Source: Candidatus Atabeyarchaeum deiterrae (GTDB lineage Archaea; Asgardarchaeota; Atabeyarchaeia; Atabeyarchaeales; Atabeyarchaeaceae). From it: DNA of 64,000 nucleotides. The notes below the pieces were generated by a model. The model saw nothing but the letters and a program-made list of their open reading frames with translations, had not been told where the DNA came from and did no database searches. Both the position numbers and the translations under genes were made by a program. Shown here piece after piece: positions 1 to 64,000 of the stretch (position 1 is the stretch's first letter; each line of letters begins with the position of its first letter). The stretch is from the NCBI GenBank assembly GCA_037310415.1, contig CP147780.1, positions 320,001-384,000 on the forward strand. The letters are read 5' to 3'.

Positions 1-488
1 TTGAGGTCGCCCAATAGGTGTTCGTAGTTTCTTATCCTGAAAGTTCCATCAACTGCGCCACTTTTGGAGAGAACGGTTTTCACACCTTTGTGGACTTTAA
101 CGATTGCCTCTGCAATGAGTCTCTTATAGCCTGCTAGCTCTGGAGGAACCTCAATGACAGCGATGTCACCTATTATGTCGAATGAATGCTTAACATGTTC
201 CAGCACGGATGGATCCATGCAGCCACTCAATGCTTCGACAATACTGTGTGGGCGCCTTACCTTGTGAAGGATTTTTGGCTCGATGCTTATTGTTTTCGCT
301 TTGTGGGTGAGATTCCTGATTAATCTCCACTCTTGGGAACTTGGCGCTCTTAGTAAGGGAAACTGAATCAAGTCCTTGTCTCTGGTGATTTCTCTTTGCG
401 TATCTAGAAGTGAAGCGTGCTTGAGCAATTGCCTTATTCGTTCGCCAAGGTTCTTTGGAACGCCCAGACACAGTGAGTCGTCTCTCAT
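1..488 (-). CDS. trm5: tRNA (guanine37-N1) methyltransferase Trm5 family, N-terminal part (runs off window)
   Basis: Manual translation from ATG at 488: ...SFDIIGDIAVIEVPPEL...VKTVLSKSGAVDGTFRIRNYEHL, typical of Trm5/Tyw2; open to the window edge. Confidence 0.85.
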   Translation of the reverse strand, partial: MRDDSLCLGVPKNLGERIRQLLKHASLLDTQREITRDKDLIQFPLLRAPSSQEWRLIRNLTHKAKTISIEPKILHKVRRPHSIVEALSGCMDPSVLEHVKHSFDIIGDIAVIEVPPELAGYKRLIAEAIVKVHKGVKTVLSKSGAVDGTFRIRNYEHLLGDL

Positions 489-686
489 CTGAACACTCCC
501 AGTTGCGTTAGACGCCTTATGTTTGCGATCTTCATATGTTGGCAATACTTGACAAAACAAATAGGCGTACGAACTACATTATTGAATCTATCGCCATCAA
601 GTCCCAAAAAAAGTTTATAATGTCGTAGGTCATTCCTTTTACATCTAACAACTTATCATAAAGGTTTAGGCTGAACAGAGAATTGT

Positions 687-799
687 GGGCCTGTAGCTCA
701 GCCAGGTAGAGAACCAAAAAAATGGAGAACCTGCTAAGTGCCTAAAGCGTCGGGCTCTTAACCCGATGGCCAGGGGTTCAACTCCCCCCAGGCCCGCCA
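687..799 (+). tRNA. tRNA-Lys(CTT) with a 36-nt intron at 22/23 (710-745)
   Basis: GGGCCTG/CAGGCCC acceptor, TCGGG-CTCTTAA-CCCGA anticodon arm, TTCAACT loop, encoded CCA; BHB helix AGGT/GCCT with bulges AG|A and AA|A gives a 77-nt mature tRNA. Confidence 0.93.
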
Positions 800-856
800 T
801 CCATAATCTGCGTCGAGTTCTGTACCTTCAGGACAAGCAGAGTTTCTGGGGATTTA

Positions 857-1282
857 CTAGAAGTCCACTTGAACGGTTACATACACCTTGTTCTTCGAGT
901 TCCTCAACACTCTGATGATATTTCGATCAATTTCTGCGGCGGATTTGTCCGCTCTCACCATCAGAGTTCGCCCGCACACGAAGCTGCTTTTCCGACAGAC
1001 AATATCTTCGGTGCTTGTAAGCGAGAGGCGAGGGTCACCAACCCCCTTGATTACTTCTTCAAGGCCATCAACCTCGAGTCTTAGTGTTACGTCTGAGGAG
1101 TGTTTTCTAAGAAGTCTTCTAAGGGGTTCACCAAAGTCGCTTAACGATTTACTTGCACGGACGGCGACTATGCAATCTCCTCGGACAGTGACTTCTCCTG
1201 CTCTAGTTATTTCCAAGGTTGTCGGATGGGTACCCCGAATATTCGCGTGTCCGCAAGCGGTTAGCGACTCAGCAATTTTCAT
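857..1282 (-). CDS. DUF371 family protein
   Basis: GHANIRGTHPTTLEIT...RGDCI...VCRKS motifs; likely start ATG 1282. Confidence 0.85.
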   Translation of the reverse strand: MKIAESLTACGHANIRGTHPTTLEITRAGEVTVRGDCIVAVRASKSLSDFGEPLRRLLRKHSSDVTLRLEVDGLEEVIKGVGDPRLSLTSTEDIVCRKSSFVCGRTLMVRADKSAAEIDRNIIRVLRNSKNKVYVTVQVDF

Positions 1283-1482
1283 TACAGTAACACCCAAGAC
1301 AATACAAATGAGTGGCACTAGCTGGCAGTGGTCTATCTTTTTAATACCACCGGAGCCTCTTATTACTATATGCCCGTTTCCGATTGGGTTCCTCCACACC
1401 AACAGGCAGTTAAATAGAATCAGTAGATTGTAGAAGGTAGAGCAGGGTTCTTCCCACTTGATAGGTGGTGATTGGTGAAGGA

Positions 1483-2195
1483 ATGAAGGATCTAACTGAT
1501 GCTAAAGAGAAGCTCAAACAGCGTTTCATTGAAGAGGGTATTGTGAGCAGCTCAAGTGTCATTAATGCATTCATGAATGTCCCCCGGGAAGAATTCGTTC
1601 CCCCGAACATTAGGGAAGATGCGTACGACGACCGCCCGCTTCCAATAGCAGCTGGTCAAACAATAAGCGCACCACATTACTTGGTCTGTCCCAAGTAAGG
1701 TGAAACATGGTTGTCATAATGTGCGAGCAGCTGAGGCTGGAAGAAGGGAATAAGGTATTGGAGGTAGGGGCAGGCTCAGGTTACCATGCAGCTATTTGCG
1801 CGGAAATTGTTGCTCCACCTGCATCTAATAATCCTGGATACGTCTACTCGGTAGAGAGAATATCATCTTTGGCGAAATGGGCCAGGGAGAATCTGAAGAG
1901 AACTGGATACGCTAATCGTGTGAAGGTAATCGTTGGAGATGGGACAATGGGTTATCGAGAAGCCATGCCTTATGACAGGATACTTGTCACGGCTTCGGCG
2001 CCGAGAATACCCGAACCACTGGTAGAACAGCTGAGAGTAGGGGGCACAATGGCAATACCGATAGGGGAAAAGTATGGCTGGCAAGAGCTTGTTCTTGTCA
2101 AGAAAGTGAAAGAGGAAGAAGTTGTTACAACTAATTTTGGTGGAGTAGCTTTTGTGCCGCTAATCGGCGAGCATGGCTGGAATAACGAAGAATAA
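1483..2195 (+). CDS. pcm: Protein-L-isoaspartate O-methyltransferase, split by a 29-nt BHB intron (exons 1483-1675, 1705-2195)
   Basis: VPREEFVP, AYDDRPLPI, GQTISAPH|MV, VLEVGAGSGY, PYDRILVTASA, VAFVPL; the two ORF halves join in frame after intron removal. Confidence 0.93.
1676..1704 (+). other. Putative BHB-type mRNA intron in pcm
   Basis: Central helix CACC/GGTG, bulges AC|A and AA|A, perfect 8-bp inner stem TTACTTGG/CCAAGTAA; splicing yields GCA CCA CAC ATG (A-P-H-M). Confidence 0.88.
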
Positions 2196-2388
2196 CACTT
2201 GTTCGTCCTTCTTGTTTCTTCCATCGCATTGTCGCCAGCAAGGTAAGTCTTCAAGAATCCTCGATGCAGATGTTTCTATTCTCACGGGTTGTTCAAAGTT
2301 TATATATAGGGGTAGAATCGAGAATAGAGAGTATCGTTGGAGTAGTTTGACTCAAGGCGGACGGTGAATTACAACGGCAGTAGAGATA

Positions 2389-3216
2389 GTGAAGAAAGCA
2401 CTCCAATTGAGATCACAAGGATCCACCGAAGAAGCGGCGAAGCTCTATTTGCAGGCTGCAATCGACTTTGAGAAGAATGGAAAAGTTGCCGATGCGGCTC
2501 AAGCATACAACGAGGCAGGACTACTTCTGGCTGAAACTGGAAAAGATGAGGACGGCGTGAAGCTCTACCTCAAAGCAATTGAGGCTTTCGACAAAGTGAG
2601 AGACTCAGAAGGAAAAGCTGATTCCAGCTACAACGCCTGTGTCGCCTTCAACAATCTAGGATCTTACGAAGAAGCTGCCAAAAACTGCTCCGTTGCCTTA
2701 AAGATCTACGAGGAATCAAAGAGTGAGGAGAAAATGGGAGACGCACTGTACGGCCTCGGACTCGCATACATGGGTCAAGGCAAGTTCGATGATGGATTGA
2801 ACTTGTTCAACAGGGCACTTGACATATGCAAGAGAATGGGCAACTTTGAAGGAATCATGAGTATCTCTCTTGATATCGGCAACACGTATCTCAAGAAAGA
2901 GGATTTTGAAAAAGCACTTGATTCTTTCAAATCAGCTCTATCCGTTGCTCAGAAGCTGAAGGACGACGGAAGCATAGCTGATACTCTCAGCGCCATGGGA
3001 GAAGCATATGAACTATCTGAAGACTACAGAAGATCCGCCGACTCGTTTTTGTCCGCGGCGGAAAAATACTTGAACGCAGGAATGGGGGAGCTGGCAGAAG
3101 AATACACTTATCGTATCGAGAACCTGCTTCCAGAACTCACCAGTGTGACAGCCGACAAGATGAAGAAGAGAGTAGAAGAGATACGTAGTGGGATTACCAA
3201 GCAGCAAAAACAATGA
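2389..3216 (+). CDS. Tetratricopeptide/alpha-SNAP-like repeat protein
   Basis: Repeated A..Y..A...Y helical TPR pattern. Confidence 0.8.
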   Translation: MKKALQLRSQGSTEEAAKLYLQAAIDFEKNGKVADAAQAYNEAGLLLAETGKDEDGVKLYLKAIEAFDKVRDSEGKADSSYNACVAFNNLGSYEEAAKNCSVALKIYEESKSEEKMGDALYGLGLAYMGQGKFDDGLNLFNRALDICKRMGNFEGIMSISLDIGNTYLKKEDFEKALDSFKSALSVAQKLKDDGSIADTLSAMGEAYELSEDYRRSADSFLSAAEKYLNAGMGELAEEYTYRIENLLPELTSVTADKMKKRVEEIRSGITKQQKQ

Positions 3217-3265
3217 TCCTTCCTAGATGTTAACAAACACAGCAGACAGGAAAATCAACTCAGGA

Positions 3266-3835
3266 TCACATTACTCTCGTAGAGAATCGCTGGAATATCC
3301 TTTTTGCCACCATCGTAAACGCACTGTTGATTAGCTCACCTGTCTTTGCGCTTGTCTCAAAAAACTCAGCGCCAAGCTGTGACGCTTTTTGCTGTCCTTC
3401 AACCCTCTTAACAGCCCTATCATTATCAAGGTCCATCTTGTTGCCAATCAAAGTGAAGGGAATATCGCCACAAACTTCCTTGACTTCCCTGCTCCACTTC
3501 GGTATGACGTCAAACGATTTTCTGTCTGAAATACTGTAGACTAGCATAGCGGCCCTTGCGCCGGGATAGTAGAAGGATCTTATCCGCATGAATTGCGCCT
3601 GCCCCCCAAGATCCCACAACTGTAACTTCACCTGTTGATCATTCACATTCAAGGTTTTTACGGCAAAATTGGTTCCGATTGTTGTTATGTATTCCCCTAG
3701 AAAGCGATCTTGCGTGTACCGCAGAATAAGGGAAGTCTTCCCAACTCCGCCTTCTCCCACGACTACTACCTTAAATACATACTTAGGGGATTGAAGCATC
3801 TCATTATTCCCCCTTAACCACGTACTAGTAATCAT
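3266..3835 (-). CDS. Rab-like small GTPase
   Basis: GEGGVGKTS, TTIG, WDLGGQ, GNKMD, ETSAK; no C-terminal prenylation Cys; start may be 3799. Confidence 0.93.
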   Translation of the reverse strand: MITSTWLRGNNEMLQSPKYVFKVVVVGEGGVGKTSLILRYTQDRFLGEYITTIGTNFAVKTLNVNDQQVKLQLWDLGGQAQFMRIRSFYYPGARAAMLVYSISDRKSFDVIPKWSREVKEVCGDIPFTLIGNKMDLDNDRAVKRVEGQQKASQLGAEFFETSAKTGELINSAFTMVAKRIFQRFSTRVM

Positions 3836-3915
3836 AATATCAACCTATATTGTTTTCTAGGAGTCACACTTGATCTTCGTTTAATGGTGACTTGTTCGCA
3901 ATGCAAAACAGATTC

Positions 3916-4710
3916 CTACTGACGATTATCGTTTCCGCTTGATTCTGCTTTGACATAAGGGGACATCAGTATCTTCTTTGCCTTCTCGATTATGGAAGGC
4001 CCTATTCCTTTGACTTCAGAAATTGATCCTGTTAAGCGCTTGGTCTTACCCGTCTTGGATTGCTTCACATCGCTTTCGGCGATCCCTTTGAACACACTAT
4101 AGGGTGTCTGGGCCTTTAAAAGAAGACTTTCCGCCAGAGTGACCCCGATGTTTGGCAGACCTGAAATCAAGTATTGTTGTTGTTGAGCGAGGGTAAGCAT
4201 CTTTTCTTTCGGTCTTATAACTACTGGACGCTTATCTTTTACTTGTTCACAGTAGGCCACTCGCTCAATGAACCTGGCAGTATGTTTGACGTCTGGAGTC
4301 GGTACTATTGGCAACTTTAGCTCGACTGCAATACTGGCGATTGCTCCCCACACCGAGCTTTCATTTATCCTCGTGAACTTGAAAATAAGAGACATATATC
4401 CTTCGAGAATAAGAATAGGAATCTCGTAGGCGTCCTTAAGTCTGGAACACTCGTCAAATATCCTGCTAGTGTAGATCGAGTTTGCAAGTTCCTTAACATT
4501 CTTCCTTTCAAAGGCCACACGATCAGACGCTACATAGTCGCCTACGCTCAGTTGTCTTTCAACGACATTAACGTCAAGTTCTCTTAGGTATTCAGCAACT
4601 TTCGAACGGAGCTCTCTCTTATCGACAAATACAGTTACTCTCTGAGAAACGGACTCATCATGCTTATTTTGACATGAGTTCAAAGTTCTTTGGTCCATAC
4701 ACAATAGCAC
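3916..4710 (-). CDS. ERCC4/XPF-family nuclease with HhH domain
   Basis: VDKRE, GDYV, ERK, EG motifs; GLPNIG and VKGIG HhH motifs. Confidence 0.9.
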   Translation of the reverse strand: MLLCMDQRTLNSCQNKHDESVSQRVTVFVDKRELRSKVAEYLRELDVNVVERQLSVGDYVASDRVAFERKNVKELANSIYTSRIFDECSRLKDAYEIPILILEGYMSLIFKFTRINESSVWGAIASIAVELKLPIVPTPDVKHTARFIERVAYCEQVKDKRPVVIRPKEKMLTLAQQQQYLISGLPNIGVTLAESLLLKAQTPYSVFKGIAESDVKQSKTGKTKRLTGSISEVKGIGPSIIEKAKKILMSPYVKAESSGNDNRQ

Positions 4711-5030
4711 TCCCTACGCTAACTTATAAGACAAGCAGAATCCTGGAAACATGTACTAAATGACTTATCGCTATAAATATTCTTAAACATCCGTACGCGG
4801 AAGGAATACTTAGAAGATAGCAGTTCAATTTCGAGATCTAATTAGGTAGCGTTCGAGACCCGTAAAACATAGACATTTCAGCTGCTGATTTGGCTAGCAT
4901 GAGAATACGACATTCAAAGTCATGCGAGAAGGAATCAACTCAATCTTGCTAGTGGTTTAGAAAATCTTCTGACGAGAATTGGAAGACCCAGAATGAAAAC
5001 TTTCTTAATGAAAGCCCGTCTCTTGGTTTC

Positions 5031-5504
5031 CTATCGCTTCCTAGACTTTGCAGAACTGTGTCCCTTGGTTCCTGCGGACTTGGCTGCCTTTTGTTTTTTG
5101 CGAGGCTTCGAGGTTTTCTTTTCTTCTGCACGCATGACCTCGAGTTTCTGTCTTACCTTCTCTCTTTCGCGATCTTCGTCATGCCTCTGAACGCTTTCCT
5201 TCAAAGGTAGTAACTCTCGGTTGACATCGAATAGGCGAAGCAAATGTTGCTTGACTTGTTTGTCGTGTTGTTTTGCAGTGATCTTTCCTGCCTCATACTG
5301 TTCTTCCAGAGTCTTAATCTGGGCACGTAGATTCTCGCATTCAGTAGAAAGCTCAGTTATCTTCTTCACCGTGGAAGCATACTCTTCCTCATTAAGAGTG
5401 ACCAGTTCGTGTTTCGCTCGTTTCGGAGAAGCACGTCGTGCCTTCACGCCAATTACATTCTTCGATCGCATGGGTTGCGATTCCCCCAATATGACTTTCC
5501 GCAT
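5031..5504 (-). CDS. Hypothetical coiled-coil protein with steadiness-box-like hairpin and basic tail
   Basis: LEEQYEAGKIT resembles LEEKYEAGDIS of the Vps23-like protein at 25161-25949. Confidence 0.6.
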   Translation of the reverse strand: MRKVILGESQPMRSKNVIGVKARRASPKRAKHELVTLNEEEYASTVKKITELSTECENLRAQIKTLEEQYEAGKITAKQHDKQVKQHLLRLFDVNRELLPLKESVQRHDEDREREKVRQKLEVMRAEEKKTSKPRKKQKAAKSAGTKGHSSAKSRKR

Positions 5505-5732
5505 CTGCTTTTCCTAAATAATACTCATTGACTTGGGCTTTATGAGCATTTCCGATAAGAGTAGCTTGAACTAAAGATGGTTTGCGAAGTAGACAACGAC
5601 AAGAGCATGGGTGAAGTCCTTGACTTCTCGAGGCTTCAATCAAAGAGGTCACGACAAAACTGGGATTTTTTGGCTTTCTTGTGAAAGAGTGTTTATAAAG
5701 TCGTATTACGTGAGTATTACTGGGACTCGGAT

Positions 5733-6173
5733 TTGAGCGAAGTCAACCGCATGAGTTCACCAAGATCTGGAACATCATCCGGAAAGACCTCTATCTGGCA
5801 GAGAGATGAGCTTCTTCTAGTTCTAAAGTGCACCAGTAGATGCCTCCCTTTGGAAGATATGGTAAAGTTCGTCGACTTCTTGGAAAGTGTCCTACCTTCC
5901 GAGAAAATCATCAAGTTCCCGACAGTTTCCTCCATCAGTAAGCAATTGGAGCAAATGGTCAAAACGGCATTGTTAGAGAAGAGAGGCGGTTGCTATAGGC
6001 TAGCTGAAAGAGGCGTTAAATTCGCGGATGAAGCAGAACTCTCAATGGAAACAGATGAGGAAGTCGATACGATATGGCACGCTGCCAGAAACGCGCTTGT
6101 GAACCTTCCTTCGAATAGGTTGATGTGGGATTCTCACCTATTTTCTGCTTTGAAAGAAATAAAGGGAGAATGA
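5733..6173 (+). CDS. Hypothetical winged-helix protein
   Basis: LEQMVKTALLEK...YRLAERG wing pattern; upstream TTTATAA. Confidence 0.55.
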   Translation: MSEVNRMSSPRSGTSSGKTSIWQRDELLLVLKCTSRCLPLEDMVKFVDFLESVLPSEKIIKFPTVSSISKQLEQMVKTALLEKRGGCYRLAERGVKFADEAELSMETDEEVDTIWHAARNALVNLPSNRLMWDSHLFSALKEIKGE

Positions 6174-6257
6174 TTTGCCCATAAGACAATAGCAAAGGGC
6201 TTTCAATATCAAAATGCATATTAACTGCAGGGCTGCGATAACTAGTTTTGTCAAACC

Positions 6258-6896
6258 TTGGAAGGGTTAGAAGAAATGCTTTCTAGCAGGAAAAAGAGAT
6301 TCTCAAGATTGCTCTACCCTTTTGCGAAAGCCCTCGAGAAGATGCACCTCTCACCTAATGCGGTAACTGCCTTAGGGTTTTTCCTTACCATGTTGGTCGC
6401 CCCTTCCATAATCCTCGCGAATTATATCCTGGCTGGTATATTGGTATTCGCCGCAGGGTTCTGTGACGTGTTAGATGGTGCACTCGCCAGAATGACCAAT
6501 AGAGTTACAGCACTTGGCGGATTCATTGATTCAGTTTTGGACAGATACTCAGATGCCATAATTCTCCTCGCAATGGTATTTGCGGGACTCTGCAACGTCG
6601 TATGGGGCTTCATAGCATTAGTTGGCTCGCTACTGGTCAGCTATTCAAGAGCCAGAGTTGAGGCGTATGGGGTCAAGCACTTCGTAGTAGGATTTGCTGA
6701 GAGACCAATAAGACTTCTCTTACTTGGTTTCGCACTCTTGCTTGAGAGCTGGTTTCCTAGAACTGTGAACTATAGCGTGATTGCTCTTGCAATCCTCACA
6801 CATCTTACCGTGCTTCAGCGTGCCATATCGGCGAAAGATGTGCTTACAGCTGGCAACAAGCAAGCCAAGCCTAGGTCAGATCGAAGGCGTTCTTGA
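6258..6896 (+). CDS. CDP-alcohol phosphatidyltransferase (archaetidylinositol-phosphate synthase-like)
   Basis: SPNAVT, DVLDGALAR...G.FIDSVLDRYSD, SYSRARVE. Confidence 0.93.
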   Translation: MEGLEEMLSSRKKRFSRLLYPFAKALEKMHLSPNAVTALGFFLTMLVAPSIILANYILAGILVFAAGFCDVLDGALARMTNRVTALGGFIDSVLDRYSDAIILLAMVFAGLCNVVWGFIALVGSLLVSYSRARVEAYGVKHFVVGFAERPIRLLLLGFALLLESWFPRTVNYSVIALAILTHLTVLQRAISAKDVLTAGNKQAKPRSDRRRS

Positions 6897-7218
6897 TCAG
6901 TTTGTTCAAGAACGTTTTTGCATTCTCCATCGCACGTTTGCCTTCCTCGGTTATCGCATAGTACTTCCTGTCGGGTTTTCCCTTTCGTTCAGCCACATCT
7001 CGTTTGACTTCTACTAACCCCTCACGAGCCATCTTGTAAAGTATGACATAGGATGATACTGTTGCTGGCTTGAAACCGAATCGATCGTTAATCATGGCAC
7101 GTATCTCGTAGCCATATCGAGGGCGTTCTTGGAGAAGGCGAAGAATGTAGACCCAAAGGTTCTCTCTAGTCAGTTTTGACATGAACCTTCGCAAAGCCTT
7201 GGAGTTGTCTTCCGCCAA
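6871..7218 (-). CDS. PadR-family transcriptional regulator
   Basis: RYGYEI, Y.ILYKM..EGLV, RKYYAITEEG. Confidence 0.9.
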   Translation of the reverse strand: MAEDNSKALRRFMSKLTRENLWVYILRLLQERPRYGYEIRAMINDRFGFKPATVSSYVILYKMAREGLVEVKRDVAERKGKPDRKYYAITEEGKRAMENAKTFLNKLIKNAFDLT

Positions 7219-7351
7219 AGAGCCGACCTCCAGACGAGTAGCAACAGCATAAAGAAACTCTGTAAACGCCTCAAAAGGCAGTTTCTATTCTGGCGCTATT
7301 CACTAATTTAGTTTTTGTATGAGAGAACACCCATATCATGTTGGTCGGATT

Positions 7352-7990
7352 TCATCCTCTTCTCGTTTCTTTTCTATCAAGTTCATAGTGAACAAGGGTT
7401 ATCACTTGAGACGATAGGTAGCTAATGGGACCTACACGCACCCTTTTGGCGCGAAGTTCGTCCAAAACATGTTCATCTTCCGCAGTTAGCCCTTTTTGGT
7501 CTCCCACGATGAAGATCTTCGTGTCTTGAATGCTCATGTCTGCGTTTCTGATGTCTTCACCTTTCTCATGTAAGTAGTAGAGGGCACCCCGTTTGTTGGA
7601 GGTCATCTCCGAACTTATCGCTTCATTGAATGACTTCTTCTCAACTAGTAGTCCTGGCGGGCACGGTGACACATGCATGTCACTCTTCTCAAGATCTCTA
7701 AAAACGTCTTTCAACATTGCTGCCAAAGCTATCTCGCTGAAGGGCAGATCTCTGAGTCTTCCTCCATCAAACCTCAAACTCAGTGGGGGACTAGGGGGTC
7801 CTTCAAGCACGCCAACGAAGACGGTATCTCGCCTGATTCTTCCACTGTCAAGTATTGCAGAAATCGCACAGCGGCATACGACTTCCAGACGTCCGCTCGA
7901 GCTTGGCAGGTCTCTTAAGTTGAAGTCGCTTGACGTACGAGCTGTGCTGGACTTCAATACGAAGATTCGATCCAATCTCAACGCCCTCAT
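7352..7990 (-). CDS. trmY: tRNA (pseudouridine54-N1) methyltransferase
   Basis: DLPSSSGRLEVVCR, IRRDT, LHEKGEDI, FIVGDQKG, VGPISY. Confidence 0.9.
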   Translation of the reverse strand: MRALRLDRIFVLKSSTARTSSDFNLRDLPSSSGRLEVVCRCAISAILDSGRIRRDTVFVGVLEGPPSPPLSLRFDGGRLRDLPFSEIALAAMLKDVFRDLEKSDMHVSPCPPGLLVEKKSFNEAISSEMTSNKRGALYYLHEKGEDIRNADMSIQDTKIFIVGDQKGLTAEDEHVLDELRAKRVRVGPISYLSSQVITLVHYELDRKETRRG

Positions 7991-8272
7991 CGTGATCTAT
8001 TTGGGTCACATGTCAGTAATATAACACGTGACTGCTACCGTTACTGGCGGAGTTCTCATCATGCTCAGCCAAGGCTAGAACTGAGGGTAGATGCAAAAGC
8101 AGCAAACTAACGAAGAACGTGTAGTCGATGCTCACTACTGGAGAACTCATCTCAGGCTAAGTCTCAGCAAAAAGGAGCATTACAGGCAAGCCATAGTATC
8201 ATAAACACTTTTAAATATTCATACAGGTAACTTGAGACCTAGAAGAGAGTTTTTGGATGGTGTTGCAACAGA

Positions 8273-8557
8273 ATGACTAAAAAGAGACGAAGCCGAGGAA
8301 GGTCCAAAGGCGGATCAGGGCGAAAAGGTCTAGTTCAGTGCTCCAACTGTGGAAAACAAGTTCCCAGAGACAAAGCAAAAAGGGTGTCAAAATGGGTAAC
8401 CTTGGTTGACCCTCAAATGGCAAGAGAGCTCAGACAACAGGGAGCGATTCTGCCTCACGAGAAGGTCATGAAGTTCTATTGCATATCCTGCGCCGTTCAT
8501 ACAGGACAAGCGAAGGTCAGGGCAAGAGACGAGAGAAAAATGACAATTCGGCTGTAA
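8273..8557 (+). CDS. rps26e: 30S ribosomal protein S26e
   Basis: MTKKRRSRGRSKG, CSNC..VPRDKA, YCISCAVH. Confidence 0.97.
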   Translation: MTKKRRSRGRSKGGSGRKGLVQCSNCGKQVPRDKAKRVSKWVTLVDPQMARELRQQGAILPHEKVMKFYCISCAVHTGQAKVRARDERKMTIRL

Positions 8558-8680
8558 ATGGATATCGAGTAATATTGCGTCTTGATGTTAATCTTCCCTA
8601 CCAGAAATGCCTTGACGCGGAATATCTTAAACCAGCTGCATACTATTCTTGACCAGATGAACCCAGTGGGAGGATTGTCG

Positions 8681-9577
8681 TTGGCGCTTGACATGATAGT
8701 TGTTGGCCATTTCGCCATAGACTATGTTGTCAGAGACGGTCAGTCTCTTCCTCCCTCTTTGGGCGGAACAGTGACATTCTCAAGCCTAGCCGGGGCGCGG
8801 CTGGGAGCCAGGGTCGGAATCGTGTCAAAGGTTGGTCCCGATTTCCGAGATGATCATCTTCTTGTTTTTGCACGGAGTGGAATTGATGTCTCAGCTATTA
8901 AGAAAGCCAAGACCCCAACCACGAAGTACAAGCTTCAATATTCAGGCGAAGAGAGAAGCCTAATGTTACTTTCTAAATGTGATCCAATAGAACCCAAGGA
9001 TGTTAAGAACCTTCGTGGTAACGTTGGTGCTGTTCATTTAGGTCCCATTGCAGGAGAGATTCCGATAGAGACAATTGAGGAAGTTGCAAAATGGGGGGTT
9101 CCAGTTCTACTAGATTTGCAGGGAGTAGTAAGAAAGTTTGACAAAAACGGTAACGTCTCGGTAGAAAGAAACCCACTTCTCCCTGAGATACTCGGCAAAG
9201 TGACGATAGTAAAAGCTACTCTGAAGGAAGGAGAAGTAGCGACTAGTGCATCAGGTCCCGAGAAGGTGGCCTGCTCGCTTATAGACATGGGATGTGAGAT
9301 TGCCATCGTTACGCTTGGAGGAAAAGGATCATATGTTTCAACTCATGATGAAGAATCATTTTCCACGCCTGCTATCAAGCCACGAAAAGTGACTGATTAT
9401 ACGGGCGCAGGAGACGTCTATGCCGGCTCGTTCCTTGTTGAGTACTCGAGGATCCACGACATTAGACGTTCAGCCATTATAGCTAGCACCGCTGTGTCAT
9501 TCAAGGTTGAAGGTCACTCGACCTCTGGTTTCGCATCAAGGCAAGAAATAGAAGAAAGAGCGAAGGGTTACCTTTGA
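8681..9577 (+). CDS. PfkB-family carbohydrate kinase
   Basis: GG-V-F, VTLGGKGS, DYTGAGDVY; TTG start after GGAGG. Confidence 0.9.
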   Translation: MALDMIVVGHFAIDYVVRDGQSLPPSLGGTVTFSSLAGARLGARVGIVSKVGPDFRDDHLLVFARSGIDVSAIKKAKTPTTKYKLQYSGEERSLMLLSKCDPIEPKDVKNLRGNVGAVHLGPIAGEIPIETIEEVAKWGVPVLLDLQGVVRKFDKNGNVSVERNPLLPEILGKVTIVKATLKEGEVATSASGPEKVACSLIDMGCEIAIVTLGGKGSYVSTHDEESFSTPAIKPRKVTDYTGAGDVYAGSFLVEYSRIHDIRRSAIIASTAVSFKVEGHSTSGFASRQEIEERAKGYL

Positions 9578-9607
9578 TCTAAACTAGATAGAAGAGCAGC
9601 TGTACTT

Positions 9608-9955
9608 TCATGTGAGATCGAATGCATTTCTGAACAACTTGGTCAACATTGTTTTTGCAGCTTGCATCGCGCGTTCTCCGTCCTTGGTTATGACGTAATG
9701 CTTCATCTCGGGTTTTTCCTTTCCTTCAGTTCCTCCCTTCTTAGCTTCCACCAGACCATCTTTAGACATCTTGTAAAGTATTACATGCGATGCGAGCGTG
9801 GGAGGATTGAATCCAAACCTCTTCTTTATCGTGGCACGGATCTCATAGCCATACTTCGGGCCCTCTTGGAGAAGACGTAGGATGTATATCCAGAGATTTT
9901 CGTTTGTGAGTTTTGTAAGGAATCTGCGCAAAGCCTTAAACTGGTCAACGGACAA
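9608..9955 (-). CDS. PadR-family regulator (close paralog of 6871-7218)
   Basis: LT.ENLW.YILRLLQE.P.YGYEIRA and C-terminal NAFDLT shared with the paralog; probable TTG start 9955. Confidence 0.88.
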   Translation of the reverse strand: MSVDQFKALRRFLTKLTNENLWIYILRLLQEGPKYGYEIRATIKKRFGFNPPTLASHVILYKMSKDGLVEAKKGGTEGKEKPEMKHYVITKDGERAMQAAKTMLTKLFRNAFDLT

Positions 9956-10175
9956 ATGATCAACTCCATACGGATTCAGAACTTGTACTTTAGTCTCGGG
10001 ATGACTTGAAGGTCTGCACCCTTGCATATGTGACTATGGCAGTTTCCTAATGTAAACATTATGCTTAGAGTCTGAGATCTTTGCCGCATATACGATGCTC
10101 ATGTATGGACCTGCAAATCCAGAGGAACTAGAGCTAGTCTCAAAAAGGGGAGAATGGAAATCCTGCAAGGGCTAG

Positions 10176-11363
10176 TTACTTAGAAGGTGGTTTTCGGCCA
10201 AATATATGGACCACGGATACTGTCCCACTTCCGCCAACATTGTGAGTGAGACCTATTTCAGGCTGCGGTGAGATTTGCATTTTCTCAGCCTCTCCACGAA
10301 GCTCCTTCACTATTGTTCGAATCTGAGAACAACCTGTAGCCGCAACTGGGTGACCTTTTGCCTTCAAACCGCCATCAACATTCACAGGTATTCTGCCGTC
10401 GACAGCAGTCTGTCCCTCTAGCGCCATTTTACCGCCTTCGCCTTTTTTGAAGAATCCAAGGTCTTCGGTTGCTACTATCTCAGCAATTGTAAAACAGTCG
10501 TGGACCTCGGCGATTTGAACTTTCTCTGGACCCACGCCTGCCATCTTGTAAGCCATCTTGCTGGCTTCAACTGCGGCCCTCAGTGACGTGAGATCATCTC
10601 TCCGGAACGTCGCCAGTGAATCCGTGCCCGCGCCGCTACCTAAAACGTAGATAGGTGCATCGGTGAATTTCTTTGCTATATCTGCTCTGGTAACTATAGC
10701 CGCTGAAGCGCCATCAGTGAGAGGGCAGCAATCATAAATGTTTAATGGCTGTGCGACCATCCCAGTCAAGTCTGCTTGCATATATTGTTCCATTGTGATT
10801 GGTCTCCTGAACTGCGCCAACGGGTTGTTTACTGCATTCTTGTGGTTCTTGACTGCCACCGCTCCAAGCATCTGTTTAGTAGTCTTGTAAACATGCATGT
10901 GTCGTTGAGCTACGAGAGCATACATGCCTGCAAACGTTATTCCAAAGTTGCTTTCCCAGTCGGAGTCACCGCCTCGACCCATTTCGAAGAGAACCTGTGA
11001 TGTCCCGATGTCGTGCATTTTCTCCGTGCCGCACGCCAATGCTATGTCTGCGTAGCCTGACGCGACTGCCATCAACGCGCAGCGGAATGCATAGCCTGAA
11101 GTTGCACAAGCATTCTCCACCCTATGGATAGGTTTAGGTAAGAGATTCAGGTAGTCACCAAACCATCCTGAAACATTACCTAGCTGGGTGCCGCCGAGTC
11201 CTGTAAATCCTATGAACACTTCGTTGATGTCCTTGAGTTCAAGGTTATTGCAGTCACTCACGGCATCCAACACTGCCTCAGCAAGCAACTTCGTGCGGTC
11301 TTTCTCATAGAGCTGACCGAACTGTGTCTGACCAACTCCAATAACTGCAACTTTTTCGGGCAA
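10176..11363 (-). CDS. Archaeal/SCP2-type thiolase (acetyl-CoA acetyltransferase, AcaB/PhlC-like)
   Basis: ENACATS, EVHDCF, KGHPVAATG, HNVGG. Confidence 0.93.
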   Translation of the reverse strand: MPEKVAVIGVGQTQFGQLYEKDRTKLLAEAVLDAVSDCNNLELKDINEVFIGFTGLGGTQLGNVSGWFGDYLNLLPKPIHRVENACATSGYAFRCALMAVASGYADIALACGTEKMHDIGTSQVLFEMGRGGDSDWESNFGITFAGMYALVAQRHMHVYKTTKQMLGAVAVKNHKNAVNNPLAQFRRPITMEQYMQADLTGMVAQPLNIYDCCPLTDGASAAIVTRADIAKKFTDAPIYVLGSGAGTDSLATFRRDDLTSLRAAVEASKMAYKMAGVGPEKVQIAEVHDCFTIAEIVATEDLGFFKKGEGGKMALEGQTAVDGRIPVNVDGGLKAKGHPVAATGCSQIRTIVKELRGEAEKMQISPQPEIGLTHNVGGSGTVSVVHIFGRKPPSK

Positions 11364-11397
11364 TTTGATTTCTCTCCTCCCATAGTATCTTAGTAGC

Positions 11398-11850
11398 TCA
11401 TTGTTCCTCCTTCTTTTGAGTCGGTTCCTCGGAGATGGGTCTGAATTTGAAGCCGTACTGAACTTGTCCTGTCTGTGAGACGTAGAGTCTTCTGAGAACC
11501 ATTTCGACTGGAGTTCCTATACCGATCTGTTTTTCCTTTCCTTGCATGGTCTTGATAGGCAGGTAGTCTGTTATCTGAGAAAGTACCTTGACTCCGTTCT
11601 CCAGTTCGACAATCACGAGTAGGTATGGACCTGTTAGCTCGACCTGCTCGATACCTGTTGCTGGTGGAACTATGATGCCACTCCAAGAGAATATCTTGCC
11701 CTTTCTTGGCATTTCGACGTCTTCGAACTCGGTACCTCCACACGAGCAGATGTGCTGAAACGGAAAATAGTTGCGACCACATTTCTTGCATTTTACTCCG
11801 ATGAGTCTAAATCTTCTATGTTGCTCTCTCCAGAAAGCAGGGGCATACAT
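11398..11850 (-). CDS. DUF35 Zn-ribbon/OB-fold protein (PhlB-like)
   Basis: CKKCG..YFP...CSCG, GKIFSW, YGFKFRP. Confidence 0.9.
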   Translation of the reverse strand: MYAPAFWREQHRRFRLIGVKCKKCGRNYFPFQHICSCGGTEFEDVEMPRKGKIFSWSGIIVPPATGIEQVELTGPYLLVIVELENGVKVLSQITDYLPIKTMQGKEKQIGIGTPVEMVLRRLYVSQTGQVQYGFKFRPISEEPTQKKEEQ

Positions 11851-11908
11851 TTGGTTATTCACCACGCTTTTGCTGAATTCCAATACTACTTACCGATAGC
11901 GAGTTTTC

Positions 11909-12970
11909 CTACAGTCCAATGTAGGAGACCTTCATTTTCTTTGGAATCAGATTCTTCTGCTTGGCGTACTCAATGTAACTAAGGTACATTTTCCGCTCAA
12001 TGAGTTTTGCGAAGGAAGGTGACGCGCGCTTCCCTTCAATTTCGTCCGTCACTAATAGGCTGATAGCGTCCGATGCGCTGGAACCTCCGTAGGCAACAGC
12101 GAGTATCCTTTCTCCTGGTTGGGCCACGTCCAACACGGCAGCAAGACCCAGTGGCACTGAGGCAACCCCCGTGTCACCTGTATTCTGTATGACCATGCCT
12201 TTCTGCGTCACAGCAGGTTGTAAGCCAAGTTTTCCTGCGGCAACGAGTGGCCAATCACCGTTAGGCTGCTGCAATATAATGTGGTTGAAGTCTTCGAAGC
12301 TCTTACCGACCTTACTCACCAAGTTCTTGGCTGCTTCAGAGACATGCCAAACATAGCCATAGTCCTGAGCGAATCTCGGATTGTCTAGCGCTTGAATAAC
12401 GTCGGTTTCCGCTCCCGTCCTCCACCTATCTGCAAACTCTGAGGTCATCGAACTGGAAGCTTCTAACTCGGCAATCGTGCCACCGCTGCCAACGACAAAA
12501 GCTGCAGCGCCGCATCCAACCCCTTGTTCTGTCTCTGGAATATTTCCTGGTGGTCCCGAAAGGACATCCGATGCTACGACAATAGCGCGTTTCCCTCTAC
12601 CTGACGAGACGTAGTCGGACGCAGCTATTAGTGCCGATATTCCGGCCTTCTCAGAATGGGCGAAGTCAGCCGTATAGATGTCTGCTCTCACGCCCAGAGC
12701 CAAAGCAATCGTAGGCGCGGTCATCTTAAGCGTATATGGAGCTGATGTCGACGCCCAGAATACTGCATCAATATCTGAAGACTCTGCCCCAGACGACCTT
12801 AAAGCGGAGATAGCGGCCTCGGCACCCATAGTCGTCGCGTCTTCGTCGAATGCAGGGACGGTTTTCTCGTTGATTCCTTTAACGAGGAATATGTTCCAAG
12901 TTTTTATGTACTCGTCTTTCTTAATCCTGAACCTAGGCAGGTAAGCCCCGTACCCTATGATACCTACCAT
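11909..12970 (-). CDS. HMG-CoA synthase-fold protein with degenerate catalytic residues (PhlA-like)
   Basis: GIIGYGAYLPRFRI, DEDATTM, YGG; the expected ESHPY, ACKAG and HQPN motifs read TSAPY, SEKAG and QQPN. Confidence 0.85.
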   Translation of the reverse strand: MVGIIGYGAYLPRFRIKKDEYIKTWNIFLVKGINEKTVPAFDEDATTMGAEAAISALRSSGAESSDIDAVFWASTSAPYTLKMTAPTIALALGVRADIYTADFAHSEKAGISALIAASDYVSSGRGKRAIVVASDVLSGPPGNIPETEQGVGCGAAAFVVGSGGTIAELEASSSMTSEFADRWRTGAETDVIQALDNPRFAQDYGYVWHVSEAAKNLVSKVGKSFEDFNHIILQQPNGDWPLVAAGKLGLQPAVTQKGMVIQNTGDTGVASVPLGLAAVLDVAQPGERILAVAYGGSSASDAISLLVTDEIEGKRASPSFAKLIERKMYLSYIEYAKQKNLIPKKMKVSYIGL

Positions 12971-13197
12971 AACTTCGCTGCACCCCTTAACGGAACCATG
13001 TTTATCCAGTTGTACGTGTCTACATTCTTGTTCCATCGATTTATAGACATAGGTTTTGATCCAATAACCCCTCAACTTGAGGTGACTTGGCATTTGGATT
13101 AGGGTCATCCTTTCAACGGTTAATTTAATAAGTCTTCTTGGTTAAATTAAGAGCAAATCTGAATTATCGAATACTTAGTTCGGTGGGTATACGTAAA

Positions 13198-13494
13198 ATG
13201 AAGATTAGTGATTTGAAGGCAGGAATGAAAAAGGTTGATCTCGCGGCCAAGGTCTCGGACATAGGAGAACCAAGAGACGTGAACACAAGATTCGGGCCTG
13301 CTAGAGTAGCAACAGCAACGCTATCTGACGACTCTGGTCAGGTGAAGCTCTCCTTATGGAATAAGGACATTGATAGGGTGAAGGTAGGAGATACAGTAGA
13401 CATCAAGAATGGTTATGTCAACGACTTCAGAGGGGAGCTACAGCTTAATGTGGGGCAGTATGGTAAACTAGAGACAGTTAAGGGCAAGAAATAG
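13198..13494 (+). CDS. Single OB-fold ssDNA-binding protein (crenarchaeal SSB/RPA-like)
   Basis: MKISDLK, DDSGQVKLSLWN, NGYVNDFRGELQLNVG. Confidence 0.9.
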   Translation: MKISDLKAGMKKVDLAAKVSDIGEPRDVNTRFGPARVATATLSDDSGQVKLSLWNKDIDRVKVGDTVDIKNGYVNDFRGELQLNVGQYGKLETVKGKK

Positions 13495-13582
13495 GAAGAC
13501 AGTATCTCGTCCCTTCTTACTTATTTTGTACAGACTACAGGCATTGCATGAGCGGACGCAGTTGTGATGTCCACGCGATGAT

Positions 13583-14470
13583 TCACATCTCAGTTAATTC
13601 CTTGGATGGAATGAATCTAGTGCGCGGATCTGCAAGTATCCTATCTAGGAGCGACAGAATCATCTGTTTGTCTTCGGGGAATTTAGCCTCGAAGTCAACG
13701 TAGTCTGAGACATGGTCATTGAATATTTCACTGTGAACATTCAGTCCTGCGATGATTTCCCTTTGTTCTTTTATTATCTCGTATGGCGTCAGTAACTTGA
13801 AACTACCTTGTTCAACTTCCTCGAAAAGAGGTGTGTTCGGCAGTATGTTGAGTGTTCGGAACCTGATGAAATGCGGGTCTATTTGATTAAGCGTTTCAGC
13901 TGTTCCTCTAGCATGCTCTTCGGTCATGTCCTTTCCACCCAGCCCCAGAAGGACATACAGAGAGAGTTCTATTCCGGCCTCTTTTATCCTGCGTCCAGCC
14001 TCTATGATGGTTTTTGAGATGGTTCCTTTCTTCATCAGCTTCAAGACTCTGTCACTTCCGCTTTCAAGCCCCATGTGTATTCTTGTCAGACCAGCTTCTT
14101 TGAACTTGATAAGTTCGTCTGGGGTCTTACTTATTGCAGACCTCGCGGACGAATAACATGTAATTCGCTTCAATTCTGGAAAAGTCTGCGTTATCTTGTT
14201 TAGGACCGAGAGAAAGAACTCTGTTGGTAGGCAAGTCATATCCGAGCCTGTCAAGAAAACAGTAGTGTAATGATCTGAGTAGAACCTCTTTGCGACGTCA
14301 ATTTGATTGAAGATTTCATCTAGTTCGAGGACCCTAAACTCTTCCCTTTCCTTGTAGATGCCGCAGAACTTGCATTGGTTGTAATTGCAACCCTGGAAAA
14401 CCTCTATGAGTAGACTATATGCTTCTGAAGGAGGTCTGATAAGCACTCTGCCTGAACCCTCAAGTAACAA
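13583..14470 (-). CDS. Radical SAM protein
   Basis: IRPPSEA, CNYNQCKFC, GLESG. Confidence 0.9.
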   Translation of the reverse strand: MLLEGSGRVLIRPPSEAYSLLIEVFQGCNYNQCKFCGIYKEREEFRVLELDEIFNQIDVAKRFYSDHYTTVFLTGSDMTCLPTEFFLSVLNKITQTFPELKRITCYSSARSAISKTPDELIKFKEAGLTRIHMGLESGSDRVLKLMKKGTISKTIIEAGRRIKEAGIELSLYVLLGLGGKDMTEEHARGTAETLNQIDPHFIRFRTLNILPNTPLFEEVEQGSFKLLTPYEIIKEQREIIAGLNVHSEIFNDHVSDYVDFEAKFPEDKQMILSLLDRILADPRTRFIPSKELTEM

Positions 14471-14710
14471 GACAAGTCACCTCATCAAGACGTAGACATG
14501 TCACTCATTGTTGGAGGATGTCTTTCAAATTCGTAACTGCCAACAAGGTACTAGGTTTTCTTAGGAAGATTTAAATCAATAGCTGAAAAACCACTATGTA
14601 ACACCAAGCAGAGGATTTTGCGGAAAACGTTGCGGCAGAAGAGCACTGCAATCTAGTCAAGGAGAGGACAGATCAGGCTTTAGTTGCACTGCATCCGGAG
14701 GATCTGGTGA

Positions 14711-16141
14711 ATGAAGATCAAGAAAGAAGCAAACTTCAGCGAATGGTACGATGAAGTGCTTCAGGAAGCCGAGCTTGTTGACGTTAGGTACAATGTGAAG
14801 GGATTTATCATTTACATGCCTAACATAATGAGAATCATAAATCAAGTCTACAGATTATATGATGAGGAACTTGATAAAACTGGCCATTCCCTACTGCAAT
14901 TCCCCATTGTCATCCCTTCAAGTAATTTCAGGAAAGAATCTGAGCATGTACAGGGGTTTGAAGAAGAAGTATTCTGGGTGACAAAAGCGGGCAGACATGA
15001 GCTAGACGAGCCTCTCATATTACGACCGACTAGTGAGACTGCGATGTACCCAATGTACTCGTTATGGATAAGAAACTATCATGACCTGCCCATAAAGTAC
15101 TATCAAAATGGCTCAGTTTACAGATATGAAACCAAGGCAACCAGACCTCTCATAAGGGGACGGGAGTTCCTTTGGATCGAAACCCATACTGCACACGCGA
15201 GTCTCGAGAACGCGACAGAGCAGGTTAAGGAGGACATGGAGATAGCCAAGAAGGTCCTGTATGAGAAGTGTGGTATACCTTTCCTGATGTTCGATAGACC
15301 TGAATGGGACAGATTTGCAGGAGCGAAAAGGACGTATGGATTTGACACGTTGTTTCCAGATGGCAAAGCTATTCAGATAGGAACCACCCACCTCCTAGGC
15401 GACAATTTCTCCAAGGTTTTTGATATTCAGTTTGAAGACAAAGGTGGGGACAAGAAATTCGTGCAGCAGACATGCTACGGTCCAGGGATCTCACGTATAG
15501 CGGCATCCATCATCTCTATTCACGGTGACGACTATGGGTTAGTCCTTCCATTTGAGATGGCCCCTGTTCAGGTAGTGATAGTCCCTGTATTGTATAGGGG
15601 AGAGGAGAGACCACTCCTTGAGAAGAGCGTTGAGATCAGGAAAATGCTTGAAGGCGCGGGCATAAGGGTGAAACTTGATGATAGAGATCTCTCAGCAGGA
15701 GCCAAGTTCTATTATTGGGAACTCTTGGGTGCACCTATTAGGTTGGAGATTGGTCCGAAGGAAGTGCAGCAAAGTAAAGTGACAGTTTTTAGGAGGGACA
15801 AGAGAACTCGAGAGAGCTTCGGAGAGCAGAACGTTGTTGACGAAGTGGAGAAGATTGCGGATGACATGCTCAAGTTCTTGAGGGAAAAGGCCTTAGACTA
15901 CATGAACAAGCATACAAGTCAAGTCATGACAAGGGAGCAGTTGCTCAAAGTTGCTAAGAAAGGTGGCTTCGCTAAGATTCACTTTTGCGGCAGGAAGGAG
16001 TGCGCTGACGATATTAAGAGCAAGACAGGTGGTTTGGAAGTCAGAGGAACACTATTTGAAGCTGAAGAAGTACCTAAGGGAAGTTGCACTTGGTGCGGCA
16101 AACCCTCAATTCAAGTCGTGTATGCTGCAAAATCATATTAG
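14711..16141 (+). CDS. proS: Prolyl-tRNA synthetase (archaeal/eukaryotic type)
   Basis: FSEWY, LRPTSET, PLIRGREFLW, QTCYG, C-terminal AKSY. Confidence 0.97.
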   Translation: MKIKKEANFSEWYDEVLQEAELVDVRYNVKGFIIYMPNIMRIINQVYRLYDEELDKTGHSLLQFPIVIPSSNFRKESEHVQGFEEEVFWVTKAGRHELDEPLILRPTSETAMYPMYSLWIRNYHDLPIKYYQNGSVYRYETKATRPLIRGREFLWIETHTAHASLENATEQVKEDMEIAKKVLYEKCGIPFLMFDRPEWDRFAGAKRTYGFDTLFPDGKAIQIGTTHLLGDNFSKVFDIQFEDKGGDKKFVQQTCYGPGISRIAASIISIHGDDYGLVLPFEMAPVQVVIVPVLYRGEERPLLEKSVEIRKMLEGAGIRVKLDDRDLSAGAKFYYWELLGAPIRLEIGPKEVQQSKVTVFRRDKRTRESFGEQNVVDEVEKIADDMLKFLREKALDYMNKHTSQVMTREQLLKVAKKGGFAKIHFCGRKECADDIKSKTGGLEVRGTLFEAEEVPKGSCTWCGKPSIQVVYAAKSY

Positions 16142-16182
16142 GGTAAAGAGGTTCTAGCTCCTAGTAGTGTAAGTATCATAGT

Positions 16183-16578
16183 TTGATGATAGTCACAGAG
16201 AGGCTGATATTGTTGCCATTATATGATTTGCTGAAGAAAAGGCTTGGAGAGGCGGAAAAGTACATCAAAGAAGACTCGAAAGTCAGGAATGTTCTGAAGA
16301 TGGTAGGGAAGATCAAAGTAAATGTAAAAACTAACGACACTAATGAACACGTAGGCGCGTCGATAGGTTCTGATGGCGTGGAAATATTCAGAAAGGCGAT
16401 CGACGACCCAGCTATCACAATATCAGGAGACAGCAAGATACTGACTGGATTGGTAACCAGCCCTAGCAGAGCAAAGTTCGATGAGGCACAGCAGAAAGAG
16501 CAAGTCAAAATTGAGTCGCATGGATTGAAAGGCAGACTAGCAGTGTCAAAGGTCAAGGATCTTCTATCACAAGGATAG
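16183..16578 (+). CDS. SCP2 (sterol carrier)-like domain protein
   Basis: DDPAITISGD...A...QVKIE pattern. Confidence 0.55.
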   Translation: MMIVTERLILLPLYDLLKKRLGEAEKYIKEDSKVRNVLKMVGKIKVNVKTNDTNEHVGASIGSDGVEIFRKAIDDPAITISGDSKILTGLVTSPSRAKFDEAQQKEQVKIESHGLKGRLAVSKVKDLLSQG

Positions 16579-16690
16579 GATTGAATAAAACGCAATCGCA
16601 GGCGAGTGCCTGCTGAGTCTTGAGGACAACTATAAATACCGAACTGTCCATTATTACTTGTCTAAATAGGTTAGACTGAGGATTCTGATC

Positions 16691-17284
16691 ATGAGCAGTG
16701 AATCGGAAATAGTTGACGTCTTATCAAGGGTAGCGAATATCTTTCTTCAGGCCGTAGATGCTCTCGAAAGCAGGATGTACACCATAGAGCAAAGAATCGA
16801 GCAAATTGAAAGGGCATTAGTTGATTCAAGAACGATGGGGGCTCCCGCGGCTAGTAGGGGTCCGCCTCCAGACAATCGAGGAATTCTACCTGCAATAGCG
16901 CAGGAGACTAGGAGAAGTCCTCCACCACCGGTGACTGCTCCGCCTGCACCAATGCCCCAGCAACCCCAAGCTTATGGTGCTCCTCAGCAACAGTGGGGAG
17001 CCCCAAGACAAGATGCTTATCAACAGCCACCTCCCCAAGGCTATCAAGCAAGGCCACAACCACCTCCGCCACAGCCGCAAGGATACCAGCCGCAGAGCCA
17101 ACCTCAAGGATATCAACCGCAGCCGCAAGGTCAGCCGCAGGGTTACCAGTCTGCGCCACCTGGACAGCCGCAACAAGCGCCTCCGCCGACCTCAGGGAAT
17201 CCATTAAACGTGCGTCAGGCCGTCACAGGTGAGCTCAAAGAGATCTTTGCCAGAATGAGAGCCCGGGCTGAGGGGAGAGGATAA
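16691..17284 (+). CDS. Coiled-coil / Pro-Gln-Tyr-rich / C-terminal helix protein
   Basis: N-terminal heptads, QGYQ repeats with PPP runs, terminal ELKEIFARMRAR helix. Confidence 0.75.
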   Translation: MSSESEIVDVLSRVANIFLQAVDALESRMYTIEQRIEQIERALVDSRTMGAPAASRGPPPDNRGILPAIAQETRRSPPPPVTAPPAPMPQQPQAYGAPQQQWGAPRQDAYQQPPPQGYQARPQPPPPQPQGYQPQSQPQGYQPQPQGQPQGYQSAPPGQPQQAPPPTSGNPLNVRQAVTGELKEIFARMRARAEGRG

Positions 17285-17401
17285 ACTGGCGACTCTGTGT
17301 AGAGTACGTTCTTTTCCGTCAAGAAGGCGACAGACTGGCTGAAAACTAGGCGTGGCGTTATTTCTAGTTACGATAGGCTCTTAAGAGGAATCTATTATTC
17401 G

Positions 17402-18810
17402 TTAGAAGTAGTCGGAGAGGCTTTGTTGAGCGCGGTCTCCCTGTTTCGGTTTTGCCGCGGTTTGATCCTTTGCTCTCAGTGATTCTTTCTTCTCGTTGAG
17501 ACTGTTGCTACTTTCGACTGGAGGTGCCTCATCTTCGAATATTATTGGGTAACCATACGTGCCGTCGTACCCTGGTCTGAAGCGAATCTTTTTCTCCCTG
17601 ACTCTGAGGATCGCATCGGCGAGTCTTGCTCCTGAAATTGAAGATATTTCTTCTCTTGAAGCTTCGAGAAGAACATGTAACTCATTGGGAAACTTCTTGA
17701 GCAGTTTGCCATATTCTTCCCAGACACCTTTTGCAAAGACGTCTTTCATCCCCAAGGCAACGGAGATTATCTCTTGAAGTGGGATCAAACAAACATAAGG
17801 TATGGCACCCTGGAGTATGTAGCCCTCAGGTCTATCGGCTAGTTCCTCGATCCTATGCAGAACGCCAACTGTCAGCTTTTTCCTACAAACAGGGCACATG
17901 TTCCCATACTTAGAAGCTTCTTTCGGACTAAGTACGACGTTACAGTCTCTGTGACCAGTGTAATGATATTTCCCATACTCTGGATTTGTCTCAATTGTCA
18001 TCAAGAACCTTTTGGGGTCCTTCTTGCGGATCACGTCAATTATCTCTTTATATGTTACCCCATCCAGTTGAAACACATTTGCTTCCCTGCCAAGACGGTA
18101 GGGCCATGGACTATGGGAGTCGCTGTTGCTCACCAACGTATATTTGTCCAATGCAGAAAGTCGCCAGTTCATCATGGGGTCAGAGCTTAGACCTGTCTCA
18201 ATCGCATGGACGTTCTTTGTTTGGTCTTGGAAACACTCCTCAATACTGTCAAATCCACTCCTTGAGCCAAACAATGAGAACCATGGAGTCCATGCATGTG
18301 CTGGAATTACCTCGTTCCAGTTATCAATTTCCATTATGACCTCAGTCAGTTCTGCAGCTGCAACTCTTAGCTTTGGCCTTCCGTCTGAGTTGAGGTCACC
18401 GTACTTTGAGATTCTGTCAGCTACTTGGTCGGCCACATCTAGGTTCGGACACAAGATTATGAGGTGGATTCGTTTTGGCTCTCCTTTGGACTGGAACCCA
18501 GCCTCAACTTCGCAGGTCGCCATGAAGCGCACTGACTCTGCAGCATTTGCATTGTTTAGAACATACAGCCCACTGTTATCAACCTCTGACAAAGAAGATT
18601 TGCATTCTGCAAGCCATCTCGGCATTGTGAATTGGAGACTCGTCTACTTCAGAAGGACTTGCAGCACGAGTTATCCCCTGTGCCGAGGAGAGTCAGACCC
18701 TTCATCTTGGCTTGTCTCTCAAGGTTGACTAGATTCATTTGTTCGCTAGTGGCAGCTGAGTACTTGCTGTGGATATGGAGGTCTGCAATAACTTTCAGAC
18801 TAGATTCCAC
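17402..18810 (-). CDS. endoQ: Endonuclease Q (PHP-family), split by a 41-nt BHB intron (exons ~18810-18673, 18631-17402)
   Basis: Exon 1 ADLHIHSKYS...GTGD; exon 2 FTMPRW...PAHAWTPWFS, ETGLSSD, SNSDSHS, CPVC; start GTG 18810 or CTG 18798. Confidence 0.88.
18632..18672 (-). other. Putative BHB-type mRNA intron in endoQ
   Basis: Central helix GGGG/CTCC, bulges AT|A and AA|T, inner stem ACTCGT/ACGAGT; splicing yields GGG GAT TTC ACA ATG (G-D-F-T-M). Confidence 0.87.
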
Positions 18811-18967
18811 CTCTGGGATAGAAGCATATAACTATGTTAAGTACCTCTCTTCTTTATATTGATTTTATTTGTTTTGATCTTGACAGAGATTGCTATGCAA
18901 TCAATAAGAGCAACTGGACTTTGTATGAAGCACGTCTCAAGCATTCGAGTTTGAAGGAGAGAGACTC

Positions 18968-20239
18968 ATGAAGAAAGAAGGTTCTAGGGACCTGGACGAA
19001 CACGACCGGGCAATGAAACATGAAGAGCGACCCAAAACCTTTGACTTCACCGATAGAGATCCTGTTCTGGATACCGAAGGCACAACTGAGTATCCAGTGA
19101 TGTATCGAGCTCTTGGAACTGATCCGAGGTCAGCCCACCCTTACAATGTGTATAACGACATACGGTCGGAACCATCGGTAATCGACAGGACACTGGGAAT
19201 GGTCGAAAGCAGTGTTAAGAGGGTCGTAAGAGAATTCATTAGACGCGAAATCAAACACATAATTGGCATCGGGATGGGAACAAGCCAATTCGTCGCGCAG
19301 ACTGCTGGTCCCGCATTTTGGGAGTGGGCGCGCTTAACAACCGAGGATCGAGACAGTGTAGAAATTTTGACCACGGAGAAGCCTTATGACCATAGTCGAA
19401 CTGCGGTTTTTTGCTATAGTGGCAGTGGCAGTACATTCGATACTATTTCAGCTGCTAAGAAACTTGCTAAGAAGGGAGCTTACACCGTTGCGATAACCTC
19501 GATAGCGGGAAGCCCTTTGACTAAGATCACTGCTGACACTATCGCATGTGTCGGTGGATTCGATACAGGCGGTTCGGACACATTCCATTATGCAACTCGT
19601 CTCGCCGCCAGTTTGGACATTGCAATTGAGTTAGGTAGAGAGAGAGGAATCAGTGGTTTGGACTACAATGAACTTGAGTCCCAGCTCAAGGCTTTGCCAA
19701 AAGCTATGGCCGCGAGACTTGATGAGACTGATAAACGATGCCATAGTATTGCAAGAGCTAATGCCAGAATGCGGGGCGTGATTGTTGTTGGTACAGGTCC
19801 TAACTATGGCACAGCCGAGGAGATGGCACTGAAATTCGATGAAATGGCGCATATTCCAGCAAAGGCGATGGTACCGACTCGCCACCTGCATGGTGCCCTG
19901 GGGTTGACTGATGAACGGATTCAGACGATAATCCTGTCGCCTGAGAACAGGGCATCTCACTGGATTGAGCAAATTGCAAAAGCAACCTCTTTGTTGAAGA
20001 CGCCTTCGATGGCCATTATACCCGACAAAGAAGAGGTGATCTCTTCATTGATGGATTATGTGATTCGAGTGCCAGTCTCAAACGAGCACCTTTTTTCTCT
20101 GTACGTTGTTCCAGCGATCCAATTGTATCCATACTATTGCGCAGTGGAACAGGGCGACATCAATCCAGACTGCCAACGGAGCAACATTCCGAAATATGCT
20201 AGAGTGTGGCGGATGGTTCTGCCTCGGGGTTCACACTAG
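18968..20239 (+). CDS. Double SIS-domain sugar-phosphate isomerase/deglycase (GlmS/FrlB-like)
   Basis: GMGTS, SGSGST, GTGPNYGTAEEMALKFDE, HG. Confidence 0.85.
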   Translation: MKKEGSRDLDEHDRAMKHEERPKTFDFTDRDPVLDTEGTTEYPVMYRALGTDPRSAHPYNVYNDIRSEPSVIDRTLGMVESSVKRVVREFIRREIKHIIGIGMGTSQFVAQTAGPAFWEWARLTTEDRDSVEILTTEKPYDHSRTAVFCYSGSGSTFDTISAAKKLAKKGAYTVAITSIAGSPLTKITADTIACVGGFDTGGSDTFHYATRLAASLDIAIELGRERGISGLDYNELESQLKALPKAMAARLDETDKRCHSIARANARMRGVIVVGTGPNYGTAEEMALKFDEMAHIPAKAMVPTRHLHGALGLTDERIQTIILSPENRASHWIEQIAKATSLLKTPSMAIIPDKEEVISSLMDYVIRVPVSNEHLFSLYVVPAIQLYPYYCAVEQGDINPDCQRSNIPKYARVWRMVLPRGSH

Positions 20240-20258
20240 GACTAGCACACCCTGAAGA

Positions 20259-21227
20259 GTGTCTGCGCCAGAAGGTGGCTCAAGAATGAAACTAACCAGA
20301 ATCGGCGCACTGGGGGCTTTGAATGTTGACATCATAATCCATGGAACAGCGCCTTCGGAAACTGAGGATCTGAGAAATTGGGCTGGCCCGTCCGAAATCA
20401 CCCTTCTGGCAGCGGGATCAGTTGGCTACTTCTCACAGAACTTCGCCAAACTCGACTGTGAGGTGCATCTAGTTTCCAGTGTTGCAGATGATCCCTTCGG
20501 GGAGTTTGTTCTTTCGACCCTGAAGAAAGCCAAGATCAGGACAAATCATGTATCAATTGAGTCTGGAACTAAATCCGGCATTGGAGTCTACGTGCTACTG
20601 TTTGGGGGACAGAAGCGCCCGATAACCTTCCAGCTACCAACTCATAATGGCTGGCCTCTCCGTCTGGCTCGAGAGAAGACTGAATACTTGCTGGATACTG
20701 ATCTGATCCACTGCGGAGGATATCTTCATTTCTTCAACCTCTGGAACGGTGAATTGGCGAAGTTGTTTGCCAAGGCAAGAAGAAGAGGATTGATCACGTC
20801 GCTGGATCCACAGTTCCCCCTTTCGTCTCTTGAACCACCATGGTTGAAAGTCCTGAGACCTGTACTAGCTCACACCGACATTTTGTTCCTTGATGAAAAT
20901 GAGGCGCTCGGAGTGTCTGGAGCAGGTTCCATCGAAGATGCAACTAGAATACTCGGAGAAATCAATGTCGACAAGGTTGTAATCAAACTCGGAGAGAAAG
21001 GATGTCTGGTACTCAGTGAAAAAAAGGAGCTCCAACAACCTGCCATGAAGCCTAGCAAGTTCGTGGATAGTGTTGGCGCAGGTGATTCTTTTGACGTTGG
21101 GTTTCTATACGGTATATTGAGGAGCTATACACTAGCAGATGCAACGAAACTGGCGGTATATACCGCATCCAAAACGCTCGAAGGGACGGGCGTGACCTCA
21201 TTCCCAACGAAATCAGAGCTGCCATGA
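20259..21227 (+). CDS. PfkB-family sugar kinase
   Basis: IKLGEKG, DSVGAGDSF. Confidence 0.9.
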   Translation: MSAPEGGSRMKLTRIGALGALNVDIIIHGTAPSETEDLRNWAGPSEITLLAAGSVGYFSQNFAKLDCEVHLVSSVADDPFGEFVLSTLKKAKIRTNHVSIESGTKSGIGVYVLLFGGQKRPITFQLPTHNGWPLRLAREKTEYLLDTDLIHCGGYLHFFNLWNGELAKLFAKARRRGLITSLDPQFPLSSLEPPWLKVLRPVLAHTDILFLDENEALGVSGAGSIEDATRILGEINVDKVVIKLGEKGCLVLSEKKELQQPAMKPSKFVDSVGAGDSFDVGFLYGILRSYTLADATKLAVYTASKTLEGTGVTSFPTKSELP

Positions 21228-21416
21228 GTCTTAACCCCCAGACTGATACTGCCTGCCGATCGTGCAAGAGAAAACTCAGAGGAATGATAACCAGAAAAGA
21301 TAAAGTAAGTAACAACTCAGTATATAGTTAAGGCTGATGAATAGATGAGCGACTTCACTCACACAACCGGCAAGTAATCCAACTGTCATGCACAAAGTGA
21401 GGCTGGTGTAAATCAA

Positions 21417-22577
21417 ATGTCCGAACGAATGTTCATGCAAGCAAAGAGCATTGCTGAGCAAGCAGTGAAGCTCGACAATGGCGGCAACTACAAGGCATCG
21501 ATCCCATTGTACCTGCAAGCTGCCGAGATGCTCGCAAAGATGGTTAGATTCACAGACAACGCCACAATGCGAGTGAAATACAGCGAGACCGCCAAGAAAT
21601 ACATTGAGCGCGTTAGAACGTTGAAAACCATGGTTGCCCAGAGTGCGTTGAAAGAGAGAGATGGAAGACCTTCAGGGGAAGAATCTGAAGAAGAGGGAGA
21701 AAGAGAAAAGTCGATTATGGAGACAATTCTCACTGAGAAGCCTGACGTGAAGTGGGAAGATGTAGCTGACTTGAAAGAAGTGAAGCAATCACTACGTGAA
21801 GCCATCGTCATACCGATGCTTAGACCGGATCTCTTCACTGGGAAGACAAGGCGTGCGTGGCGAGGGATCCTTCTCTTCGGACCTCCAGGCTGCGGGAAGA
21901 CAATGATAGCAAAAGCGGTTGCCACGGAGATCGAGGCAACGTTTCTTAGCATAGATGCTGCTTCGATCATGTCCAAGTGGCTCGGAGAGTCTGAGAAGCT
22001 AGTTAGGGAACTATTTCGGATTGCAAGAGGGAAGCAGCCCGCAATCGTGTTTGTAGATGAGGTTGATTCTGTTGCATCAACGCGAGCTGGGGAAGAGACA
22101 GGAGGAGAAAGAAGAGTTAAGACACAGTTTCTGAAGGAAATGGATGGGGTAAGCACGAAAATTGAAGACAAGGTGCTAGTGTTAGGAGCGACTAACAGAC
22201 CTTGGGACTTGGATGAAGCATTCAGGAGGAGATTTGAAAAAAGAATATTCCTTCCTCTCCCGAACGCTGACGCAAGAAGGGAACTTTTCAAGATATATGT
22301 CAAAGAGATTGAAATCGGACAGGATTTTGACGTAGAGAAACTGGTTCAATCCACGGAAGGATACACGGGCTCGGATGTCGCAATGATATGCAGAGAGGCA
22401 GCAATGGAACCCGTTAGAGACCTCGACCTGTCAGGTAAAATCAGTGATCCCTCTGCAAAGGTTCGCCCAGTTAGCATGGAAGACTTTCTAACTGCGGTGA
22501 AACGTGTCAAACCTGTAGTTTCAGAGAGTGAGTTGCAGAGGTTTACACAGTGGGACGAAGAATTCAGCGCATATTGA
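21417..22577 (+). CDS. vps4: Vps4 AAA ATPase (MIT + AAA + Vps4_C)
   Basis: N-terminal MIT (AVKLD..G.Y..SI.LY), GPPGCGKT, SKWLGESEK, DEVD, RRRFEKRI. Confidence 0.93.
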   Translation: MSERMFMQAKSIAEQAVKLDNGGNYKASIPLYLQAAEMLAKMVRFTDNATMRVKYSETAKKYIERVRTLKTMVAQSALKERDGRPSGEESEEEGEREKSIMETILTEKPDVKWEDVADLKEVKQSLREAIVIPMLRPDLFTGKTRRAWRGILLFGPPGCGKTMIAKAVATEIEATFLSIDAASIMSKWLGESEKLVRELFRIARGKQPAIVFVDEVDSVASTRAGEETGGERRVKTQFLKEMDGVSTKIEDKVLVLGATNRPWDLDEAFRRRFEKRIFLPLPNADARRELFKIYVKEIEIGQDFDVEKLVQSTEGYTGSDVAMICREAAMEPVRDLDLSGKISDPSAKVRPVSMEDFLTAVKRVKPVVSESELQRFTQWDEEFSAY

Positions 22578-22625
22578 TTGGCCCAATACAACTCTGATTC
22601 ACGGATCTAGAGAGGTACGCAAACA

Positions 22626-23318
22626 TTGGAAAAGGAAAAACAAAAACCCAAGTCGAAAGACCGAGTTGAAGCGGAGAAAGAGACCGTGGATGTCGAATCA
22701 GAGCTGAGCAAGTTGGAACAAGAAGTCAAGATGGAAGGCGAACAAAAGGAGTCGGATACATCGACCTACCAGCAACTTTCTGGAACAGGGATCCTGCAGA
22801 GAGGGAAGCCTCAAGTAGCTAGACCACATACCTTGGAGATGCCAAAATGGACAGGTTACCCTTGGATGTATTCGAAGCCTTCTGATCCCAAGTTCGTGAC
22901 CTCGTGGTACAGAGATTGGTGCGATTTGATTCTGAAGTGGTGTCAATTCAATGTTGTACACATCATGGGCCTCACGGATTTCAAAGCAACAGAACCGTTT
23001 GACAGATTACCTGAGAAAGAATCACGGGAGCTTCTACAGTATATTGTGGACAGGGGATTAGGGAAATGGATTGACAAAGATAGGACCGCCGCAAGGATAA
23101 TGTGGCGTTCACTTGACGAATGGGCTAATGACATATACGAGTGGGCTTATGACAATGGAGTAGAGATGCTAGACATATTCGCGATCAAGAGTGCCAAGGA
23201 GAATTTTGCATCCTTGCCCGTCTCTGACATGAAAGATGCAATGGAGATATTGACCAAGAGGAAGCTAGTAAAGTGGATAGATAAGAATCATGAGCAGGCC
23301 AAACTGATTCTTCAGTGA
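22626..23318 (+). CDS. vps25: ESCRT-II Vps25-like protein
   Basis: PWMY.KP....W..DW.DLIL.W and WRSLDEWANDIYEWA winged-helix motifs. Confidence 0.88.
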   Translation: MEKEKQKPKSKDRVEAEKETVDVESELSKLEQEVKMEGEQKESDTSTYQQLSGTGILQRGKPQVARPHTLEMPKWTGYPWMYSKPSDPKFVTSWYRDWCDLILKWCQFNVVHIMGLTDFKATEPFDRLPEKESRELLQYIVDRGLGKWIDKDRTAARIMWRSLDEWANDIYEWAYDNGVEMLDIFAIKSAKENFASLPVSDMKDAMEILTKRKLVKWIDKNHEQAKLILQ

Positions 23319-23344
23319 CCTGGAAGGATTCTTTTTCAGAACCA

Positions 23345-24142
23345 TTACTTCTCAGAATCGCTGCGAATCAAGCCTGGGAAGTACCAACAAGTTCCCTTTG
23401 CGTAGCTGACATCAATTCGCGCTATGCCTGCGTTCTCTAGACTCTTCAGTGCGCGTTCTAGCCTTTCCCTAGACCATTTTGTCTTGAGCATAGCCTCCTC
23501 TATTGTGATCCATCCTTTCTCGGCGGCCAAGCTCAGAATACTGTTCGAGTCTTCGTCGACTTCAGTGGGGAGAAACTCAACTATCTGTACGCCAGACGGA
23601 AGTGTTTTGATTCCAGGTATAAGTCCAGCTTCCTGAAGAGTCTCGATCGCCTTGATTATATCTCCAAGATCCACTGGCTGTTCTAGTCTCTCCTTGTTGA
23701 CAGCCAAGGCGACCTCAGCAAGCGTGAGTATGCCTCCACTCTCCTTGATCTTTCTCCCAACCACTTCGAGGATGTCCAGCGCCAACAAGTTATAGAATTT
23801 GCCTTTACCAGTTAGCTTTTGGAGTATCGTGGGAGAAGACCTTCCTTGAGAAGGAAGCATCTCCGTAATGCCAAGCTCTTCTTTGAGAGACCTAAGCTTA
23901 TCTCTGTATTCTGGGGAAGACATTAACTCGGTATACTTCTTCTCGAATTCCTCAATTCTTTGCCTCAAGCCCTGTACATTGTTGAACATACCTTCAAGTT
24001 CTTGGATCATCAAGTCCACTTTTTCCTTTTCAAAGGCCTGTTTAAGGGCTATCTTTCTCTCAATCTCATGGAGACCGCACATTGTGCTAACGATGCACCT
24101 CAAACCCAATTCGCGTATTTCCGTATTTAGCGGACTGGCCAC
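23345..24142 (-). CDS. vps22: ESCRT-II Vps22/Vps36 (EAP30)-like protein
   Basis: FY..LA..I.E, GGILTL.EV, DI.KAIETL, W...RLERAL..L...G, YFPGL. Confidence 0.85.
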   Translation of the reverse strand: MASPLNTEIRELGLRCIVSTMCGLHEIERKIALKQAFEKEKVDLMIQELEGMFNNVQGLRQRIEEFEKKYTELMSSPEYRDKLRSLKEELGITEMLPSQGRSSPTILQKLTGKGKFYNLLALDILEVVGRKIKESGGILTLAEVALAVNKERLEQPVDLGDIIKAIETLQEAGLIPGIKTLPSGVQIVEFLPTEVDEDSNSILSLAAEKGWITIEEAMLKTKWSRERLERALKSLENAGIARIDVSYAKGTCWYFPGLIRSDSEK

Positions 24143-25054
24143 TCATATCTCCCTTAGGCGTCTCCTGAAATCGCTGAAGAGTCTCACGATGTCTAGCTCG
24201 AGTCTTTTTGCTTCATCGTTGCTTAGAACTGAATCATAAGATAGCATTGATAGTTTGTCGCGCCAATCTCGAAGAATCTTTAGGCCCCAGTAGTCCTTAC
24301 GGGTAGTCGGGAATTTTTCCAGAAGAGATATGATCTGATCCAAGTGGGGGAGCAAGGATTCAACCTTGGCCATGTCGCCGCCTAGTTTGGCATAATCGGA
24401 CAATGTAATTAGATTAGTGACTATTTCGGCTGTGCTTGTGGCTACATCTGCCTTGCTTACTGCCAAGCTCTCAACAAAGGATTCTAGAGTCGCATTCGAG
24501 TCCAACAGTTTGAATTTCTCGCAGGCTAGAGCATATTGCTCCAGGATTCTCTCTCCTTCCAGAAACTGCTCCATTGTGATTCCGGTTCTTTCGAGTTTGA
24601 TTTTCTCAGTCATAATGTCCGTGATCAACGACTGAACCTGACGCTTGTAGGTCGATACATCTAGATTCCCCTTGTCGTAGTTGGATATCAGTGAATTCAG
24701 TGTTGCTATATCCGCGTACAACTCGGCCTCGCATTCCAGTTGCTCCGGTGTGAGTTTCGACTTGGCCCCTTCAATATATGGGCGAGCAGTCTCGCCGACA
24801 ATCCCCTGCTGTCGAGCAACTTCGAATGAAGACGAATCTTGACGTTCAGTGTTTGATTTGTTACCTGCTTCTGCCCTTTGCGATTCCACTGACGACCTGT
24901 CTCTCTCAACACCTCTGATCTTAACATCAAATCGCCCTTTACTAGTCTGAGAAGGCTGCTGAGTCTCTGGGAGCTGCGTCTTTGGAGCAACCTCTCGTTG
25001 AGATTGCTTCTCGGCTTTTTTCTTGGTAGATTTCTTTGGCGATTCCTTCTCCAT
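24143..25054 (-). CDS. vps28: ESCRT-I Vps28-like protein
   Basis: AELYA.I.TL..L...Y.KG N-terminal domain; ITL.D..KLG and W..KL..L....L...EA..L.LD C-terminal domain. Confidence 0.85.
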   Translation of the reverse strand: MEKESPKKSTKKKAEKQSQREVAPKTQLPETQQPSQTSKGRFDVKIRGVERDRSSVESQRAEAGNKSNTERQDSSSFEVARQQGIVGETARPYIEGAKSKLTPEQLECEAELYADIATLNSLISNYDKGNLDVSTYKRQVQSLITDIMTEKIKLERTGITMEQFLEGERILEQYALACEKFKLLDSNATLESFVESLAVSKADVATSTAEIVTNLITLSDYAKLGGDMAKVESLLPHLDQIISLLEKFPTTRKDYWGLKILRDWRDKLSMLSYDSVLSNDEAKRLELDIVRLFSDFRRRLREI

Positions 25055-25160
25055 GTTCTGCCTTCTCCGAGTAGCATTTGCTGCGGATTATCGGTGGAGC
25101 CGACAACTACAGGTTATCTCGAGATCACTAGACCGTTAAAAACCAGGATCTGCCGTTGAC

Positions 25161-25949
25161 TTATTCTCCGCGGGGTTCACCTATTTTCTTATCTAAAAGG
25201 AATAGTTCTTTCTTATACTTTCTGTAAAGTTTCGTGTAGTCTGTTGGTGAGATATCGCCTGCTTCATATTTCTCTTCAAGGCTCCTGATCAGATCCTCTA
25301 ATGCGATCTTCTCACTTTCCAAGTCAAGACTTTCTCTCTGTTTCGGGTCACTTGGAAGCAGTACTTGTTCCAGGTTGTCTGGCCCCTCTTCAGGTACATT
25401 GTGAACCGTTATCTTGCCTCTTAGACGGGTAACTTCCTCCTCCAGGGAAGATATCTGTTGCTGTAACTTGCTCACGTCATCAGGTTTCTGAGGAAAGCCT
25501 GGTGATGCTGATGGGGGTGGTGGAGACGCGGCGGAAGGTCTGTAACCCTGCCGAGAAGGTGCGGCCGCGGGTTGAACTATGGCAGGGCGCGCAGTCGGTA
25601 TTCTGGAGGATGGTTTTGGCGGGATCTGCGCGAACATACCCTTAACCGTGTTGATAACTTGGTACAGGTGATACTCTTGTCTCCAGTTGCTAGTAATACT
25701 GAGTTTCAGAATACTTGTGGCTTCATCTACGTACGGGTGTTCTGTGGGAGTTATCATCTTAACTTGAGGGGGGACCTGAGGAAAAGCATCCGGGACAATC
25801 ACTTCGACTTCAAAGTTCATGTTTCTGTATTGGCCTCTCCCCGGAATAGCGCCTCTCCATCTTTGGAGGTCACCACCCACTGGTTTGAACTCAGGCGCTC
25901 TGTTATAGAGAAGCTGAGCTTCACGGGCCAAGATCGAGTCTTCACCCAA
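25161..25949 (-). CDS. vps23: ESCRT-I Vps23/TSG101-like protein (UEV, Pro-rich linker, coil, steadiness box)
   Basis: UBC fold FPQVPPQV...HPYV lacking the catalytic Cys; C-terminal LEEKYEAGDIS..DY.KLYR. Confidence 0.87.
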   Translation of the reverse strand: MGEDSILAREAQLLYNRAPEFKPVGGDLQRWRGAIPGRGQYRNMNFEVEVIVPDAFPQVPPQVKMITPTEHPYVDEATSILKLSITSNWRQEYHLYQVINTVKGMFAQIPPKPSSRIPTARPAIVQPAAAPSRQGYRPSAASPPPPSASPGFPQKPDDVSKLQQQISSLEEEVTRLRGKITVHNVPEEGPDNLEQVLLPSDPKQRESLDLESEKIALEDLIRSLEEKYEAGDISPTDYTKLYRKYKKELFLLDKKIGEPRGE

Positions 25950-26172
25950 GGGTTTTTCCTCCGCGATTATTGAATGGATTCGAGACTGAACTACATTAGT
26001 GATAACTAAGCTAAGTTATATAAAACAAATGCCCACTATTGAGTTATTATGCTTTCACGCATTGCGAGTGTAGATGTAATGAGACTTCCTTGTGAGAATG
26101 AGGAACTTCTTCAAGTGGATTAGATTCTCCGCTATTACGTGGGATATGTTGCCTAGGAGGGGTAAGTAACTG

Positions 26173-26607
26173 TTGCCTCACCCTGTGAAGCTGAAAAAGA
26201 AGGTTGTGAATGAGATCAGGAAACATGCTGAGTCTTCTTTGAGCAGTGAGGTGGCTGGTTTACTTCTTGGGAGCATACACAAAGACAGTCTTTTGGTGAG
26301 TGACGTTGTGACTGGAGAACAGGTGTCCTCACGAACCCATGTGTCTTTGCAAGACAAGTTCCTCGTCAGAGTCGCATTCGAGTATGGCCGTCGAGGCAAG
26401 AAGAAAAGTGTTGTGGGATGGTATCACTCTCATCCCGAGTTGGGCTGCTTCGTATCGCAGATTGACTTTGAAACACAGAAAAGGTTTCAGGCACTATTCC
26501 CGGATGCAGTGGGTTTGATCGTTGATCCTTCTCTGCCAGAGAAGTTGGAGGTCTTCCGCATAGACGATGATAAGGTGGAACAAATAACCGATTACACTGT
26601 ATCGTGA
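26173..26607 (+). CDS. JAMM/MPN+ metalloprotease (deubiquitinase)
   Basis: EVAGLLLG, GWYHSHP...S.ID, IVDP. Confidence 0.92.
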   Translation: MPHPVKLKKKVVNEIRKHAESSLSSEVAGLLLGSIHKDSLLVSDVVTGEQVSSRTHVSLQDKFLVRVAFEYGRRGKKKSVVGWYHSHPELGCFVSQIDFETQKRFQALFPDAVGLIVDPSLPEKLEVFRIDDDKVEQITDYTVS

Positions 26608-26609
26608 TC

Positions 26610-27470
26610 TCATTGTTTCTGGTCTGTCCGACCAGCCTCCTTCTCATGATTATCGGAGTCCTCCCCATTCGGAGGCATACTGGCTTCGAGTTCTGCTTCT
26701 TTGATTTCCTCGGTGGGATTCACGTTGTGTTCTCTTGACCTTCTGACAGTTTTCTGGCGATTCAGTGAGGTTTCAGAAGGTTCTTCCAACTTGCTTGAGA
26801 AGCTATTTAGCAAGTCATTCAAAACCTTCGTGAGGTCTTTGAAATTAGTGCGAAGTCCCTCGACGGATTTGTTAGTCTCCTGAGCGGTTTGAGAGTGGTC
26901 GGCAGCCAATTTGTCCAAGTATTTCTGCATTTTATCAAATCTGCCCGACAGTTCTTTCAACTCAGGCAATTCATTCCGAGAAGATCGTTTTATCTCCTCG
27001 GACAACCTTTTCTCGAAAAGGTTTATGTAATCGACAAGCTCTCTTCGAAGCGTGTTGGTAACCGCTCCCATATATCTCGCTAGTTCAGCGGATTCCGCTT
27101 TCTGGCTCTCTACGATCTCGTAAGTCTTCTCTAGTCTTGGTTCGATCTCGTTAAGTTTCTCTAGGGTGGCTTCAAACGAGATGGCAGTCTCGGATATCAA
27201 CCGTTTGATGCTCACGATCTCCTTTTCTAGATCCTTGATCTTTGAAAGGACTGTCTTCTCAGCTTCTTCGGTCGCAAGAGAGAGTTCAGAATCTAACAAG
27301 TTTAGACCAGCAACTACGTTCTTCAGTGAGTCGACTGTTGGAACATCGCCCTTTGGGGTTGATATGGCATTTATCTGGATCTCAACTTTCTTCTTTTTAT
27401 CACTTGTTTCAGATGAGCGTCTCCCTGTTTCGACAGGGTCAATCTCGCTCCCTCTGCGAGTATCAACCAT
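26610..27470 (-). CDS. Hypothetical long coiled-coil protein
   Basis: 286-aa ORF, heptad-rich. Confidence 0.65.
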   Translation of the reverse strand: MVDTRRGSEIDPVETGRRSSETSDKKKKVEIQINAISTPKGDVPTVDSLKNVVAGLNLLDSELSLATEEAEKTVLSKIKDLEKEIVSIKRLISETAISFEATLEKLNEIEPRLEKTYEIVESQKAESAELARYMGAVTNTLRRELVDYINLFEKRLSEEIKRSSRNELPELKELSGRFDKMQKYLDKLAADHSQTAQETNKSVEGLRTNFKDLTKVLNDLLNSFSSKLEEPSETSLNRQKTVRRSREHNVNPTEEIKEAELEASMPPNGEDSDNHEKEAGRTDQKQ

Positions 27471-27723
27471 AGGTAAACACCAGATACTCCTACTGTAACC
27501 ATTTCCGGCTAATAATCGTCTGACTCACTTGATACACGGTTAACGAATAATACTTATGGTTGCGATCGGTTATATTTATTTACACTGATGCCACGAAATT
27601 AGGCATAAGTTCAATTCATCTCCGCAATGACAATCATGTTCTGGTGAAATAAAAGTGGGAAATAATCCGCGCTTTGTTGTGTCAGGGGTAAAGATCGTCG
27701 GGAGATGGGATTGGAGCGCAAAG

Positions 27724-27915
27724 ATGAGTTGCATAGTCTGCAACCTGGACATCAAAAAAACACAAGATGCAGTGCGATGCCCACATTGTGGAAACGTATC
27801 GCACAAGACTCACATGCTTGAGTGGCTACACGTCAGAAACAAATGCCCTGCATGTAATCAGCACTTATCTGAGTCAGAGCTGGAGAGAATTCTGCCAGAA
27901 GAGGATCAAAGATGA
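27724..27915 (+). CDS. Small RING-finger E3 ligase
   Basis: CIVC...CPHC...H..H..EWL....CPAC. Confidence 0.88.
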   Translation: MSCIVCNLDIKKTQDAVRCPHCGNVSHKTHMLEWLHVRNKCPACNQHLSESELERILPEEDQR

Positions 27916-28096
27916 CACTTAGCCGAGGTCAGAACTTGGAACAGTCGCATCTGAAAAACAAAGAAAAAACCCAAATGGGAAAGGTATAATAGGTTAGGAT
28001 TCCGCTAGAAATGTTGACCTGAACATTCACTGCATATTTGAGCAGTAACCAACACATAAAAGTCATTTAGAAAAAACAGGGGGCAGAACAGGGAGA

Positions 28097-28333
28097 ATGA
28101 TATTGAAAATCGTATCAGCTATAGGCGGAGATGTCATCGAGATCGATGTTCCGCCGCAGGCAACAGTTGCAGCCGTAAAGAGAGAAATCGCCTCGAAGAA
28201 GAAGATTCCCTCTTCAACTGTACTATTAGTGCACCGGGGGAAACAGCTGGACGACAATGACGTACTACAGGATGCTAATGTCGGGGACTATGACAAGCTC
28301 TACTTAATCACGAGAACCGAAGGCGGCAGATAA
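28097..28333 (+). CDS. Ubiquitin-like protein (precursor ending GG-R)
   Basis: TVAAVK..I, LVHRGKQLDD, RTEGGR. Confidence 0.92.
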   Translation: MILKIVSAIGGDVIEIDVPPQATVAAVKREIASKKKIPSSTVLLVHRGKQLDDNDVLQDANVGDYDKLYLITRTEGGR

Positions 28334-28420
28334 CAAAGCGGCAAACAGAACTCCATCAGTTCTCATTCGGCGCATTTCGCTTAAGCTAGAGCTAAGACCA
28401 CTAGTGACCTTGTTGAGAGG

Positions 28421-28894
28421 GTGACTACAATTTTATCAGGCGAGGAATACTGGGCGCGACTTTCGATCGAGGCAAAGACTCTAGAACAAGAAGAACCGAC
28501 TTTCCGCCCCGTCAGAGAGAACATTTGCCTGTGGCGCGGCTACATACTTGGCACTGGAATCTATGAGGGTGGAGTATTCCAACTGGAAATAGAGATAACC
28601 AAGAAGTTTCCATTTGAGCCGCCTATTGTTAGATGCTTGACACCAGTTTTCCATCCGAACTTTAGAGGGGACAGGATCTGTGTCGGCATCCTTGGTAAAC
28701 AATGGACGCCAGCTACGTCAATAGCGGGTGTGATCGAGGCTATTCGTAACCTACTGAACTTTCCGAATCCTCATGATCCCCTTAATCTTGAAGCCGCAAA
28801 CTTGATGCTCAGAGATCCAGATCGATTTAAGAGGGAAGCACAAGACTGGGCGAAGAAACATGCTACCTGGAAGCAGTTGAAGGAGACTAGTTGA
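28421..28894 (+). CDS. Ubiquitin-conjugating enzyme E2
   Basis: YEGGVF, FPFEPP, FHPNF...ICVGIL, W.PA, PNPHDPLN. Confidence 0.95.
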   Translation: MTTILSGEEYWARLSIEAKTLEQEEPTFRPVRENICLWRGYILGTGIYEGGVFQLEIEITKKFPFEPPIVRCLTPVFHPNFRGDRICVGILGKQWTPATSIAGVIEAIRNLLNFPNPHDPLNLEAANLMLRDPDRFKREAQDWAKKHATWKQLKETS

Positions 28895-28898
28895 GAAG

Positions 28899-29948
28899 AT
28901 GAAGCGGAAGCAAGGGGGAGCCAGGGAAGGAAGGTACAGTAGACAACTACTCCTCGAAAACTGGAAACAGGAAAAGCTGACTGCATCAAAGGTTCTGGTT
29001 GTTGGGATCGGAGCTCTAGGAGCAGCTGCAGCAACAAATCTAGTTGCACTCGGCGTTGGCGAGATAACCCTAGTGGATTTCGATACCGTTGAGATTTCAA
29101 ATCTCAATAGACAGGTCCTCTTTAGGGAGAGCGACATAGGTAAAGCCAAAGTGACTGTTGCGGCAAAACATCTAAAAGAACTTAACTCGGACATCAAAAT
29201 CAACCAATATAACCAAGACATGCGAGTCTTGCCGAAGGGGGTATATGAATCACCAAAGGCAATTTTGGACTGCCTCGATTCCTTCGAAGACAAGAGATGG
29301 CTCAATTCAGTGTGTGTTGAACTTAAAAAGCCGCTGATTCACGGTGGAATGTACGGATGGTATGGCAACGTTCAAGTCGTGATCCCATTCAAAACTCCAT
29401 GCCTTGAATGCCAACCGCTAATCCCACCCGAGAGACTAGAAAAAGCATGCACACCACCAGGAAAGCGGAGAAGAGAGGAAGAGCAGGCAGCGGCGACATG
29501 GCAAAAGCAGAAGATAAAAAAAACCAAAATGCCTTCGATATCAACTGTCTCGACAATAATAGGAGGTCTGCAAGCCCAACAAACTCTGAAGCTCATAATG
29601 GGAGGAGAAGAGGCATCGCTGCAAAGCAACTATCTTTTCTACGATGGGAGAACTGAGTCAATCACCAAGCTTGAACTCCAAAGGAATCCTAACTGCATTG
29701 TTTGTGGAGAAAAATATGCCGTGAGAACTACTGAATATGCCATCGACAAAGATGAAGACATACGTTCGCTGAAAGACCGCCTGATCATGAGTTGGGGGCT
29801 CGTCGAGCCTATCAGAGCAATATTGAACGGGCAAATCCTTCAAGACAACAAAAAGATAGGTGAACTTCACTTGGGACAAGGCGACGCTCTCTACGTTTAT
29901 GATCGCTCAATGTATAAGCCCATGCGTCTCGCTTTGAAAGTACAGTAG
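28899..29948 (+). CDS. Ubiquitin-activating enzyme E1-like (ThiF + C-terminal Ubl-like domain)
   Basis: RYSRQ, GIGALG, SNLNRQ, PCLEC, ACT catalytic Cys, CIVC. Confidence 0.92.
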   Translation: MKRKQGGAREGRYSRQLLLENWKQEKLTASKVLVVGIGALGAAAATNLVALGVGEITLVDFDTVEISNLNRQVLFRESDIGKAKVTVAAKHLKELNSDIKINQYNQDMRVLPKGVYESPKAILDCLDSFEDKRWLNSVCVELKKPLIHGGMYGWYGNVQVVIPFKTPCLECQPLIPPERLEKACTPPGKRRREEEQAAATWQKQKIKKTKMPSISTVSTIIGGLQAQQTLKLIMGGEEASLQSNYLFYDGRTESITKLELQRNPNCIVCGEKYAVRTTEYAIDKDEDIRSLKDRLIMSWGLVEPIRAILNGQILQDNKKIGELHLGQGDALYVYDRSMYKPMRLALKVQ

Positions 29949-29975
29949 GTCAGGATTTTTGAAAATGTGTGCGCA

Positions 29976-30434
29976 CTACTGGGAGTCTTCTAACCAAAGC
30001 GGATCTTGGATTTCATCAATATCTATGCTCAGCCATTCTTTTTGAGAATCGAATAGCTGCTTCTCATCAGTCACCCTGATAAATGTAAGGGTCCTACAAG
30101 AAAAACAGTACACTTCGAAAGTCGAACCACCCCTAATCTCAAAATACTTCTGACCTCCATCGAGAATCTCACCTTTACTAATGTTGTTTATTATCGTTTC
30201 CCCCTTTGAGCAGGCGTGATTCCTGATTGTGTTATCTATTATTCCTGTGACCACAGATACTGCTGATTGAATTTCTCTGGCGTCCTCAAAGAAGAAGTTC
30301 CCAGAACAGACGCTGTACTTATTCTTTGTCCTTCGCAAGAGTTTTGGAGGCTCAAGCAACTTGTTTTTGTTCGTGGCTAGATATTCAAGAAGAGACTTGT
30401 ACAACTCATTCAACAAGGATTGCATAGTTCTCAA
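29976..30434 (-). CDS. Hypothetical protein
   Basis: 152-aa ORF fills the gap; CFSC motif. Confidence 0.55.
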   Translation of the reverse strand: MRTMQSLLNELYKSLLEYLATNKNKLLEPPKLLRRTKNKYSVCSGNFFFEDAREIQSAVSVVTGIIDNTIRNHACSKGETIINNISKGEILDGGQKYFEIRGGSTFEVYCFSCRTLTFIRVTDEKQLFDSQKEWLSIDIDEIQDPLWLEDSQ

Positions 30435-30497
30435 TATGCTATGGACAAGCTTATTTATATGGGGGCTTTTCTTGTTGGCAATGATCGCAGGGTGCTT

Positions 30498-31310
30498 GTG
30501 AAATTGTTGGGACTCAAGATCGCCGTTTCGGGGAAAGGTGGAGTAGGGAAGACAACAATTGCGGGAACACTGTCAAGGCTTTTTGCGAAGGACGGGAACA
30601 AGGTTCTGGGGGTAGACGCTGATCCAACCATGAACTTGTATACTGCAATAGGAATAGACAAGACGATCATGAGCAAGATTCACCCGATTAGCGAGATGGC
30701 CGACCTTATCGAGGAGAGAACAGGAGCGAAGCCTGGTACATCTGGGGGAATCTTCATAGTGAACCCCAAAGTGTCCGACATACCAGACAGATTTTCAGTT
30801 CAAGGCCCAGATGGGGTCAGACTCTTGGTGATGGGTTCGACTAAACCAGCAGGGACAGGATGTTTTTGTCCAGAAAATGCTATGATAAGAGCGTTGGTCT
30901 CGCACATAGTGCTGGACAGAGGGGAAATCGTAATAATGGATATGGAGGCAGGAGTTGAACATCTTACCCGAGGAACAGCAAGAAGTGTTGATCTCATGCT
31001 AATAGTTGTGGAGCCAGGGCAGAGGTCAATCGAGATCGCCGACACGATCAAGAGGCTCTCATCAAGTCTAGGAATCAAGAAGACTTGCTTGGTAGCGAAC
31101 AAAGTCAGAAGCAAGGATGAAGAGGATTTCCTCAACAAGTCTGCAAAGATCCTGCAAACGGATCTTATGGGTATGATCCACTACAGCGAAGCAGCTGCAT
31201 TGGCAGACAGGGAAGGGAGGGCGCTGATTGACATAGCGCCAGGCTCCTCAATCATGAAGGAAATTGCACAAGTGAAGACAAAGATAACAGAGGCATATCC
31301 ACCGGATTGA
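30498..31310 (+). CDS. cooC: CooC/AcsF nickel-insertion ATPase
   Basis: GKGGVGKTT, DADP, GCFCPEN, DMEAGVEH. Confidence 0.92.
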   Translation: MKLLGLKIAVSGKGGVGKTTIAGTLSRLFAKDGNKVLGVDADPTMNLYTAIGIDKTIMSKIHPISEMADLIEERTGAKPGTSGGIFIVNPKVSDIPDRFSVQGPDGVRLLVMGSTKPAGTGCFCPENAMIRALVSHIVLDRGEIVIMDMEAGVEHLTRGTARSVDLMLIVVEPGQRSIEIADTIKRLSSSLGIKKTCLVANKVRSKDEEDFLNKSAKILQTDLMGMIHYSEAAALADREGRALIDIAPGSSIMKEIAQVKTKITEAYPPD

Positions 31311-31363
31311 CAAAGGCGTGTTCTTGAACAAGTGGAAAAGAGATGCGTGGAAGGTCATGAACT

Positions 31364-32518
31364 GTGAGTGGAAAGACCGCTCTGATTTACAGTGATGATT
31401 TCATGAAATATGATTTTGGACCGACGCACCCATTGCGACCAATCAGGTTGAAGTTGATGTTCGAGCTGCTTAGGTCGATGGGCGTAATAAGCGGTCCTTT
31501 GGTCAGTGTCCATTTGCCTCGCGAAGCAACTGGGGAAGAACTCATGATGGTTCACAGCAAGGAATACATAGAGGAAGTCAAAGCGTTCAGCAGAACAGGG
31601 GTTGGCTACCTGGATCAGGGAGACACGCCTGCTTTCAAGGGAATACATGAGGCAACCGCAGTAGCTGTTGGCGGATCCATTGTTGCATCAGACCTTGTAA
31701 TGAGCGGAGAAGTGTCGCATGCTTTCAATCCAGCAGGCGGGTTGCATCATGCCGGGAAGGATCATGCAGCAGGATTCTGCGTATATAACGACATAGGAGT
31801 GGCCATAAAGCATGTTCAGAACAAATACGGGGCTAAGAAGGTGGCTGTGGTCGACCTTGATGTCCACCATGGCGACGGCACTCAACAGATCTTCTATAGC
31901 GATCCGAATGTGCTGATTGTTGACCTCCACGAGGACGGAGGATATTTGTATCCTGGAAGTGGATTCACGCGTGAAATGGGAGAAGGAGCAGGTCGAGGAT
32001 ACAAGGTAAATGTTCCACTCCCGCCCCTTACAGATTCAGAATGCTATCTTCACGCATTTGACGAGGTTGTCCCACCACTTCTGAGATCATTCAGCCCAGA
32101 GGTGATAGTGAACCAGTTTGGTGTTGATACACATTTCGATGACCCGCTTGCTCACCTGAGCTTGACCATGAGTTCTTATGGCGAACTGGCGTCAAGACTG
32201 CATTCTCTGGCTCATGAGATATGTTCTGGAAAATACGTGGTATTGGGCGGCGGGGGTTACAAGCCTGAGAGTGTTGCGATAGCGTGGTCAATCATGTTCA
32301 GCAAGATCAGTGGGATCAGGATACCAGAAAAGGTTCCAGAAAGATGGACAGACCTCTGCCGGGAAACTCTCAAAAGAGAACCGCCAAAATCATTTTCTGA
32401 CAGATACGAGTATTCCGGGAATAGTGTTAGACGTGAAAAAACAGCGCAGTTGGTTGATCAGAGAATTGCTGAGGTCAAGACAACAATCTTCCCGATTCAT
32501 GGCATTCAACCAAGGTAA
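31364..32518 (+). CDS. Class I HDAC/AcuC-family deacetylase
   Basis: HPLRPIR, GGLHHA, GFCVYND, DLDVHHGDG, GGGGY. Confidence 0.95.
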   Translation: MSGKTALIYSDDFMKYDFGPTHPLRPIRLKLMFELLRSMGVISGPLVSVHLPREATGEELMMVHSKEYIEEVKAFSRTGVGYLDQGDTPAFKGIHEATAVAVGGSIVASDLVMSGEVSHAFNPAGGLHHAGKDHAAGFCVYNDIGVAIKHVQNKYGAKKVAVVDLDVHHGDGTQQIFYSDPNVLIVDLHEDGGYLYPGSGFTREMGEGAGRGYKVNVPLPPLTDSECYLHAFDEVVPPLLRSFSPEVIVNQFGVDTHFDDPLAHLSLTMSSYGELASRLHSLAHEICSGKYVVLGGGGYKPESVAIAWSIMFSKISGIRIPEKVPERWTDLCRETLKREPPKSFSDRYEYSGNSVRREKTAQLVDQRIAEVKTTIFPIHGIQPR

Positions 32519-32662
32519 AGCTGTTTTCGCTGAGTTACCCACTTTGTCTTGTGGGCTCTGTTGTACAATAGATATGATTATTAACACTCGTTTGATTAGA
32601 TAAAGCTAAAGATTCCGCACGCTTTGTCTGCGGAGTCCAGTATGCGAGCTATGAGGTTCTGA

Positions 32663-35404
32663 TTGAGTTTGACGAAAGATGCTCCAACCTTGGACAGTTA
32701 TTTCAAGTCAGACACAAATGTAAAACAGGAGCGAACTCCAAGGGGACGAAAGGAACTTGATAGGAAACCGAGTAGACAGGAAGAAGAACTGGGTGAAGAA
32801 CCTTCAGAAGAAGATGCTAGCATTGTACAAGCGGAGGAAGAAGAATCTGAGATTGAACCTGAGGGAATCACGGGAGAAAGATACGTTGCCGATAACACGC
32901 CACCATCTATTCTCCTATCAGTCAGGTACGATGGTGGTTCAGGAAAAGCATTCGCGAAACTGTATGACCCTGAGAAACAACAGCTTTACTTCTGGTATGA
33001 TAACACAGGTCACCTTCCTTATTGCTTCACGGACATAACCCCAGAGGAGATCAAAAGAAGATACCTTGCTGTTGCCAACCACCCAGGATTAAGGAATCTT
33101 GAGTCTGTTGAGAAATATGATCTCCTGTCAGACAGGAAGGTTAGAATGACCAAGATCACGGCTACAGATCCTTTGGCCATAGGGGGGAGGAACGATTCGA
33201 TCAGAGAACTCATACCCGACAACGTTTGGGAGGCGAAGATTCCCTACCATATATGCTACATATATGATCGAGGGCTAACCCCAGGAATGCCGTATCAGAT
33301 CAAAGAAGGAAAACTCCTTCCAACCCCAAGCAAGATACCGCAGGACCTGATGCATGATTTCTCAGACATATTTCAGAACGAGCCCAAAGAGTTCAGGGAG
33401 TTGTTGCCTCGTCTGCTGCCATATTTCATAGAGAGAACTCCTGACATTAGAAGAGTTGCGGTTGACATAGAGGTCTTGAACCCAATAGTCGATCGCATAC
33501 CCGACGCCACCACTGCAGAGCACAGAGTATTTGCAGTGTCTTTGGCATCAAATGATGGATTGAAAGAAGTATACCTGCTAAGAATTAACGGGGAAGGCAA
33601 GAACTATCAAGACCTGAACGAATCGTCCGCCAATCGTGAATTCAAGGTGAGTCTCTTTGACGATGAGAAGGATCTACTCAAGAAGACCTTTGAAATTCTG
33701 GACGACTACCCTGTTGTTGTGACTTTCAACGGGGACTTATTTGACCTGCGTTACCTTGCGCATAGGGCTCATAGACTGAACATAGACTCCAATGAGATTC
33801 CTATTATTCTTACAAAAGATAGAGCAACCGTGAAGTATGGAGAACATATTGATCTCTATAGATTCTTCTTCAACCGTTCAATTCAAGTGTACGCTTTTTC
33901 CAACAAGTATCGAGACATATCACTGGACACAATATCTCGAACGCTAGTTGGACTAGAAAAAGTAAAGCTCACAAAGAACTTTGTTCAGCTCTCGCCCTCG
34001 GAACTGTCTGAGTATTCTTGGCAAGATGCCAAGATAACATTTGAGTTGACGCGATTCAGCGGAAACATCGTCCTCAACCTCATACTCCTAATCATGCGCT
34101 TGTCCCACTTGCCGATAGAAGACGTGACTAGACAAGCTGTCTCGGCCTGGATAAGGAGTCTTTTCTATTTCGAACACCGTCAAGCAGGATACCTAATTCC
34201 AAGACCGCAGGACATATCCAAGTCAAAAGGACAAGTCGACACTAAAGCCATGATTAAGGGAAAGAAGTACATGGGAGCGATTGTAGTTGCCCCACATAAG
34301 GGAGTCCATTTCAATGTGGCGGTACTCGATTTCGCATCTCTGTACCCAAGTATTATCAAAACCAGAAACCTGAGCTACGAGACTGTAAGATGCCATCATC
34401 CAGAATGTCAGACAAACAAGGTTCCGGAAACAACACACTGGGTTTGCTCGAAGAAACGAGGAATATCATCACTTTTGATCGGATTCTTCCGCGATGTAAG
34501 GGTGAAATGGTTCAAGAACAAAGCCAAAGACAAGAACTTGAACAAGGATGAGAGAAGTCTCTACGACGCAGTATCGCAAGCATTGAAGGTCTTCTTAAAT
34601 GCCAGCTACGGAGTCTTTGGAGCTGAGACATTTCCACTTTACTGCCCTCCAGTAGCTGAAAGCACCACGGCTGTTGGCAGATATGCTATAATGCAGACCA
34701 TCAACAAGGCGAAAGACATGGGAGTCGAAGTCATATACGGAGACACTGATAGCGTCTTTCTCAAGAATCCCAGCGAGGCCCAAATCAGCGAACTCTTCAA
34801 ATGGAGCAACAACACCCTTGGCATAGAACTTGAGTTGGACAAGAGGTACAGGTATCTCGCTTTGAGTGAAAGAAAGAAGAACTACTTGGGAGTCTATGAA
34901 GATGGAACGGTTGACATAAAAGGACTGACAGGGAAGAAAAGAAACACACCTGATTTTCTTAGACAGGCATTTCGAGAAATGGTTCAAGCCTTGGCACAGG
35001 TTCAATCACCGCAAGACTTCGATGAAGCTCGTCGCAGAATCAAAGAAATTGCACGCACATGCTATAGGAAACTCGAAAAGCATGAATACTCACTTGAGGA
35101 TTTGGCCTTTCGCATTGAATTAACCAAGGAGCTAGATGCGTACAAGAAGACAATGCCACAACATGTGAAGGCAGCCAACCAATTGAAACAAGCCGGAGTC
35201 GAAGTCAGGGCAGGAGACATAATCTATTTTGTGAAAGTCAAGGGACCCACAGGAGTGAGACCTGTCAAACAAGCGAGTGTCAATGACATCGACGTGGATA
35301 AATACAAAGATGCTATTCAAAGTACATTTGAACAAGTCTTGGATGCCTTAGGCATCGAATTCCATGAAATAATGGGTCTTACTCGAATTGATGCATTTTA
35401 CTAG
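32663..35404 (+). CDS. polB1: Family B DNA polymerase (PolB1 type)
   Basis: DIEV, FNGDLFD, DFASLYPS, K...NASYG, YGDTDS; PolB1-type N-terminus; no intein. Confidence 0.95.
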   Translation: MSLTKDAPTLDSYFKSDTNVKQERTPRGRKELDRKPSRQEEELGEEPSEEDASIVQAEEEESEIEPEGITGERYVADNTPPSILLSVRYDGGSGKAFAKLYDPEKQQLYFWYDNTGHLPYCFTDITPEEIKRRYLAVANHPGLRNLESVEKYDLLSDRKVRMTKITATDPLAIGGRNDSIRELIPDNVWEAKIPYHICYIYDRGLTPGMPYQIKEGKLLPTPSKIPQDLMHDFSDIFQNEPKEFRELLPRLLPYFIERTPDIRRVAVDIEVLNPIVDRIPDATTAEHRVFAVSLASNDGLKEVYLLRINGEGKNYQDLNESSANREFKVSLFDDEKDLLKKTFEILDDYPVVVTFNGDLFDLRYLAHRAHRLNIDSNEIPIILTKDRATVKYGEHIDLYRFFFNRSIQVYAFSNKYRDISLDTISRTLVGLEKVKLTKNFVQLSPSELSEYSWQDAKITFELTRFSGNIVLNLILLIMRLSHLPIEDVTRQAVSAWIRSLFYFEHRQAGYLIPRPQDISKSKGQVDTKAMIKGKKYMGAIVVAPHKGVHFNVAVLDFASLYPSIIKTRNLSYETVRCHHPECQTNKVPETTHWVCSKKRGISSLLIGFFRDVRVKWFKNKAKDKNLNKDERSLYDAVSQALKVFLNASYGVFGAETFPLYCPPVAESTTAVGRYAIMQTINKAKDMGVEVIYGDTDSVFLKNPSEAQISELFKWSNNTLGIELELDKRYRYLALSERKKNYLGVYEDGTVDIKGLTGKKRNTPDFLRQAFREMVQALAQVQSPQDFDEARRRIKEIARTCYRKLEKHEYSLEDLAFRIELTKELDAYKKTMPQHVKAANQLKQAGVEVRAGDIIYFVKVKGPTGVRPVKQASVNDIDVDKYKDAIQSTFEQVLDALGIEFHEIMGLTRIDAFY

Positions 35405-35428
35405 CAGGCGAATCAGTTCCTGTTTGTG

Positions 35429-36202
35429 CTAAGCTACGCTTTCACCACAATTGGGGCAGAATCTGGCTCCCGATGGTATCTGGCCCCTGCAGTGAATACA
35501 ACGATCTATTGTCTCGTCTTTTCCTGATCGACAATCGTCTCGAGCACTCAAGGCCAGGGGAATGCCACTTGATGGGAGCCAACCTGGCGACTTATCTCTT
35601 CTCTCTTCCCCACCATATGATGTCCCAACGTCTCTTTTCGAGGGTTCTCCGAAAACATAGCTCAGCTCAGCTGTGCCGGATGATCTGTCTTCTTGAGAAG
35701 AAGAGTCTGAGGAGTCGGCAATAACATATCCTCTTGAGGACTCCCAATGACGGGCACCACCTTCAGCCCTGTGAAAATGAGTGGGATCGGAACTTCTTTC
35801 CTCGTGCATATCTGCTATGCTGTGATATGCAAGCATCTGGTTCTTAAGTGAAGAAGAGTCGATAATCTTCTTGGACACATCTAAGAACATCTGGTGGCAG
35901 ATTGACTTAATTCGCTCGTAATCTTCTGTGCTCAAACCTAGAAGTTCAAGTGCACCGTCTCTGTCCATGCATTTGTTGTCTAGGCTGCAGCAATATGCAA
36001 GAGAACCAAAGCAGGTTCGCAGCATCGCCATTTCCTGAACACTCTTTGAGATAGGTTGAATTCTGCTGTTCCCGATTAAGAGAGAGGTTCCTTCTACCCT
36101 CATGTCCACATATGCGGTACCAAGCAGGGTGTCGATGACTTTCTGAGCATCATACGCTCTACCATTGATGATTATGACACCTTTGGCTGAACTTACCTCC
36201 AA
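35429..36202 (-). CDS. Cys-rich (methanogenesis-marker-9-like motif) + zinc-ribbon protein
   Basis: TCFGSLAYCC....C..RD.AL..LGLS..DY..IK; C-terminal CIHC...CPNCG. Confidence 0.7.
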   Translation of the reverse strand: MEVSSAKGVIIINGRAYDAQKVIDTLLGTAYVDMRVEGTSLLIGNSRIQPISKSVQEMAMLRTCFGSLAYCCSLDNKCMDRDGALELLGLSTEDYERIKSICHQMFLDVSKKIIDSSSLKNQMLAYHSIADMHEERSSDPTHFHRAEGGARHWESSRGYVIADSSDSSSQEDRSSGTAELSYVFGEPSKRDVGTSYGGEERRDKSPGWLPSSGIPLALSARDDCRSGKDETIDRCIHCRGQIPSGARFCPNCGESVA

Positions 36203-36409
36203 TCAAAGGACACCTCCCGACATTGATGAAGGATGACGATCGGAATGATCTATTCCAATAGACGAATAAGCGCTCTGCTAGATTATGAAACTTGGTAATA
36301 CTTAGAGAAGATCAGGGGAACATCAGTGCTTTGGTTGGATACTAAGTATCCTAAAACATGGATATTTGACCGAGGACAGTATTATCCTCACCTTTGTATG
36401 TGAACCATT

Positions 36410-36586
36410 CTATTCTAAAGCGCCACTTATGTCTTCGCCTGCGATTTCAGATTCAGGAAACTCATTGCCACAGAAAGGGCATTTCACGTACTTGCATCCG
36501 TACGTTGATGAGGGGCATCCTCTACATCCGAATGTTCTTCCGTAAGAGAGAGCAAAGCTTCGGCGACATTTTGGACAGACAACCAT
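36410..36586 (-). CDS. Small Cys-rich zinc-binding protein
   Basis: CPKC, CRGC, C, CPFC within 58 aa. Confidence 0.7.
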   Translation of the reverse strand: MVVCPKCRRSFALSYGRTFGCRGCPSSTYGCKYVKCPFCGNEFPESEIAGEDISGALE

Positions 36587-36695
36587 AATTGATTCCTCGC
36601 TTCGACAGAAGAGTTGGAGAAGATAAAAGTATTTCTCACATTCAATTGCTAGTACCACTCAAGGTCGAGATCACGTCAGACATTTTGCTATCTTC

Positions 36696-39695
36696 TTAGC
36701 CTTCGATGTATATCGAGGGGCGATACGGCTGCGCCAAGGAAGCCTTCTTGGATGGGTCATAGATGTTCCTGTCCTCGGAATCAAAGATCTTGATCTGTGC
36801 TGAGAACTGATTTCTGATTAACATTCTCTCATCTTCGAGTACTTCTCTTTCATCAATCCTTGATCCGAGTCTTCTTTCGATCATATTTCTTGGCATGGTC
36901 TTAATCGTATTAAACACAACTTCAGTAAATTTCGCTATTGCCTTTTCCCTGCCTTTGGCAAATGGCTTCGACATGGCAGTCTTGATTATTGAGCTAACAT
37001 TCGCCGTTTGGTCCTGCAAGACTATTTCCAAGATTAGTCTGTATAAGTCGTACTTCCACTTTGGGGACGTGTAGTAGATGAGCGTCTTTGGCTTAATATT
37101 GGTGACCTTAATTATCTCTCTCGTATCTTCTAGGATCTTCATTGTGTATGTCTCTCGCTCCTCGGCTTCAATATCTAGTAGCTTCTCATCAGGCGACGGC
37201 CAGATGGCCATGGATACAAAGCCTCGTCCACCAGATTTCTCCCATGCTTCTTCGCAAACATGTGGTGCAATTGGTGTCAATAGCCGGATCCATGTGTCTA
37301 CGACTTTCAGTAAGACGAAGGTTTTGGCGGTGTCTCGATTGTTTCTGCTTTCGTCTGCGTGACTTTCCTCAGCGCTAGTCCTTCTTAGGTACCAGTTCAG
37401 CTCCAAATCTAACAAGTAGAATGATTGTTGTATTGCTTCCCTTATTTCGCATTCTTCCATGGCTTTTGTTGCCTGAAGGATTCGGTTTTGAAGGACCGAT
37501 AGCATCCACTTGTCTATGCTTGTCAGTGCAGGCACGGGCTCACCTACATTCTTATGATGCACCGTTCTCTTCGATCCTACCTCCCTCACGAAATCATGGA
37601 ACTTCTCCAATCTCTGACGGATCGTCTCTGCAAGCGAGTCGCTGAAGTTTGCATCGGAGAGAAGCTCAGCTGAACCTAGCACGGCGATCTTTATGGTGTC
37701 TGCTCCATAGCGTTTCACGGCGTCACGTATTGGGATGGTGTTGCCTATTGATTTGCTCATCTTCTTGCCTTCCATCAACACCATTCCGTTATTCACAGTT
37801 TGCTTTGGCCAGAGCTCCTTTGGGAAGATCGCTACGTGATTGAAAATGAAGAACGTTAAATGGTTTGGTATAAGCTCTCTTGCGGAGTGCCTTGAATCTA
37901 AAGGGTACCAGTAAAGAAACTCTTTCCTCATGGATTTCAGCGTATCTTTCGATAGACCGTCTTTGTTGGTAAGCTTACTTGGGTCACCTTGACCCAAGAA
38001 TATGTAGTCAAAGACTGAGTCACTGAACTGTTCTGCCCTCAAACCCAATTCATTTATGTACTTCGCTATTGTGTAGTACGCCATGTATATTGTTGAATCG
38101 GAGAGGCTTTCAATTGTCCAACCAGGAGCTTGTGGCAGGCTGGTGCCTAAACCAGACTGTCTAGCGCATGCACGGAACTTCAACCATTCTATGACGTTTC
38201 TATATTCCTGTCGCAGGTCTTCTGGTATTATTCGCATTCTTTCTAGATGCTGAGAGACTCTTTTCTTCCATTCCGAGTCCCCATAGTTGATGAACCATTG
38301 GTTTTCTAGAAGTTTGACGACACACTCAGTGCCGCATCTGCAGCGCACAGGGCTATTTGTCAATTCGTAGAACTTCTCTGCAGTTCCTTTGTGTTCGAGG
38401 TCGGCTTTGACCTGATCTTTTGCCTTTGAGACTTTCGTTCCAGCATATTTGCCAGTGCTCTCTTTCATTATTCCTTCATTGAACTCTTTCAGGTACAATT
38501 CTTTGGTCGCGTCTTCAGCTTTCGGGTCACTTTGGGATTCTATCCTCATACGATCAACTACATCGCCAGCCGGTATGTTCGAGTAACCTTCGATCTTTAC
38601 GATTGAGACAGGGGAGATGCTGTTGATCTTCGAAGCCTCAAGTCCGTATTTGGACAGTTGTTCTGCAATCTCAGGTTTCTTGAGATCTCTCAGAGCCAAG
38701 TAATCATAAGGTGCGTGTCCGGGGACGCTCATTACTAATCCTGTTCCAGTCTTGGGGTCAACGAATGATGCGGGTAGCACAAGATTCTCCTGGCCAGTTT
38801 CAGGATTGACGACAGATTTGCCAATTAACTTGCTTCCAGATATCGTCTCATTAGCTGAGAAATTGATCTTCTTAGCCTGGTACTTCAACTTCTCAAAGCA
38901 TTCTTGTGAGGCGACCCATTTTTCTCCGTCAACCTTGGCAATGACATACTCAACATCAGGATTTATCCAAAGATTGGTTACACCGTATACGGTCTCTGGG
39001 CGATATGTTACAACAGGGAACACCAATCCGTCTTCCGTTCTGAACTTCAATAGTGTGACTTCTGTTATCTCTGGTTCTACATCGCCTTGAGTGTCATGCA
39101 TCCCGACCGGGTTATTGTCAGAAGGGCACCACCCAACAGGATGTGTTCCTTGAACAAGGTAACCTTTGCAGCTCAGCTTCCTGAATTGCCATTGAATGAA
39201 TTTACTATAGATTGGATCTATTGTTGTGAATTCTCGTCTCCAGTCTATCGAGTACCCCATTTCCTTCATTCCGAGCTTCAGTTCGTTATGGAAGTATTTG
39301 GCAAGAGTCAAAGGATCGTTAAAAGCCTTTATAGTGTCAAGTGGAATCTTGTAGTCCTTCTGGAACTCGTTTATTAACTCTTGGTCTTTCTTCGCAACTC
39401 TTCTTGCCATGGCTAATATTGGCGTTCCAGTGTAGTGGAAACCCTGTGGATAGAGAACATTGAATCCTCTCATTCTCTTGTACCGAGCATAGACATCTGT
39501 CAACCCGTAGGTTCTTCCGTGACCAATATGCTGAGGAGAGTTGACGTACGGATACGCGACTGTTACGAAGAACTTTGGTTTTGACGAATCCACATCAGCT
39601 TCGAAGATTCTTGCTTCTTCCCATCTCTTCTGCCATTTCGCCTCTATCTTATTGAAATCGAGGTGTTGTGCCGCCATTACAGACACGACCTTCAA
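36696..39695 (-). CDS. leuS: Leucyl-tRNA synthetase
   Basis: YPYVN..HIGH, GTGLVMSVPGHAPYD, SLSDSTIY, KMSKS. Confidence 0.97.
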   Translation of the reverse strand: MKVVSVMAAQHLDFNKIEAKWQKRWEEARIFEADVDSSKPKFFVTVAYPYVNSPQHIGHGRTYGLTDVYARYKRMRGFNVLYPQGFHYTGTPILAMARRVAKKDQELINEFQKDYKIPLDTIKAFNDPLTLAKYFHNELKLGMKEMGYSIDWRREFTTIDPIYSKFIQWQFRKLSCKGYLVQGTHPVGWCPSDNNPVGMHDTQGDVEPEITEVTLLKFRTEDGLVFPVVTYRPETVYGVTNLWINPDVEYVIAKVDGEKWVASQECFEKLKYQAKKINFSANETISGSKLIGKSVVNPETGQENLVLPASFVDPKTGTGLVMSVPGHAPYDYLALRDLKKPEIAEQLSKYGLEASKINSISPVSIVKIEGYSNIPAGDVVDRMRIESQSDPKAEDATKELYLKEFNEGIMKESTGKYAGTKVSKAKDQVKADLEHKGTAEKFYELTNSPVRCRCGTECVVKLLENQWFINYGDSEWKKRVSQHLERMRIIPEDLRQEYRNVIEWLKFRACARQSGLGTSLPQAPGWTIESLSDSTIYMAYYTIAKYINELGLRAEQFSDSVFDYIFLGQGDPSKLTNKDGLSKDTLKSMRKEFLYWYPLDSRHSARELIPNHLTFFIFNHVAIFPKELWPKQTVNNGMVLMEGKKMSKSIGNTIPIRDAVKRYGADTIKIAVLGSAELLSDANFSDSLAETIRQRLEKFHDFVREVGSKRTVHHKNVGEPVPALTSIDKWMLSVLQNRILQATKAMEECEIREAIQQSFYLLDLELNWYLRRTSAEESHADESRNNRDTAKTFVLLKVVDTWIRLLTPIAPHVCEEAWEKSGGRGFVSMAIWPSPDEKLLDIEAEERETYTMKILEDTREIIKVTNIKPKTLIYYTSPKWKYDLYRLILEIVLQDQTANVSSIIKTAMSKPFAKGREKAIAKFTEVVFNTIKTMPRNMIERRLGSRIDEREVLEDERMLIRNQFSAQIKIFDSEDRNIYDPSKKASLAQPYRPSIYIEG

Positions 39696-40055
39696 TCATT
39701 GTCAGATATGCAATTCTCCGATAGTGTGTTTCAGGAATACGTGGTGTGATAGCCAGAAAGTCAAGTGCAAGATGTTGCTTCTAGTCGATAAATGAACCAC
39801 GCGATCGGTTATCCTTCGATGTGAGATTGAAGTTTACTTATGAAAAATCAGTAATTGTGAAGAGTCATTATTAAGGTATTCGTATGTTGAGGAGGAATCC
39901 CCAAAAACATCAGGTTCCTCAGAGAACATAATCCCTCGAAAACAATGCTAGCCGGCGCCTCCGCACGTCTCTGGCTTACAGGCTCAGATATGTAGTCTAG
40001 GATTAATTAGCATTTGGTCAGTAACATAAGAGTCGGGGTTTCATACGTTTCTTTT

Positions 40056-42485
40056 TCAGCTGTACTCAATAGTGCTCCCTGTTCCGTGGGCTCCTCTGTT
40101 CACGATCACATAGTTTCCGGCCGCCCATCCTTTCACTGCATCCAAATGAGATATGAGTATTGTCAGACCGAAGAGTTTTGTCAATTCGTGAATTATGTCC
40201 ATTGTCGAGTTCACTCCCTCCCCATCAAGACTGCCCAGATCACCTTCGTCTATTATGAGAGTCTTCATCCGAGATAGTCTCTTGCCAGCTTCAGGCAGTT
40301 CGCTTAGGACTTTACTGACCGCGAGTCGAACAGCTAGTGCTATTCTGACTTTTTCCCCTCCACTGAATCTATGGACGCCATATTTCGCATCTCCGTCCTT
40401 TACCCAGATGTTCAATTTCCCATCTTCTTGTTCTTCTATGGTGATTGCATCATACCTTCCGCCGCTCAACTGAGCCAAGATTGATGATGATTCAGAGGCT
40501 ACTCTGGGTATTATTCTTCTAAGGATTGCAGATGGTATACCGTCTCTATGGAAGGCCGGTTCGAGTTTCCTGTAATCGGTGATTTCACGTTCAAGTTCCC
40601 TTTCGCTATTGGCAAGGCCCACGATAGTCGCCTTGTATGATGAAATATTCTTGAGGTTTGTTTCTATTTCTTCCCTTTGTCTTTTCAGACCTTCGATGTC
40701 TTTCATCACGTCGGTGTATTTTCTTTGTCCATCTTTGAGTTGCTGCTTTGACTTCTGATATTCTTCTTTGAGCATTTGTGACTTCTCTATATCCTTTTCC
40801 AGTTTGGAGTATTCCTCCATTAGGATGTTCCTTTCTTTGTTCAGCGATTCTATTACATTCTCTGCTCCAGCGATCTTTTCCTTGATTTTGGCAAGCTCCT
40901 CTCCTGCGCTGATTGCCTCTTCTGCTTTTGTCTTGAGGTCGTCAAATGTGGCAGGATTGTAACCTGAATTGATTATGCGTTCGATTCTACTCGTACATTC
41001 TCCCAGAAGTTTCCTCGCATCCATGAGCTTCATTGGGTTCTTACTATCTATCTCTCCGACAACTAGAATCTCTTCTTTCAGTGAACGTTGCTTCTCAGAC
41101 AGAGCTTTGTCGATCTCCTCGACTCTTTTGAGAAGATCCTTCATTCTCGTTTCTGACACCGACAGCTTTGGTAATTCGGTAACGAGTTTGTCTAGTGTTT
41201 GGTCTACAGCGCCCTTGCTCGAACTCAGCTTCTTTCTGCTTTCGTCTAGAAGTTTCTTTAGATCCTGAAGCTTGGCCCTCTGATACGTTCCACTCGATGC
41301 TGCCTCAAGGTCTCTTGAGGCTCTCCCGAAGTTGGTTGCAGATTCTTGCAGCTTGTCTATGCTCTCTGCGTGTTTCTTTATCAGAATCGGACTAGTTACT
41401 CCCATCGATGCCTCATCGATTTCCTTTTCAATCGACTTCTTCTCGTTCAGTAGAGTTCCTTGTTCCCTCTTCAGGTTGTCAATCTCGCCATTCACCTGTT
41501 CGAGCCTGATCTTTATGAGTTGCTCAAACATCTCGATCTGATTCGCCACTCTGCCGTACTCATCCTTCATGATTGAAGCTGTCTCGCAATCCCTTCTCAG
41601 TTTCTCTGCTATACCTGCTTTCTGTGTGTAGTCAGCTAGCTTTTCCTTGGACTCTGACAAGACGTCGTTGTTTTGTCTCAATTTTCTTTCGGTGTCATCA
41701 ATTCTTACCCTCAGATTCTTCAGGTTCGTTTCGTCCACAACGAGTTTGTTAACGCTTCGCTCAAGTCCAGATACAGTCTCTTCTACTGCGTGGACAGTAT
41801 TCTCAACTTCGAGTCTCCTCTTTTCAAGTTCCCTGCTCTCTAAGCCGATCTGCTGTGATCTATCAATCCAGTTCTTCTCTTGACTTAGGAAATCCTTCTT
41901 GGTTTCAAGACTATCCTTGATCTTCTCCAGTTTTTTCTCGGCTTCGGTCCTATTATCTTTCGTTATCTGTAGGGCTTCTTCATATATTCCCAATCTGAAC
42001 AAGGAGATGAAAATGTCCTTTCTCTTCGATGGGTCCTCTTCGATTAAACGCTTCATCTCTTCTTGTCTGATGATAGTGCTGTTAACAAAACCCGCATAGT
42101 CGAGGCCTATTCGCTCACTAAGAAAGTGCTCTGCATCATTGACCTTCAAATCAAGACGCTTCTTGTTCAGAAACACATCAAGGAAAGCGGTTCTTCTTGT
42201 AAGATTGAACATTCTTCTAACCACATAGATGTCGCCGCTTAGCTCAAACTCGACTTCAACGTAGCACTCTTTTTCACCAATTTTCACCAAGTCGTCCTGT
42301 TTGTACCCTTTTAGATCTGTTAACGAAGTTTTCCCGTACACCGCCCATGTTAATGCATCAATAACTAGCGTTGATTTTCCGGCGCCATTTGGGCCTATTA
42401 CAGTGACCGACTCATAGTCTCTTAGGTCCAGTTCTGAGTCCTTGAAGCACTTGAAATTGTGTAGATGTATTCTTAGCAGTCTCAC
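40056..42485 (-). CDS. rad50: Rad50/SbcC ATPase (no CxxC hook visible)
   Basis: GPNGAGKST, FSGGE, IIDE, ISH; downstream of mre11. Confidence 0.9.
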   Translation of the reverse strand: MRLLRIHLHNFKCFKDSELDLRDYESVTVIGPNGAGKSTLVIDALTWAVYGKTSLTDLKGYKQDDLVKIGEKECYVEVEFELSGDIYVVRRMFNLTRRTAFLDVFLNKKRLDLKVNDAEHFLSERIGLDYAGFVNSTIIRQEEMKRLIEEDPSKRKDIFISLFRLGIYEEALQITKDNRTEAEKKLEKIKDSLETKKDFLSQEKNWIDRSQQIGLESRELEKRRLEVENTVHAVEETVSGLERSVNKLVVDETNLKNLRVRIDDTERKLRQNNDVLSESKEKLADYTQKAGIAEKLRRDCETASIMKDEYGRVANQIEMFEQLIKIRLEQVNGEIDNLKREQGTLLNEKKSIEKEIDEASMGVTSPILIKKHAESIDKLQESATNFGRASRDLEAASSGTYQRAKLQDLKKLLDESRKKLSSSKGAVDQTLDKLVTELPKLSVSETRMKDLLKRVEEIDKALSEKQRSLKEEILVVGEIDSKNPMKLMDARKLLGECTSRIERIINSGYNPATFDDLKTKAEEAISAGEELAKIKEKIAGAENVIESLNKERNILMEEYSKLEKDIEKSQMLKEEYQKSKQQLKDGQRKYTDVMKDIEGLKRQREEIETNLKNISSYKATIVGLANSERELEREITDYRKLEPAFHRDGIPSAILRRIIPRVASESSSILAQLSGGRYDAITIEEQEDGKLNIWVKDGDAKYGVHRFSGGEKVRIALAVRLAVSKVLSELPEAGKRLSRMKTLIIDEGDLGSLDGEGVNSTMDIIHELTKLFGLTILISHLDAVKGWAAGNYVIVNRGAHGTGSTIEYS

Positions 42486-43798
42486 TGCTCCTCACCTGTC
42501 TTTTCAAGAACTTCTCCGAGTATCTTCTCACCAAGCCTTATAATTTGCTTCTTTTCACCCTCACTCATCTTCTTCACAGCGCTAACGTATCTAGTCAGTT
42601 CTTCGGATGGTTTCAGGAATACCTCGCCAGCGCTGACGCTAGGATGAACCTCATCCTTTCTAAGTTCAAAATCCATGTCCCAGTAAAAAGCGCTCTTCAA
42701 TATAGCATTAATTGCATCTTGTTTTAGGTTCAAGTTAGTTTTCAGTTCACTTGTGGCGTTGCGAATTAGAATTCTAATTATAGCCTCTCTTTCTTCTCCA
42801 TTTGCCTTAAGCTGCTCCAGCTTCTTCATGAAATTCATCAATGAGTCTTTCGCGCTTTTCTCATCGCTTTTTGCTTCAGGGACTTTGAATTCGACGAGCT
42901 TCATTGGACGGGTAGGGATCTTTATGAATTCCGCCACGAATTGGTCGTCTCTCGCTGTATCGAGAAGAATGAAGCCTTTCTCTTCGTCGTATTCATTGAA
43001 GCTTGTCCTTTCGGTGCTCCCACTGTAGAAAGCCATCGCTTCATCTGAAGGTTGGCTGATCCGCTGGTACTTATGTATGTGACCGCACGCAGTATACCCA
43101 AAGTCTCGGAAAGGAATCACTGTTCTTGGTAGAACAATATCATTGGTCACGTATGTTGTGTGGCCTATGTCTGATCCTTCAATCATGTAATGCATCATCA
43201 AGATCGACTTGTGGCGTACTCTGCTTATGGCTATGTTGGCCATATCTCTGAGGACGGTTTTGATGGTGTTAACGACTATCCTCTGTCTGTCAGCGATCGT
43301 CAGTTCCTTCTCCGCTACTCTTAGATCAGACTGGTCCTTCAAGTCAAACCATCTAGCGGGGGAAAGGTAGGGGAAAGGGTAGATATCGACCTCATCTAGA
43401 TCTGCACTTGTTCTGATTGTAAGAGGTTCAGGTGTGGGCCTATGGCAAACGGTGACATTTTTGATATGATCCAAGAGCTGAAGTGGAGAGGCAGAACCTG
43501 GAAACCTTGGTGTGTCATGGTTACCTCCAATAATAACTACTTTTATTCCTTTCTGAGTCAATGTTGTGAGAGAGTCTAACACGTCTTTCCTGACTTTGTT
43601 GACCGGATCGATTCGGTCAAAAACATCCCCGCACATCAGGACGAGATCAACATTTTCCTTAATGGCAAAATCTGTGACGAATAAGAATGAATTCGTGAAG
43701 TCCTCAGATCTAATTCGAATACCTGTGATCGCGTCGATCTTGGGGTAGGCTCTTGGAAAGATGCCTAGGTGCATATCTGAAACATGTATCAGACGCAT
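42482..43798 (-). CDS. mre11: Mre11/SbcD nuclease
   Basis: SDMHLG, GDVFD, GNHD, GHIH, YSGS. Confidence 0.93.
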   Translation of the reverse strand: MRLIHVSDMHLGIFPRAYPKIDAITGIRIRSEDFTNSFLFVTDFAIKENVDLVLMCGDVFDRIDPVNKVRKDVLDSLTTLTQKGIKVVIIGGNHDTPRFPGSASPLQLLDHIKNVTVCHRPTPEPLTIRTSADLDEVDIYPFPYLSPARWFDLKDQSDLRVAEKELTIADRQRIVVNTIKTVLRDMANIAISRVRHKSILMMHYMIEGSDIGHTTYVTNDIVLPRTVIPFRDFGYTACGHIHKYQRISQPSDEAMAFYSGSTERTSFNEYDEEKGFILLDTARDDQFVAEFIKIPTRPMKLVEFKVPEAKSDEKSAKDSLMNFMKKLEQLKANGEEREAIIRILIRNATSELKTNLNLKQDAINAILKSAFYWDMDFELRKDEVHPSVSAGEVFLKPSEELTRYVSAVKKMSEGEKKQIIRLGEKILGEVLEKTGEEQ

Positions 43799-43848
43799 GT
43801 GTCCAAAAAGACCCCCATCTTGAAGAGATTCGTCATACGAGATAATAA

Positions 43849-45600
43849 TCAGATGCGCTCTGACACATCTTTAAGTCTCCTTCTACTCTCCTCGACCGAG
43901 GACGGTGAGGACTTGCCATCTTTGTCCCTGTGCCCCGTCTCCGCTTTCCGCACCCGCATGGGGCTCCATATCTCGTTCAGAGATTCGTCGTAGTTTCTCA
44001 CCTTGAATACCGTGTGATTTGGAAAAGCATAGCCAAAACCCAAGCATTCCTGTCTTCCAATCCGAGCGAGGACGTTTCTCCACTTGACAGGTTGCTCAGT
44101 TCCACTGAGCGCCGCATCTATGTCCCTCTCCTCACCTAGGTGAAAGAGAAACCTCGTGGGCATTTGACTTATGACTTCATCATCGATCGCTGACGGACGT
44201 TGGTCTACCACACAAAGCGTGAGCTTAAACTTTCTCATTTCCCGGGCGATCTTTCCGAAGACACTTCTCCTAGAGAACTCTGGTGACAGAAACTTGTGAC
44301 CTTCTTCTACCATGATCTTGGTAGGCTGATACTCATCAGGATTGGAAGTGAACTGCTCATAAAGCCGACGAGTGATCATGTTAGAGACCATAACATATGT
44401 TCCAACATCCATACCATACCTGCCAAAGTCTAGTACCACACTCTTGCTTGATTTTAGGTAGTTCAGTATATTCCTGACGCTGTCGATGCTAGAGGCTTTC
44501 TTGACGAAGTGCAGACGCTCGATTCTGGCTCGAATCCTCCTCTGTATTGCAGCCAGTGTTCCTCTTGGAATGCCACCTGGCCTAGCCCTACCTTTCTCGT
44601 CAGGTTGACCACCAGTCATTACAAGCAATTGATCAATGTCGTAGTCGATCAATGCTTCAAACCAGTTATCCTTGATGTATCTTTGGCAGATCATATTCAG
44701 TGAATCCTTCATGGTTTCAGTAAGATCCTCAAAGCTTATTTCCAAGTCTTCGGGTTCGAAGGACGAGTATGGCACTTCAAATGTCTCATCGTAATCTTTG
44801 GATGACTGTGGGTCAAGTGTCAGGTAAACAACTCTGTCTTCAAAAAAGTGTTTGAGACCAGGCGATCCGTCAGCTCTACTTCTCCGACCATACTCTGATT
44901 GCATATCAAAAGCCAATATGCAACCTTGCTCAGATTCAATGACGCATCCCGCCAGTAGTTTGGCTAACCGAGTCTTTCCGTAACCAGTTACTCCTGCAAC
45001 CATGGCGGATAGTTCCATGAATCTTCTGATGTCTAGAGGCAGAAGTGAATCGGTGCCCAGTAGAGTCCCAATAGGATATCTTACTTTTCTTTCGATTGGA
45101 CCGTAGACCAATCCTATGTCCGTCGAAGTTGCCAGATGAGCCTCAGAAAAATGCTTTGGAACCGTCACCGGCGGGGATATTTCTGAAGTTGTTCTGTCAA
45201 CCATTGATACTGGATTAGCGCTTATGTACGAGAAGAATATTGAGCCGTACGGGTACTCGAAAGCTTCAAATGAAGACACTGTGGCATTGCCACTTTTGTT
45301 GACAGCTGCCTCTCTGAACCCCGCAATTCTGTCAACCAGACCTTGGTCGGTTGAGGAAAGAACAATGTCGTTGATTATTGAAAAGAAATCGTATTTTTCT
45401 CCTTCGCAGACAATTGGGATCCCTATCTTCAAGTCTTCGGGAGAGACATTATCATTGAGGCGGATTAGGAGCCCTTCAGTGGTGCTGGCTCCGACCACTC
45501 TACCAATATTGGAATCTGGCTCATCCGAGTTATTTTCCCTCCTTTTCTTGTTGTCGCCATCTGAATTATGCCCAATGTGACTCATTCTGACTTCCTCCAT
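43849..45600 (-). CDS. herA: HerA helicase
   Basis: HAS barrel, GVTGYGKT, DMQSEY, EEGH, AREMRKF, QRPS. Confidence 0.92.
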   Translation of the reverse strand: MEEVRMSHIGHNSDGDNKKRRENNSDEPDSNIGRVVGASTTEGLLIRLNDNVSPEDLKIGIPIVCEGEKYDFFSIINDIVLSSTDQGLVDRIAGFREAAVNKSGNATVSSFEAFEYPYGSIFFSYISANPVSMVDRTTSEISPPVTVPKHFSEAHLATSTDIGLVYGPIERKVRYPIGTLLGTDSLLPLDIRRFMELSAMVAGVTGYGKTRLAKLLAGCVIESEQGCILAFDMQSEYGRRSRADGSPGLKHFFEDRVVYLTLDPQSSKDYDETFEVPYSSFEPEDLEISFEDLTETMKDSLNMICQRYIKDNWFEALIDYDIDQLLVMTGGQPDEKGRARPGGIPRGTLAAIQRRIRARIERLHFVKKASSIDSVRNILNYLKSSKSVVLDFGRYGMDVGTYVMVSNMITRRLYEQFTSNPDEYQPTKIMVEEGHKFLSPEFSRRSVFGKIAREMRKFKLTLCVVDQRPSAIDDEVISQMPTRFLFHLGEERDIDAALSGTEQPVKWRNVLARIGRQECLGFGYAFPNHTVFKVRNYDESLNEIWSPMRVRKAETGHRDKDGKSSPSSVEESRRRLKDVSERI

Positions 45601-45655
45601 ATTCCATCTTCAGATCGTTCTTGCTTGATCCGATTCGCGGTTGGATCAGTTTGGA

Positions 45656-46864
45656 TTACGTCTTGACCGAACCTCTAGTCAACTGGGATCCTTTCCCTTT
45701 CTTTGAGATTCCATCCAACTGCATGTGAAAATCACTGCGAGTAGTTCCATAGATGGATGTCAACGATGAGAGTACTTCCTGATAACTGAAACCGCTCTGT
45801 AGTGCAGCTTGCAGACAGAGTGATTGCAGAGCAGAGAACATGTGTCTCAATGTTACGGCAAGTTGATGAGCTTCTGCGCACGGAAACGGGTACCCAAGGC
45901 ATAGCTCATTTGAAGCATAGTATGCTACGTTCTTGATAATGCTTTCTACATCGTGGCACCAGACTTTGGGCCTCACAGTTTTTTCTTGAATGTCGATCCT
46001 GAAAGGTTTAACTGCGAGGGGATGCAACTTTGCGTACCTGACCTTTACGTCTCCTGGAACCTCAATATACCAACAACGTTCCAATTTCTTCCGCTTAGCG
46101 ATCGCCTGCGCGTAGGTTTCGTCGCGATACATGCTGTTGAGAGATGATCTGGAAGTATCTTTCACGATACCTATGAATGCATTGTCATTCTTCACGCAGT
46201 TCCCAACAGCACCATCAATATGTTGTTTAAAAGGGGCCTCGCTTCTCCTAGCCAAACTTCCGTCAATGGCAATAATTGTGTTGTTGTAGACGCTCGAGAC
46301 TCTTTCAGTCATCTCGAACTCTTTCGCGATCATGTACAGTTCCGCGACAAATTCAGTTCTGTCCTTAGTTGCATAGGGTCGAGATGGTTTCTCATGTGAA
46401 GAGTCTGACCCGTCTTCATCACTTTTTCCTCGCCTCTCATTATCGATGGAACTAGTAGTCCCTTCGGTCTTTTCCTCGTTCATCTCCAGGTCAGGGTAAC
46501 TTGAAGCAGATGATGTAATTCGGAGAATCTGCCTCATGGTTTTGTCATCTATATAGCCGGTAAGCGATTCGTCGAAACTGAGAAGGGCAACACGGTCGTC
46601 ACAAAGTTGGTTGACTATTCGAAAATCATTGTCATAGGTTATGGCGGCAACCCTGATAGCCACTATGGAAGTTGTGCCGATTCTCCAAAGAGGGATATAT
46701 GATCCATCAATGGCTGTGAAGCTACTAGCGTGACTTGTTTTGGGGAACTCAAATTCGTTGAACTTTAGCTTTTCAATATCCTCTGCTATCTTGTCTTCTT
46801 CGTTATCCATCGCATTTCTAATCTTACCAAAGATCTCGACTAAACTCTCAATATCTATTGGCAA
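45656..46864 (-). CDS. nurA: NurA nuclease
   Basis: AIDGS (x2), GIVK, GYPFP..EAH. Confidence 0.88.
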   Translation of the reverse strand: MPIDIESLVEIFGKIRNAMDNEEDKIAEDIEKLKFNEFEFPKTSHASSFTAIDGSYIPLWRIGTTSIVAIRVAAITYDNDFRIVNQLCDDRVALLSFDESLTGYIDDKTMRQILRITSSASSYPDLEMNEEKTEGTTSSIDNERRGKSDEDGSDSSHEKPSRPYATKDRTEFVAELYMIAKEFEMTERVSSVYNNTIIAIDGSLARRSEAPFKQHIDGAVGNCVKNDNAFIGIVKDTSRSSLNSMYRDETYAQAIAKRKKLERCWYIEVPGDVKVRYAKLHPLAVKPFRIDIQEKTVRPKVWCHDVESIIKNVAYYASNELCLGYPFPCAEAHQLAVTLRHMFSALQSLCLQAALQSGFSYQEVLSSLTSIYGTTRSDFHMQLDGISKKGKGSQLTRGSVKT

Positions 46865-47078
46865 CTTGGACTCACCTTGGCGAGCAATGACTCCTGGATC
46901 CGCTTTTCACAGACAAGACAAACATGGACACATGGAACCTTAAGTGGAGTGCGATATTTAAGCGTGCCAACCAAGGCTTAAATTCAGAATCAAGGCAAAA
47001 AGGGTCCGGCAAAAGCAAACATCAAACAAACTTGGCGAGGACCCAAGACAATTTGGTCTTAGCTCTTTCCACATCTAT

Positions 47079-47921
47079 CTACGACTCTCTTGCGCGAATC
47101 TCCGCTATTGCCTTCTCAGTAACCTCGATGATCTTGTCTCTGTAAGATGTATCTACTGCAACTAATCCGTGGGTTTTGACTCCGAGCAAAGATTCCACTT
47201 CATGCGGAGACAAGCGATCAGGAAGATCCTGTTTGTTAGCTATGCCAACTATTGATGCCTTAGGCTCGATTGTTCTGACCAAGTTAATGAGGTTCTTGGA
47301 GCGCTCAACATTAACCTTGGAAGAGTCTGTTACAAGAAGCACTAGCTTGGAGTTTCTCAGAAAAATCGGCCAAGTTCTGTGATATTGTTCCTGTCCGGCA
47401 AGGTCCCAGACTCGGATTCTGGCGTTTCTGACTACAATGTCTTCCCTGTCAACGTTTGCACCAATCGTGGGGAAGTATGCTGCAGGTGCGGCAACTCCTT
47501 TCAGTAATTTAAATATCGTCGTCTTCCCAACTGCTCCATAACCTGCCAGCGTCATTTTTATGATCTGGGTTTCTTCCTCTCCGGCAGCTGCAGACTTAGC
47601 CGCTGGGGATTCGATCACATCGACCTGTCTCCTCAGAACCGTATCACCAATATCGCCCAGGGACCTGTCAGCAGCAGCTATGCTCTTTACTTGAATCACT
47701 TCATTTCCACCAAGACTCTCCGAACTCGCTGAAGGGGTGATTCCATATGTACCTTGTTTAAGAGCACCTAGAGTTTCAACATGACCTAGTTCTGTCTCGA
47801 TCTCCCGGAGTTCAGTGCCGAGTTTCTTCAGCGCATCGGAAAGAGAGTCAACCAATATTGCAAGTCGATCTGCGACCCTCATTACGCGTGTTTCCAACTT
47901 CTTATCGCCAATGCTACTCAC
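47079..47921 (-). CDS. Arf/Rab-like small GTPase with N-terminal coiled coil
   Basis: GYGAVGKTT, PTIG, WDLAGQ, ANKQDL. Confidence 0.88.
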   Translation of the reverse strand: MSSIGDKKLETRVMRVADRLAILVDSLSDALKKLGTELREIETELGHVETLGALKQGTYGITPSASSESLGGNEVIQVKSIAAADRSLGDIGDTVLRRQVDVIESPAAKSAAAGEEETQIIKMTLAGYGAVGKTTIFKLLKGVAAPAAYFPTIGANVDREDIVVRNARIRVWDLAGQEQYHRTWPIFLRNSKLVLLVTDSSKVNVERSKNLINLVRTIEPKASIVGIANKQDLPDRLSPHEVESLLGVKTHGLVAVDTSYRDKIIEVTEKAIAEIRARES

Positions 47922-48182
47922 TGCCGGAACCCACCTTCTCGTTGTGAGTCAGATTCTATCCCAATTATCTGAGTTCTTGAACCGATGGTTTGCGAATAGA
48001 AGGCTGACTACCAGACAGCCCTATCCAATACTATTTTCCAACTCACCTATATGTATTTACTTACTTCGCTTGTTGCTGCAACAGAGTTCTCCGAGAACCG
48101 CAAAGTCATTTCATGAGTGAAACGATTGAAGAATATCGTCTCTCTTACTTGACAGACTCTTGCCCAACTCGTTTTGCCTGTC

Positions 48183-49058
48183 TCACAAATCACTCTTCTT
48201 CATTGGGGGCTTCAGTGAGTGATATTTTTTCCATGGCGATTCGTTGTCGACGAATGTAAACTCGACTTCAGGAAGGTCTATACTGAGCAGCTGCATTAAA
48301 CGTCTCATTCCAAGGGACTCCATGATATCATGGTCCGCGCACACGTAATTCAGTCTCAGTTCGTTCGAGAGCACCGCTATGGCTCGTGAAATATCGCCAG
48401 TCAAATACGTGTCGACGTGTCTCATTTTGGCGAGCCGCAGCCATTCTGTTCTGCCGTACTCACCGGCTAATATTACGATCTTCTGGATTGGTGCGTACAA
48501 GTTGCCCACATAAGGAATATCACTGCAACCTAACCGTTCGCTTATCCTCTCAACCAGATCTGACAGCAATACATCATCCTCAGTACGCCCACTCGCACAA
48601 TCGTGTTTCTTTCCCGCGCCACAAATTCTGCCTAGGGGAACACTTCTGTCTTCGAATTCAACGTTGAAAGCCTCGGCAATCGGAGTGCCCAGAATGTCAG
48701 CCACGGTGTCATTTACACCGCATTCAGCGGTTAGCCAACTCGTGTGAACAACATAGACTGCAACTTTGTTTTCAATTAACAACCTTACTTTGTCAAGCAG
48801 CGTATCTGTCAGAGCGTTTATGGGTTCGGAGAGGAGACCATGATAGGTGATCAAGATATTGGCGCCGTAGGAGGCCGCCTTGAGTATCACCTGAGGTGTA
48901 ACACAAGTTGCTATGGCACATTTGCGAACTTTGAATCGCTTCTGGATAAGTGACCCTTGCGGTCCGACTTGAACACCAACAAAATCGTTGGCCATCGCAG
49001 ACGCTGGAGGAGAAAACCTCTCGATGCAATCAATGAACAGTTTTAGATCAACACTCAT
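48183..49058 (-). CDS. Nif3/DUF34-family protein
   Basis: D.VGVQVG, ITYHG, VHT, GVND, YLTGD, H..ME. Confidence 0.85.
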   Translation of the reverse strand: MSVDLKLFIDCIERFSPPASAMANDFVGVQVGPQGSLIQKRFKVRKCAIATCVTPQVILKAASYGANILITYHGLLSEPINALTDTLLDKVRLLIENKVAVYVVHTSWLTAECGVNDTVADILGTPIAEAFNVEFEDRSVPLGRICGAGKKHDCASGRTEDDVLLSDLVERISERLGCSDIPYVGNLYAPIQKIVILAGEYGRTEWLRLAKMRHVDTYLTGDISRAIAVLSNELRLNYVCADHDIMESLGMRRLMQLLSIDLPEVEFTFVDNESPWKKYHSLKPPMKKSDL

Positions 49059-49191
49059 ATTGTAACAAGTAACATGAGCTCTTAATATTCCTACCATCCG
49101 CTTGAGACAAGACACACATCAGTTAGGAAAGGCTCGCAGATCACGTCAGTGGCCAACAGTAGAACAAGAAAATTCGTGAGGTCAAAATGTA

Positions 49192-49330
49192 TGCGGCGCT
49201 CGGGATTTTCACCCTATAAGACCAGTGCTCAGCACAGGGATTTGAACCCGAGTTTCCGCCTTGGGCTGTTGTTAACCCAAGTTAGAGGCTTGGAAGGCCT
49301 CAGTCCTAGACCAGTCTAGACCAGCGCCGC
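49192..49330 (-). tRNA. tRNA-Gly(TCC) with two introns: 45/46 (49254-49282) and 59/60 (49206-49240)
   Basis: GCGGCGC acceptor, GAGGC-CTTCCAA-GCCTC; BHB helices CCTC/GCGG (1 mismatch) and TTCA/TGAA; 75-nt mature, CCA not encoded. Confidence 0.92.
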
Positions 49331-49464
49331 ACAGCTGTATCACTTATTGAGTTCTCCACTTATTTTTACTTAAGTCTTTCTGCATGAGCATGCTGATTCA
49401 CGGTTCATCCCGACAAGCGCAATAGAACAGTCGTTCAAGTCGACTCAAAACAGAAGTCAAATGA

Positions 49465-49636
49465 TGGTGCGCCGACCGGGATTTTCATCCAGTGAGAGTG
49501 AACTCTCTGCCTGACTTTGAACCCGGGTTTTGCCGATGACCCCACCATTAAGCGGGGTAACAACATTATCGGCGTGGCAGGCCAATGTCTTAGACCATTC
49601 CAGGCTCCAATATTTGGCAGACTGGACCATCGGCGC
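49465..49636 (-). tRNA. tRNA-Gly(GCC) with three introns: D-loop (49598-49619), 44/45 (49530-49567), 59/60 (49482-49515)
   Basis: GCGCCGA/TCGGCGC acceptor, TTGGC-CTGCCAC-GCCGA; BHB helices CCAG/CTGG, GCCG/CGGC, TTCA/TGAA; 78 nt with CCA. Confidence 0.92.
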
Positions 49637-49743
49637 ACCTTTCTTCCTGCGATCAGAATTTTAATTAAGGATTACTTAAATGCTTTGTGTCTGGGGATGA
49701 ATTTCCGCCACTAACTTGATTTCACAAGAGTTAGAAGCTTATC

Positions 49744-50697
49744 ATGAGCGAAATAGTTGCCAGAAGGCTTGCCGAAAAGTTTGGCTATTCACGTTATCTT
49801 GTCGACAGGTACGTGGAACTTTTCGGAATTGACGGCACCACCAAGCTTCTGGAAGCAAACGAGAAGGGCCTGAAAAGGTGCATTAGATGCAATACGATTC
49901 GTGTTTCACCAGAGTACTTAGGTGACAGACTACAGAGGAAAGGATTCAAACTAGAGAGAATAAGCTGGATCCCCTACGGGTTTAGAGTATTAGAAGAACG
50001 ATTCCGCCTTGGGTCGACAACCGAGTTCCTTCTTGGGTACTATTATGTTCAAGAAGCAGCTGCCATGCTCTCGGCCCATGTTTTGGCTCCTCGCCTTGAT
50101 GATCTCGTTGTCGATCTAGGAGCCGCGCCAGGCGGGAAGACCACACAGCTAGCTCAGATAATGGAAAACAAGGGCGCTATTATCGCGATCGATCTGAATC
50201 GAAGCAGAATGAAGTCTTTGAGATCCAACCTGGCAAGGTGCGGTGTCTCGAACGTGATTGCCTACAGAATGGACGGCAAGGACTTATCTAGCCTAGATGT
50301 GGTTCCTGACAAGATCCTTCTCGATGCTCCATGCTCTTGTGATGGTGTGATTCCATTTGATCCATCCAGAAAGAAGAGTAGAGGATTGGAGGACATAATG
50401 TTCTGCTCCTCAATTCAGAAGAGGCTAATCATGGCTGCGGTCGAATGTTTAGCTCCAGGCGGAGAGATTGTCTATTCGACTTGCAGCACAGCTCCCGAGG
50501 AGAATGAACACATCATAGCCGAGGCTATTGAGAGGTTCGAGGTTGAAGTTCTGGATTTGGACTTGGGTTTCGGCGATGAGGGCCTTCGAGAAGCATTTGG
50601 CATGAGGTTTCCCGACGAACTTCGCTTGGCTCGCAGATTCTACCCTCATAGACATGGCACAGAGGGTTTCTTTGTATGCAAGTTAAGGAAAAGGTGA
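49744..50697 (+). CDS. RsmB/NOP2 RNA m5C methyltransferase
   Basis: AAPGGKT, DAPCS, YSTCS...EENE. Confidence 0.95.
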   Translation: MSEIVARRLAEKFGYSRYLVDRYVELFGIDGTTKLLEANEKGLKRCIRCNTIRVSPEYLGDRLQRKGFKLERISWIPYGFRVLEERFRLGSTTEFLLGYYYVQEAAAMLSAHVLAPRLDDLVVDLGAAPGGKTTQLAQIMENKGAIIAIDLNRSRMKSLRSNLARCGVSNVIAYRMDGKDLSSLDVVPDKILLDAPCSCDGVIPFDPSRKKSRGLEDIMFCSSIQKRLIMAAVECLAPGGEIVYSTCSTAPEENEHIIAEAIERFEVEVLDLDLGFGDEGLREAFGMRFPDELRLARRFYPHRHGTEGFFVCKLRKR

Positions 50698-50706
50698 GTC
50701 GATGAG

Positions 50707-51255
50707 ATGGCAACAATAGAGTTTCGAATAGCGACCGCCGAGGAGAAGAGAACAATTATGAAACGCATAGATGACTTGTTTGGCAAGGATGTTGCATCGA
50801 AAACGATTGGGAGTATGGAAGTCATCATGGCGAACGGGAAGCGGGTTGAACTTTTTCTGGTTCCACAGAAGGTTCTAAGTATTTTCAAAAAGACTGAAGG
50901 TAAGCATAACCCCTATTGCTTGGGAGTCTATGTTGGAGACCTCGTTAACAATGAGTTCTTACCGAGCATTGAAGGAGCCACATTGATCTCTCCTCACACG
51001 AATAGAAAAATGAGGGTCTCAATGAAAGGCGAACAGACTATTCTTTATGGCAGGGATGTCAAGCGCTCATTTGTCAAGGAAGCTCCATATGATGCACACA
51101 AGGGAGAGAGAGTTGTAATAACCAATGTCCTTGATGAAACCATAGCATTAGGAAAAATGTCAATAGATCGTAGCAAGTTCAACGGTGTTAGCAAACAGAC
51201 GCTGGTGGCAGAGAACATCATTGACAGAGGATGGTATCTCAGGGAAGGCAAGTAG
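50707..51255 (+). CDS. Nip7-like PUA-domain protein
   Basis: LYGRDV, D.GWYLR. Confidence 0.85.
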   Translation: MATIEFRIATAEEKRTIMKRIDDLFGKDVASKTIGSMEVIMANGKRVELFLVPQKVLSIFKKTEGKHNPYCLGVYVGDLVNNEFLPSIEGATLISPHTNRKMRVSMKGEQTILYGRDVKRSFVKEAPYDAHKGERVVITNVLDETIALGKMSIDRSKFNGVSKQTLVAENIIDRGWYLREGK

Positions 51256-51372
51256 TGTCAGACAGTCGGCACAATCTCATTAGGGATCTCACATTACCTT
51301 TAAGTTCAAAAGCATCATGATTATGTGTCATAAATCATGAATGAATTCTCTCGGAAGTTGGTGTCTGAATAG

Positions 51373-52140
51373 ATGGCAGGCAAAGGATCGGCATCCTCAA
51401 AAGAGGCCACTCCAAAACAAGGAGATGCGATTAGCACGGGAGACTTCGTGTTAGTTGACTACGTGGGAAGAGTCAAGGATATTGGAAACCTCTTCGACCT
51501 GACCGTTGAGGATGTCGCCAAGAAAGAGAAGGTCTACCGGGAAGACGAAGTCTATGGACCAACACTCGTAGTGGTCGGCGAAGGATTAATGCTTAAAGCC
51601 TTTGAAGAAGCCCTGACCTCAATGAGAGTTGGCGAATCTAAGACCATCGAGCTGCCGCCAGAGAAAGCGTTTGGCTCTAGAGACTCGAGCAAAGTCAAGG
51701 TTTACCCTGTGTCTGCGTTCAGAAAAAGCGACGTGAAACCGTATGTGGGTGCAAGAGTGACCGTTGAAGGCAAAACAGGAATCGTCCAAAGCACTGGTGG
51801 AGGAAGGGTTAGGGTTGACTTTAACCCCGTTCTAGCTGGGAAAACATTGACATACGAGATTACTACAAGAAGCAAAATTGTGGATGAGAAAGAGAAAATA
51901 AACGCTTTGATCAAGCGTCGGATTAGGGGTGCCGACCTAACCAAGATCAAGATAGAGAGAGAAGCCGAATCGATGTCCTTCACAATGCCTAGGGAGACGT
52001 ATCTGATTGAAGGAATTCAGCTAGCAAAGACAATGATTGCAAGAGATATATTGAAGAACATCAAAGGAATAGACTTCGTTAAGTTTGTTGAGGCTTTTGA
52101 CAAAGAAACTTTCAAGTTAAGTGGGAAGAACCCTCCTTAA
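51373..52140 (+). CDS. Long-type archaeal FKBP peptidyl-prolyl isomerase
   Basis: GDFVLVDYVG, PEKAFG.RD, VDFN..LAGKTL. Confidence 0.92.
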   Translation: MAGKGSASSKEATPKQGDAISTGDFVLVDYVGRVKDIGNLFDLTVEDVAKKEKVYREDEVYGPTLVVVGEGLMLKAFEEALTSMRVGESKTIELPPEKAFGSRDSSKVKVYPVSAFRKSDVKPYVGARVTVEGKTGIVQSTGGGRVRVDFNPVLAGKTLTYEITTRSKIVDEKEKINALIKRRIRGADLTKIKIEREAESMSFTMPRETYLIEGIQLAKTMIARDILKNIKGIDFVKFVEAFDKETFKLSGKNPP

Positions 52141-52578
52141 TTTGACCACAGCAAGTTGTTTCCCTAATTTGCACTTGCTGCCTATTCTTCCGACAACCTC
52201 TTCTATTCTGCATTTGTCCCCTTCATGTATACCTAAGGGATTACACTTCTTCTGCTCTTCGCAATCTTTGGACTCACATTTTTGGGGTACATATCTTATT
52301 ACGGCGCCAGGCACACAAGATCTACTATCCAGTGTTGACAAAACTGTTGCTTCTCTGACCTCGACTAGAGTGACTCCTGCCTCGTGAACGACGCACTTGT
52401 GAGCAATGTCCCGAGACTTGACTATTTCATACACTCTACCTGGCTCTAGTTTCTGGCAGACTTTGAAAAGCTTACACTCATTGCAGTCTTCGACGGCACC
52501 AAAGTGAAGAAATGTCAGTCCCGGTTTTGCCTGCTTCGTACCTACCAGAGTTAGGACGATCGACATCAGGGCTCTCAC
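52117..52578 (-). CDS. UPF0179 family protein
   Basis: TLVG..QAK.G..F, CNEC...VC..LE.GR.Y. Confidence 0.85.
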   Translation of the reverse strand: MRALMSIVLTLVGTKQAKPGLTFLHFGAVEDCNECKLFKVCQKLEPGRVYEIVKSRDIAHKCVVHEAGVTLVEVREATVLSTLDSRSCVPGAVIRYVPQKCESKDCEEQKKCNPLGIHEGDKCRIEEVVGRIGSKCKLGKQLAVVKLRRVLPT

Positions 52579-52657
52579 TCTTTGTTAGAAAACATGATCC
52601 AGCACATATTCTTCTCCCGCAAGAGGAAAGAGAGTTTCGCAAGAACATGCTCTCTGC

Positions 52658-53710
52658 TTAAATCACGCCTGTATCCTTTGCAAGTCTTCTTGCGGCCTCT
52701 TCTGTTAGTCCTTTCTCCCCCAGAATCGTATAGCGATCAGGTCTAGTAGTATGAGCTATGTGTAGCGCCTCTACTATTAAATCGTCATCGATTCCGAGTT
52801 CACATGCTGTTGTTGGCGCTCGGATGGTTCTAAGCGCCTTTTTTATCTTCATATAGTCCCCGCCATGTAAGTGTTCCATCATTATTGTGCCTACTCCGCA
52901 CTGCATTCCATGCAGAGCTGGCTTCGGAGCTATTCTGTCTAGCGCGTGGCTAAACATGTGCTCTGATCCGCTGGCGGGTCTACTGTTGCCGGCTATGCAC
53001 ATGGATATTCCACTTGAGATTAGCGCTTCCAGGATTACTCGACAACCTGCTTCGGTTCTCTCCTGGATCAATAGTCTGTTCCTCATGATAACGGCGGCGC
53101 TAAGCTTGGCAATGGACGCAGCGTACTCGCCGTAGTATTCATTTCGAAGCTTGTATGCCAGCTTCCAGTCTTTCACGGCAGTCCAGTTGGCAACTGCGTC
53201 CCCACATCCTGCAACTAGCAATTCGTCAGGAGCCTCCATTATCACTTCAGTGTCAGCGATTATGCTCATTGGTGCGTGGGCTTTCATTGAATATGGTTTG
53301 TCTATCCCTTTGACTGAGGCCTGAGGAGAGGCAACACCATCATGAGAAGCAGCGGTGGGAATGCTTACAAAAGGTATATGCTCGTTAAATGAAGAGAGTT
53401 TGGCCACATCTATGCTTCTTCCTCCGCCAACTCCCAGCACCACACCAGCACCTATTCCTCTTATTCTTTGCTGAGCCTTACTGACGGTCTCTGTGTCTGC
53501 TGCTTCGATTATCAGGACATCGACTTTGTAAGTCTCATCTTCAAGTGATTCTTTGGCCTTTCTCCCTCCAACTTTCATCGTGATCTCGTCGGCTACTACG
53601 AGTGCAGGTCCTTGCAGGCCGAGTTCCTTGCAAGTTGTTCCTGTGGACTCCAGGACATTCCGTCCAATTATGACGTGTCTAGGCAACTGTATTTGATGAA
53701 AAGGGAGCAT
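52658..53710 (-). CDS. egsA: sn-glycerol-1-phosphate dehydrogenase
   Basis: GGGRSIDVAK, PTAASHDG, SRPASGSEH, HG, RYTILG. Confidence 0.95.
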   Translation of the reverse strand: MLPFHQIQLPRHVIIGRNVLESTGTTCKELGLQGPALVVADEITMKVGGRKAKESLEDETYKVDVLIIEAADTETVSKAQQRIRGIGAGVVLGVGGGRSIDVAKLSSFNEHIPFVSIPTAASHDGVASPQASVKGIDKPYSMKAHAPMSIIADTEVIMEAPDELLVAGCGDAVANWTAVKDWKLAYKLRNEYYGEYAASIAKLSAAVIMRNRLLIQERTEAGCRVILEALISSGISMCIAGNSRPASGSEHMFSHALDRIAPKPALHGMQCGVGTIMMEHLHGGDYMKIKKALRTIRAPTTACELGIDDDLIVEALHIAHTTRPDRYTILGEKGLTEEAARRLAKDTGVI

Positions 53711-53974
53711 CTCTAGTTTATTCCCCCTTGGATCGAAGAACGTATCAGGGAAAACCAAAGTACAAGATCAATGTTTAGCTATTAATCAATTTGGTCAGAC
53801 AGCTGTTATACTCACTGCAAGTGACAAATGTGCCAGTGAAGCACTGATATGCACCTGCAAAGATAATGTCATAACACGAAATACTTAAATAGCGGTTAGC
53901 TTCCTTTCAAGCTGTCACTGTGAAGCTCAGACGTTTTGTTTTAATACCTTCTCTCTCATTTTGGAGAGTGTGAC

Positions 53975-54658
53975 TTGTCGATGTTAAAGAACGCGAGGGA
54001 GAATACTCCAGACCACATATTGAAGGGAACCACAACTGTCGGTGTCACGTGCAAGGATGGAGTCGTTTTGGCTACCGACAGAAGAGCGACCATGGGATTC
54101 TACGTTGCTTCAAAAACTGCGAAGAAGCTCTTCAGGATAGATGACCATGTAGCTGCCACCATTGCTGGATCGGTCGCAGATGCCCAGAGAGTAATCGACA
54201 GCCTGCAGGCTGAAGCTGGTATATTTAAGATCAGGAATGGTGTGCCCATGCGTGTCAAAGCTGTCGCGAATTTGCTTTCGGCGATTCTTTTCGAGGCAAG
54301 ATTGTACCCTTACTTCATGGAGGCTGTTATCGGCGGAGTAGATGGCTCGGGTTCGCAGCTATACGATCTTGATCCTGTGGGCAGCCTGATCCAAGAGAAG
54401 TTCTTGGCTACAGGGAGCGGGGGACCAATAGCGTACGGCTTGCTGGAGGACTCCTATTCTGATGATCTCAGTGTAAAGGACTGCATACAGTTGGTGATTA
54501 GGGCCACAAGATCATCAATGGAGAGGGATGCTGCTTCTGGGAATGGTTTTGACGTGGCTTACATAACAGACACAGGTTATCACGAACTGTCTGAAGGCGA
54601 AGTCAGGAAGGTCATCGAGGAACTCAGTGCGAAGAGAAAGAAGACTCACTCATCTTAG
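53975..54658 (+). CDS. psmB: Proteasome beta subunit
   Basis: Propeptide..KG|TTTVG, AGSVAD, TGSG, RDAASG. Confidence 0.96.
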   Translation: MSMLKNARENTPDHILKGTTTVGVTCKDGVVLATDRRATMGFYVASKTAKKLFRIDDHVAATIAGSVADAQRVIDSLQAEAGIFKIRNGVPMRVKAVANLLSAILFEARLYPYFMEAVIGGVDGSGSQLYDLDPVGSLIQEKFLATGSGGPIAYGLLEDSYSDDLSVKDCIQLVIRATRSSMERDAASGNGFDVAYITDTGYHELSEGEVRKVIEELSAKRKKTHSS

Positions 54659-54720
54659 ACTTCTTCTGATCTGAGTAGTTTAACCTTGAACACTTAGTAA
54701 CCAGCTGGAAGGAATGCATA

Positions 54721-56628
54721 ATGTCGCTACAAGATGCGTTAAATGATATTAGGCAAACCATAACGCAAGGGTTGCCTAGCTCAGCAATGGTCAGTAGTGT
54801 TGAATTCGAAGGACCAGAGATAGCAGTATACTCAAAGAACCCGAAGGTCTTGCTCGAAGACGGGGGGTTCGTTAAGGAGCTGGCAAGAAAGCTAAGGAAA
54901 AGGATTGTATTACGCTTTGACCCGAACGTTCGCTCAAAAAAGGAGGAGGCGGAGAAGAAAGTCCGGGAGATTGTACCTACGGAAGCAGAGATAACTAGAA
55001 TATACTTTGACGAAAACGTTGGCGAAGTTATAATAGAAGCCAAGAAGCCCGGACTTGTGATAGGCCGAAATGGCAATACGCTCAGTGAGATAACTAAGCT
55101 GACCTACTGGAGACCATCGGTTCTCAGAACTCCTCCCCTTGAATCAAGAACTGTAATGCAGATCTCCAACATAATGCAGAAGGAAAGCGAAAGAAGAAAG
55201 CAGATATTGAAGCATGTTGGACAGAGAATCTACAGAACCCCAGTGATGAAGAATGAATGGGTACGCGTGACGGCGCTTGGTGGATTTAGAGAAGTAGGCA
55301 GGACAGCCATCCTCATGCAGACCCACGAAAGCTCTGTCTTGATTGACTGCGGTGTAAATGTGGGTAGCACGGAGCACGCATTTCCGAAGCTATCGGTAAA
55401 TGAGTTCAACATAGACGAGTTGGATGCCGTAATTATCACGCACGCTCACATCGATCACTCGGGCTACCTTCCATTTCTCTACAAGTATGGTTACAAAGGA
55501 CCTGTTTACTGCACGAAAGCTACAAAGAATCTCATGACACTTCTTCAATTGGACTACTTGGATGTCGCAGAACGTGAAGGGAAACTTCTACCTTATGGCC
55601 CCAAGGATGTAAGAGAGACTGTCCTTCACACAGTTCCACTAGATTATGGAGAAGTGACGGACATATCTCCTGACATAAGACTGACACTTCACAACGCGGG
55701 GCATATCTTAGGAAGCGCGATAGTGCATCTCCATATAGGAGACGGGCTGTACAATATGGCGTACACGGGTGACTTCAAGTATGCCAGAACGAGACTTCTT
55801 GAACCAGCAAACGCGAACTTCCCAAGACTTGAGACTTTAATAATGGAGTCCACTTACGGAGGACAGAATGATGTGATGCCTCCAAGAAACAGAACCGAGG
55901 AGCAATTAGCAAGGATCATTAAAGAGACCTTCGCCAAGCGTGGAAAGGTGCTGGTTCCGGTGCTTGCAGTCGGAAGGGCACAAGAACTGATTGTAGTATT
56001 GGAGGAATTGGTGCGGAGAAGAGTCATTGATGAAGTCCCAATATATATCGATGGGATGACATCCGAGGCTACTGCTATCCATACGACGCACCCAGAGCTC
56101 TTAGCTCGAGATTTGAGAGAGAGGATCTTCCACCAAGGTCACAACCCATTTCTAGCAGAGTACTTTGTCAAAGTTGAGAGTAACGAAGCTAGAACAGACA
56201 TAGTGAGTGGAGAGCCTTGCATTGTAATAGCTGCATCTGGCATGTTGACGGGTGGCCCGAGCGTAGAATACTTTAGACTAATGGCACATGATGAAAGAAA
56301 CTCCATGATATTCGTAAGTTATCAAGTTGAAGGAACTCTGGGACGAAGAGTACAGAAAGGCTGGCATGAAATACCTATGCAGCTGAGAGACGGAAGAACC
56401 GAAGTTGTCAATGTGAAAATGAGAGTCGAAACTGTCGAGGGATTCTCAGGACACTCCGACCGCAAGCAACTGTTGAGCTTCGTTCGTCAAGTCACACCAA
56501 GACCTGAGAGGATAATCCTCTGCCATGGAGAAAGCAGCAAGTGCTCAAGTCTCGCCCAAGCGATACATGTGCAGAATAGAATCGAAACAAAAGTGCCGCA
56601 GGTTCTTGAATCTGTTAGGTTAAAGTAG
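54721..56628 (+). CDS. fttA: aCPSF1/FttA KH + beta-CASP ribonuclease
   Basis: EFEGP, HAHIDH, AGHILG, ESTYG, FSGHSD. Confidence 0.95.
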   Translation: MSLQDALNDIRQTITQGLPSSAMVSSVEFEGPEIAVYSKNPKVLLEDGGFVKELARKLRKRIVLRFDPNVRSKKEEAEKKVREIVPTEAEITRIYFDENVGEVIIEAKKPGLVIGRNGNTLSEITKLTYWRPSVLRTPPLESRTVMQISNIMQKESERRKQILKHVGQRIYRTPVMKNEWVRVTALGGFREVGRTAILMQTHESSVLIDCGVNVGSTEHAFPKLSVNEFNIDELDAVIITHAHIDHSGYLPFLYKYGYKGPVYCTKATKNLMTLLQLDYLDVAEREGKLLPYGPKDVRETVLHTVPLDYGEVTDISPDIRLTLHNAGHILGSAIVHLHIGDGLYNMAYTGDFKYARTRLLEPANANFPRLETLIMESTYGGQNDVMPPRNRTEEQLARIIKETFAKRGKVLVPVLAVGRAQELIVVLEELVRRRVIDEVPIYIDGMTSEATAIHTTHPELLARDLRERIFHQGHNPFLAEYFVKVESNEARTDIVSGEPCIVIAASGMLTGGPSVEYFRLMAHDERNSMIFVSYQVEGTLGRRVQKGWHEIPMQLRDGRTEVVNVKMRVETVEGFSGHSDRKQLLSFVRQVTPRPERIILCHGESSKCSSLAQAIHVQNRIETKVPQVLESVRLK

Positions 56629-56659
56629 AGTCGATCTTCTGGCTTGGCTGGACTATTGA

Positions 56660-57076
56660 TTATTGTGTTGAGCTCTTTTTAGAGATTCTAACGAAAGATG
56701 GTGTGACAACAATATAGTCTTGTCCGAGCTGAGCTATGTCGCCGCCAATACTTCTGCAAGCCCCCCTCAATTGGTCCACAACTCTCTTGAGTTCTCTGTT
56801 CTGTCCGTATTGCATGCGACCCACGTATACTATGACTATGTTGCCCTTCTCCAGCTCGTCTAAGACTTGTTGGATGTTTGACAGGCTCTGGAGGTCTATG
56901 GATTTTATGTATATTACATCAGACTCCTCCGAGGATCCGGCGCCTTTATCAGACTCATCTTCGAGAACGCCAACTTTCTTCTTCAATTCATCTATGTCGA
57001 TTAGTTCCGAGTCCCCGCTGTTCTTCTCTCCTTCTTTATCTTCCTTCTTACCTCTTAGAAAATGAGGTAAAGGCAA
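56660..57076 (-). CDS. sepF: SepF-family cell division protein
   Basis: GNIVIV, ELKRVVDQL, GGDIA, IVVTP. Confidence 0.9.
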   Translation of the reverse strand: MPLPHFLRGKKEDKEGEKNSGDSELIDIDELKKKVGVLEDESDKGAGSSEESDVIYIKSIDLQSLSNIQQVLDELEKGNIVIVYVGRMQYGQNRELKRVVDQLRGACRSIGGDIAQLGQDYIVVTPSFVRISKKSSTQ

Positions 57077-57220
57077 TAGTTATCGAACCCCCAGATACCA
57101 CTATCTTCAATCTATTGTTTTGCCGCTATTAGAAGTTTGTTATCGCCAATTCATAATTCGCACATATAGCTTGTTAAGGGTTCTTAAGTCAGGCTTGGCG
57201 CATTTTCACTCTGAACGTCT

Positions 57221-57739
57221 CTACAGAGTTTTGGTAAAGTTCCAGATCTTGTCTCCTACATAGTGCAGGTTTCTAACTACTTTGCCTGACTCGGCTTCCC
57301 GCATGGCATCTGCGTCCATAAGACTCATCCCTACGCAAATCGGCTTGGCGTTTTTCTCGTCTGAAACAACGACGATCCGATCTGCTTTTGTCGCAGGGTC
57401 AATACTCTTCACCCCAGGTCTGAAAACGTCAGCGCCATTGCAGATGTGCGGGACAGCTTTCATGTCCACAGTGACTCTGGGAAGAGGCAAGTCTGTTCTG
57501 AGAATAAGCACCAAAAGAGGGATGGCAAGCTGATCCTTTCCCACAAGAAACGCAGGTTCACCATTTACGGTGAAGATCTCTCCCTCTTGCAACGAAAAAC
57601 CTTCCACCTTGCATCCTTGCGGAAGCAGAATCCAGCTAAGACCAAGAGTTTCTTGTATCTTTTTCCGTAGATCTTTGATTTCACTTTTCCTAAGTGATCT
57701 ACCCATCTTCGAAAGCCTCATGCTCGGTGGATCTTCCAC
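57221..57739 (-). CDS. DUF1947/PUA (MCT-1-like) RNA-binding protein
   Basis: VDMKAVPHICNGADVFRPG, LHYVGD. Confidence 0.9.
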   Translation of the reverse strand: MEDPPSMRLSKMGRSLRKSEIKDLRKKIQETLGLSWILLPQGCKVEGFSLQEGEIFTVNGEPAFLVGKDQLAIPLLVLILRTDLPLPRVTVDMKAVPHICNGADVFRPGVKSIDPATKADRIVVVSDEKNAKPICVGMSLMDADAMREAESGKVVRNLHYVGDKIWNFTKTL

Positions 57740-57874
57740 ATCTTCAGGCTATCTTTCTGTGAATATATAATCGTGCGCCCTATTGAGGTTAGATGACTTA
57801 GGAAGATTTAAATAGTTTATATCATGCTACTCAATTTGCAATCATGCTTTCAGCAAAGGTGTGTGCTAGGAATT

Positions 57875-58105
57875 ATGAGTCAGCAGAAACCGCCCGACCT
57901 CCTTCAGAGATCACTTGATTCCAATGTCTTGGTCAAGCTAAAAGGTGGGCGAGAGATCCGTGGAAAACTGCGTGGTTTCGACATGCATATGAACCTTGTT
58001 TTGGAAGAAGCAGTAGAGATAGTCGACGAGAATAACGCAAAGAAGCTCGGAGCTATCGTTGTCAGAGGAGATAACGTGATAATGATAAGCCCGCCGCCAA
58101 GGTGA
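57875..58105 (+). CDS. Sm-like archaeal protein (SmAP1)
   Basis: G.LRGFD.HMNLVL, RGDNV. Confidence 0.95.
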   Translation: MSQQKPPDLLQRSLDSNVLVKLKGGREIRGKLRGFDMHMNLVLEEAVEIVDENNAKKLGAIVVRGDNVIMISPPPR

Positions 58106-58111
58106 GCATGA

Positions 58112-58297
58112 ATGACAAAGGGCACGCCAAGTTTCGGCAGGATACACAAGAAGGAGCACATAAGATGCCGAAGATGTGGTCGTAGAGCATACCACATTCG
58201 TAAGAAGCGATGCGCGGCCTGCGGCTACGGAAGATCAAGCAAGACTAGGAAATACGACTGGCAGAACAAGAACGTGAACAGCAAGAGACTGGTATGA
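58112..58297 (+). CDS. rpl37e: 50S ribosomal protein L37e
   Basis: [21 protein letters not shown]. Confidence 0.97.
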
Positions 58298-58417
58298 TTG
58301 GCTCTTGAAGCTTAGCAGGATTTATTAAGAACGCAGCGTTCTAAATTTATCATATTTGGACGTAGAACGTGCAGGCTTCTCGATTCACTTCTCAATCAGT
58401 ATTTCCAAGAATATAGT

Positions 58418-58525
58418 GGGCCGGTAGCTCAGTTTGGAAGAGCGCCACGTTGGCATCGTGGAGATCCCTAGAAATATCGAAGAAGGGGCCATAAGTCGCG
58501 AGTTCAAATCTCGCCCGGTCCACCA
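58418..58525 (+). tRNA. tRNA-Ala(GGC) with a 31-nt intron at 45/46 (58464-58494)
   Basis: G3:U70 pair, CCACG-TTGGCAT-CGTGG; BHB helix GTGG/CCAT, bulges AG|A and AA|G. Confidence 0.93.
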
Positions 58526-58609
58526 CTAATCCTTTGATGAAACAAAGTCCACACGTGCCAATGCCCTCGAAATGTCCTGGAGAATTAAAGATGGGTCACT
58601 CAGAGGAAT

Positions 58610-58774
58610 TGGTGGGCGGGGCCGGATTTGAACCGGCGATTCGGCGCTAATGGGGGTTTTTTCCCAATAACCTCACCGCCGTGTCTACCCGGAGAAGAAC
58701 AGGCAGAAACAATCAGGAATCTGCCAAGCACTTTCTCCTCAGGGCGGTATCATAACGAACTAGACCACCCGCCC
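58610..58774 (-). tRNA. tRNA-Val(GAC) with two introns: 34/35 (58685-58739) and 46/47 (58640-58672)
   Basis: GGGCGGG/CCCGCCC acceptor; BHB GCCC/GGGT rebuilds the CT-GAC-AC loop; BHB CGGT/GCCG rebuilds TGATC; 77 nt with CCA. Confidence 0.9.
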
Positions 58775-58935
58775 GTTCTGAGAATCTCATGGTTTTATTC
58801 CTATATATTGTTTTTCGGTCCTCGTTTAGGTCTTTGAGCTACCAAGCTCATGCCCAATCCAACCAAAAATGTTTATTTAGGTGACACAGGAGAATGGTTT
58901 ACGTGCCTGAGAAAGTTTGATGAAGATGAACAGAA

Positions 58936-59538
58936 ATGTCACCCAAAATTAATCTGAGAGAAAGAGCCAAGATGATGTTTGCAGCGATTGTCATTGGAAT
59001 AACCGTGATGATACAGATCATTGGTGCCACCTACGTAAAAGTAGTAGTAGATATCCTCACACTCATCTATTTGATAAGTATTTTCATCCTTGCCCTCCTT
59101 CCTGTAGGAGTGGCATTGCTAGGAGTCGGAGTAACAGTTGTTGTGCAAGTTGCCATTGCCCTGCACACCGAAGTTGCTCTCAATGTGGCGAGCGTCTACA
59201 TCCTTGCTTTGGTTCCAATAGGCTCAACACTCGTACTGGTTGCAACCGAGTTCATCATAGCAGAAGCGATCCATCGACGGTTTACCGTCGAAGAGAAGAA
59301 GACTGCAAAGTTGAAATCAAGCAGAAAGGGAACACTGAAGACTGCCCTTGGAAATCTTGGTACAGCATGGATGCTTTCAGCTGCCATGGTCATCATAGTC
59401 ACTGGCACATTCTACTCATACGCAGTTGCGGCAATGAGCGGAACTGCTATTCCAAACTACATGAGTCTTGTTTTAGGTGAAAGCGCCACCATTGTAGTCC
59501 TATCGGTGATCGCGACTATTTTTAGGAGATTAATGTAG
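58936..59538 (+). CDS. Hypothetical multi-pass membrane protein
   Basis: About 5-6 hydrophobic segments. Confidence 0.7.
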   Translation: MSPKINLRERAKMMFAAIVIGITVMIQIIGATYVKVVVDILTLIYLISIFILALLPVGVALLGVGVTVVVQVAIALHTEVALNVASVYILALVPIGSTLVLVATEFIIAEAIHRRFTVEEKKTAKLKSSRKGTLKTALGNLGTAWMLSAAMVIIVTGTFYSYAVAAMSGTAIPNYMSLVLGESATIVVLSVIATIFRRLM

Positions 59539-59719
59539 GAAAGAACGATGGTGAATTCAGCACGCTAGACTCACCATGAACCGACTCATAAGAGAAGGAT
59601 TCATCTCAAAGTTCATACCTGTAATGCACAAAGATACTCTTTCCTTCCACATTGAAACGACCTGCCTGAGAAAAACTTAAAAGAAACAGATCTTGTATAG
59701 ACTTTACCGACAAGTCAGT

Positions 59720-59888
59720 GCCGCGGTAGCTCAGACCGGGAGAAGTTGCGCACTTCACCCGATAGCGCCGGTCACATGGGGAAGACCTGTGATCCCCGTC
59801 GTGGGCGAGACTGAAGATCCGGTTGTCGCAGGAGGATATCCCGACATACTCGGGTGTCCTGCGATTTCAAATCCCGCCCGCGGCACCA
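59720..59888 (+). tRNA. tRNA-Phe(GAA) with three introns: 22/23 (59743-59763), 30/31 (59772-59809), 53/54 (59833-59865)
   Basis: GCCGCGG/CCGCGGC acceptor; BHB helices CGGG/CCCG, CGCC/GGCG, CGCA/TGCG; 77 nt with CCA. Confidence 0.92.
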
Positions 59889-60044
59889 ACTTATCCGGTA
59901 GTTTTTCCGATGATTCAAGACTAGGATTTGTACCTCCAGTACCGGGACTTTCGTTCGAGCTTCGCAGGTTTCTTGGGGGGATAATGATTTAAGTTCTGCT
60001 GGAGGGTTCTTAGTTCTTCGTATACAATTGATTTTCAGATCAAG

Positions 60045-61430
60045 GTGGTCCTATTGGGAGTCGAGGACGTGTTCAGAGAATATGACATTCGCGGCGTATT
60101 CAATGCACAGTTGGTTCCTGAGACAATCTCCAAGATAGCGATGGCATTTGGAACTTATTTAGAAGGATCCGGTGAAGTAATAATCGGTCGGGATAGCAGA
60201 GTGGGCAGCGAGATAATTGAAGGAATTCTTTCGTACAGTCTGGCCTCTATTGGTTGCGACGCCACTTCGGTTGGCATGGTTCCAATTTCAGTGGCGAACT
60301 ATGCTATGTGGAAGAACAAGCCAAAAGCAGGAGCCGTCATAACTGCTTCGCATAATCCACCAGAATACAATGGCTTGAGGTTCAGACATAGTGATGGAAC
60401 AGGATATACTGCAGAGAACAAGATCATCCGCGACATCTTCTTCAGCGGCAGATTCCTGAAGAGAGAATGGAATCAGATTGGCAAGGTTTTGAGCATCCCT
60501 TCGCGCGTTACCTTGACAGATTACTCTGGATATTTGCTCGACCGCGTGAAGACCGACAGGAAGCTTAAAGTCGTTCTGGATCCTGGGAATGGCGCTGCCT
60601 CAGTTGTAGCTCCCCAGTTGTTCAGAGATCTCGGGTTTGAGGTGGTCACAATCAATGATCAGCCCGATGGAACGTTTCCAGGTAGGGATCCAGATCCAAG
60701 CGCCGAAGGAAAGGAAGCTCTCAGGGATCTGTCGAAGCTGATTGTCAGGACGAAGGCTGATCTCGGCGTTGCATTCGATGGAGACGGAGACCGAGCAGTG
60801 TTCGTTGACGAGAAGGGTAGAATAGCCATCCCCGAAAAGATTGGGATAATCTTTGCCAAGGAGTACTTGAGCAAGAAGAAGGGAAGAATCGTAGCTAACG
60901 TGTCATGTTCAATGGTTCTTGAGGATGAACTCTCGAAGGTTGGAGGGCAAGTGATTAGAGTCAGAGTAGGAGACGTCTTCATAACTGAGGCAATTAAGGC
61001 TCACAAAGCCCTTTTTGGCATGGAAATCTCGAGTCACTTCTATTTTCCAGATTTCTATCCTTTTGATGACGGCGTGCTGGCGAGCATCAAGATGGCTGAG
61101 ATACTTTCACATTCAAACGAGCAGCTTTCAGAGCAGCTTGACGGAATAGAGAGTTACCCGAGTCTTCGAGAGAACATAGAGTGCCCTGACAACGTAAAAT
61201 TCAACGTAATTGAAAGAATTAAGAACAAGTACATGAAGGAAGGGTACAGAATCGACCTTACTGATGGAATAAGAGTCGTTCTGGACGATGGATGGGTGCT
61301 AGTAAGACCTTCAAACACAGAGCCTAAGATTCGAATAACAGTCGAAGGAAGAACGAAAGAGATCAGTGAAATGCTGCTTTCCAAGTTTAAGACGGATGTG
61401 ATGGATGTCGAAAAGGAATACGGCTGTTGA
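60045..61430 (+). CDS. Phosphomannomutase/phosphoglucomutase family
   Basis: YDIRG, TASHNP, DGDGDR, RPSNTEP. Confidence 0.95.
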   Translation: MVLLGVEDVFREYDIRGVFNAQLVPETISKIAMAFGTYLEGSGEVIIGRDSRVGSEIIEGILSYSLASIGCDATSVGMVPISVANYAMWKNKPKAGAVITASHNPPEYNGLRFRHSDGTGYTAENKIIRDIFFSGRFLKREWNQIGKVLSIPSRVTLTDYSGYLLDRVKTDRKLKVVLDPGNGAASVVAPQLFRDLGFEVVTINDQPDGTFPGRDPDPSAEGKEALRDLSKLIVRTKADLGVAFDGDGDRAVFVDEKGRIAIPEKIGIIFAKEYLSKKKGRIVANVSCSMVLEDELSKVGGQVIRVRVGDVFITEAIKAHKALFGMEISSHFYFPDFYPFDDGVLASIKMAEILSHSNEQLSEQLDGIESYPSLRENIECPDNVKFNVIERIKNKYMKEGYRIDLTDGIRVVLDDGWVLVRPSNTEPKIRITVEGRTKEISEMLLSKFKTDVMDVEKEYGC

Positions 61431-61584
61431 AGTATAATTCTCACTCCCACGTATCGAAGCCTCGTGAAATGACTGACTCATCGAAAGGATCGTAAACAAA
61501 AAGACTATATATCCAGACACTATTATGCAAAGGGTAAAACTGGATTCAGCAATCGTCTGCGACAGCTAGAGGTGAAACAGAGAA

Positions 61585-61989
61585 ATGCCAAAGGCGTTTG
61601 CGTTCAGAGGCCTCACAGTGGAGGAACTGGAGAAGCTGCCTATGGATGAGTTCGCTAAGTTACTTCCATCGAGGCAGAGGAGAAGCCTCCTGCGTGGGAT
61701 TCCACCTCGACACAAGAAACTACTTGAGAAACTCAGGCGTGCTCATAGGGCTCTGAAGAAGGGCAAGAAAGTGATTGTCAGAACCCATGACAGGGACATG
61801 GTTATACTCCCAGAAATGGTTGAATTGAGTGTTGCCATCTACAATGGAAAGGAGTTCATTCCTGTTGACGTAAGAGCAGAGATGATAGGGCATTACCTTG
61901 GAGAGTTCTCACCTCCATGCAAGAAGGTCATGCATGGAAACCCTGGAATTGGTGCCACCAAGTCTTCTGCATATGTGCCGCTCAAATAG
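61585..61989 (+). CDS. rps19p: 30S ribosomal protein S19
   Basis: [21 protein letters not shown]. Confidence 0.97.
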
Positions 61990-62153
61990 AGAGACCCGAC
62001 GTAGAACCAGCATTTGAGTTACACGCAATGCGATCACTTTATATACCCATTAGAGATTTCAAGACTCTACGATTTGTCTGCCGAGTTGATACAATCGTAA
62101 CAATGAGGTTACTATCATTCGCGACCGACGCAATGGTGAGATGAGAAATCAGT

Positions 62154-62630
62154 ATGCCTAAGTTCGGTTACTCCATCATGGGACTGGACCCAGATAAGAC
62201 CGTCAAAGCTAGTGGAATCGACATGCGTGTCTCATTGAAGAAAGCCGTTGAGGTTTGCAGGGAACTAAGGGGTCTGAAGTTGGAAGCGGCTAAGGAAATG
62301 CTTGATGAAGTTGTTGCAATGAAGAAAATGATTCCTTTCCGTCGACACAAGAAGAAACTGGCTCACCATGCTGACAAACTGAGGGAACACAAGTTCTATT
62401 CGGGTGGCTATCCTGTCAAAGTTGCAAAGCATATTCTTGTCATTCTGAAGAATGCTGAAAATAATGCCGAATACAAAGGACTTGACGTTGATCGACTTCG
62501 AATTATCCACGCCTCAGTCGATATGGGTCCAAAACTAAGAAGGTTCACCCCAAGAGCATTCGGTAGGAGTTCCCCGAAAACCGAGCAACTTACAAGAGTT
62601 CAATTGGTTCTTGAAGAGATTTCGGAGTAG
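62154..62630 (+). CDS. rpl22p: 50S ribosomal protein L22
   Basis: YPVK, NAENNAEYKGLD, PRAFGR. Confidence 0.97.
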   Translation: MPKFGYSIMGLDPDKTVKASGIDMRVSLKKAVEVCRELRGLKLEAAKEMLDEVVAMKKMIPFRRHKKKLAHHADKLREHKFYSGGYPVKVAKHILVILKNAENNAEYKGLDVDRLRIIHASVDMGPKLRRFTPRAFGRSSPKTEQLTRVQLVLEEISE

Positions 62631-62643
62631 AGGGAGTCGTAAC

Positions 62644-63525
62644 TTGCCCATAAAAACTCATTTTGTTCTAAAGGGTCTTCAGAGGGTCCGTATTGACGAA
62701 TACCTTGAAAACGAATTGAAAAGAGCGGGGTATGGCGGTGTCGACATCCAAAAGACACCACTGGGGACTAGGCTGACGGTTTATGCGGCAAGACCCGGTT
62801 TTGTGATAGGAAGAAGAGGGAAGACCGTCCGCGATCTCACTGAAGCATTGAAGCAGAAATTCGGGATCGATAATCCTCAGATTGAAGTTGCCGAGGTCGA
62901 AGTTCCAGAGTTTGACGCCAACATTATGGCACAGAAGCTTGCCTCGTCACTGGAGAGAGGATTCCACTATAGACGGGCCGTCTATTCGGTAATGAGGAGG
63001 ATGATGGAGGCAGGCGCCAAAGGAGTAGAAATTACCATCAGTGGGAAACTCACAAGTCAACGCGCTCGTTACCAGAAATTTAGGGATGGAGTCATAACTA
63101 AGTCTGGCGATCCAGTGAGGCAATTTGTTAGAGAAGCAACTGCGCCAGCTTCCCTGAAGCCCGGCGTGATGGGAGTCAGGGTAGTCCTGATGTTACCTGG
63201 AGAATTGCCTGATAAGATAAGGATCAGCTATCCTGAGATAGCTCCGAAGGCCCCTCAACCAGAAGCACAGAAGATGTCTGAGGAAGCTGTTGTGACTCCT
63301 GCTGTCACAGCAGAAAAACCTAGCGAGACGACTGTGGTGACTGGGCAGCCGCAGCAACTTGCACAAGAAGACAAAAAAGAGCCAGAGAGTGTAGCCGTAA
63401 CTGCACAAGAACCAGTCAAGGAAAACGAACCTTCAGAGCCTCAGAAGCAAACTGAAAAGAGAACCGAAAAGAAGGCAGAGAAGAAGAAAGCTGAGAAGAA
63501 GACTGGAAGAAGAAAGAAAGAGTGA
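62644..63525 (+). CDS. rps3p: 30S ribosomal protein S3 with long low-complexity C-terminal tail
   Basis: RAGYGG, RPGFVIGRRG, ISGKL; probable TTG start 62644. Confidence 0.95.
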   Translation: MPIKTHFVLKGLQRVRIDEYLENELKRAGYGGVDIQKTPLGTRLTVYAARPGFVIGRRGKTVRDLTEALKQKFGIDNPQIEVAEVEVPEFDANIMAQKLASSLERGFHYRRAVYSVMRRMMEAGAKGVEITISGKLTSQRARYQKFRDGVITKSGDPVRQFVREATAPASLKPGVMGVRVVLMLPGELPDKIRISYPEIAPKAPQPEAQKMSEEAVVTPAVTAEKPSETTVVTGQPQQLAQEDKKEPESVAVTAQEPVKENEPSEPQKQTEKRTEKKAEKKKAEKKTGRRKKE

Positions 63526-63530
63526 TTATC

Positions 63531-63746
63531 ATGGCAATACTGCGCCTAAAAGAGATAAGAGGTATGTCCCCCGCTGAGAGAGAGAAGAGGCTTGAGGAGC
63601 TCCATGCTGAGATCACAAGAGCGAGAGCGCTTAGAACTGGTGGAGGAACTATCGAGAGCCCAGGAAGAATCAAGGAACTACGAAAGACGGTCGCTAGGAT
63701 CATAACCATAACTAGGGAAGAAGAGTTGAAAAAGAAAGGAGGATAA
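63531..63746 (+). CDS. rpl29p: 50S ribosomal protein L29
   Basis: MAILRLKEIR, PGRIKELRKTVARI.T. Confidence 0.96.
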   Translation: MAILRLKEIRGMSPAEREKRLEELHAEITRARALRTGGGTIESPGRIKELRKTVARIITITREEELKKKGG

Positions 63747-63752
63747 TCCAAA

Positions 63753-64000
63753 ATCAAGATCACACAGAGGAACATAGCTCGACATGAGTTGATAGGATTA
63801 CCTGCAAGAATCATATCGAGCACGCATGAAAGTCATGTTGGCGTAAAAGGCTCCATTATCATGGAGTCACGCAATATGATCGTCATCAAAACAGACAACT
63901 CCTCTGTCAAGAGAATACCTAAGAATTCGGTCGTCCTCGAAGTGACTATTCCCGACAATGGCAAAGTCAAGATCGACGGAGTCAAGATAGTAGGTCGACC
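63753..64000 (+). CDS. rnp1: RNase P protein p29/Rpp29 (partial; apparent ATC start)
   Basis: Manual translation KITQRNIARHELIGL...G.II.ESRNM...IPK...IDG..I.GR. Confidence 0.9.
   Translation, partial: MKITQRNIARHELIGLPARIISSTHESHVGVKGSIIMESRNMIVIKTDNSSVKRIPKNSVVLEVTIPDNGKVKIDGVKIVGR

What the first reader, a model, noticed from the sequence alone, without database searches (positions are those of the whole stretch)
1483..18810. Candidate system: tRNA-type (BHB) splicing of ordinary protein-coding mRNAs in an Asgard archaeon
Seen: two unrelated housekeeping genes within 17 kb (pcm, endoQ) each contain one short insertion in a conserved motif. Each insertion carries an in-frame stop, has a length not divisible by 3, and folds into a 4-bp helix flanked by two 3-nt bulges with a strong intronic stem. 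The standard BHB cut (after the second bulge nucleotide) restores frame and motif exactly in both cases, and the same geometry explains all 12 tRNA introns here. Established: the archaeal EndA endonuclease and RtcB ligase splice BHB introns, and the classic mRNA example is crenarchaeal cbf5. Inference: two cases in 64 kb suggest many more genome-wide. Such genes would be mis-annotated as pseudogenes, and their expression would depend on splicing in a lineage close to eukaryotes (compare the non-spliceosomal IRE1/RtcB splicing of XBP1/HAC1). Both hosts are damage-repair enzymes (isoAsp proteins, deaminated DNA bases), which hints at splicing-gated regulation.
Basis: partly seen in the sequence, partly recalled or inferred. 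Interest (0 to 1): 0.95.

Follow-up and report, generated by a model that had tools for sequence, protein, structure and literature searches.

The report
tRNA-type introns inside Asgard protein genes
Two ordinary enzyme genes of this Asgard archaeon (and at least eight more elsewhere in its genome) are each broken by a tiny hairpin insert shaped like a tRNA intron. They can very probably make protein only after the tRNA-splicing enzymes cut and re-join the mRNA, which published work documents in a coding region for only one archaeal gene (cbf5).

Summary
Each folds as a 4-bp helix between two 3-nt bulges plus an inner stem. Cutting after the second bulge base restores frame, motif and profile continuity.

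The pcm insert sits at the same codon in 9 genomes of 5 families. Inner stems differ but stay paired: 97% of cells against 74% in shuffles (0/500). The genome encodes a crenarchaeal-type alpha/beta EndA and RtcB.

A motif-free census against an Odin-like genome found 9 such mRNA introns here. These are pcm, endoQ, cbf5, valS, glyA, gatE, a radical-SAM gene, a PNP/MTAP-like gene and a RuBisCO-like gene. The Odin-like genome has 4 confirmed by BHB geometry, including its actin homologue.

Not shown: no RNA contig crossed either junction. I found 6-7 tRNA introns in the window, not 12. Host functions are diverse, so the "repair-enzyme regulation" hint has no support.

This scan has noted the same thing on other DNA (41 notes, at least 29 genomes). 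I found no paper on it.

The parts
1483..1675 (+). pcm exon 1 (ATG at 1483; the last base is the first base of the split His codon)
   Evidence: Pfam PCMT profile positions 3-59; NCBIfam PRK13942 positions 4-63
1676..1704 (+). pcm BHB intron, 29 nt, phase 1, in-frame TAA. The 4-bp helix pairs 1670-1673 with 1699-1702; the bulges are 1674-1676 and 1703-1705; the inner stem is 1677-1684/1691-1698
   Evidence: the MFE structure equals the BHB. Same site in 9 genomes with compensatory changes
1705..2195 (+). pcm exon 2, including the stop codon
   Evidence: Pfam PCMT profile positions 61-208, E 2e-44
17402..18631 (-). endoQ exon 2, including the stop codon
   Evidence: TIGR00375, E 7e-58. Intron-less relatives align as a single HSP across the junction
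18632..18672 (-). endoQ BHB intron, 41 nt, phase 0, in-frame TGA. The helix pairs 18675-18678 (GGGG) with 18634-18637 (CTCC); the bulges are 18672-18674 and 18631-18633; the inner stem is 18666-18671/18638-18643
   Evidence: Same site in the two other genomes of the family, with GGAG/CTCC
18673..18810 (-). endoQ exon 1 (46 codons counted from the GTG at 18810)
   Evidence: TIGR00375 profile positions 2-39; contains DLHIHSKYS..GTGD
687..799 (+). tRNA-Lys(CTT) with one 36-nt BHB intron at 710-745
49192..49330 (-). tRNA-Gly(TCC) with two BHB introns: 49254-49282 (29 nt) and 49206-49240 (35 nt, T-loop)
   Evidence: ARAGORN miscalls it as tRNA-Arg
58418..58525 (+). tRNA-Ala(GGC) with one 31-nt BHB intron at 58464-58494
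58610..58774 (-). tRNA-Val(GAC) with introns at 58685-58739 (55 nt, possibly nested) and 58640-58672 (33 nt)

Best explanation
Both inserts are true bulge-helix-bulge (BHB) introns in the pre-mRNA.

How it works. The last six exon-1 bases supply one strand of the 4-bp helix plus two bulge bases. The four bases before the last two intron bases supply the other strand. An intron hairpin stacks on this helix. The heterotetrameric alpha/beta splicing endonuclease (EndA) cuts after the second base of each 3-nt bulge. RtcB then joins the exons and probably circularises the intron. Only the joined mRNA encodes full-length PCM and EndoQ.

The outer exon-exon helix is almost absent, so these are relaxed motifs. 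Relaxed motifs need the broad-specificity crenarchaeal/Asgard type of enzyme.

Shown here: anatomy, in-silico restoration of the proteins, conservation with covariation, and presence of the enzymes. Inferred: that cutting and joining actually occur. I take splicing to be constitutive, and the introns to be persistent, near-neutral passengers of an intron-rich lineage rather than switches.
For: 1. Removing the inserts restores profile continuity to within the single split codon.
2. The pcm intron lies at the same codon in 9 genomes of 5 families, at lengths of 28-32 nt. It has six unrelated inner-stem sequences, all paired. The 4-bp helix switches between CACC/GGTG and CGCC/GGCG.
3. Covariation for pcm: 97% of cells paired against 73.8 +/- 3.1 in shuffles (0/500); 26 double-change cells against 8.4; slid registers reach 51.5% at most.
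4. The endoQ intron is shared by the three genomes of the family. A second, independent BHB intron sits at another endoQ site in two other families.
5. These are the sole copies in the genome, the exons are otherwise intact, and they are 62-83% identical to family relatives.
6. EndA alpha is most similar to the Aeropyrum pernix alpha subunit 3P1Z_B (E 2e-46), and the loop region aligns without gaps. There is also a His-less beta subunit and one RtcB.
7. Asgard archaea are reported to have (alpha-beta)2 EndA with the L1 loop (PMC5829648).
8. The same cut rule resolves the window's tRNA introns.
9. It also resolves eight further split genes here, with contiguous Pfam coordinates.
Against: There is no RNA evidence. 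The RNA contigs of run X8 lie on five pieces of the window, but none crosses a junction.

Folding energies are not exceptional against shuffles.

The outer helix is only 1 bp next to the second bulge, so strict BHB criteria are not met.

endoQ has an alternative register (5-bp helix, bulge UAA) that would not restore the frame.
Confidence: 0.85

Rival explanations
1. Splicing is real but acts as a regulated switch, comparable to HAC1/XBP1, that gates expression of repair enzymes.
For: In-frame stops mean that unspliced mRNA yields only short N-terminal products. The introns sit in catalytic motifs.
Against: The ten hosts are functionally unrelated: valS, glyA, gatE, cbf5, rio2, a radical-SAM gene, a PNP-like gene, a RuBisCO-like gene, pcm and endoQ. 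Close relatives do without the introns. No sensor or conditional element was seen.
Confidence: 0.08
2. The two genes are pseudogenes, and the inserts are decay products.
For: Each reading frame is broken by a stop and a frameshift.
Against: The same insert site and structure are kept in 9 genomes of 5 families, with compensatory changes and no other lesion. These are the only copies in the genome.
Confidence: 0.02
3. The ribosome bypasses the insert (translational hopping as in T4 gene 60) or shifts frame.
For: There is a hairpin and a stop just after the break, as in gene 60.
Against: There are no matching take-off and landing codons at either site (sequence). The conserved exon-intron 4-bp helix and 3-nt bulges have no role in hopping. 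Identical geometry occurs in the tRNA genes.
Confidence: 0.02
4. Each gene is expressed as two separate polypeptides that assemble.
For: pcm exon 2 begins with ATG. Public gene calls start there.
Against: The break falls inside a contiguous conserved motif. In G001 and G002, endoQ exon 2 reads FTSP with no start codon at that point. This model does not explain the covarying BHB.
Confidence: 0.02
5. The inserts are assembly or sequencing artefacts.
For: None specific.
Against: The inserts appear in independent assemblies of 9 genomes and in more than 20 environmental protein clusters truncated at the same residue. If the genome is what it appears to be, it is a curated closed genome validated with long reads (PMC11291895).
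Confidence: 0.01

Closest known systems
cbf5 pre-mRNA BHB intron of Crenarchaeota (Watanabe 2002; Yoshinari 2006; Yokobori 2009, PMC2738675)
   Same: A short BHB intron inside a coding sequence, often with a relaxed motif. It is cut between the 2nd and 3rd bulge bases by a heterotetrameric EndA. [quoted passage not shown]
   Different: The hosts here are pcm and endoQ, plus at least seven other non-cbf5 genes in one genome. The lineage is Asgard, not Crenarchaeota. A 2020 paper still counted cbf5 as the only coding-region case (PMC7714728).
Non-canonical tRNA introns of Atabeyarchaeia and Freyarchaeia (PMC11291895; bioRxiv 10.64898/2026.10.13.758758)
   Same: Same genomes or close relatives, same BHB geometry and size range, presumably the same enzymes, and introns gained or lost between relatives.
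   Different: Those papers treat tRNA genes only. A search of both texts found no mention of mRNA introns.
HVO_1309 5'-UTR BHB intron of Haloferax volcanii (PMC7714728)
   Same: An mRNA substrate of the splicing endonuclease.
   Different: It lies in the 5' UTR and does not interrupt the reading frame. The Haloferax enzyme is of the euryarchaeal type; its subunit type is from my own knowledge and was not checked here.
IRE1/RtcB splicing of XBP1/HAC1 mRNA in eukaryotes
   Same: Non-spliceosomal removal of a short frame-shifting mRNA intron, with RtcB as the ligase in animals (established knowledge).
   Different: The nuclease there is IRE1 acting on twin stem-loops, not EndA acting on a BHB, and the event is stress-regulated. 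No IRE1 was looked for here. This is an analogy only.

Membership tests
Archaeal BHB introns (EndA/RtcB substrates) | Two 3-nt bulges on opposite strands separated by a 4-bp helix, each bulge lying 3' of its helix strand | tested here: met
   pcm: CACC-ACA...GGTG-AAA. endoQ: GGGG-ATA...CTCC-AAT (one G-U pair).
Archaeal BHB introns (EndA/RtcB substrates) | Cutting after the 2nd bulge base yields a functional product | tested here: met
   Frame and motif are restored. Pfam and NCBIfam profile coordinates become contiguous apart from the one split codon. Intron-less relatives align across the junction
Archaeal BHB introns (EndA/RtcB substrates) | Strict hBHBh' form: outer helices of at least 2 bp flanking both bulges | tested here: not met
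   The outer exon-exon helix is 1 bp in both genes. In endoQ a 7-bp helix lies further out, across an enlarged loop. These are therefore relaxed motifs, as in many cbf5 and non-canonical tRNA introns
Archaeal BHB introns (EndA/RtcB substrates) | The structure is kept by compensatory change in relatives | tested here: met
   pcm: 8 of 11 pairs have double changes, 97% of cells are paired, and 0/500 shuffles reach this. endoQ: only 3 genomes, with GGGG/CTCC against GGAG/CTCC
Archaeal BHB introns (EndA/RtcB substrates) | The host encodes a broad-specificity EndA and an RtcB ligase | tested here: met
   Two tRNA_int_endo genes. Alpha is most similar to A. pernix 3P1Z_B and has the Tyr/His/Lys context. 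Beta lacks the His. There is one RtcB
Archaeal BHB introns (EndA/RtcB substrates) | Spliced RNA and excised or circular intron are observed | tested here: inconclusive
   No RNA contig of four runs crosses either junction
Translational bypass (T4 gene 60 type) | Matching take-off and landing codons flanking the gap | tested here: not met
   For pcm, CAT followed by a landing CAT would continue in the wrong frame. For endoQ there is no GAT before TTC (sequence)

The most novel reading that the evidence does not exclude
EndA/RtcB splicing of mRNAs may be an old, lineage-wide layer of gene expression in Asgard archaea. It would touch essential and 'eukaryote-like' genes, including an actin homologue in the Odin-like genome, with some sites shared with Crenarchaeota (the cbf5 Asp codon). 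At least some of these introns may be conditionally spliced, so that protein output is gated at the RNA level in the closest prokaryotic relatives of eukaryotes.
Probability: 0.12. Interest if true: 0.92.

Novelty: new member of a known kind. Interest (0 to 1): 0.78.

Why it matters
Since 2002 the textbook list of archaeal protein-coding introns has held one gene, cbf5. Here a single Asgard genome has at least ten, and related classes have more. This has four consequences.

1. Gene callers truncate or split these genes. The closest public PCM entries are exon 2 only. Metabolic reconstructions and marker-gene sets for Asgard archaea are therefore affected.

2. Making these proteins depends on the tRNA-splicing machinery.

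3. Transcription and translation are coupled in archaea. Unspliced messages ought to yield truncated products, which raises the question of how that is avoided.

4. It gives a concrete, testable system for protein-only mRNA splicing in the lineage nearest to eukaryotes.

Tried and rejected
RNA evidence. No RNA holder was listed for the stretch. Laying four metatranscriptome runs gave five contigs from X8 at 9.4-17.1 kb and none over either intron. This says nothing for or against splicing.

Structure-first genome scan. I searched for a strict BHB whose removal fuses two coding ORFs, using a home-made coding model. There was no excess over shifted-cut controls at most settings, and an apparent excess at L<=40, stem>=5 (15 hits against about 6). 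I then tested 15 of these candidates with Pfam, and all 15 are adjacent unrelated genes. I draw no count from this scan.

In-frame introns. A search for in-frame introns, seen as stops inside single HSPs, gave nothing convincing.

Rejected census hits. The split at 897.4 kb looks like two genes that are fused in the reference.

Spliced-form proteins. The closest PCM proteins in the public collection gave no spliced-form protein. P0051 is a frameshifted exon-2 variant.

Taxonomy. EndoQ relatives in named genomes were at most 53% identical (DPANN and bacteria) and gave no taxonomy.

tRNA genes. A further sweep for hidden tRNA genes found none beyond the four.
Full report
WHAT IS THERE

The ORF map shows pcm as two ORFs in different frames (1465-1698 and 1707-2195, plus strand). 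It shows endoQ as two ORFs on the minus strand (18649-18810 and 17402-18625). Reading the sequence and splicing in silico places a 29-nt insert at 1676-1704 and a 41-nt insert at 18632-18672 (minus strand).

Both inserts contain an in-frame stop (TAA, TGA). Both lengths leave remainder 2 when divided by 3.

The pcm insert reads: CACC, bulge AC|A, 8-bp stem with a 6-nt loop, GGTG, bulge AA|A. The endoQ insert reads: GGGG, bulge AT|A, 6-bp stem with a 22-nt loop, CTCC, bulge AA|T.

Cutting after the second bulge base gives ..QTISAPH|MVVIMCE.. and ..LLGTGD|FTMPRW... In Pfam PCMT, exon 1 ends at profile position 59 and exon 2 begins at 61. NCBIfam PRK13942 gives 63 and 65, so only the split His codon is missing. 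TIGR00375, the EndoQ-like family, covers both endoQ exons.

IS IT MORE THAN CHANCE?

The fold alone is not. A loose BHB pattern occurs about 240,000 times in the genome. The folding energies are ordinary: z -1.97 for pcm, whose MFE structure is the BHB, and z -0.76 for endoQ, where the MFE picks a neighbouring register. The case rests on comparison with relatives.

COMPARATIVE EVIDENCE

Among 41 related genomes, 39 have pcm. In nine genomes from five families the two exons are separated by 28-32 extra bases at exactly this codon. In the others the exons abut.

The nine inserts all have the same architecture, but their inner stems have six unrelated sequences. The 4-bp helix is CACC/GGTG in two genomes and CGCC/GGCG in seven. 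This pairs a synonymous third position of the Ala codon with an intron base.

RNAalifold recovers the BHB from the alignment. With that structure 97.0% of cells pair, against 73.8 +/- 3.1 in shuffles (0/500). There are 26 double-change cells against 8.4 +/- 2.4 (0/500). All slid registers reach 51.5% at most. An accidental one-column error in my first attempt gave the same control.

One relative's intron is 30 nt, which is in frame but carries a TAG. Frame-shifting is therefore not a rule.

The endoQ intron is shared by the three genomes of the family (41 nt here; longer inserts at the same site in the other two, one of them in frame with stops). Its helix there is GGAG/CTCC instead of GGGG/CTCC. 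Two other families carry a different BHB intron in endoQ, at ..EYG|KYH... For the 28-nt and 32-nt versions the standard cut again restores the motif; a third genome (G008) has an insert at the same place whose helix has a mismatch.

pcm is single-copy here. The only other endoQ match is a 54-residue fragment.

MACHINERY

The genome has two genes with the tRNA_int_endo domain and one RtcB.

The 238-aa protein is most similar to the catalytic alpha subunits of the heterotetrameric enzymes of Aeropyrum, Sulfolobus and Pyrobaculum (3P1Z_B, E 2e-46). The alignment runs without gaps through the loop region and includes the GxDFxVY...H...K context. The 198-aa protein lacks the histidine and resembles structural units.

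This agrees with the report that Asgard archaea have (alpha-beta)2 EndA with the L1 loop, which confers broad specificity (PMC5829648). That matters because the outer helix here is only 1 bp, so the motifs are relaxed.

HOW MANY?

I fetched a complete 1.42-Mb Odin-like relative. I then aligned its ORFs to this genome without using any RNA motif. Of its ORFs, 1,220 had matches.

Split, colinear matches with 28-53 unexplained bases marked nine genes: pcm, endoQ, cbf5 (41 nt), valS (31), glyA (41), a radical-SAM gene (53, inside CxxxCxxC), a PNP/MTAP-like gene (38), gatE (41) and a RuBisCO-like gene (28). In each, a BHB with the standard cut reproduces the ortholog's sequence. Pfam coordinates are contiguous for valS (73/75), glyA (54/56) and the PNP-like gene (173/176), and consistent for the rest.

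That makes ten. This is a lower bound, limited to genes with an Odin ortholog and two alignable exons.

A structure-first scan added nothing: 15 of 15 candidates tested were neighbouring genes.

The reverse census showed that the Odin-like genome has at least four such introns itself. They lie in a kae1-like gene, a radical-SAM gene, a gcvP-like gene and its actin homologue (34 nt, MYS|VWIGGS, helix GTAC/GTAC).

cbf5

The cbf5 intron splits G|AT of the catalytic Asp. This is exactly the site described for Crenarchaeota (PMC2738675).

It is present in the three family genomes and in four further families, at lengths of 26-41 nt. Helix variants include CTCT/AGAG, CACT/AGTG and CCTT/AAGG. One genome has a cbf5 intron at another site.

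tRNAs IN THE WINDOW

I found four tRNA genes: Lys(CTT), Gly(TCC), Ala(GGC) and Val(GAC). They carry 6-7 introns at non-canonical places, and all are resolved by the same rule.

IDENTITY AND LITERATURE

The genome is one closed contig of 2,756,679 bp. It has a 2.8-Mb single-contig sister genome and a 3.6-Mb single-contig relative. This fits the Atabeyarchaeia and Freyarchaeia genomes of PMC11291895, which reports introns in 92-95% of tRNA genes. The identification is an inference.

Neither that paper nor the 2026 tRNA-intron census mentions mRNA introns. Seven literature searches found no report of BHB introns in Asgard protein genes. A 2020 paper states that cbf5 is the only further BHB intron reported in archaea. 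The same paper adds one of its own, in the 5' UTR of HVO_1309.

The closest public PCM proteins (70-77% identical, 22 clusters) are all 145-162 aa. The ones I read start at MV(I/V)IMCE, that is, at exon 2.

WHAT IS NOT SHOWN

Splicing itself has not been observed. RNA contigs of one wetland run match the window in five places, but none spans a junction.

Nothing supports regulation, because the hosts are functionally diverse.

This scan holds 41 similar notes in at least 29 genomes. Two of them claim RNA contigs that lack the intron. I did not check those, and they are not counted as evidence here.

VERDICT

These are real features, and very probably spliced introns of the known BHB kind in new host genes. 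They are part of a genome-wide and lineage-wide pattern that the literature I could search does not describe.

Noticed in passing
L142-L143 (G003:C1 about 535,640-535,673, plus strand): The actin homologue of the Odin-like genome is split by a 34-nt BHB intron (helix GTAC/GTAC, bulges TC|A and AA|A). Removing it gives ..APPERMYS|VWIGGSILASL.., which matches this genome's actin.
   Followed up: partly
L102-L104 (G008, G028, G037 endoQ loci): A second, independent intron site in endoQ (..EYG|KYH.., about residue 266), seen in two other families. The inserts are 28 and 32 nt in G028 and G037. G008 has a mismatch in the 4-bp helix.
   Followed up: partly
L198-L220; G000:C1:395677-395717: The cbf5 intron splits the catalytic Asp codon (G|AT), the same site as in Crenarchaeota. 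It occurs in at least 5 Asgard families. G013 has a 41-nt intron at a different cbf5 site (..LDKP|PGPT..).
   Followed up: yes
whole genome G000 (ten verified mRNA introns): Eight of the ten introns are in phase 1, and nine of the ten start with A. The Odin-like genome's introns are of mixed phase. This could be chance or a sequence preference of the bulges.
   Followed up: no
whole genome G000 and G003: The introns sit inside the most conserved motifs: the catalytic Asp, the radical-SAM CxxxCxxC, the RIO P-loop, RuBisCO GGGIHxHP, and EndoQ GTGDFT. My census needs alignable flanks, so part of this pattern is detection bias.
   Followed up: no
window 49225-49321 (minus strand): ARAGORN calls a 97-nt tRNA-Arg(TCT) here. 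The gene is really tRNA-Gly(TCC) at 49192-49330 with two introns. Genome-wide, ARAGORN finds only 24 tRNAs, many with implausible introns.
   Followed up: yes
G000:C1:1101128-1101289: An 80-codon open frame is 87% identical to EndoQ residues 119-172 and has one TGA inside the match. It is a fragment copy of endoQ far from the gene.
   Followed up: no
G000:C1:1596142-1596178; G003:C1 about 21,038 and 161-163 kb: Apparent -1 or +1 frameshifts without extra bases. The G003 locus at 21 kb is matched by about 20 paralogous ORFs of G000, so it may belong to a multi-copy family, perhaps a mobile element with a programmed -1 shift.
   Followed up: no
window 9406-9634, 10268-10460, 12048-12205, 15604-15779, 16818-17102: Contigs of a wetland metatranscriptome run (X8) match these five stretches exactly. 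The organism is therefore present in that RNA library.
   Followed up: no

What the first reader, a model, noticed from the sequence alone, without database searches (positions are those of the whole stretch)
1670..1709. 29-nt BHB intron in pcm at QTISAPH|M
Seen: CACC AC|A TTACTTGG TCTGTC CCAAGTAA GGTG AA|A C ATG. The 8-bp intronic stem is perfect and contains the TAA that ends the upstream ORF. Removing 1676-1704 gives ...ATA AGC GCA CCA CAC ATG GTT (ISAPHMV), the canonical PIMT motif. The exonic outer helix is only about 1 bp (relaxed HBh' form). By established knowledge, that form needs a broad-specificity splicing endonuclease.
Basis: partly seen in the sequence, partly recalled or inferred. 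Interest (0 to 1): 0.9.

Follow-up and report, generated by a model that had tools for sequence, protein, structure and literature searches.

The report
tRNA-type intron splitting Asgard pcm gene
The only protein-repair methyltransferase gene (pcm) of this Asgard archaeon is broken by a 29-base insert shaped like a tRNA intron; the same insert shape sits at the same codon in dozens of other archaea, so the tRNA-splicing enzymes very probably cut it out of the mRNA, which has been published for only one other archaeal gene (cbf5).

Summary
Removing 1676-1704 (29 nt) joins Pfam profile positions 3-61 and 61-208 and restores GQTISAPH|MVV. [quoted passage not shown] The outer exon helix is only about 1 bp.

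A covariance model found the same insert at the same codon (21-32 nt) in 18 of 151 genomes of the same phylum. It also found it in 33 of 151 genomes of a second group, whose seed record is titled Bathyarchaeia. Across 30 sequences 97.7% of cells pair, against 27-43% in slid controls. The inner stem differs in sequence between lineages but stays paired. The one variable central pair switches A-U to G-C together with a synonymous Ala codon change.

Both exons are under strong purifying selection. The genome encodes an EndA alpha subunit with the specificity loop, an EndA beta subunit and RtcB. At least five other genes of this genome carry similar inserts.

No RNA data could be obtained, so splicing itself is inferred. 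Earlier follow-ups of this scan reported the pcm intron on other genomes. The paper searches found no published case other than cbf5. I class it as a new member of a known kind.

The parts
1483..1675 (+). pcm exon 1. ATG at 1483; the frame is open from GTG 1465. It ends with the first base of the His codon.
   Evidence: ORF list. Pfam PCMT profile 3-61, E 5e-13. dN/dS 0.03-0.06 in related intron-bearing pairs.
1669..1669 (+). 5' base of the single outer (exon-exon) pair, G1669-C1706.
   Evidence: G-C in 28 and G-U in 2 of 30 sequences.
1670..1673 (+). Central helix H, 5' strand (CACC). It is exon sequence: the last two bases of the Ala codon plus CC of the Pro codon.
   Evidence: Pairs with 1699-1702. 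100% paired in 30 sequences. Position 2 covaries, A-U in 4 and G-C in 26.
1674..1676 (+). 5' bulge ACA. The predicted cut is between 1675 and 1676.
   Evidence: Geometry. The cut rule is from PMC2738675. The junction restores the CAC His codon.
1676..1704 (+). 29-nt BHB intron. A shift of both cuts by one base, 1677-1705, gives the same product.
   Evidence: Removal fuses the two PCMT halves in frame. Same-site introns of 21-32 nt occur in 30 inspected genomes.
1677..1698 (+). Inner helix h': 8 perfect base pairs (1677-1684 with 1691-1698) around the loop TCTGTC. It contains the in-frame TAA at 1696-1698.
   Evidence: All 7 aligned pairs show changes on both sides between lineages.
1699..1702 (+). 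Central helix H, 3' strand (GGTG). It is intron sequence.
1703..1705 (+). 3' bulge AAA. The predicted cut is between 1704 and 1705.
1705..2195 (+). pcm exon 2. It begins with the last two bases of the His codon and then the conserved Met. Stop codon at 2193-2195.
   Evidence: Pfam PCMT profile 61-208, E 2e-44. dN/dS 0.02-0.05.

Best explanation
pcm is transcribed as a precursor mRNA carrying a 29-nt archaeal bulge-helix-bulge intron. The last exon bases (CACC) pair with the intron's GGTG to form the 4-bp central helix. An 8-bp intron hairpin forms the inner helix, and the two 3-nt bulges present the cut sites. The heterotetrameric splicing endonuclease (EndA alpha-beta, with the specificity loop) cuts after the second base of each bulge. 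RtcB then joins the exons. The result is a 227-codon mRNA for a normal protein-L-isoaspartate O-methyltransferase.

Shown here:
- the motif and its exact fit to the frame and to the protein family;
- conservation of the motif, with compensatory changes;
- selection on both exons;
- presence of the enzymes.

Inferred: that cutting and ligation actually happen, and that the unspliced RNA gives no functional product.
For: - **Contiguous halves.** The two ORFs match contiguous PCMT profile positions (3-61 and 61-208), and removing 1676-1704 restores TISAPHM.
- **Only copy.** This is the only true pcm in the 2.76-Mb single-contig genome.
- **Same site elsewhere.** The same codon carries a BHB insert in 18 of 151 genomes of the phylum (six families) and in 33 of 151 genomes of a second class. 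I parsed 12 of those 33 hits and all 12 show it.
- **Not translated.** Lengths are 21-32 nt in all three residues mod 3. Every insert divisible by 3 carries an in-frame stop.
- **Covariation.** A MAFFT alignment of 10 sequences gave 97.5% paired cells, 8 of 12 pairs with changes on both sides, and 0 of 500 shuffles reaching the score. The 30-sequence alignment gave 97.7% paired, against 27-43% slid. The synonymous GCA/GCG Ala codon always matches U/C in the intron strand.
- **Selection on both exons.** pS is 0.63-0.85 and pN 0.06-0.24; dN/dS is 0.02-0.06 wherever synonymous sites are not saturated.
- **Enzymes.** The EndA alpha subunit (238 aa) matches the A. pernix alpha subunit 3P1Z_B at E 2e-46, with Tyr/His/Lys and the loop lysine aligned. 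A second, His-less paralogue (198 aa) fits a beta subunit. RtcB is full length at 582 bits.
- **Other genes.** valS, glyA, rio2, an MTAP-like gene and an endoQ-like gene in the same genome have similar short inserts that split contiguous family profiles.
Against: - No transcript evidence: no RNA run held this DNA, and four runs of the same studies laid nothing.
- The outer exon helix is only 1 bp. The single-sequence minimum-energy fold prefers a shifted 3-bp register over the 4-bp helix with bulges.
- In this genome the 3' end of the insert reads TAA-GGTGA-AAC-ATG. That also looks like a stop, ribosome-binding site and start arrangement for a separately translated second half.
Confidence: 0.88

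Rival explanations
1. pcm is a genuinely split gene. The 77-aa N-terminal piece ends at TAA 1696-1698. The 162-aa C-terminal piece is translated separately from ATG 1707 by coupling through the GGTGA just upstream. The two pieces assemble into an active enzyme without RNA splicing.
For: In this genome the sequence reads TAA GGTGA AAC ATG. The Met at the start of the second ORF is the conserved Met of the motif in all pcm genes.
Against: - The GGTG is GGCG in 26 of 30 relatives, which is not like a ribosome-binding site. It always stays complementary to the exon strand.
- The position of the upstream stop is not conserved. In L016 the upstream frame runs past the ATG.
- A split-protein arrangement gives no reason for a paired hairpin with compensatory changes, or for the exact 3-4-3 geometry.
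- The break falls inside the most conserved motif.
Confidence: 0.05
2. pcm is a decaying pseudogene, or a gene disrupted by a small insertion or repeat, with no function.
For: A frame-breaking insert with a stop codon is what a pseudogene looks like in one genome.
Against: - Both halves are intact and under strong purifying selection in several lineage pairs whose synonymous sites are near saturation.
- The insert is kept at the same base in 30 inspected genomes of two groups.
- It is the only pcm copy.
Confidence: 0.02
3. The ribosome bypasses the 29 nt (translational hopping, as in T4 gene 60), or shifts frame, so that one protein is made from the unspliced mRNA.
For: A stable hairpin with a stop codon sits in the gap.
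Against: - There are no matched take-off and landing codons.
- Gap length and sequence vary freely (21-32 nt), while the feature that is conserved is the endonuclease motif.
- The genome has the matching endonuclease and ligase.
Confidence: 0.01

Closest known systems
BHB intron in the cbf5 pre-mRNA of Crenarchaeota (Watanabe 2002; Yoshinari 2006; Yokobori 2009, PMC2738675)
   Same: - A short intron inside a protein-coding region, at a catalytic or conserved motif.
- A relaxed BHB motif, cut between the second and third bulge bases.
- The hosts have hetero-oligomeric EndA.
- Patchy distribution among related lineages.
   Different: - A different host gene (pcm, a protein-repair methyltransferase).
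- A different host phylum (Asgard, plus a Bathyarchaeia-titled group).
- The cbf5 junctions were confirmed by cDNA and in vitro cleavage; the pcm junction is not.
- PMC2738675 states that no gene other than cbf5 had confirmed pre-mRNA splicing.
Non-canonical (HBh') tRNA introns of Thermoproteales and of Atabey-/Freyarchaeia (PMC11291895; preprint 10.64898/2026.10.13.758758)
   Same: The same motif geometry, the same size range and the same predicted enzymes. The families that carry the pcm intron include complete genomes whose sizes match the tRNA-intron-rich lineages described there.
   Different: The host RNA is an mRNA. No cloverleaf supplies the outer helix, and the exon half of the motif is constrained by codons. 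Neither paper reports introns in protein genes.
Unconventional HAC1/XBP1 mRNA splicing in eukaryotes (Ire1 cut, tRNA ligase or RtcB join); from my own knowledge
   Same: Protein-only endonuclease cuts at stem-loops in an mRNA. Ligation is by a tRNA-type ligase. Removing the intron changes the reading frame.
   Different: The nuclease (Ire1) is unrelated and recognises a different motif. That event is regulated, and nothing here shows regulation.

Membership tests
Archaeal BHB intron (substrate of EndA and RtcB) | [quoted passage not shown] | tested here: met
   CACC/GGTG with bulges ACA and AAA. The helix is 100% paired in 30 sequences.
Archaeal BHB intron (substrate of EndA and RtcB) | Cuts after the second base of each bulge give a correct mature RNA | tested here: met
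   Removing 1676-1704 restores the frame and joins PCMT profile 3-61 to 61-208. The same holds in all 30 parsed relatives.
Archaeal BHB intron (substrate of EndA and RtcB) | Flanking helices h (outer) and h' (inner) of the strict hBHBh' form | tested here: not met
   h' is 8 bp, but h is a single G-C pair. This is the relaxed HBh' form, which the literature accepts as a substrate of loop-bearing (alpha-beta)2 EndA (PMC5829648).
Archaeal BHB intron (substrate of EndA and RtcB) | Structure conserved by compensatory change | tested here: met
   8 of 12 pairs have changes on both sides. 0 of 500 shuffles reach the score. Slid controls pair at 27-47%.
Archaeal BHB intron (substrate of EndA and RtcB) | The host encodes a splicing endonuclease able to cut relaxed motifs, and an RNA ligase | tested here: met
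   An alpha subunit with Tyr/His/Lys and the loop lysine aligned to A. pernix K44, plus a beta-like paralogue. RtcB at 582 bits. Activity was not assayed.
Archaeal BHB intron (substrate of EndA and RtcB) | The spliced junction is observed in RNA | not testable with these tools
   No RNA run holds the stretch, and four runs laid nothing.
PIMT / PCMT (PF01135) | A full-length match to the family profile, including the TISAPHM motif | tested here: met
   The two halves cover profile 3-208 without gap or overlap, at 49.7 and 152.2 bits. The motif is restored after excision.

The most novel reading that the evidence does not exclude
The pcm intron is an ancient mRNA intron. It would have been inherited from before the split of Asgard archaea and Bathyarchaeia and lost many times since. 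In this Asgard lineage it would be one of many BHB introns in housekeeping mRNAs (six checked here). That would make the tRNA-splicing endonuclease and RtcB an essential, genome-wide mRNA-splicing machinery in close prokaryotic relatives of eukaryotes.
Probability: 0.3. Interest if true: 0.85.

Novelty: new member of a known kind. Interest (0 to 1): 0.72.

Why it matters
Published work confirms enzyme-spliced (BHB) introns inside the coding region of only one archaeal gene, cbf5. A second gene family would change that picture in three ways.

- **Scope.** The insert is conserved with textbook covariation in two archaeal groups. tRNA-type splicing of mRNAs would then not be a one-off.
- **Annotation.** Such genes are currently called as two fragments or as pseudogenes. 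Here that hides the only pcm, and also valS, glyA and others.
- **Evolution.** In Asgard lineages whose tRNA genes are already known to be crowded with introns, it gives a concrete and testable case of obligatory mRNA splicing. That bears on how intron-rich genes and splicing dependence can arise in relatives of the eukaryotic ancestor.

Tried and rejected
- **RNA evidence.** The run search listed no RNA holder. Laying four metatranscriptome or Nanopore runs of the same studies on window 1-12000 laid nothing at all, so it says nothing about expression.
- **Genome-wide strict BHB scan.** I required a 4-bp helix, at least 4-5 bp of inner stem and joining of ORFs, with a codon-usage filter. It gave hundreds of hits, dominated by ordinary neighbouring genes, and it missed real relaxed cases such as valS and glyA. 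I dropped it as a census. It did rank pcm near the top and turned up the endoQ-like case.
- **Scan of genome contigs with the exon-2 alignment.** Only one of the 80 loci (L045) was interrupted.
- **pcm tree.** The backbone is unresolved. The intron label needs 5 changes on the best tree, but well-supported branches do not exclude a single origin. No conclusion on one gain against several.
- **Single-sequence folding.** The z-score is only -1.68, and the minimum-energy fold uses a shifted register. It was not used as support.
- **Pfam on the endoQ-like halves.** No hit; NCBIfam was needed.
- **Three window candidates from the scan (30438, 50664, 59937).** I rejected 30438 and 59937 as normal gene starts from their N-terminal sequences. 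I did not pursue 50664.

Full report
**What is in the sequence.**
Window 1465-1698 (frame 1) and 1707-2195 (frame 3) are two ORFs. Both hit Pfam PCMT (PF01135): the first at profile positions 3-61, the second at 61-208. The two pieces are therefore one gene cut at a single point.

- CACC (1670-1673);
- the 5' bulge ACA (1674-1676);
- an 8-bp perfect hairpin, TTACTTGG / CCAAGTAA (1677-1684 with 1691-1698), around a 6-nt loop;
- GGTG (1699-1702), complementary to CACC;
- the 3' bulge AAA (1703-1705);
- C1706, which can pair with G1669.

The TAA that stops the first ORF is inside the hairpin.

Cutting after the second base of each bulge removes 1676-1704. This is the rule stated for the cbf5 intron in PMC2738675. 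The result is one open frame reading GQTISAPHMVVIMCEQ. With the ATG at 1483 the mature ORF is 227 codons. This is the only real pcm in the 2.76-Mb single-contig genome. The other PF01135 hits are weak matches to the generic methyltransferase fold.

**Is it more than chance?**
The single sequence is not convincing on its own. The 71-nt fold has a z-score of -1.68, and the minimum-energy structure uses a 3-bp shifted register instead of the 4-bp helix with two bulges. The comparative evidence is decisive.

A protein search of 41 related genomes showed a frame break at the same residue in several of them. Reading the DNA showed an insert at exactly the same base, with the same architecture but a different hairpin sequence.

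A MAFFT alignment of ten of these sequences was scored against the BHB structure:
- 97.5% of cells paired;
- 8 of 12 pairs had changes on both sides;
- 0 of 500 shuffles reached the covariation score;
- pairing was 27-47% when the 3' partners were slid by 1-3 columns.

**How widely the insert occurs.**
I built a covariance model from that alignment.
- In the window's own phylum it found the element in 18 of 151 genomes, in six families: f1, f3, f7, f8, f14 and f18.
- In a second group it found it in 33 of 151 genomes. The seed record of that group is titled Bathyarchaeia.
- All 18 hits of the first group, and the 12 inspected hits of the second, parse as pcm with a BHB insert of 21-32 nt at the same codon. 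Excision restores Q-T-[IV]-S-A-P-H-M in each.

On the 30-sequence alignment 97.7% of cells pair, against 27-43% in the slid controls. This alignment is fitted to the model, so it leans towards the structure. The central helix is paired in 30 of 30. Its one variable position is the third base of the Ala codon, GCA or GCG, and it is always matched by U or C in the intron strand.

Insert lengths cover all residues mod 3. Every insert whose length is divisible by 3 carries an in-frame stop. The insert is therefore not translated.

Intron-free pcm genes use all four Ala codons, and mostly CCT for Pro. Intron-bearing genes use GCG or GCA, and almost always CCA. This hints at selection on synonymous sites that form the motif. 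Related genomes are not independent, so I count this only as a minor point.

**Is the gene alive?**
Four pairs of intron-bearing genes have near-saturated synonymous sites (pS 0.63-0.85) but few amino-acid changes (pN 0.06-0.24). dN/dS is 0.02-0.06 in both exons wherever it can be computed. A pseudogene is excluded for practical purposes.

**Are the enzymes there?**
The genome has two matches to PF01974.
- One ORF (238 aa) aligns over 176 residues with the catalytic alpha subunit of the Aeropyrum pernix heterotetramer (3P1Z_B, E 2e-46). It keeps the catalytic Tyr, His and Lys contexts. It also has a lysine aligned with K44 of the Crenarchaea-specific loop.
- The other ORF (198 aa) lacks the catalytic His context, as expected for a beta subunit.

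PMC5829648 states that only loop-bearing (alpha-beta)2 and epsilon2 enzymes cut relaxed motifs efficiently. It also states that Asgard archaea carry the (alpha-beta)2 type with this loop. RtcB is present and full length.

**Context in the genome.**
Leads from earlier first-stage notes of this scan were checked here. Four more genes carry short inserts whose removal restores a conserved motif:

| Gene | Insert | Position (G000:C1) |
|---|---|---|
| valS | 31 nt | 457150-457180 |
| glyA | 41 nt | 652709-652749 |
| rio2 | 52 nt | 771193-771244 |
| MTAP-like | 38 nt | 938160-938197, minus strand |

For valS, glyA and rio2 the flanking ORFs match contiguous parts of one Pfam architecture. For the MTAP-like gene only the upstream half reached significance.

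My own scan also found a 41-nt BHB insert at window 18632-18672 on the minus strand. It splits an endoQ-like gene: NCBIfam TIGR00375 matches profile 2-39 upstream and 73-372 downstream.

So pcm is one of at least six interrupted protein genes in this genome. I did not achieve a full count (see Tried and rejected).

**What organism?**
- Loci titled Hermodarchaeota and Promethearchaeia cluster with a family of the same phylum.
- The window holds a Rab-like small GTPase ORF.
- The runs listed for this DNA, found through its study, are soil and wetland metagenomes.
- The genome is one 2.76-Mb contig. Its family mate is one 2.8-Mb contig, and f18 includes one 3.6-Mb contig.
- PMC11291895 describes complete wetland-soil genomes of Atabeyarchaeia-1 (2.81 Mbp) and Freyarchaeia (3.58 Mbp), plus a second Atabeyarchaeia genome. 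In them 92-95% of tRNA genes have introns.

I infer that the window comes from an Atabeyarchaeia genome. This is an inference from sizes and context, not a name given by a tool.

**Rivals.**
- **Split gene with translational coupling.** In this genome the insert ends TAA-GGTGA-AAC-ATG, which could pass for a stop, ribosome-binding site and start. But the GGTG is GGCG in 26 of 30 relatives and follows the exon strand instead. The stop position is not conserved. A split protein also gives no reason for the paired hairpin or the 3-4-3 geometry.
- **Ribosomal bypass.** There are no matching take-off and landing codons.
- **Assembly error.** Excluded, because the insert recurs in independent assemblies.

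**Comparison with what is known.**
The mechanism is that of archaeal tRNA, rRNA and cbf5 introns. In six searches of the paper library the only coding-region case with published confirmation is cbf5. PMC2738675 says so explicitly, while noting predictions for other genes. The genome paper and a 2026 preprint on Asgard tRNA introns describe tRNA introns only.

Earlier follow-ups of this scan had already reported the pcm intron on other genomes: Asgard, Bathyarchaeia and one DPANN. I re-tested the Asgard and Bathyarchaeia parts myself and they hold. I did not test the DPANN claim.

**Origin.**
A pcm tree from exon 2 alone (about 160 residues) has an unresolved backbone. The intron label clusters by family, and a single origin is neither required nor excluded. 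One genome (G015) has two pcm copies, one with the intron and one without, and they do not group together. That would fit transfer or old paralogy.

**Verdict.**
This is a new member of a known kind: a BHB intron in an mRNA. The comparative support is strong, but there is no RNA-level proof yet.

Noticed in passing
window 17402-18810 (-), insert 18632-18672: An endoQ-like gene (NCBIfam TIGR00375) is split by a 41-nt BHB-type insert: helix GGGG/CTCC, bulges ATA and AAT, inner stem ACTCGT/ACGAGT. Excision gives ...LLGTGD|FTMPRW. The upstream 53-aa ORF matches profile 2-39 and the downstream ORF matches 73-372.
   Followed up: partly
G000:C1 457150-457180 (L041), 652709-652749 (L042), 771193-771244 (L043), 938160-938197 minus strand (L044): valS, glyA, rio2 and an MTAP-like phosphorylase in the same genome each carry a 31-52 nt BHB-like insert. 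Removal restores a conserved motif (GIDRNG|LPIE, EGWPG-E-RVYAG, GVGKE|SDVY, DVVG-M-TAYPE). Pfam halves are contiguous for the first three. Several of these motifs are relaxed, with a mismatch in the central helix or next to a bulge.
   Followed up: partly
window 58418-58522 (+) and 733-788 (+): Rfam tRNA hits. The first spans 105 nt for a 71-position model, so it holds extra sequence, probably one or more introns. The second matches only model positions 10-63.
   Followed up: no
window 3266-3835 (-): A 189-aa ORF with Rab/Ras-type small GTPase motifs (GEGGVGKT, WDLGGQ, GNKMD) in the ORF translation. It is typical of Asgard archaea. I did not run it against any family library.
   Followed up: no
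G015: L142 (C126) and L027 (C90): One genome of family f3 has two pcm genes, one with the 30-nt intron and one uninterrupted. They do not group together in the pcm tree.
   Followed up: partly
L045 = G075/G153:C8:8757-8811: The public record is titled 'Thermoproteota archaeon'. The genome sits in the same phylum as the window in the genome collection used here and carries the shortest Asgard-type pcm intron, 25 nt.
   Followed up: partly

What the first reader, a model, noticed from the sequence alone, without database searches (positions are those of the whole stretch)
18626..18678. 41-nt BHB intron in an endonuclease Q gene at GTGD|F
Seen (minus strand): GGGG AT|A ACTCGT...ACGAGT CTCC AA|T TC ACA ATG. 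The intron contains an in-frame TGA. Removing 18632-18672 joins an exon missed by the ORF track (ADLHIHSKYS, the PHP metal-binding HxH) to the 407-aa ORF as GTGDFTMPRW, matching the family pattern GTGDFTHPxW. Without splicing the nuclease would lack its first metal ligands.
Basis: partly seen in the sequence, partly recalled or inferred. Interest (0 to 1): 0.88.

Follow-up and report, generated by a model that had tools for sequence, protein, structure and literature searches.

The report
tRNA-type intron splitting Asgard EndoQ gene
The DNA-repair nuclease gene endoQ of this Asgard archaeon is interrupted by a 41-base insert shaped like a tRNA intron. The insert is kept at the same codon boundary in all 14 related genomes examined, so the enzyme can very probably be made only after the mRNA is cut and rejoined by the tRNA-splicing enzymes.

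Summary
On the minus strand, an exon missed by ORF calling (18810..18673, ...IADLHIHSKYS...GTGD) is separated by 41 nt (18672..18632, in-frame TGA) from the 407-aa EndoQ ORF.

- **Junction:** removing exactly these 41 nt gives GTGD|FTMPRW. It is the best of 578 possible stop-free joins against an HMM of 70 uninterrupted homologues.
- **Conservation:** 14 distinct orthologues (63-71% identical) form one clade with 100/100 support. All carry an insert at the same GD|F boundary, 31-54 nt long, always with a stop.
- **Structure:** all keep one fold: a 4-bp central helix GGRG/CYCC (A-U, G-U and G-C variants), 3-nt bulges and a long intronic stem. 97.5% of cells are paired, against about 40% in shifted registers.
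- **Selection:** both exons are under purifying selection (dN/dS 0.05 and 0.13).
- **Outside the clade:** every other EndoQ sequence examined reads GTGDF without a break.
- **Machinery:** the genome encodes a two-subunit EndA and RtcB, and its tRNA genes are heavily interrupted.

The 3' splice site is relaxed rather than canonical. No RNA reads were available, so splicing itself is inferred.

In the papers I could search, coding-sequence BHB introns are reported only for crenarchaeal cbf5. This scan has already noted similar mRNA introns in this genome and in other Asgard genomes. I class this as a new member of a known kind.

The parts
18852..18860 (-). Conserved A/T-rich box (ATATAAAGA), a candidate TATA box for the endoQ transcript
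   Evidence: The same motif is present about 45 nt upstream of the Shine-Dalgarno-like site in most of the 14 orthologues (AGATAAGAG in a few). Promoter function is inferred from position only.
18808..18813 (-). GAGGTG, either a Shine-Dalgarno-like site or (its GTG, 18810-18808) the start codon of exon 1
   Evidence: Present in nearly all 14 orthologues (GGGTTG or a remnant in two). In four of them it is out of frame, so there it can only serve as a ribosome-binding site. The alternative start in this genome is CTG at 18798-18796.
18673..18810 (-). Exon 1 of endoQ (46 codons if it starts at the GTG): ...IADLHIHSKYS...KGLTLLGTGD, carrying the HxH metal ligands of the PHP domain
   Evidence: Aligns to PfuEndoQ residues 3-42, E 1e-6. 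TIGR00375 profile positions 2-41. dN/dS is 0.047 over 14 orthologues.
18632..18672 (-). 41-nt BHB-type intron with an in-frame TGA at 18651-18649
   Evidence: It is single-copy in the genome.
18675..18678 (-). 5' strand of the 4-bp central helix (GGGG, end of exon 1). It pairs with CUCC at 18637-18634 (3' end of the intron).
   Evidence: The pair set GGRG/CYCC is paired in 14 of 14 orthologues. One position is A-U in 8, G-U in 5 and G-C in 1.
18672..18674 (-). 5' bulge AU|A; predicted cut after 18673
   Evidence: It is unpaired in the register that leaves a 4-bp central helix. The minimum-energy folds slide it by 1-2 nt, which is energetically equivalent. The cut after the second bulge base gives the best-scoring junction.
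18638..18671 (-). Intronic stem-loop. Arms are ACUCGU (18671-18666) and ACGAGU (18643-18638), extended by CUGC/GUAG, with a variable loop.
   Evidence: The 10-pair helix is 96.4% paired across 14 orthologues, and 2 pairs change on both sides. Loop length and sequence vary; total intron length is 31-54 nt.
18631..18633 (-). 3' bulge position AA|U; predicted cut after 18632
   Evidence: It directly follows CUCC. It lies in a larger internal loop, not a strict 3-nt bulge.
18618..18624 (-). 3' arm (UGCCGAG) of a distal exon-exon helix. It pairs with CUCGGCA at 18687-18681.
   Evidence: The six pairs counted (CUCGGC/GCCGAG) are 97.6% paired, with one pair changed on both sides (C-G to U-A in one orthologue). 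G000 adds a seventh pair, A-U. Both arms are coding, so part of this conservation may come from the protein.
17402..18631 (-). Exon 2 of endoQ: 409 codons plus stop, FTMPRW...QQSLSDYF
   Evidence: PDB 5zb8/7k30 EndoQ, E 1e-47. TIGR00375, E 7e-58. The remaining metal ligands are aligned and a C-terminal QxxLxxYF motif is present. The first 19 codons, which lie upstream of any conserved start codon, have dN/dS 0.127.

Best explanation
The 41 nt at 18672..18632 (minus strand) are an archaeal bulge-helix-bulge intron inside the coding sequence of endonuclease Q.

Proposed mechanism:
1. The gene is transcribed from a promoter upstream of exon 1.
2. In the pre-mRNA, the last four exon-1 bases (GGGG) pair with the last four paired intron bases (CUCC). 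This 4-bp helix is flanked by the bulge AU|A, which abuts a long intronic hairpin, and by AA|U on the other strand.
3. The two-subunit (alpha-beta type) splicing endonuclease cuts after the second base of each bulge.
4. RtcB joins the exons. The intron is presumably released as a small circle.
5. The mature mRNA reads ...GTGD-FTMPRW... and encodes a complete 455-residue EndoQ with all PHP metal ligands, a zinc finger and a C-terminal PCNA-binding-type motif.

Shown here: the sequence anatomy, conservation of site and fold across a clade, selection on both exons, the optimal junction, and the presence of the enzymes. Inferred: cleavage and ligation themselves.

The intron was most parsimoniously gained once, on the stem of this family-level Asgard clade, and has been kept since.
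For: - **Anatomy and frame:**
- **Family:** the gene belongs to EndoQ.
- **Gene calls in relatives:** all 23 closest database homologues are called N-terminally truncated, whereas more distant ones carry ADLHIH...GTGDFTHPKW without a break.
- **Same site in orthologues:** 14 distinct orthologues have an insert at the same GD|F boundary. Lengths are 31, 41, 42, 42, 51, 53, 53 and 54 (seven times). Every one gives a stop within 3-13 codons if read through.
- **Junction:** the predicted join is the best of 578 stop-free joins, and exon 1 adds 77 bits.
- **Fold:** unconstrained folds of all 14 give the same architecture. 97.5% of pair cells are standard pairs against 38-46% in shifted registers. 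The central helix is 100% paired with A-U, G-U and G-C variants. Four pairs change on both sides.
- **Selection:** dN/dS is 0.047 for exon 1 and 0.127 for the start of exon 2.
- **Translation signals:** a promoter-like box, a Shine-Dalgarno-like site and a start codon are conserved before exon 1. No start codon is conserved at the start of exon 2; it reads TCG in 10 of 14.
- **Single origin:** the intron-bearing sequences form one clade with 100/100 support. The other Asgard-phylum EndoQ genes examined are unbroken at this site.
- **Machinery:** two EndA paralogues are present. One keeps the Tyr/His/Lys positions as read by eye, and the other lacks the His. RtcB is present.
- **tRNA genes:** 20 of the 24 that ARAGORN finds have introns.
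- **A second case in this window:** pcm has a 29-nt insert with the same geometry.
- **Literature:** relaxed motifs and hetero-oligomeric EndA are linked to the known cbf5 pre-mRNA intron (PMC2738675).
Against: - There is no RNA-level evidence.
- The 3' splice site is not in a strict 3-nt bulge. The helix that should follow it is at most one A-U pair, and the loop is closed only by a distal exon-exon helix. Cleavage there relies on the broad specificity reported for alpha-beta type enzymes in other phyla, which has not been tested for Asgard enzymes.
- Covariation is modest and the 14 sequences are related. Controls: 6 of 500 shuffles reached the observed number of pairs changed on both sides, and 9 of 500 reached the covariation score.
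- The margin over neighbouring junctions is small (2.4 bits), because sliding the join by 1-3 nt changes only one residue.
Confidence: 0.87

Rival explanations
1. This is a split gene with no splicing. A small N-terminal peptide (exon 1 plus seven intron-encoded residues, 53 aa) and the 407-aa protein are translated separately and assemble into an active EndoQ. The insert is only a spacer.
For: Both pieces are open frames. In this genome exon 2 has an ATG two codons after the junction. Gene callers annotate the pieces separately.
Against: - A start codon near the junction is not conserved. The codon after F-T is TCG in 10 of 14 orthologues, and the first usable start lies up to about 35 codons downstream. 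Yet the codons in between are conserved, with dN/dS 0.127.
- A spacer would not need the conserved 4-bp helix, bulges and hairpin, nor compensatory changes.
- The break falls inside the invariant GTGDF motif, at exactly the same phase in all 14.
Confidence: 0.06
2. The ribosome skips the insert by translational bypassing (hopping, as in phage T4 gene 60), or gets past it by frameshifting or stop-codon read-through.
For: A stop follows soon after the take-off point, and a stable hairpin sits in the gap. This superficially resembles the gene 60 arrangement (established knowledge).
Against: - Bypassing needs matching take-off and landing codons. The take-off codon is GAU/GAC, but the codon before exon 2 is CAA, CAC or CAU.
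- Gap lengths of 31-54 nt with 0, 1 or 2 nt phase offsets, and up to three stops, exclude simple frameshifting or read-through.
- What is conserved is exactly the substrate geometry of the splicing endonuclease.
Confidence: 0.03
3. The gene is a decaying pseudogene disrupted by an insertion.
For: The reading frame is broken, and a second, degraded EndoQ fragment exists elsewhere in the genome (G000:C1:1101128-1101289).
Against: - Both exons remain open in 14 orthologues that differ at most synonymous sites (pS about 0.65). dN/dS is 0.05-0.13.
- All catalytic ligands and the C-terminal motif are conserved.
- The insert varies internally but keeps its ends and its fold.
Confidence: 0.02

Closest known systems
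BHB intron in the cbf5 (pseudouridine synthase) pre-mRNA of Crenarchaeota (Watanabe 2002; Yoshinari 2006; Yokobori 2009, PMC2738675)
   Same: Both are short introns inside a protein-coding sequence, with a bulge-helix-bulge motif that is often relaxed. Both occur in lineages with a hetero-oligomeric splicing endonuclease and many non-canonical tRNA introns. Both are clade-restricted with variable length. Removal restores a conserved motif.
   Different: The gene differs (a DNA-repair nuclease, not an RNA-modification enzyme). The phylum differs (Asgard, Atabeyarchaeia-like, not Thermoproteota). For cbf5, splicing has been shown experimentally; here it is inferred.
BHB intron in the 5' UTR of Haloferax volcanii HVO_1309 mRNA (PMC7714728)
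   Same: An mRNA substrate of the tRNA splicing endonuclease outside tRNA and rRNA.
   Different: That intron lies in the untranslated leader and does not interrupt codons. The enzyme there is the homodimeric type, and cleavage was shown in vivo and in vitro.
Non-canonical tRNA introns of Atabeyarchaeia and Freyarchaeia (PMC11291895; bioRxiv 10.64898/2026.10.13.758758)
   Same: Same lineage and the same presumed enzymes. These are also short hairpin introns at unusual positions, and 92-95% of tRNA genes are interrupted.
   Different: Those papers, as far as I could search them, describe tRNA genes only. This intron lies in a protein-coding gene.
Endonuclease Q (PfuEndoQ, PDB 5ZB8, 7K30-7K33; PMC5961232)
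   Same: The host gene has a PHP domain with HxH, E, H, H and DxH ligands, a zinc finger and a C-terminal domain. It scores E 1e-47 to the solved structures.
   Different: The first zinc-finger ligand is His rather than Cys (HxxC...CxxC). The gene needs splicing to encode its N-terminal 46 residues.

Membership tests
Archaeal BHB (splicing-endonuclease) intron | Two 3-nt bulges on opposite strands, separated by a 4-bp helix | tested here: met
   GGRG/CYCC is paired in 14 of 14 orthologues. It is flanked by A[UC]A on the 5' strand and A[ACU]U on the 3' strand. The register is chosen by me; the minimum-energy fold slides the bulge by 1-2 nt, which is energetically equivalent.
Archaeal BHB (splicing-endonuclease) intron | Helices flanking both bulges (strict hBHBh' form) | tested here: not met
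   The inner helix h' is present: 10 pairs, 96% paired. The outer helix next to the 3' bulge is at most one A-U or G-U pair. A 3 x 10-nt internal loop is then closed by a distal 6-7-bp exon-exon helix. This makes it the relaxed (HBh'-like) form. That form is known for cbf5 and for non-canonical tRNA introns (PMC2738675), so it is not a failure of the wider class.
Archaeal BHB (splicing-endonuclease) intron | Cuts after the second base of each bulge give a functional product | tested here: met
   The predicted join gives GTGD|F and is the top-scoring of 578 stop-free joins. The same rule restores GTGDFT[SLM]P[RK]W in all 14 orthologues.
Archaeal BHB (splicing-endonuclease) intron | Structure kept by compensatory change while the interior varies | tested here: met
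   Four pairs change on both sides. 97.5% of cells are paired, against about 40% in shifted registers. Lengths are 31-54 nt. The statistics are limited by the relatedness of the sequences.
Archaeal BHB (splicing-endonuclease) intron | A broad-specificity EndA and the RtcB ligase are encoded by the host | tested here: met
   Two EndA paralogues each have both Pfam domains. One has the catalytic Tyr/His/Lys positions and one lacks the His, both read by eye. RtcB scores 582 bits. The actual specificity of the enzyme was not tested.
Archaeal BHB (splicing-endonuclease) intron | Excision and exon ligation seen in RNA | not testable with these tools
   No RNA run holding the locus was listed, and four runs laid on it gave no contig.
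Endonuclease Q (TIGR00375 / PfuEndoQ family) | PHP-domain metal ligands (Pfu His8, His10, Glu76, His84, His139, Asp193, His195) | tested here: met
   His8 and His10 align in exon 1. The others align in exon 2 at E39, H54, H110, D169 and H171 of the 407-aa ORF, and these are invariant in the clade. The ligand list comes from PMC5961232.
Endonuclease Q (TIGR00375 / PfuEndoQ family) | Whole-protein score above the curated family cut-off | tested here: inconclusive
   The ORF alone scores 196.8 bits against TIGR00375, whose cut-off is 326.6. The spliced product could not be submitted to that tool. Against an HMM of 70 close homologues built here it scores 660 bits. The sequence match to the solved EndoQ structures is E 1e-47.
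Endonuclease Q (TIGR00375 / PfuEndoQ family) | Zinc-binding domain with four ligands, and a C-terminal PCNA-interaction motif | tested here: met
   H225-x2-C228...C244-x2-C247 aligns with the Pfu CxxC...CxxC motif, so the first ligand is His here. The terminal QQSLSDYF fits QxxLxxYF, with Q400, L403 and Y406 invariant. PCNA binding itself was not tested.

The most novel reading that the evidence does not exclude
The EndoQ intron is one of a genome-wide set. In this Asgard lineage the tRNA-splicing endonuclease and RtcB would routinely splice many ordinary mRNAs, possibly dozens. Expression of enzymes such as EndoQ would then depend on that machinery and could be gated by it. This would be a protein-only mRNA-splicing system in close prokaryotic relatives of eukaryotes.
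Probability: 0.55. Interest if true: 0.88.

Novelty: new member of a known kind. Interest (0 to 1): 0.72.

Why it matters
In the papers I could search, endonuclease-spliced introns inside archaeal coding sequences are reported for one gene only, cbf5 in Crenarchaeota. One further mRNA intron lies in a haloarchaeal 5' UTR (PMC7714728, PMC2738675).

This case adds a different gene, in a different phylum. [quoted passage not shown]

Three consequences follow:
- Gene callers systematically truncate this EndoQ. All 23 closest database entries lack the N-terminal exon.
- The heavy tRNA-intron load reported for this lineage spills over into mRNAs.
- A DNA-repair enzyme is made dependent on RNA-splicing enzymes. 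That dependence can be tested directly with recombinant EndA and RtcB.

Tried and rejected
- **RNA evidence:** no RNA holder was listed for window 17402-18900. Laying four metatranscriptome runs from the related studies gave no contig on the stretch. This says nothing either way about expression or splicing.
- **Genome-wide scan:** I looked for loose BHB motifs whose removal fuses two open frames. It gave 5179 hits against 5348 for random positions. Closely packed neighbouring genes pass the same test, so it could not count mRNA introns and I dropped it.
- **Is the intron a repeat or mobile element?** A short-word blastn against the whole genome found only the intron itself. Rejected.
- **Pfam on the two pieces:** no hit at E up to 1. 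NCBIfam and the PDB search were informative instead.
- the spliced protein could not be sent to the structure-prediction or family tools. I scored it locally instead.
- **Other readings:** translational bypass, frameshift, read-through, split gene and pseudogene were considered and are listed as rivals.

Full report
**1. The observation**

Reading the minus strand gives an open frame from GTG at 18810. It runs through ...VIADLHIHSKYSAATSEQMNLVNLERQAKMKGLTLLGTGD and then on into NSCCKSF-TGA (the 53-aa ORF 18649..18810).

In another frame the 407-aa ORF 17402..18625 begins MPRWLAEC... Two further open codons, TTC ACA, precede its ATG.

The 41 nt between GAT (ending at 18673) and TTC (starting at 18631) read AACUCGU...ACGAGUCUCCAA. 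Removing them gives one 455-codon frame with GTGD|FTMPRW at the join.

**2. The gene**

- The 407-aa ORF matches solved endonuclease Q structures (5zb8, 7k30-33) at E 1e-47, but only from Pfu residue 67 onward. It matches TIGR00375 from profile position 73.
- The small upstream frame matches Pfu EndoQ residues 3-42 (E 1e-6) and TIGR00375 positions 2-41.
- Pfu His8 and His10, which align to the HIH of exon 1, are Zn ligands of the PHP active site (PMC5961232).
- The remaining ligands (Glu76, His84, His139, Asp193, His195) align to conserved residues of exon 2.
- The protein ends in QQSLSDYF, a QxxLxxYF motif that is invariant in the clade.

So the two frames are the two halves of one intact EndoQ.

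**3. Best join**

I built an HMM from 70 uninterrupted full-length homologues. I then scored every join within about ±25-30 nt of the predicted sites that gives a stop-free product (578 joins). The BHB-predicted join ranked first at 660.2 bits. The next scored 657.8, and the 407-aa ORF alone 583.1.

**4. Orthologues**

The 23 closest database proteins (63-99% identical) are all called without the N-terminal exon. They start at L/MPRWL or further downstream. All more distant homologues (59% identity or less, mostly Bathyarchaeia) carry ADLHIH...GTGDFTHPKW in one piece.

I fetched DNA for 14 distinct orthologues: this genome, the two same-family genomes G001 and G002, and eleven metagenome contigs. 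G002 is the same contig as the MAG labelled Promethearchaeati archaeon LC30.

Every one has an insert at exactly the GD|F boundary. Lengths are 31, 41, 42, 42, 51, 53, 53 and 54 nt (the last seven times). Each insert gives a stop 3-13 codons after the boundary if read through. After removal, all give GTGDFT[SLM]P[RK]W followed by an open exon 2 of 409-413 codons.

In a maximum-likelihood tree the 14 intron-bearing sequences form one clade with 100/100 support. The other Asgard-phylum EndoQ genes examined are unbroken at this site. One gain on the stem of the clade is the simplest history.

**5. Structure**

Unconstrained folding of each of the 14 sequences gives the same architecture. On the alignment I counted pairs for a named structure with three helices:
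- a distal exon-exon helix, CUCGGC/GCCGAG;
- the 4-bp central helix, GGRG/CYCC;
- a 10-pair intronic stem with a 1-nt bulge.

The counts:

| Measure | Result |
|---|---|
| Cells forming standard pairs | 97.5% |
| Same, with the 3' partners shifted by 1-3 columns | 38-46% |
| Central helix | paired in 14 of 14 |
| Third pair of the central helix | A-U in 8, G-U in 5, G-C in 1 |
| Pairs changed on both sides | 4 |

The varying exon base in that third pair is a synonymous third codon position of Gly. The loop between the stem arms varies freely in length and sequence. The intron has no second copy in the genome.

The geometry parallels a canonical tRNA 37/38 intron. The central helix is formed by the end of exon 1 and the 3' end of the intron. 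Bulge 1 (A-Y|A) is followed by the intronic stem, and bulge 2 (A-N|U) directly follows CYCC.

One thing is not canonical. After bulge 2 there is at most a single closing pair, then an asymmetric internal loop, then the distal helix. This is the relaxed form. PMC2738675 notes that relaxed motifs are frequent in the cbf5 pre-mRNA intron and ties their use outside tRNA to the hetero-oligomeric endonuclease.

**6. Selection and translation signals**

Across the 14 orthologues, synonymous sites are close to saturation (pS 0.61-0.69). Even so, dN/dS is 0.047 for exon 1 and 0.127 for the first 19 codons of exon 2.

Those 19 codons lie upstream of any conserved start codon. The codon after F-T is TCG in 10 of 14. 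They can therefore be under protein-level selection only if translation enters from exon 1.

Upstream of exon 1 there is a conserved ATATAAAGA-type box (AGATAAGAG in a few) and a conserved GAGGTG, followed nine bases later by ATG, TTG or CTG. None of these signals precedes exon 2.

**7. Machinery and setting**

The window lies in a 2.76-Mb single-contig genome.
- It encodes two EndA paralogues, each with both Pfam domains. By eye, one keeps the Tyr/His/Lys catalytic positions and the other lacks the His. This is the alpha/beta arrangement associated with broad specificity (PMC5829648, PMC2738675).
- It encodes RtcB.
- ARAGORN finds only 24 tRNA genes, 20 of them with introns. This fits the report that 92-95% of tRNA genes are interrupted in the complete Atabeyarchaeia and Freyarchaeia genomes (PMC11291895). 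Genome size, contiguity and the nearest named relative are consistent with that lineage. The identification is an inference.

**8. Rivals**

- **Separately translated pieces:** this does not explain the conserved RNA fold, the missing start codon in most orthologues, or the conserved codons before the first start.
- **Ribosomal hopping:** this needs matching take-off and landing codons. GAY against CAA, CAC or CAU does not match.
- **Frameshift or read-through:** these fail on the mix of lengths, phases and multiple stops.
- **Pseudogene:** this is excluded by the selection data.

**9. What is missing**

No public RNA run holding this locus was listed, and four runs from the related studies gave nothing. 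Cleavage and ligation are therefore inferred.

**10. Comparison with what is known**

The papers I could search report a BHB intron inside a coding sequence only for crenarchaeal cbf5 (PMC2738675). This was still the only case cited in 2020 and 2025 (PMC7714728, PMC12397907). There is also a 5'-UTR intron in Haloferax (PMC7714728). The two papers on Atabeyarchaeia introns deal with tRNA genes.

Earlier notes of this scan list further candidate mRNA introns in this genome (glyA, valS, rio2, pcm). They also list followed-up cases in other Asgard genomes, one of them with RNA-derived contigs. I checked only pcm. Removing window 1676-1704 joins ...QTISAPH to MVVIMCEQL...VLEVGAGSGY, and the insert has a CACC/GGUG helix and an 8-bp hairpin.

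I also saw an independent insert in the same gene family in another Asgard family, at ...DPAYG|KYH... It is 28-32 nt long and shows an AUGG/CCAU to ACGG/CCGU compensatory change.

**Verdict**

This is a real, conserved, very probably spliced BHB intron in an Asgard endoQ gene. It is a new member of a known but very small class. The scan has already found the same kind of intron on other Asgard DNA.

Noticed in passing
window 1676-1704 (+ strand): The pcm (protein-L-isoaspartate methyltransferase) gene is broken by a 29-nt insert with a CACC/GGUG helix and an 8-bp hairpin. Removing it joins ...QTISAPH to MVVIMCEQL...VLEVGAGSGY in one frame. This is a second candidate mRNA BHB intron in the same window.
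   Followed up: partly
L025, L026, L027 (genomes G028, G037, G046), around locus position 2124 in L025/L026 and 1129 in L027: EndoQ genes of another Asgard family are unbroken at GTGDF. They carry a 28-32-nt hairpin insert at a different site...DPAYG|KYHFDGH... The central helix is AUGG/CCAU, changed to ACGG/CCGU in one genome. This looks like an independent BHB intron gain in the same gene family. G008, G018 and G055 are also broken near residue 220 but were not examined.
   Followed up: partly
window 18796-18813 (- strand), and the same place in 13 orthologous loci: A conserved GAGGTG is followed nine bases later by ATG (3 orthologues), TTG (2) or CTG (9, including this genome). In L200 an in-frame TGA lies between them, so the GTG cannot be the start and CTG is the only candidate at the conserved position. 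This suggests possible CTG initiation.
   Followed up: partly
G000:C1:1101128-1101289 (outside the window): A 54-codon fragment is 87% identical to residues 117-170 of this EndoQ and contains a TGA. It is probably a degraded partial duplicate.
   Followed up: no
whole genome G000; window 49225-49321 (- strand): ARAGORN detects only 24 tRNA genes in the 2.76-Mb genome, which is estimated 97% complete. Twenty of them have introns. The tRNA-Arg(tct) in this window is 97 nt long with no intron called, so it probably hides a non-canonical one.
   Followed up: partly
tree: The intron-bearing Asgard EndoQ clade groups with Bathyarchaeia-type database sequences rather than with the EndoQ genes of other Asgard-phylum genomes. 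The tree is unrooted and the basal support is moderate. Lateral transfer of the gene before the intron gain is possible.
   Followed up: no
window 16691-17284 (+ strand): The 197-aa ORF next to endoQ has a long Pro/Gln-rich low-complexity repeat (QPQGYQ units).
   Followed up: no
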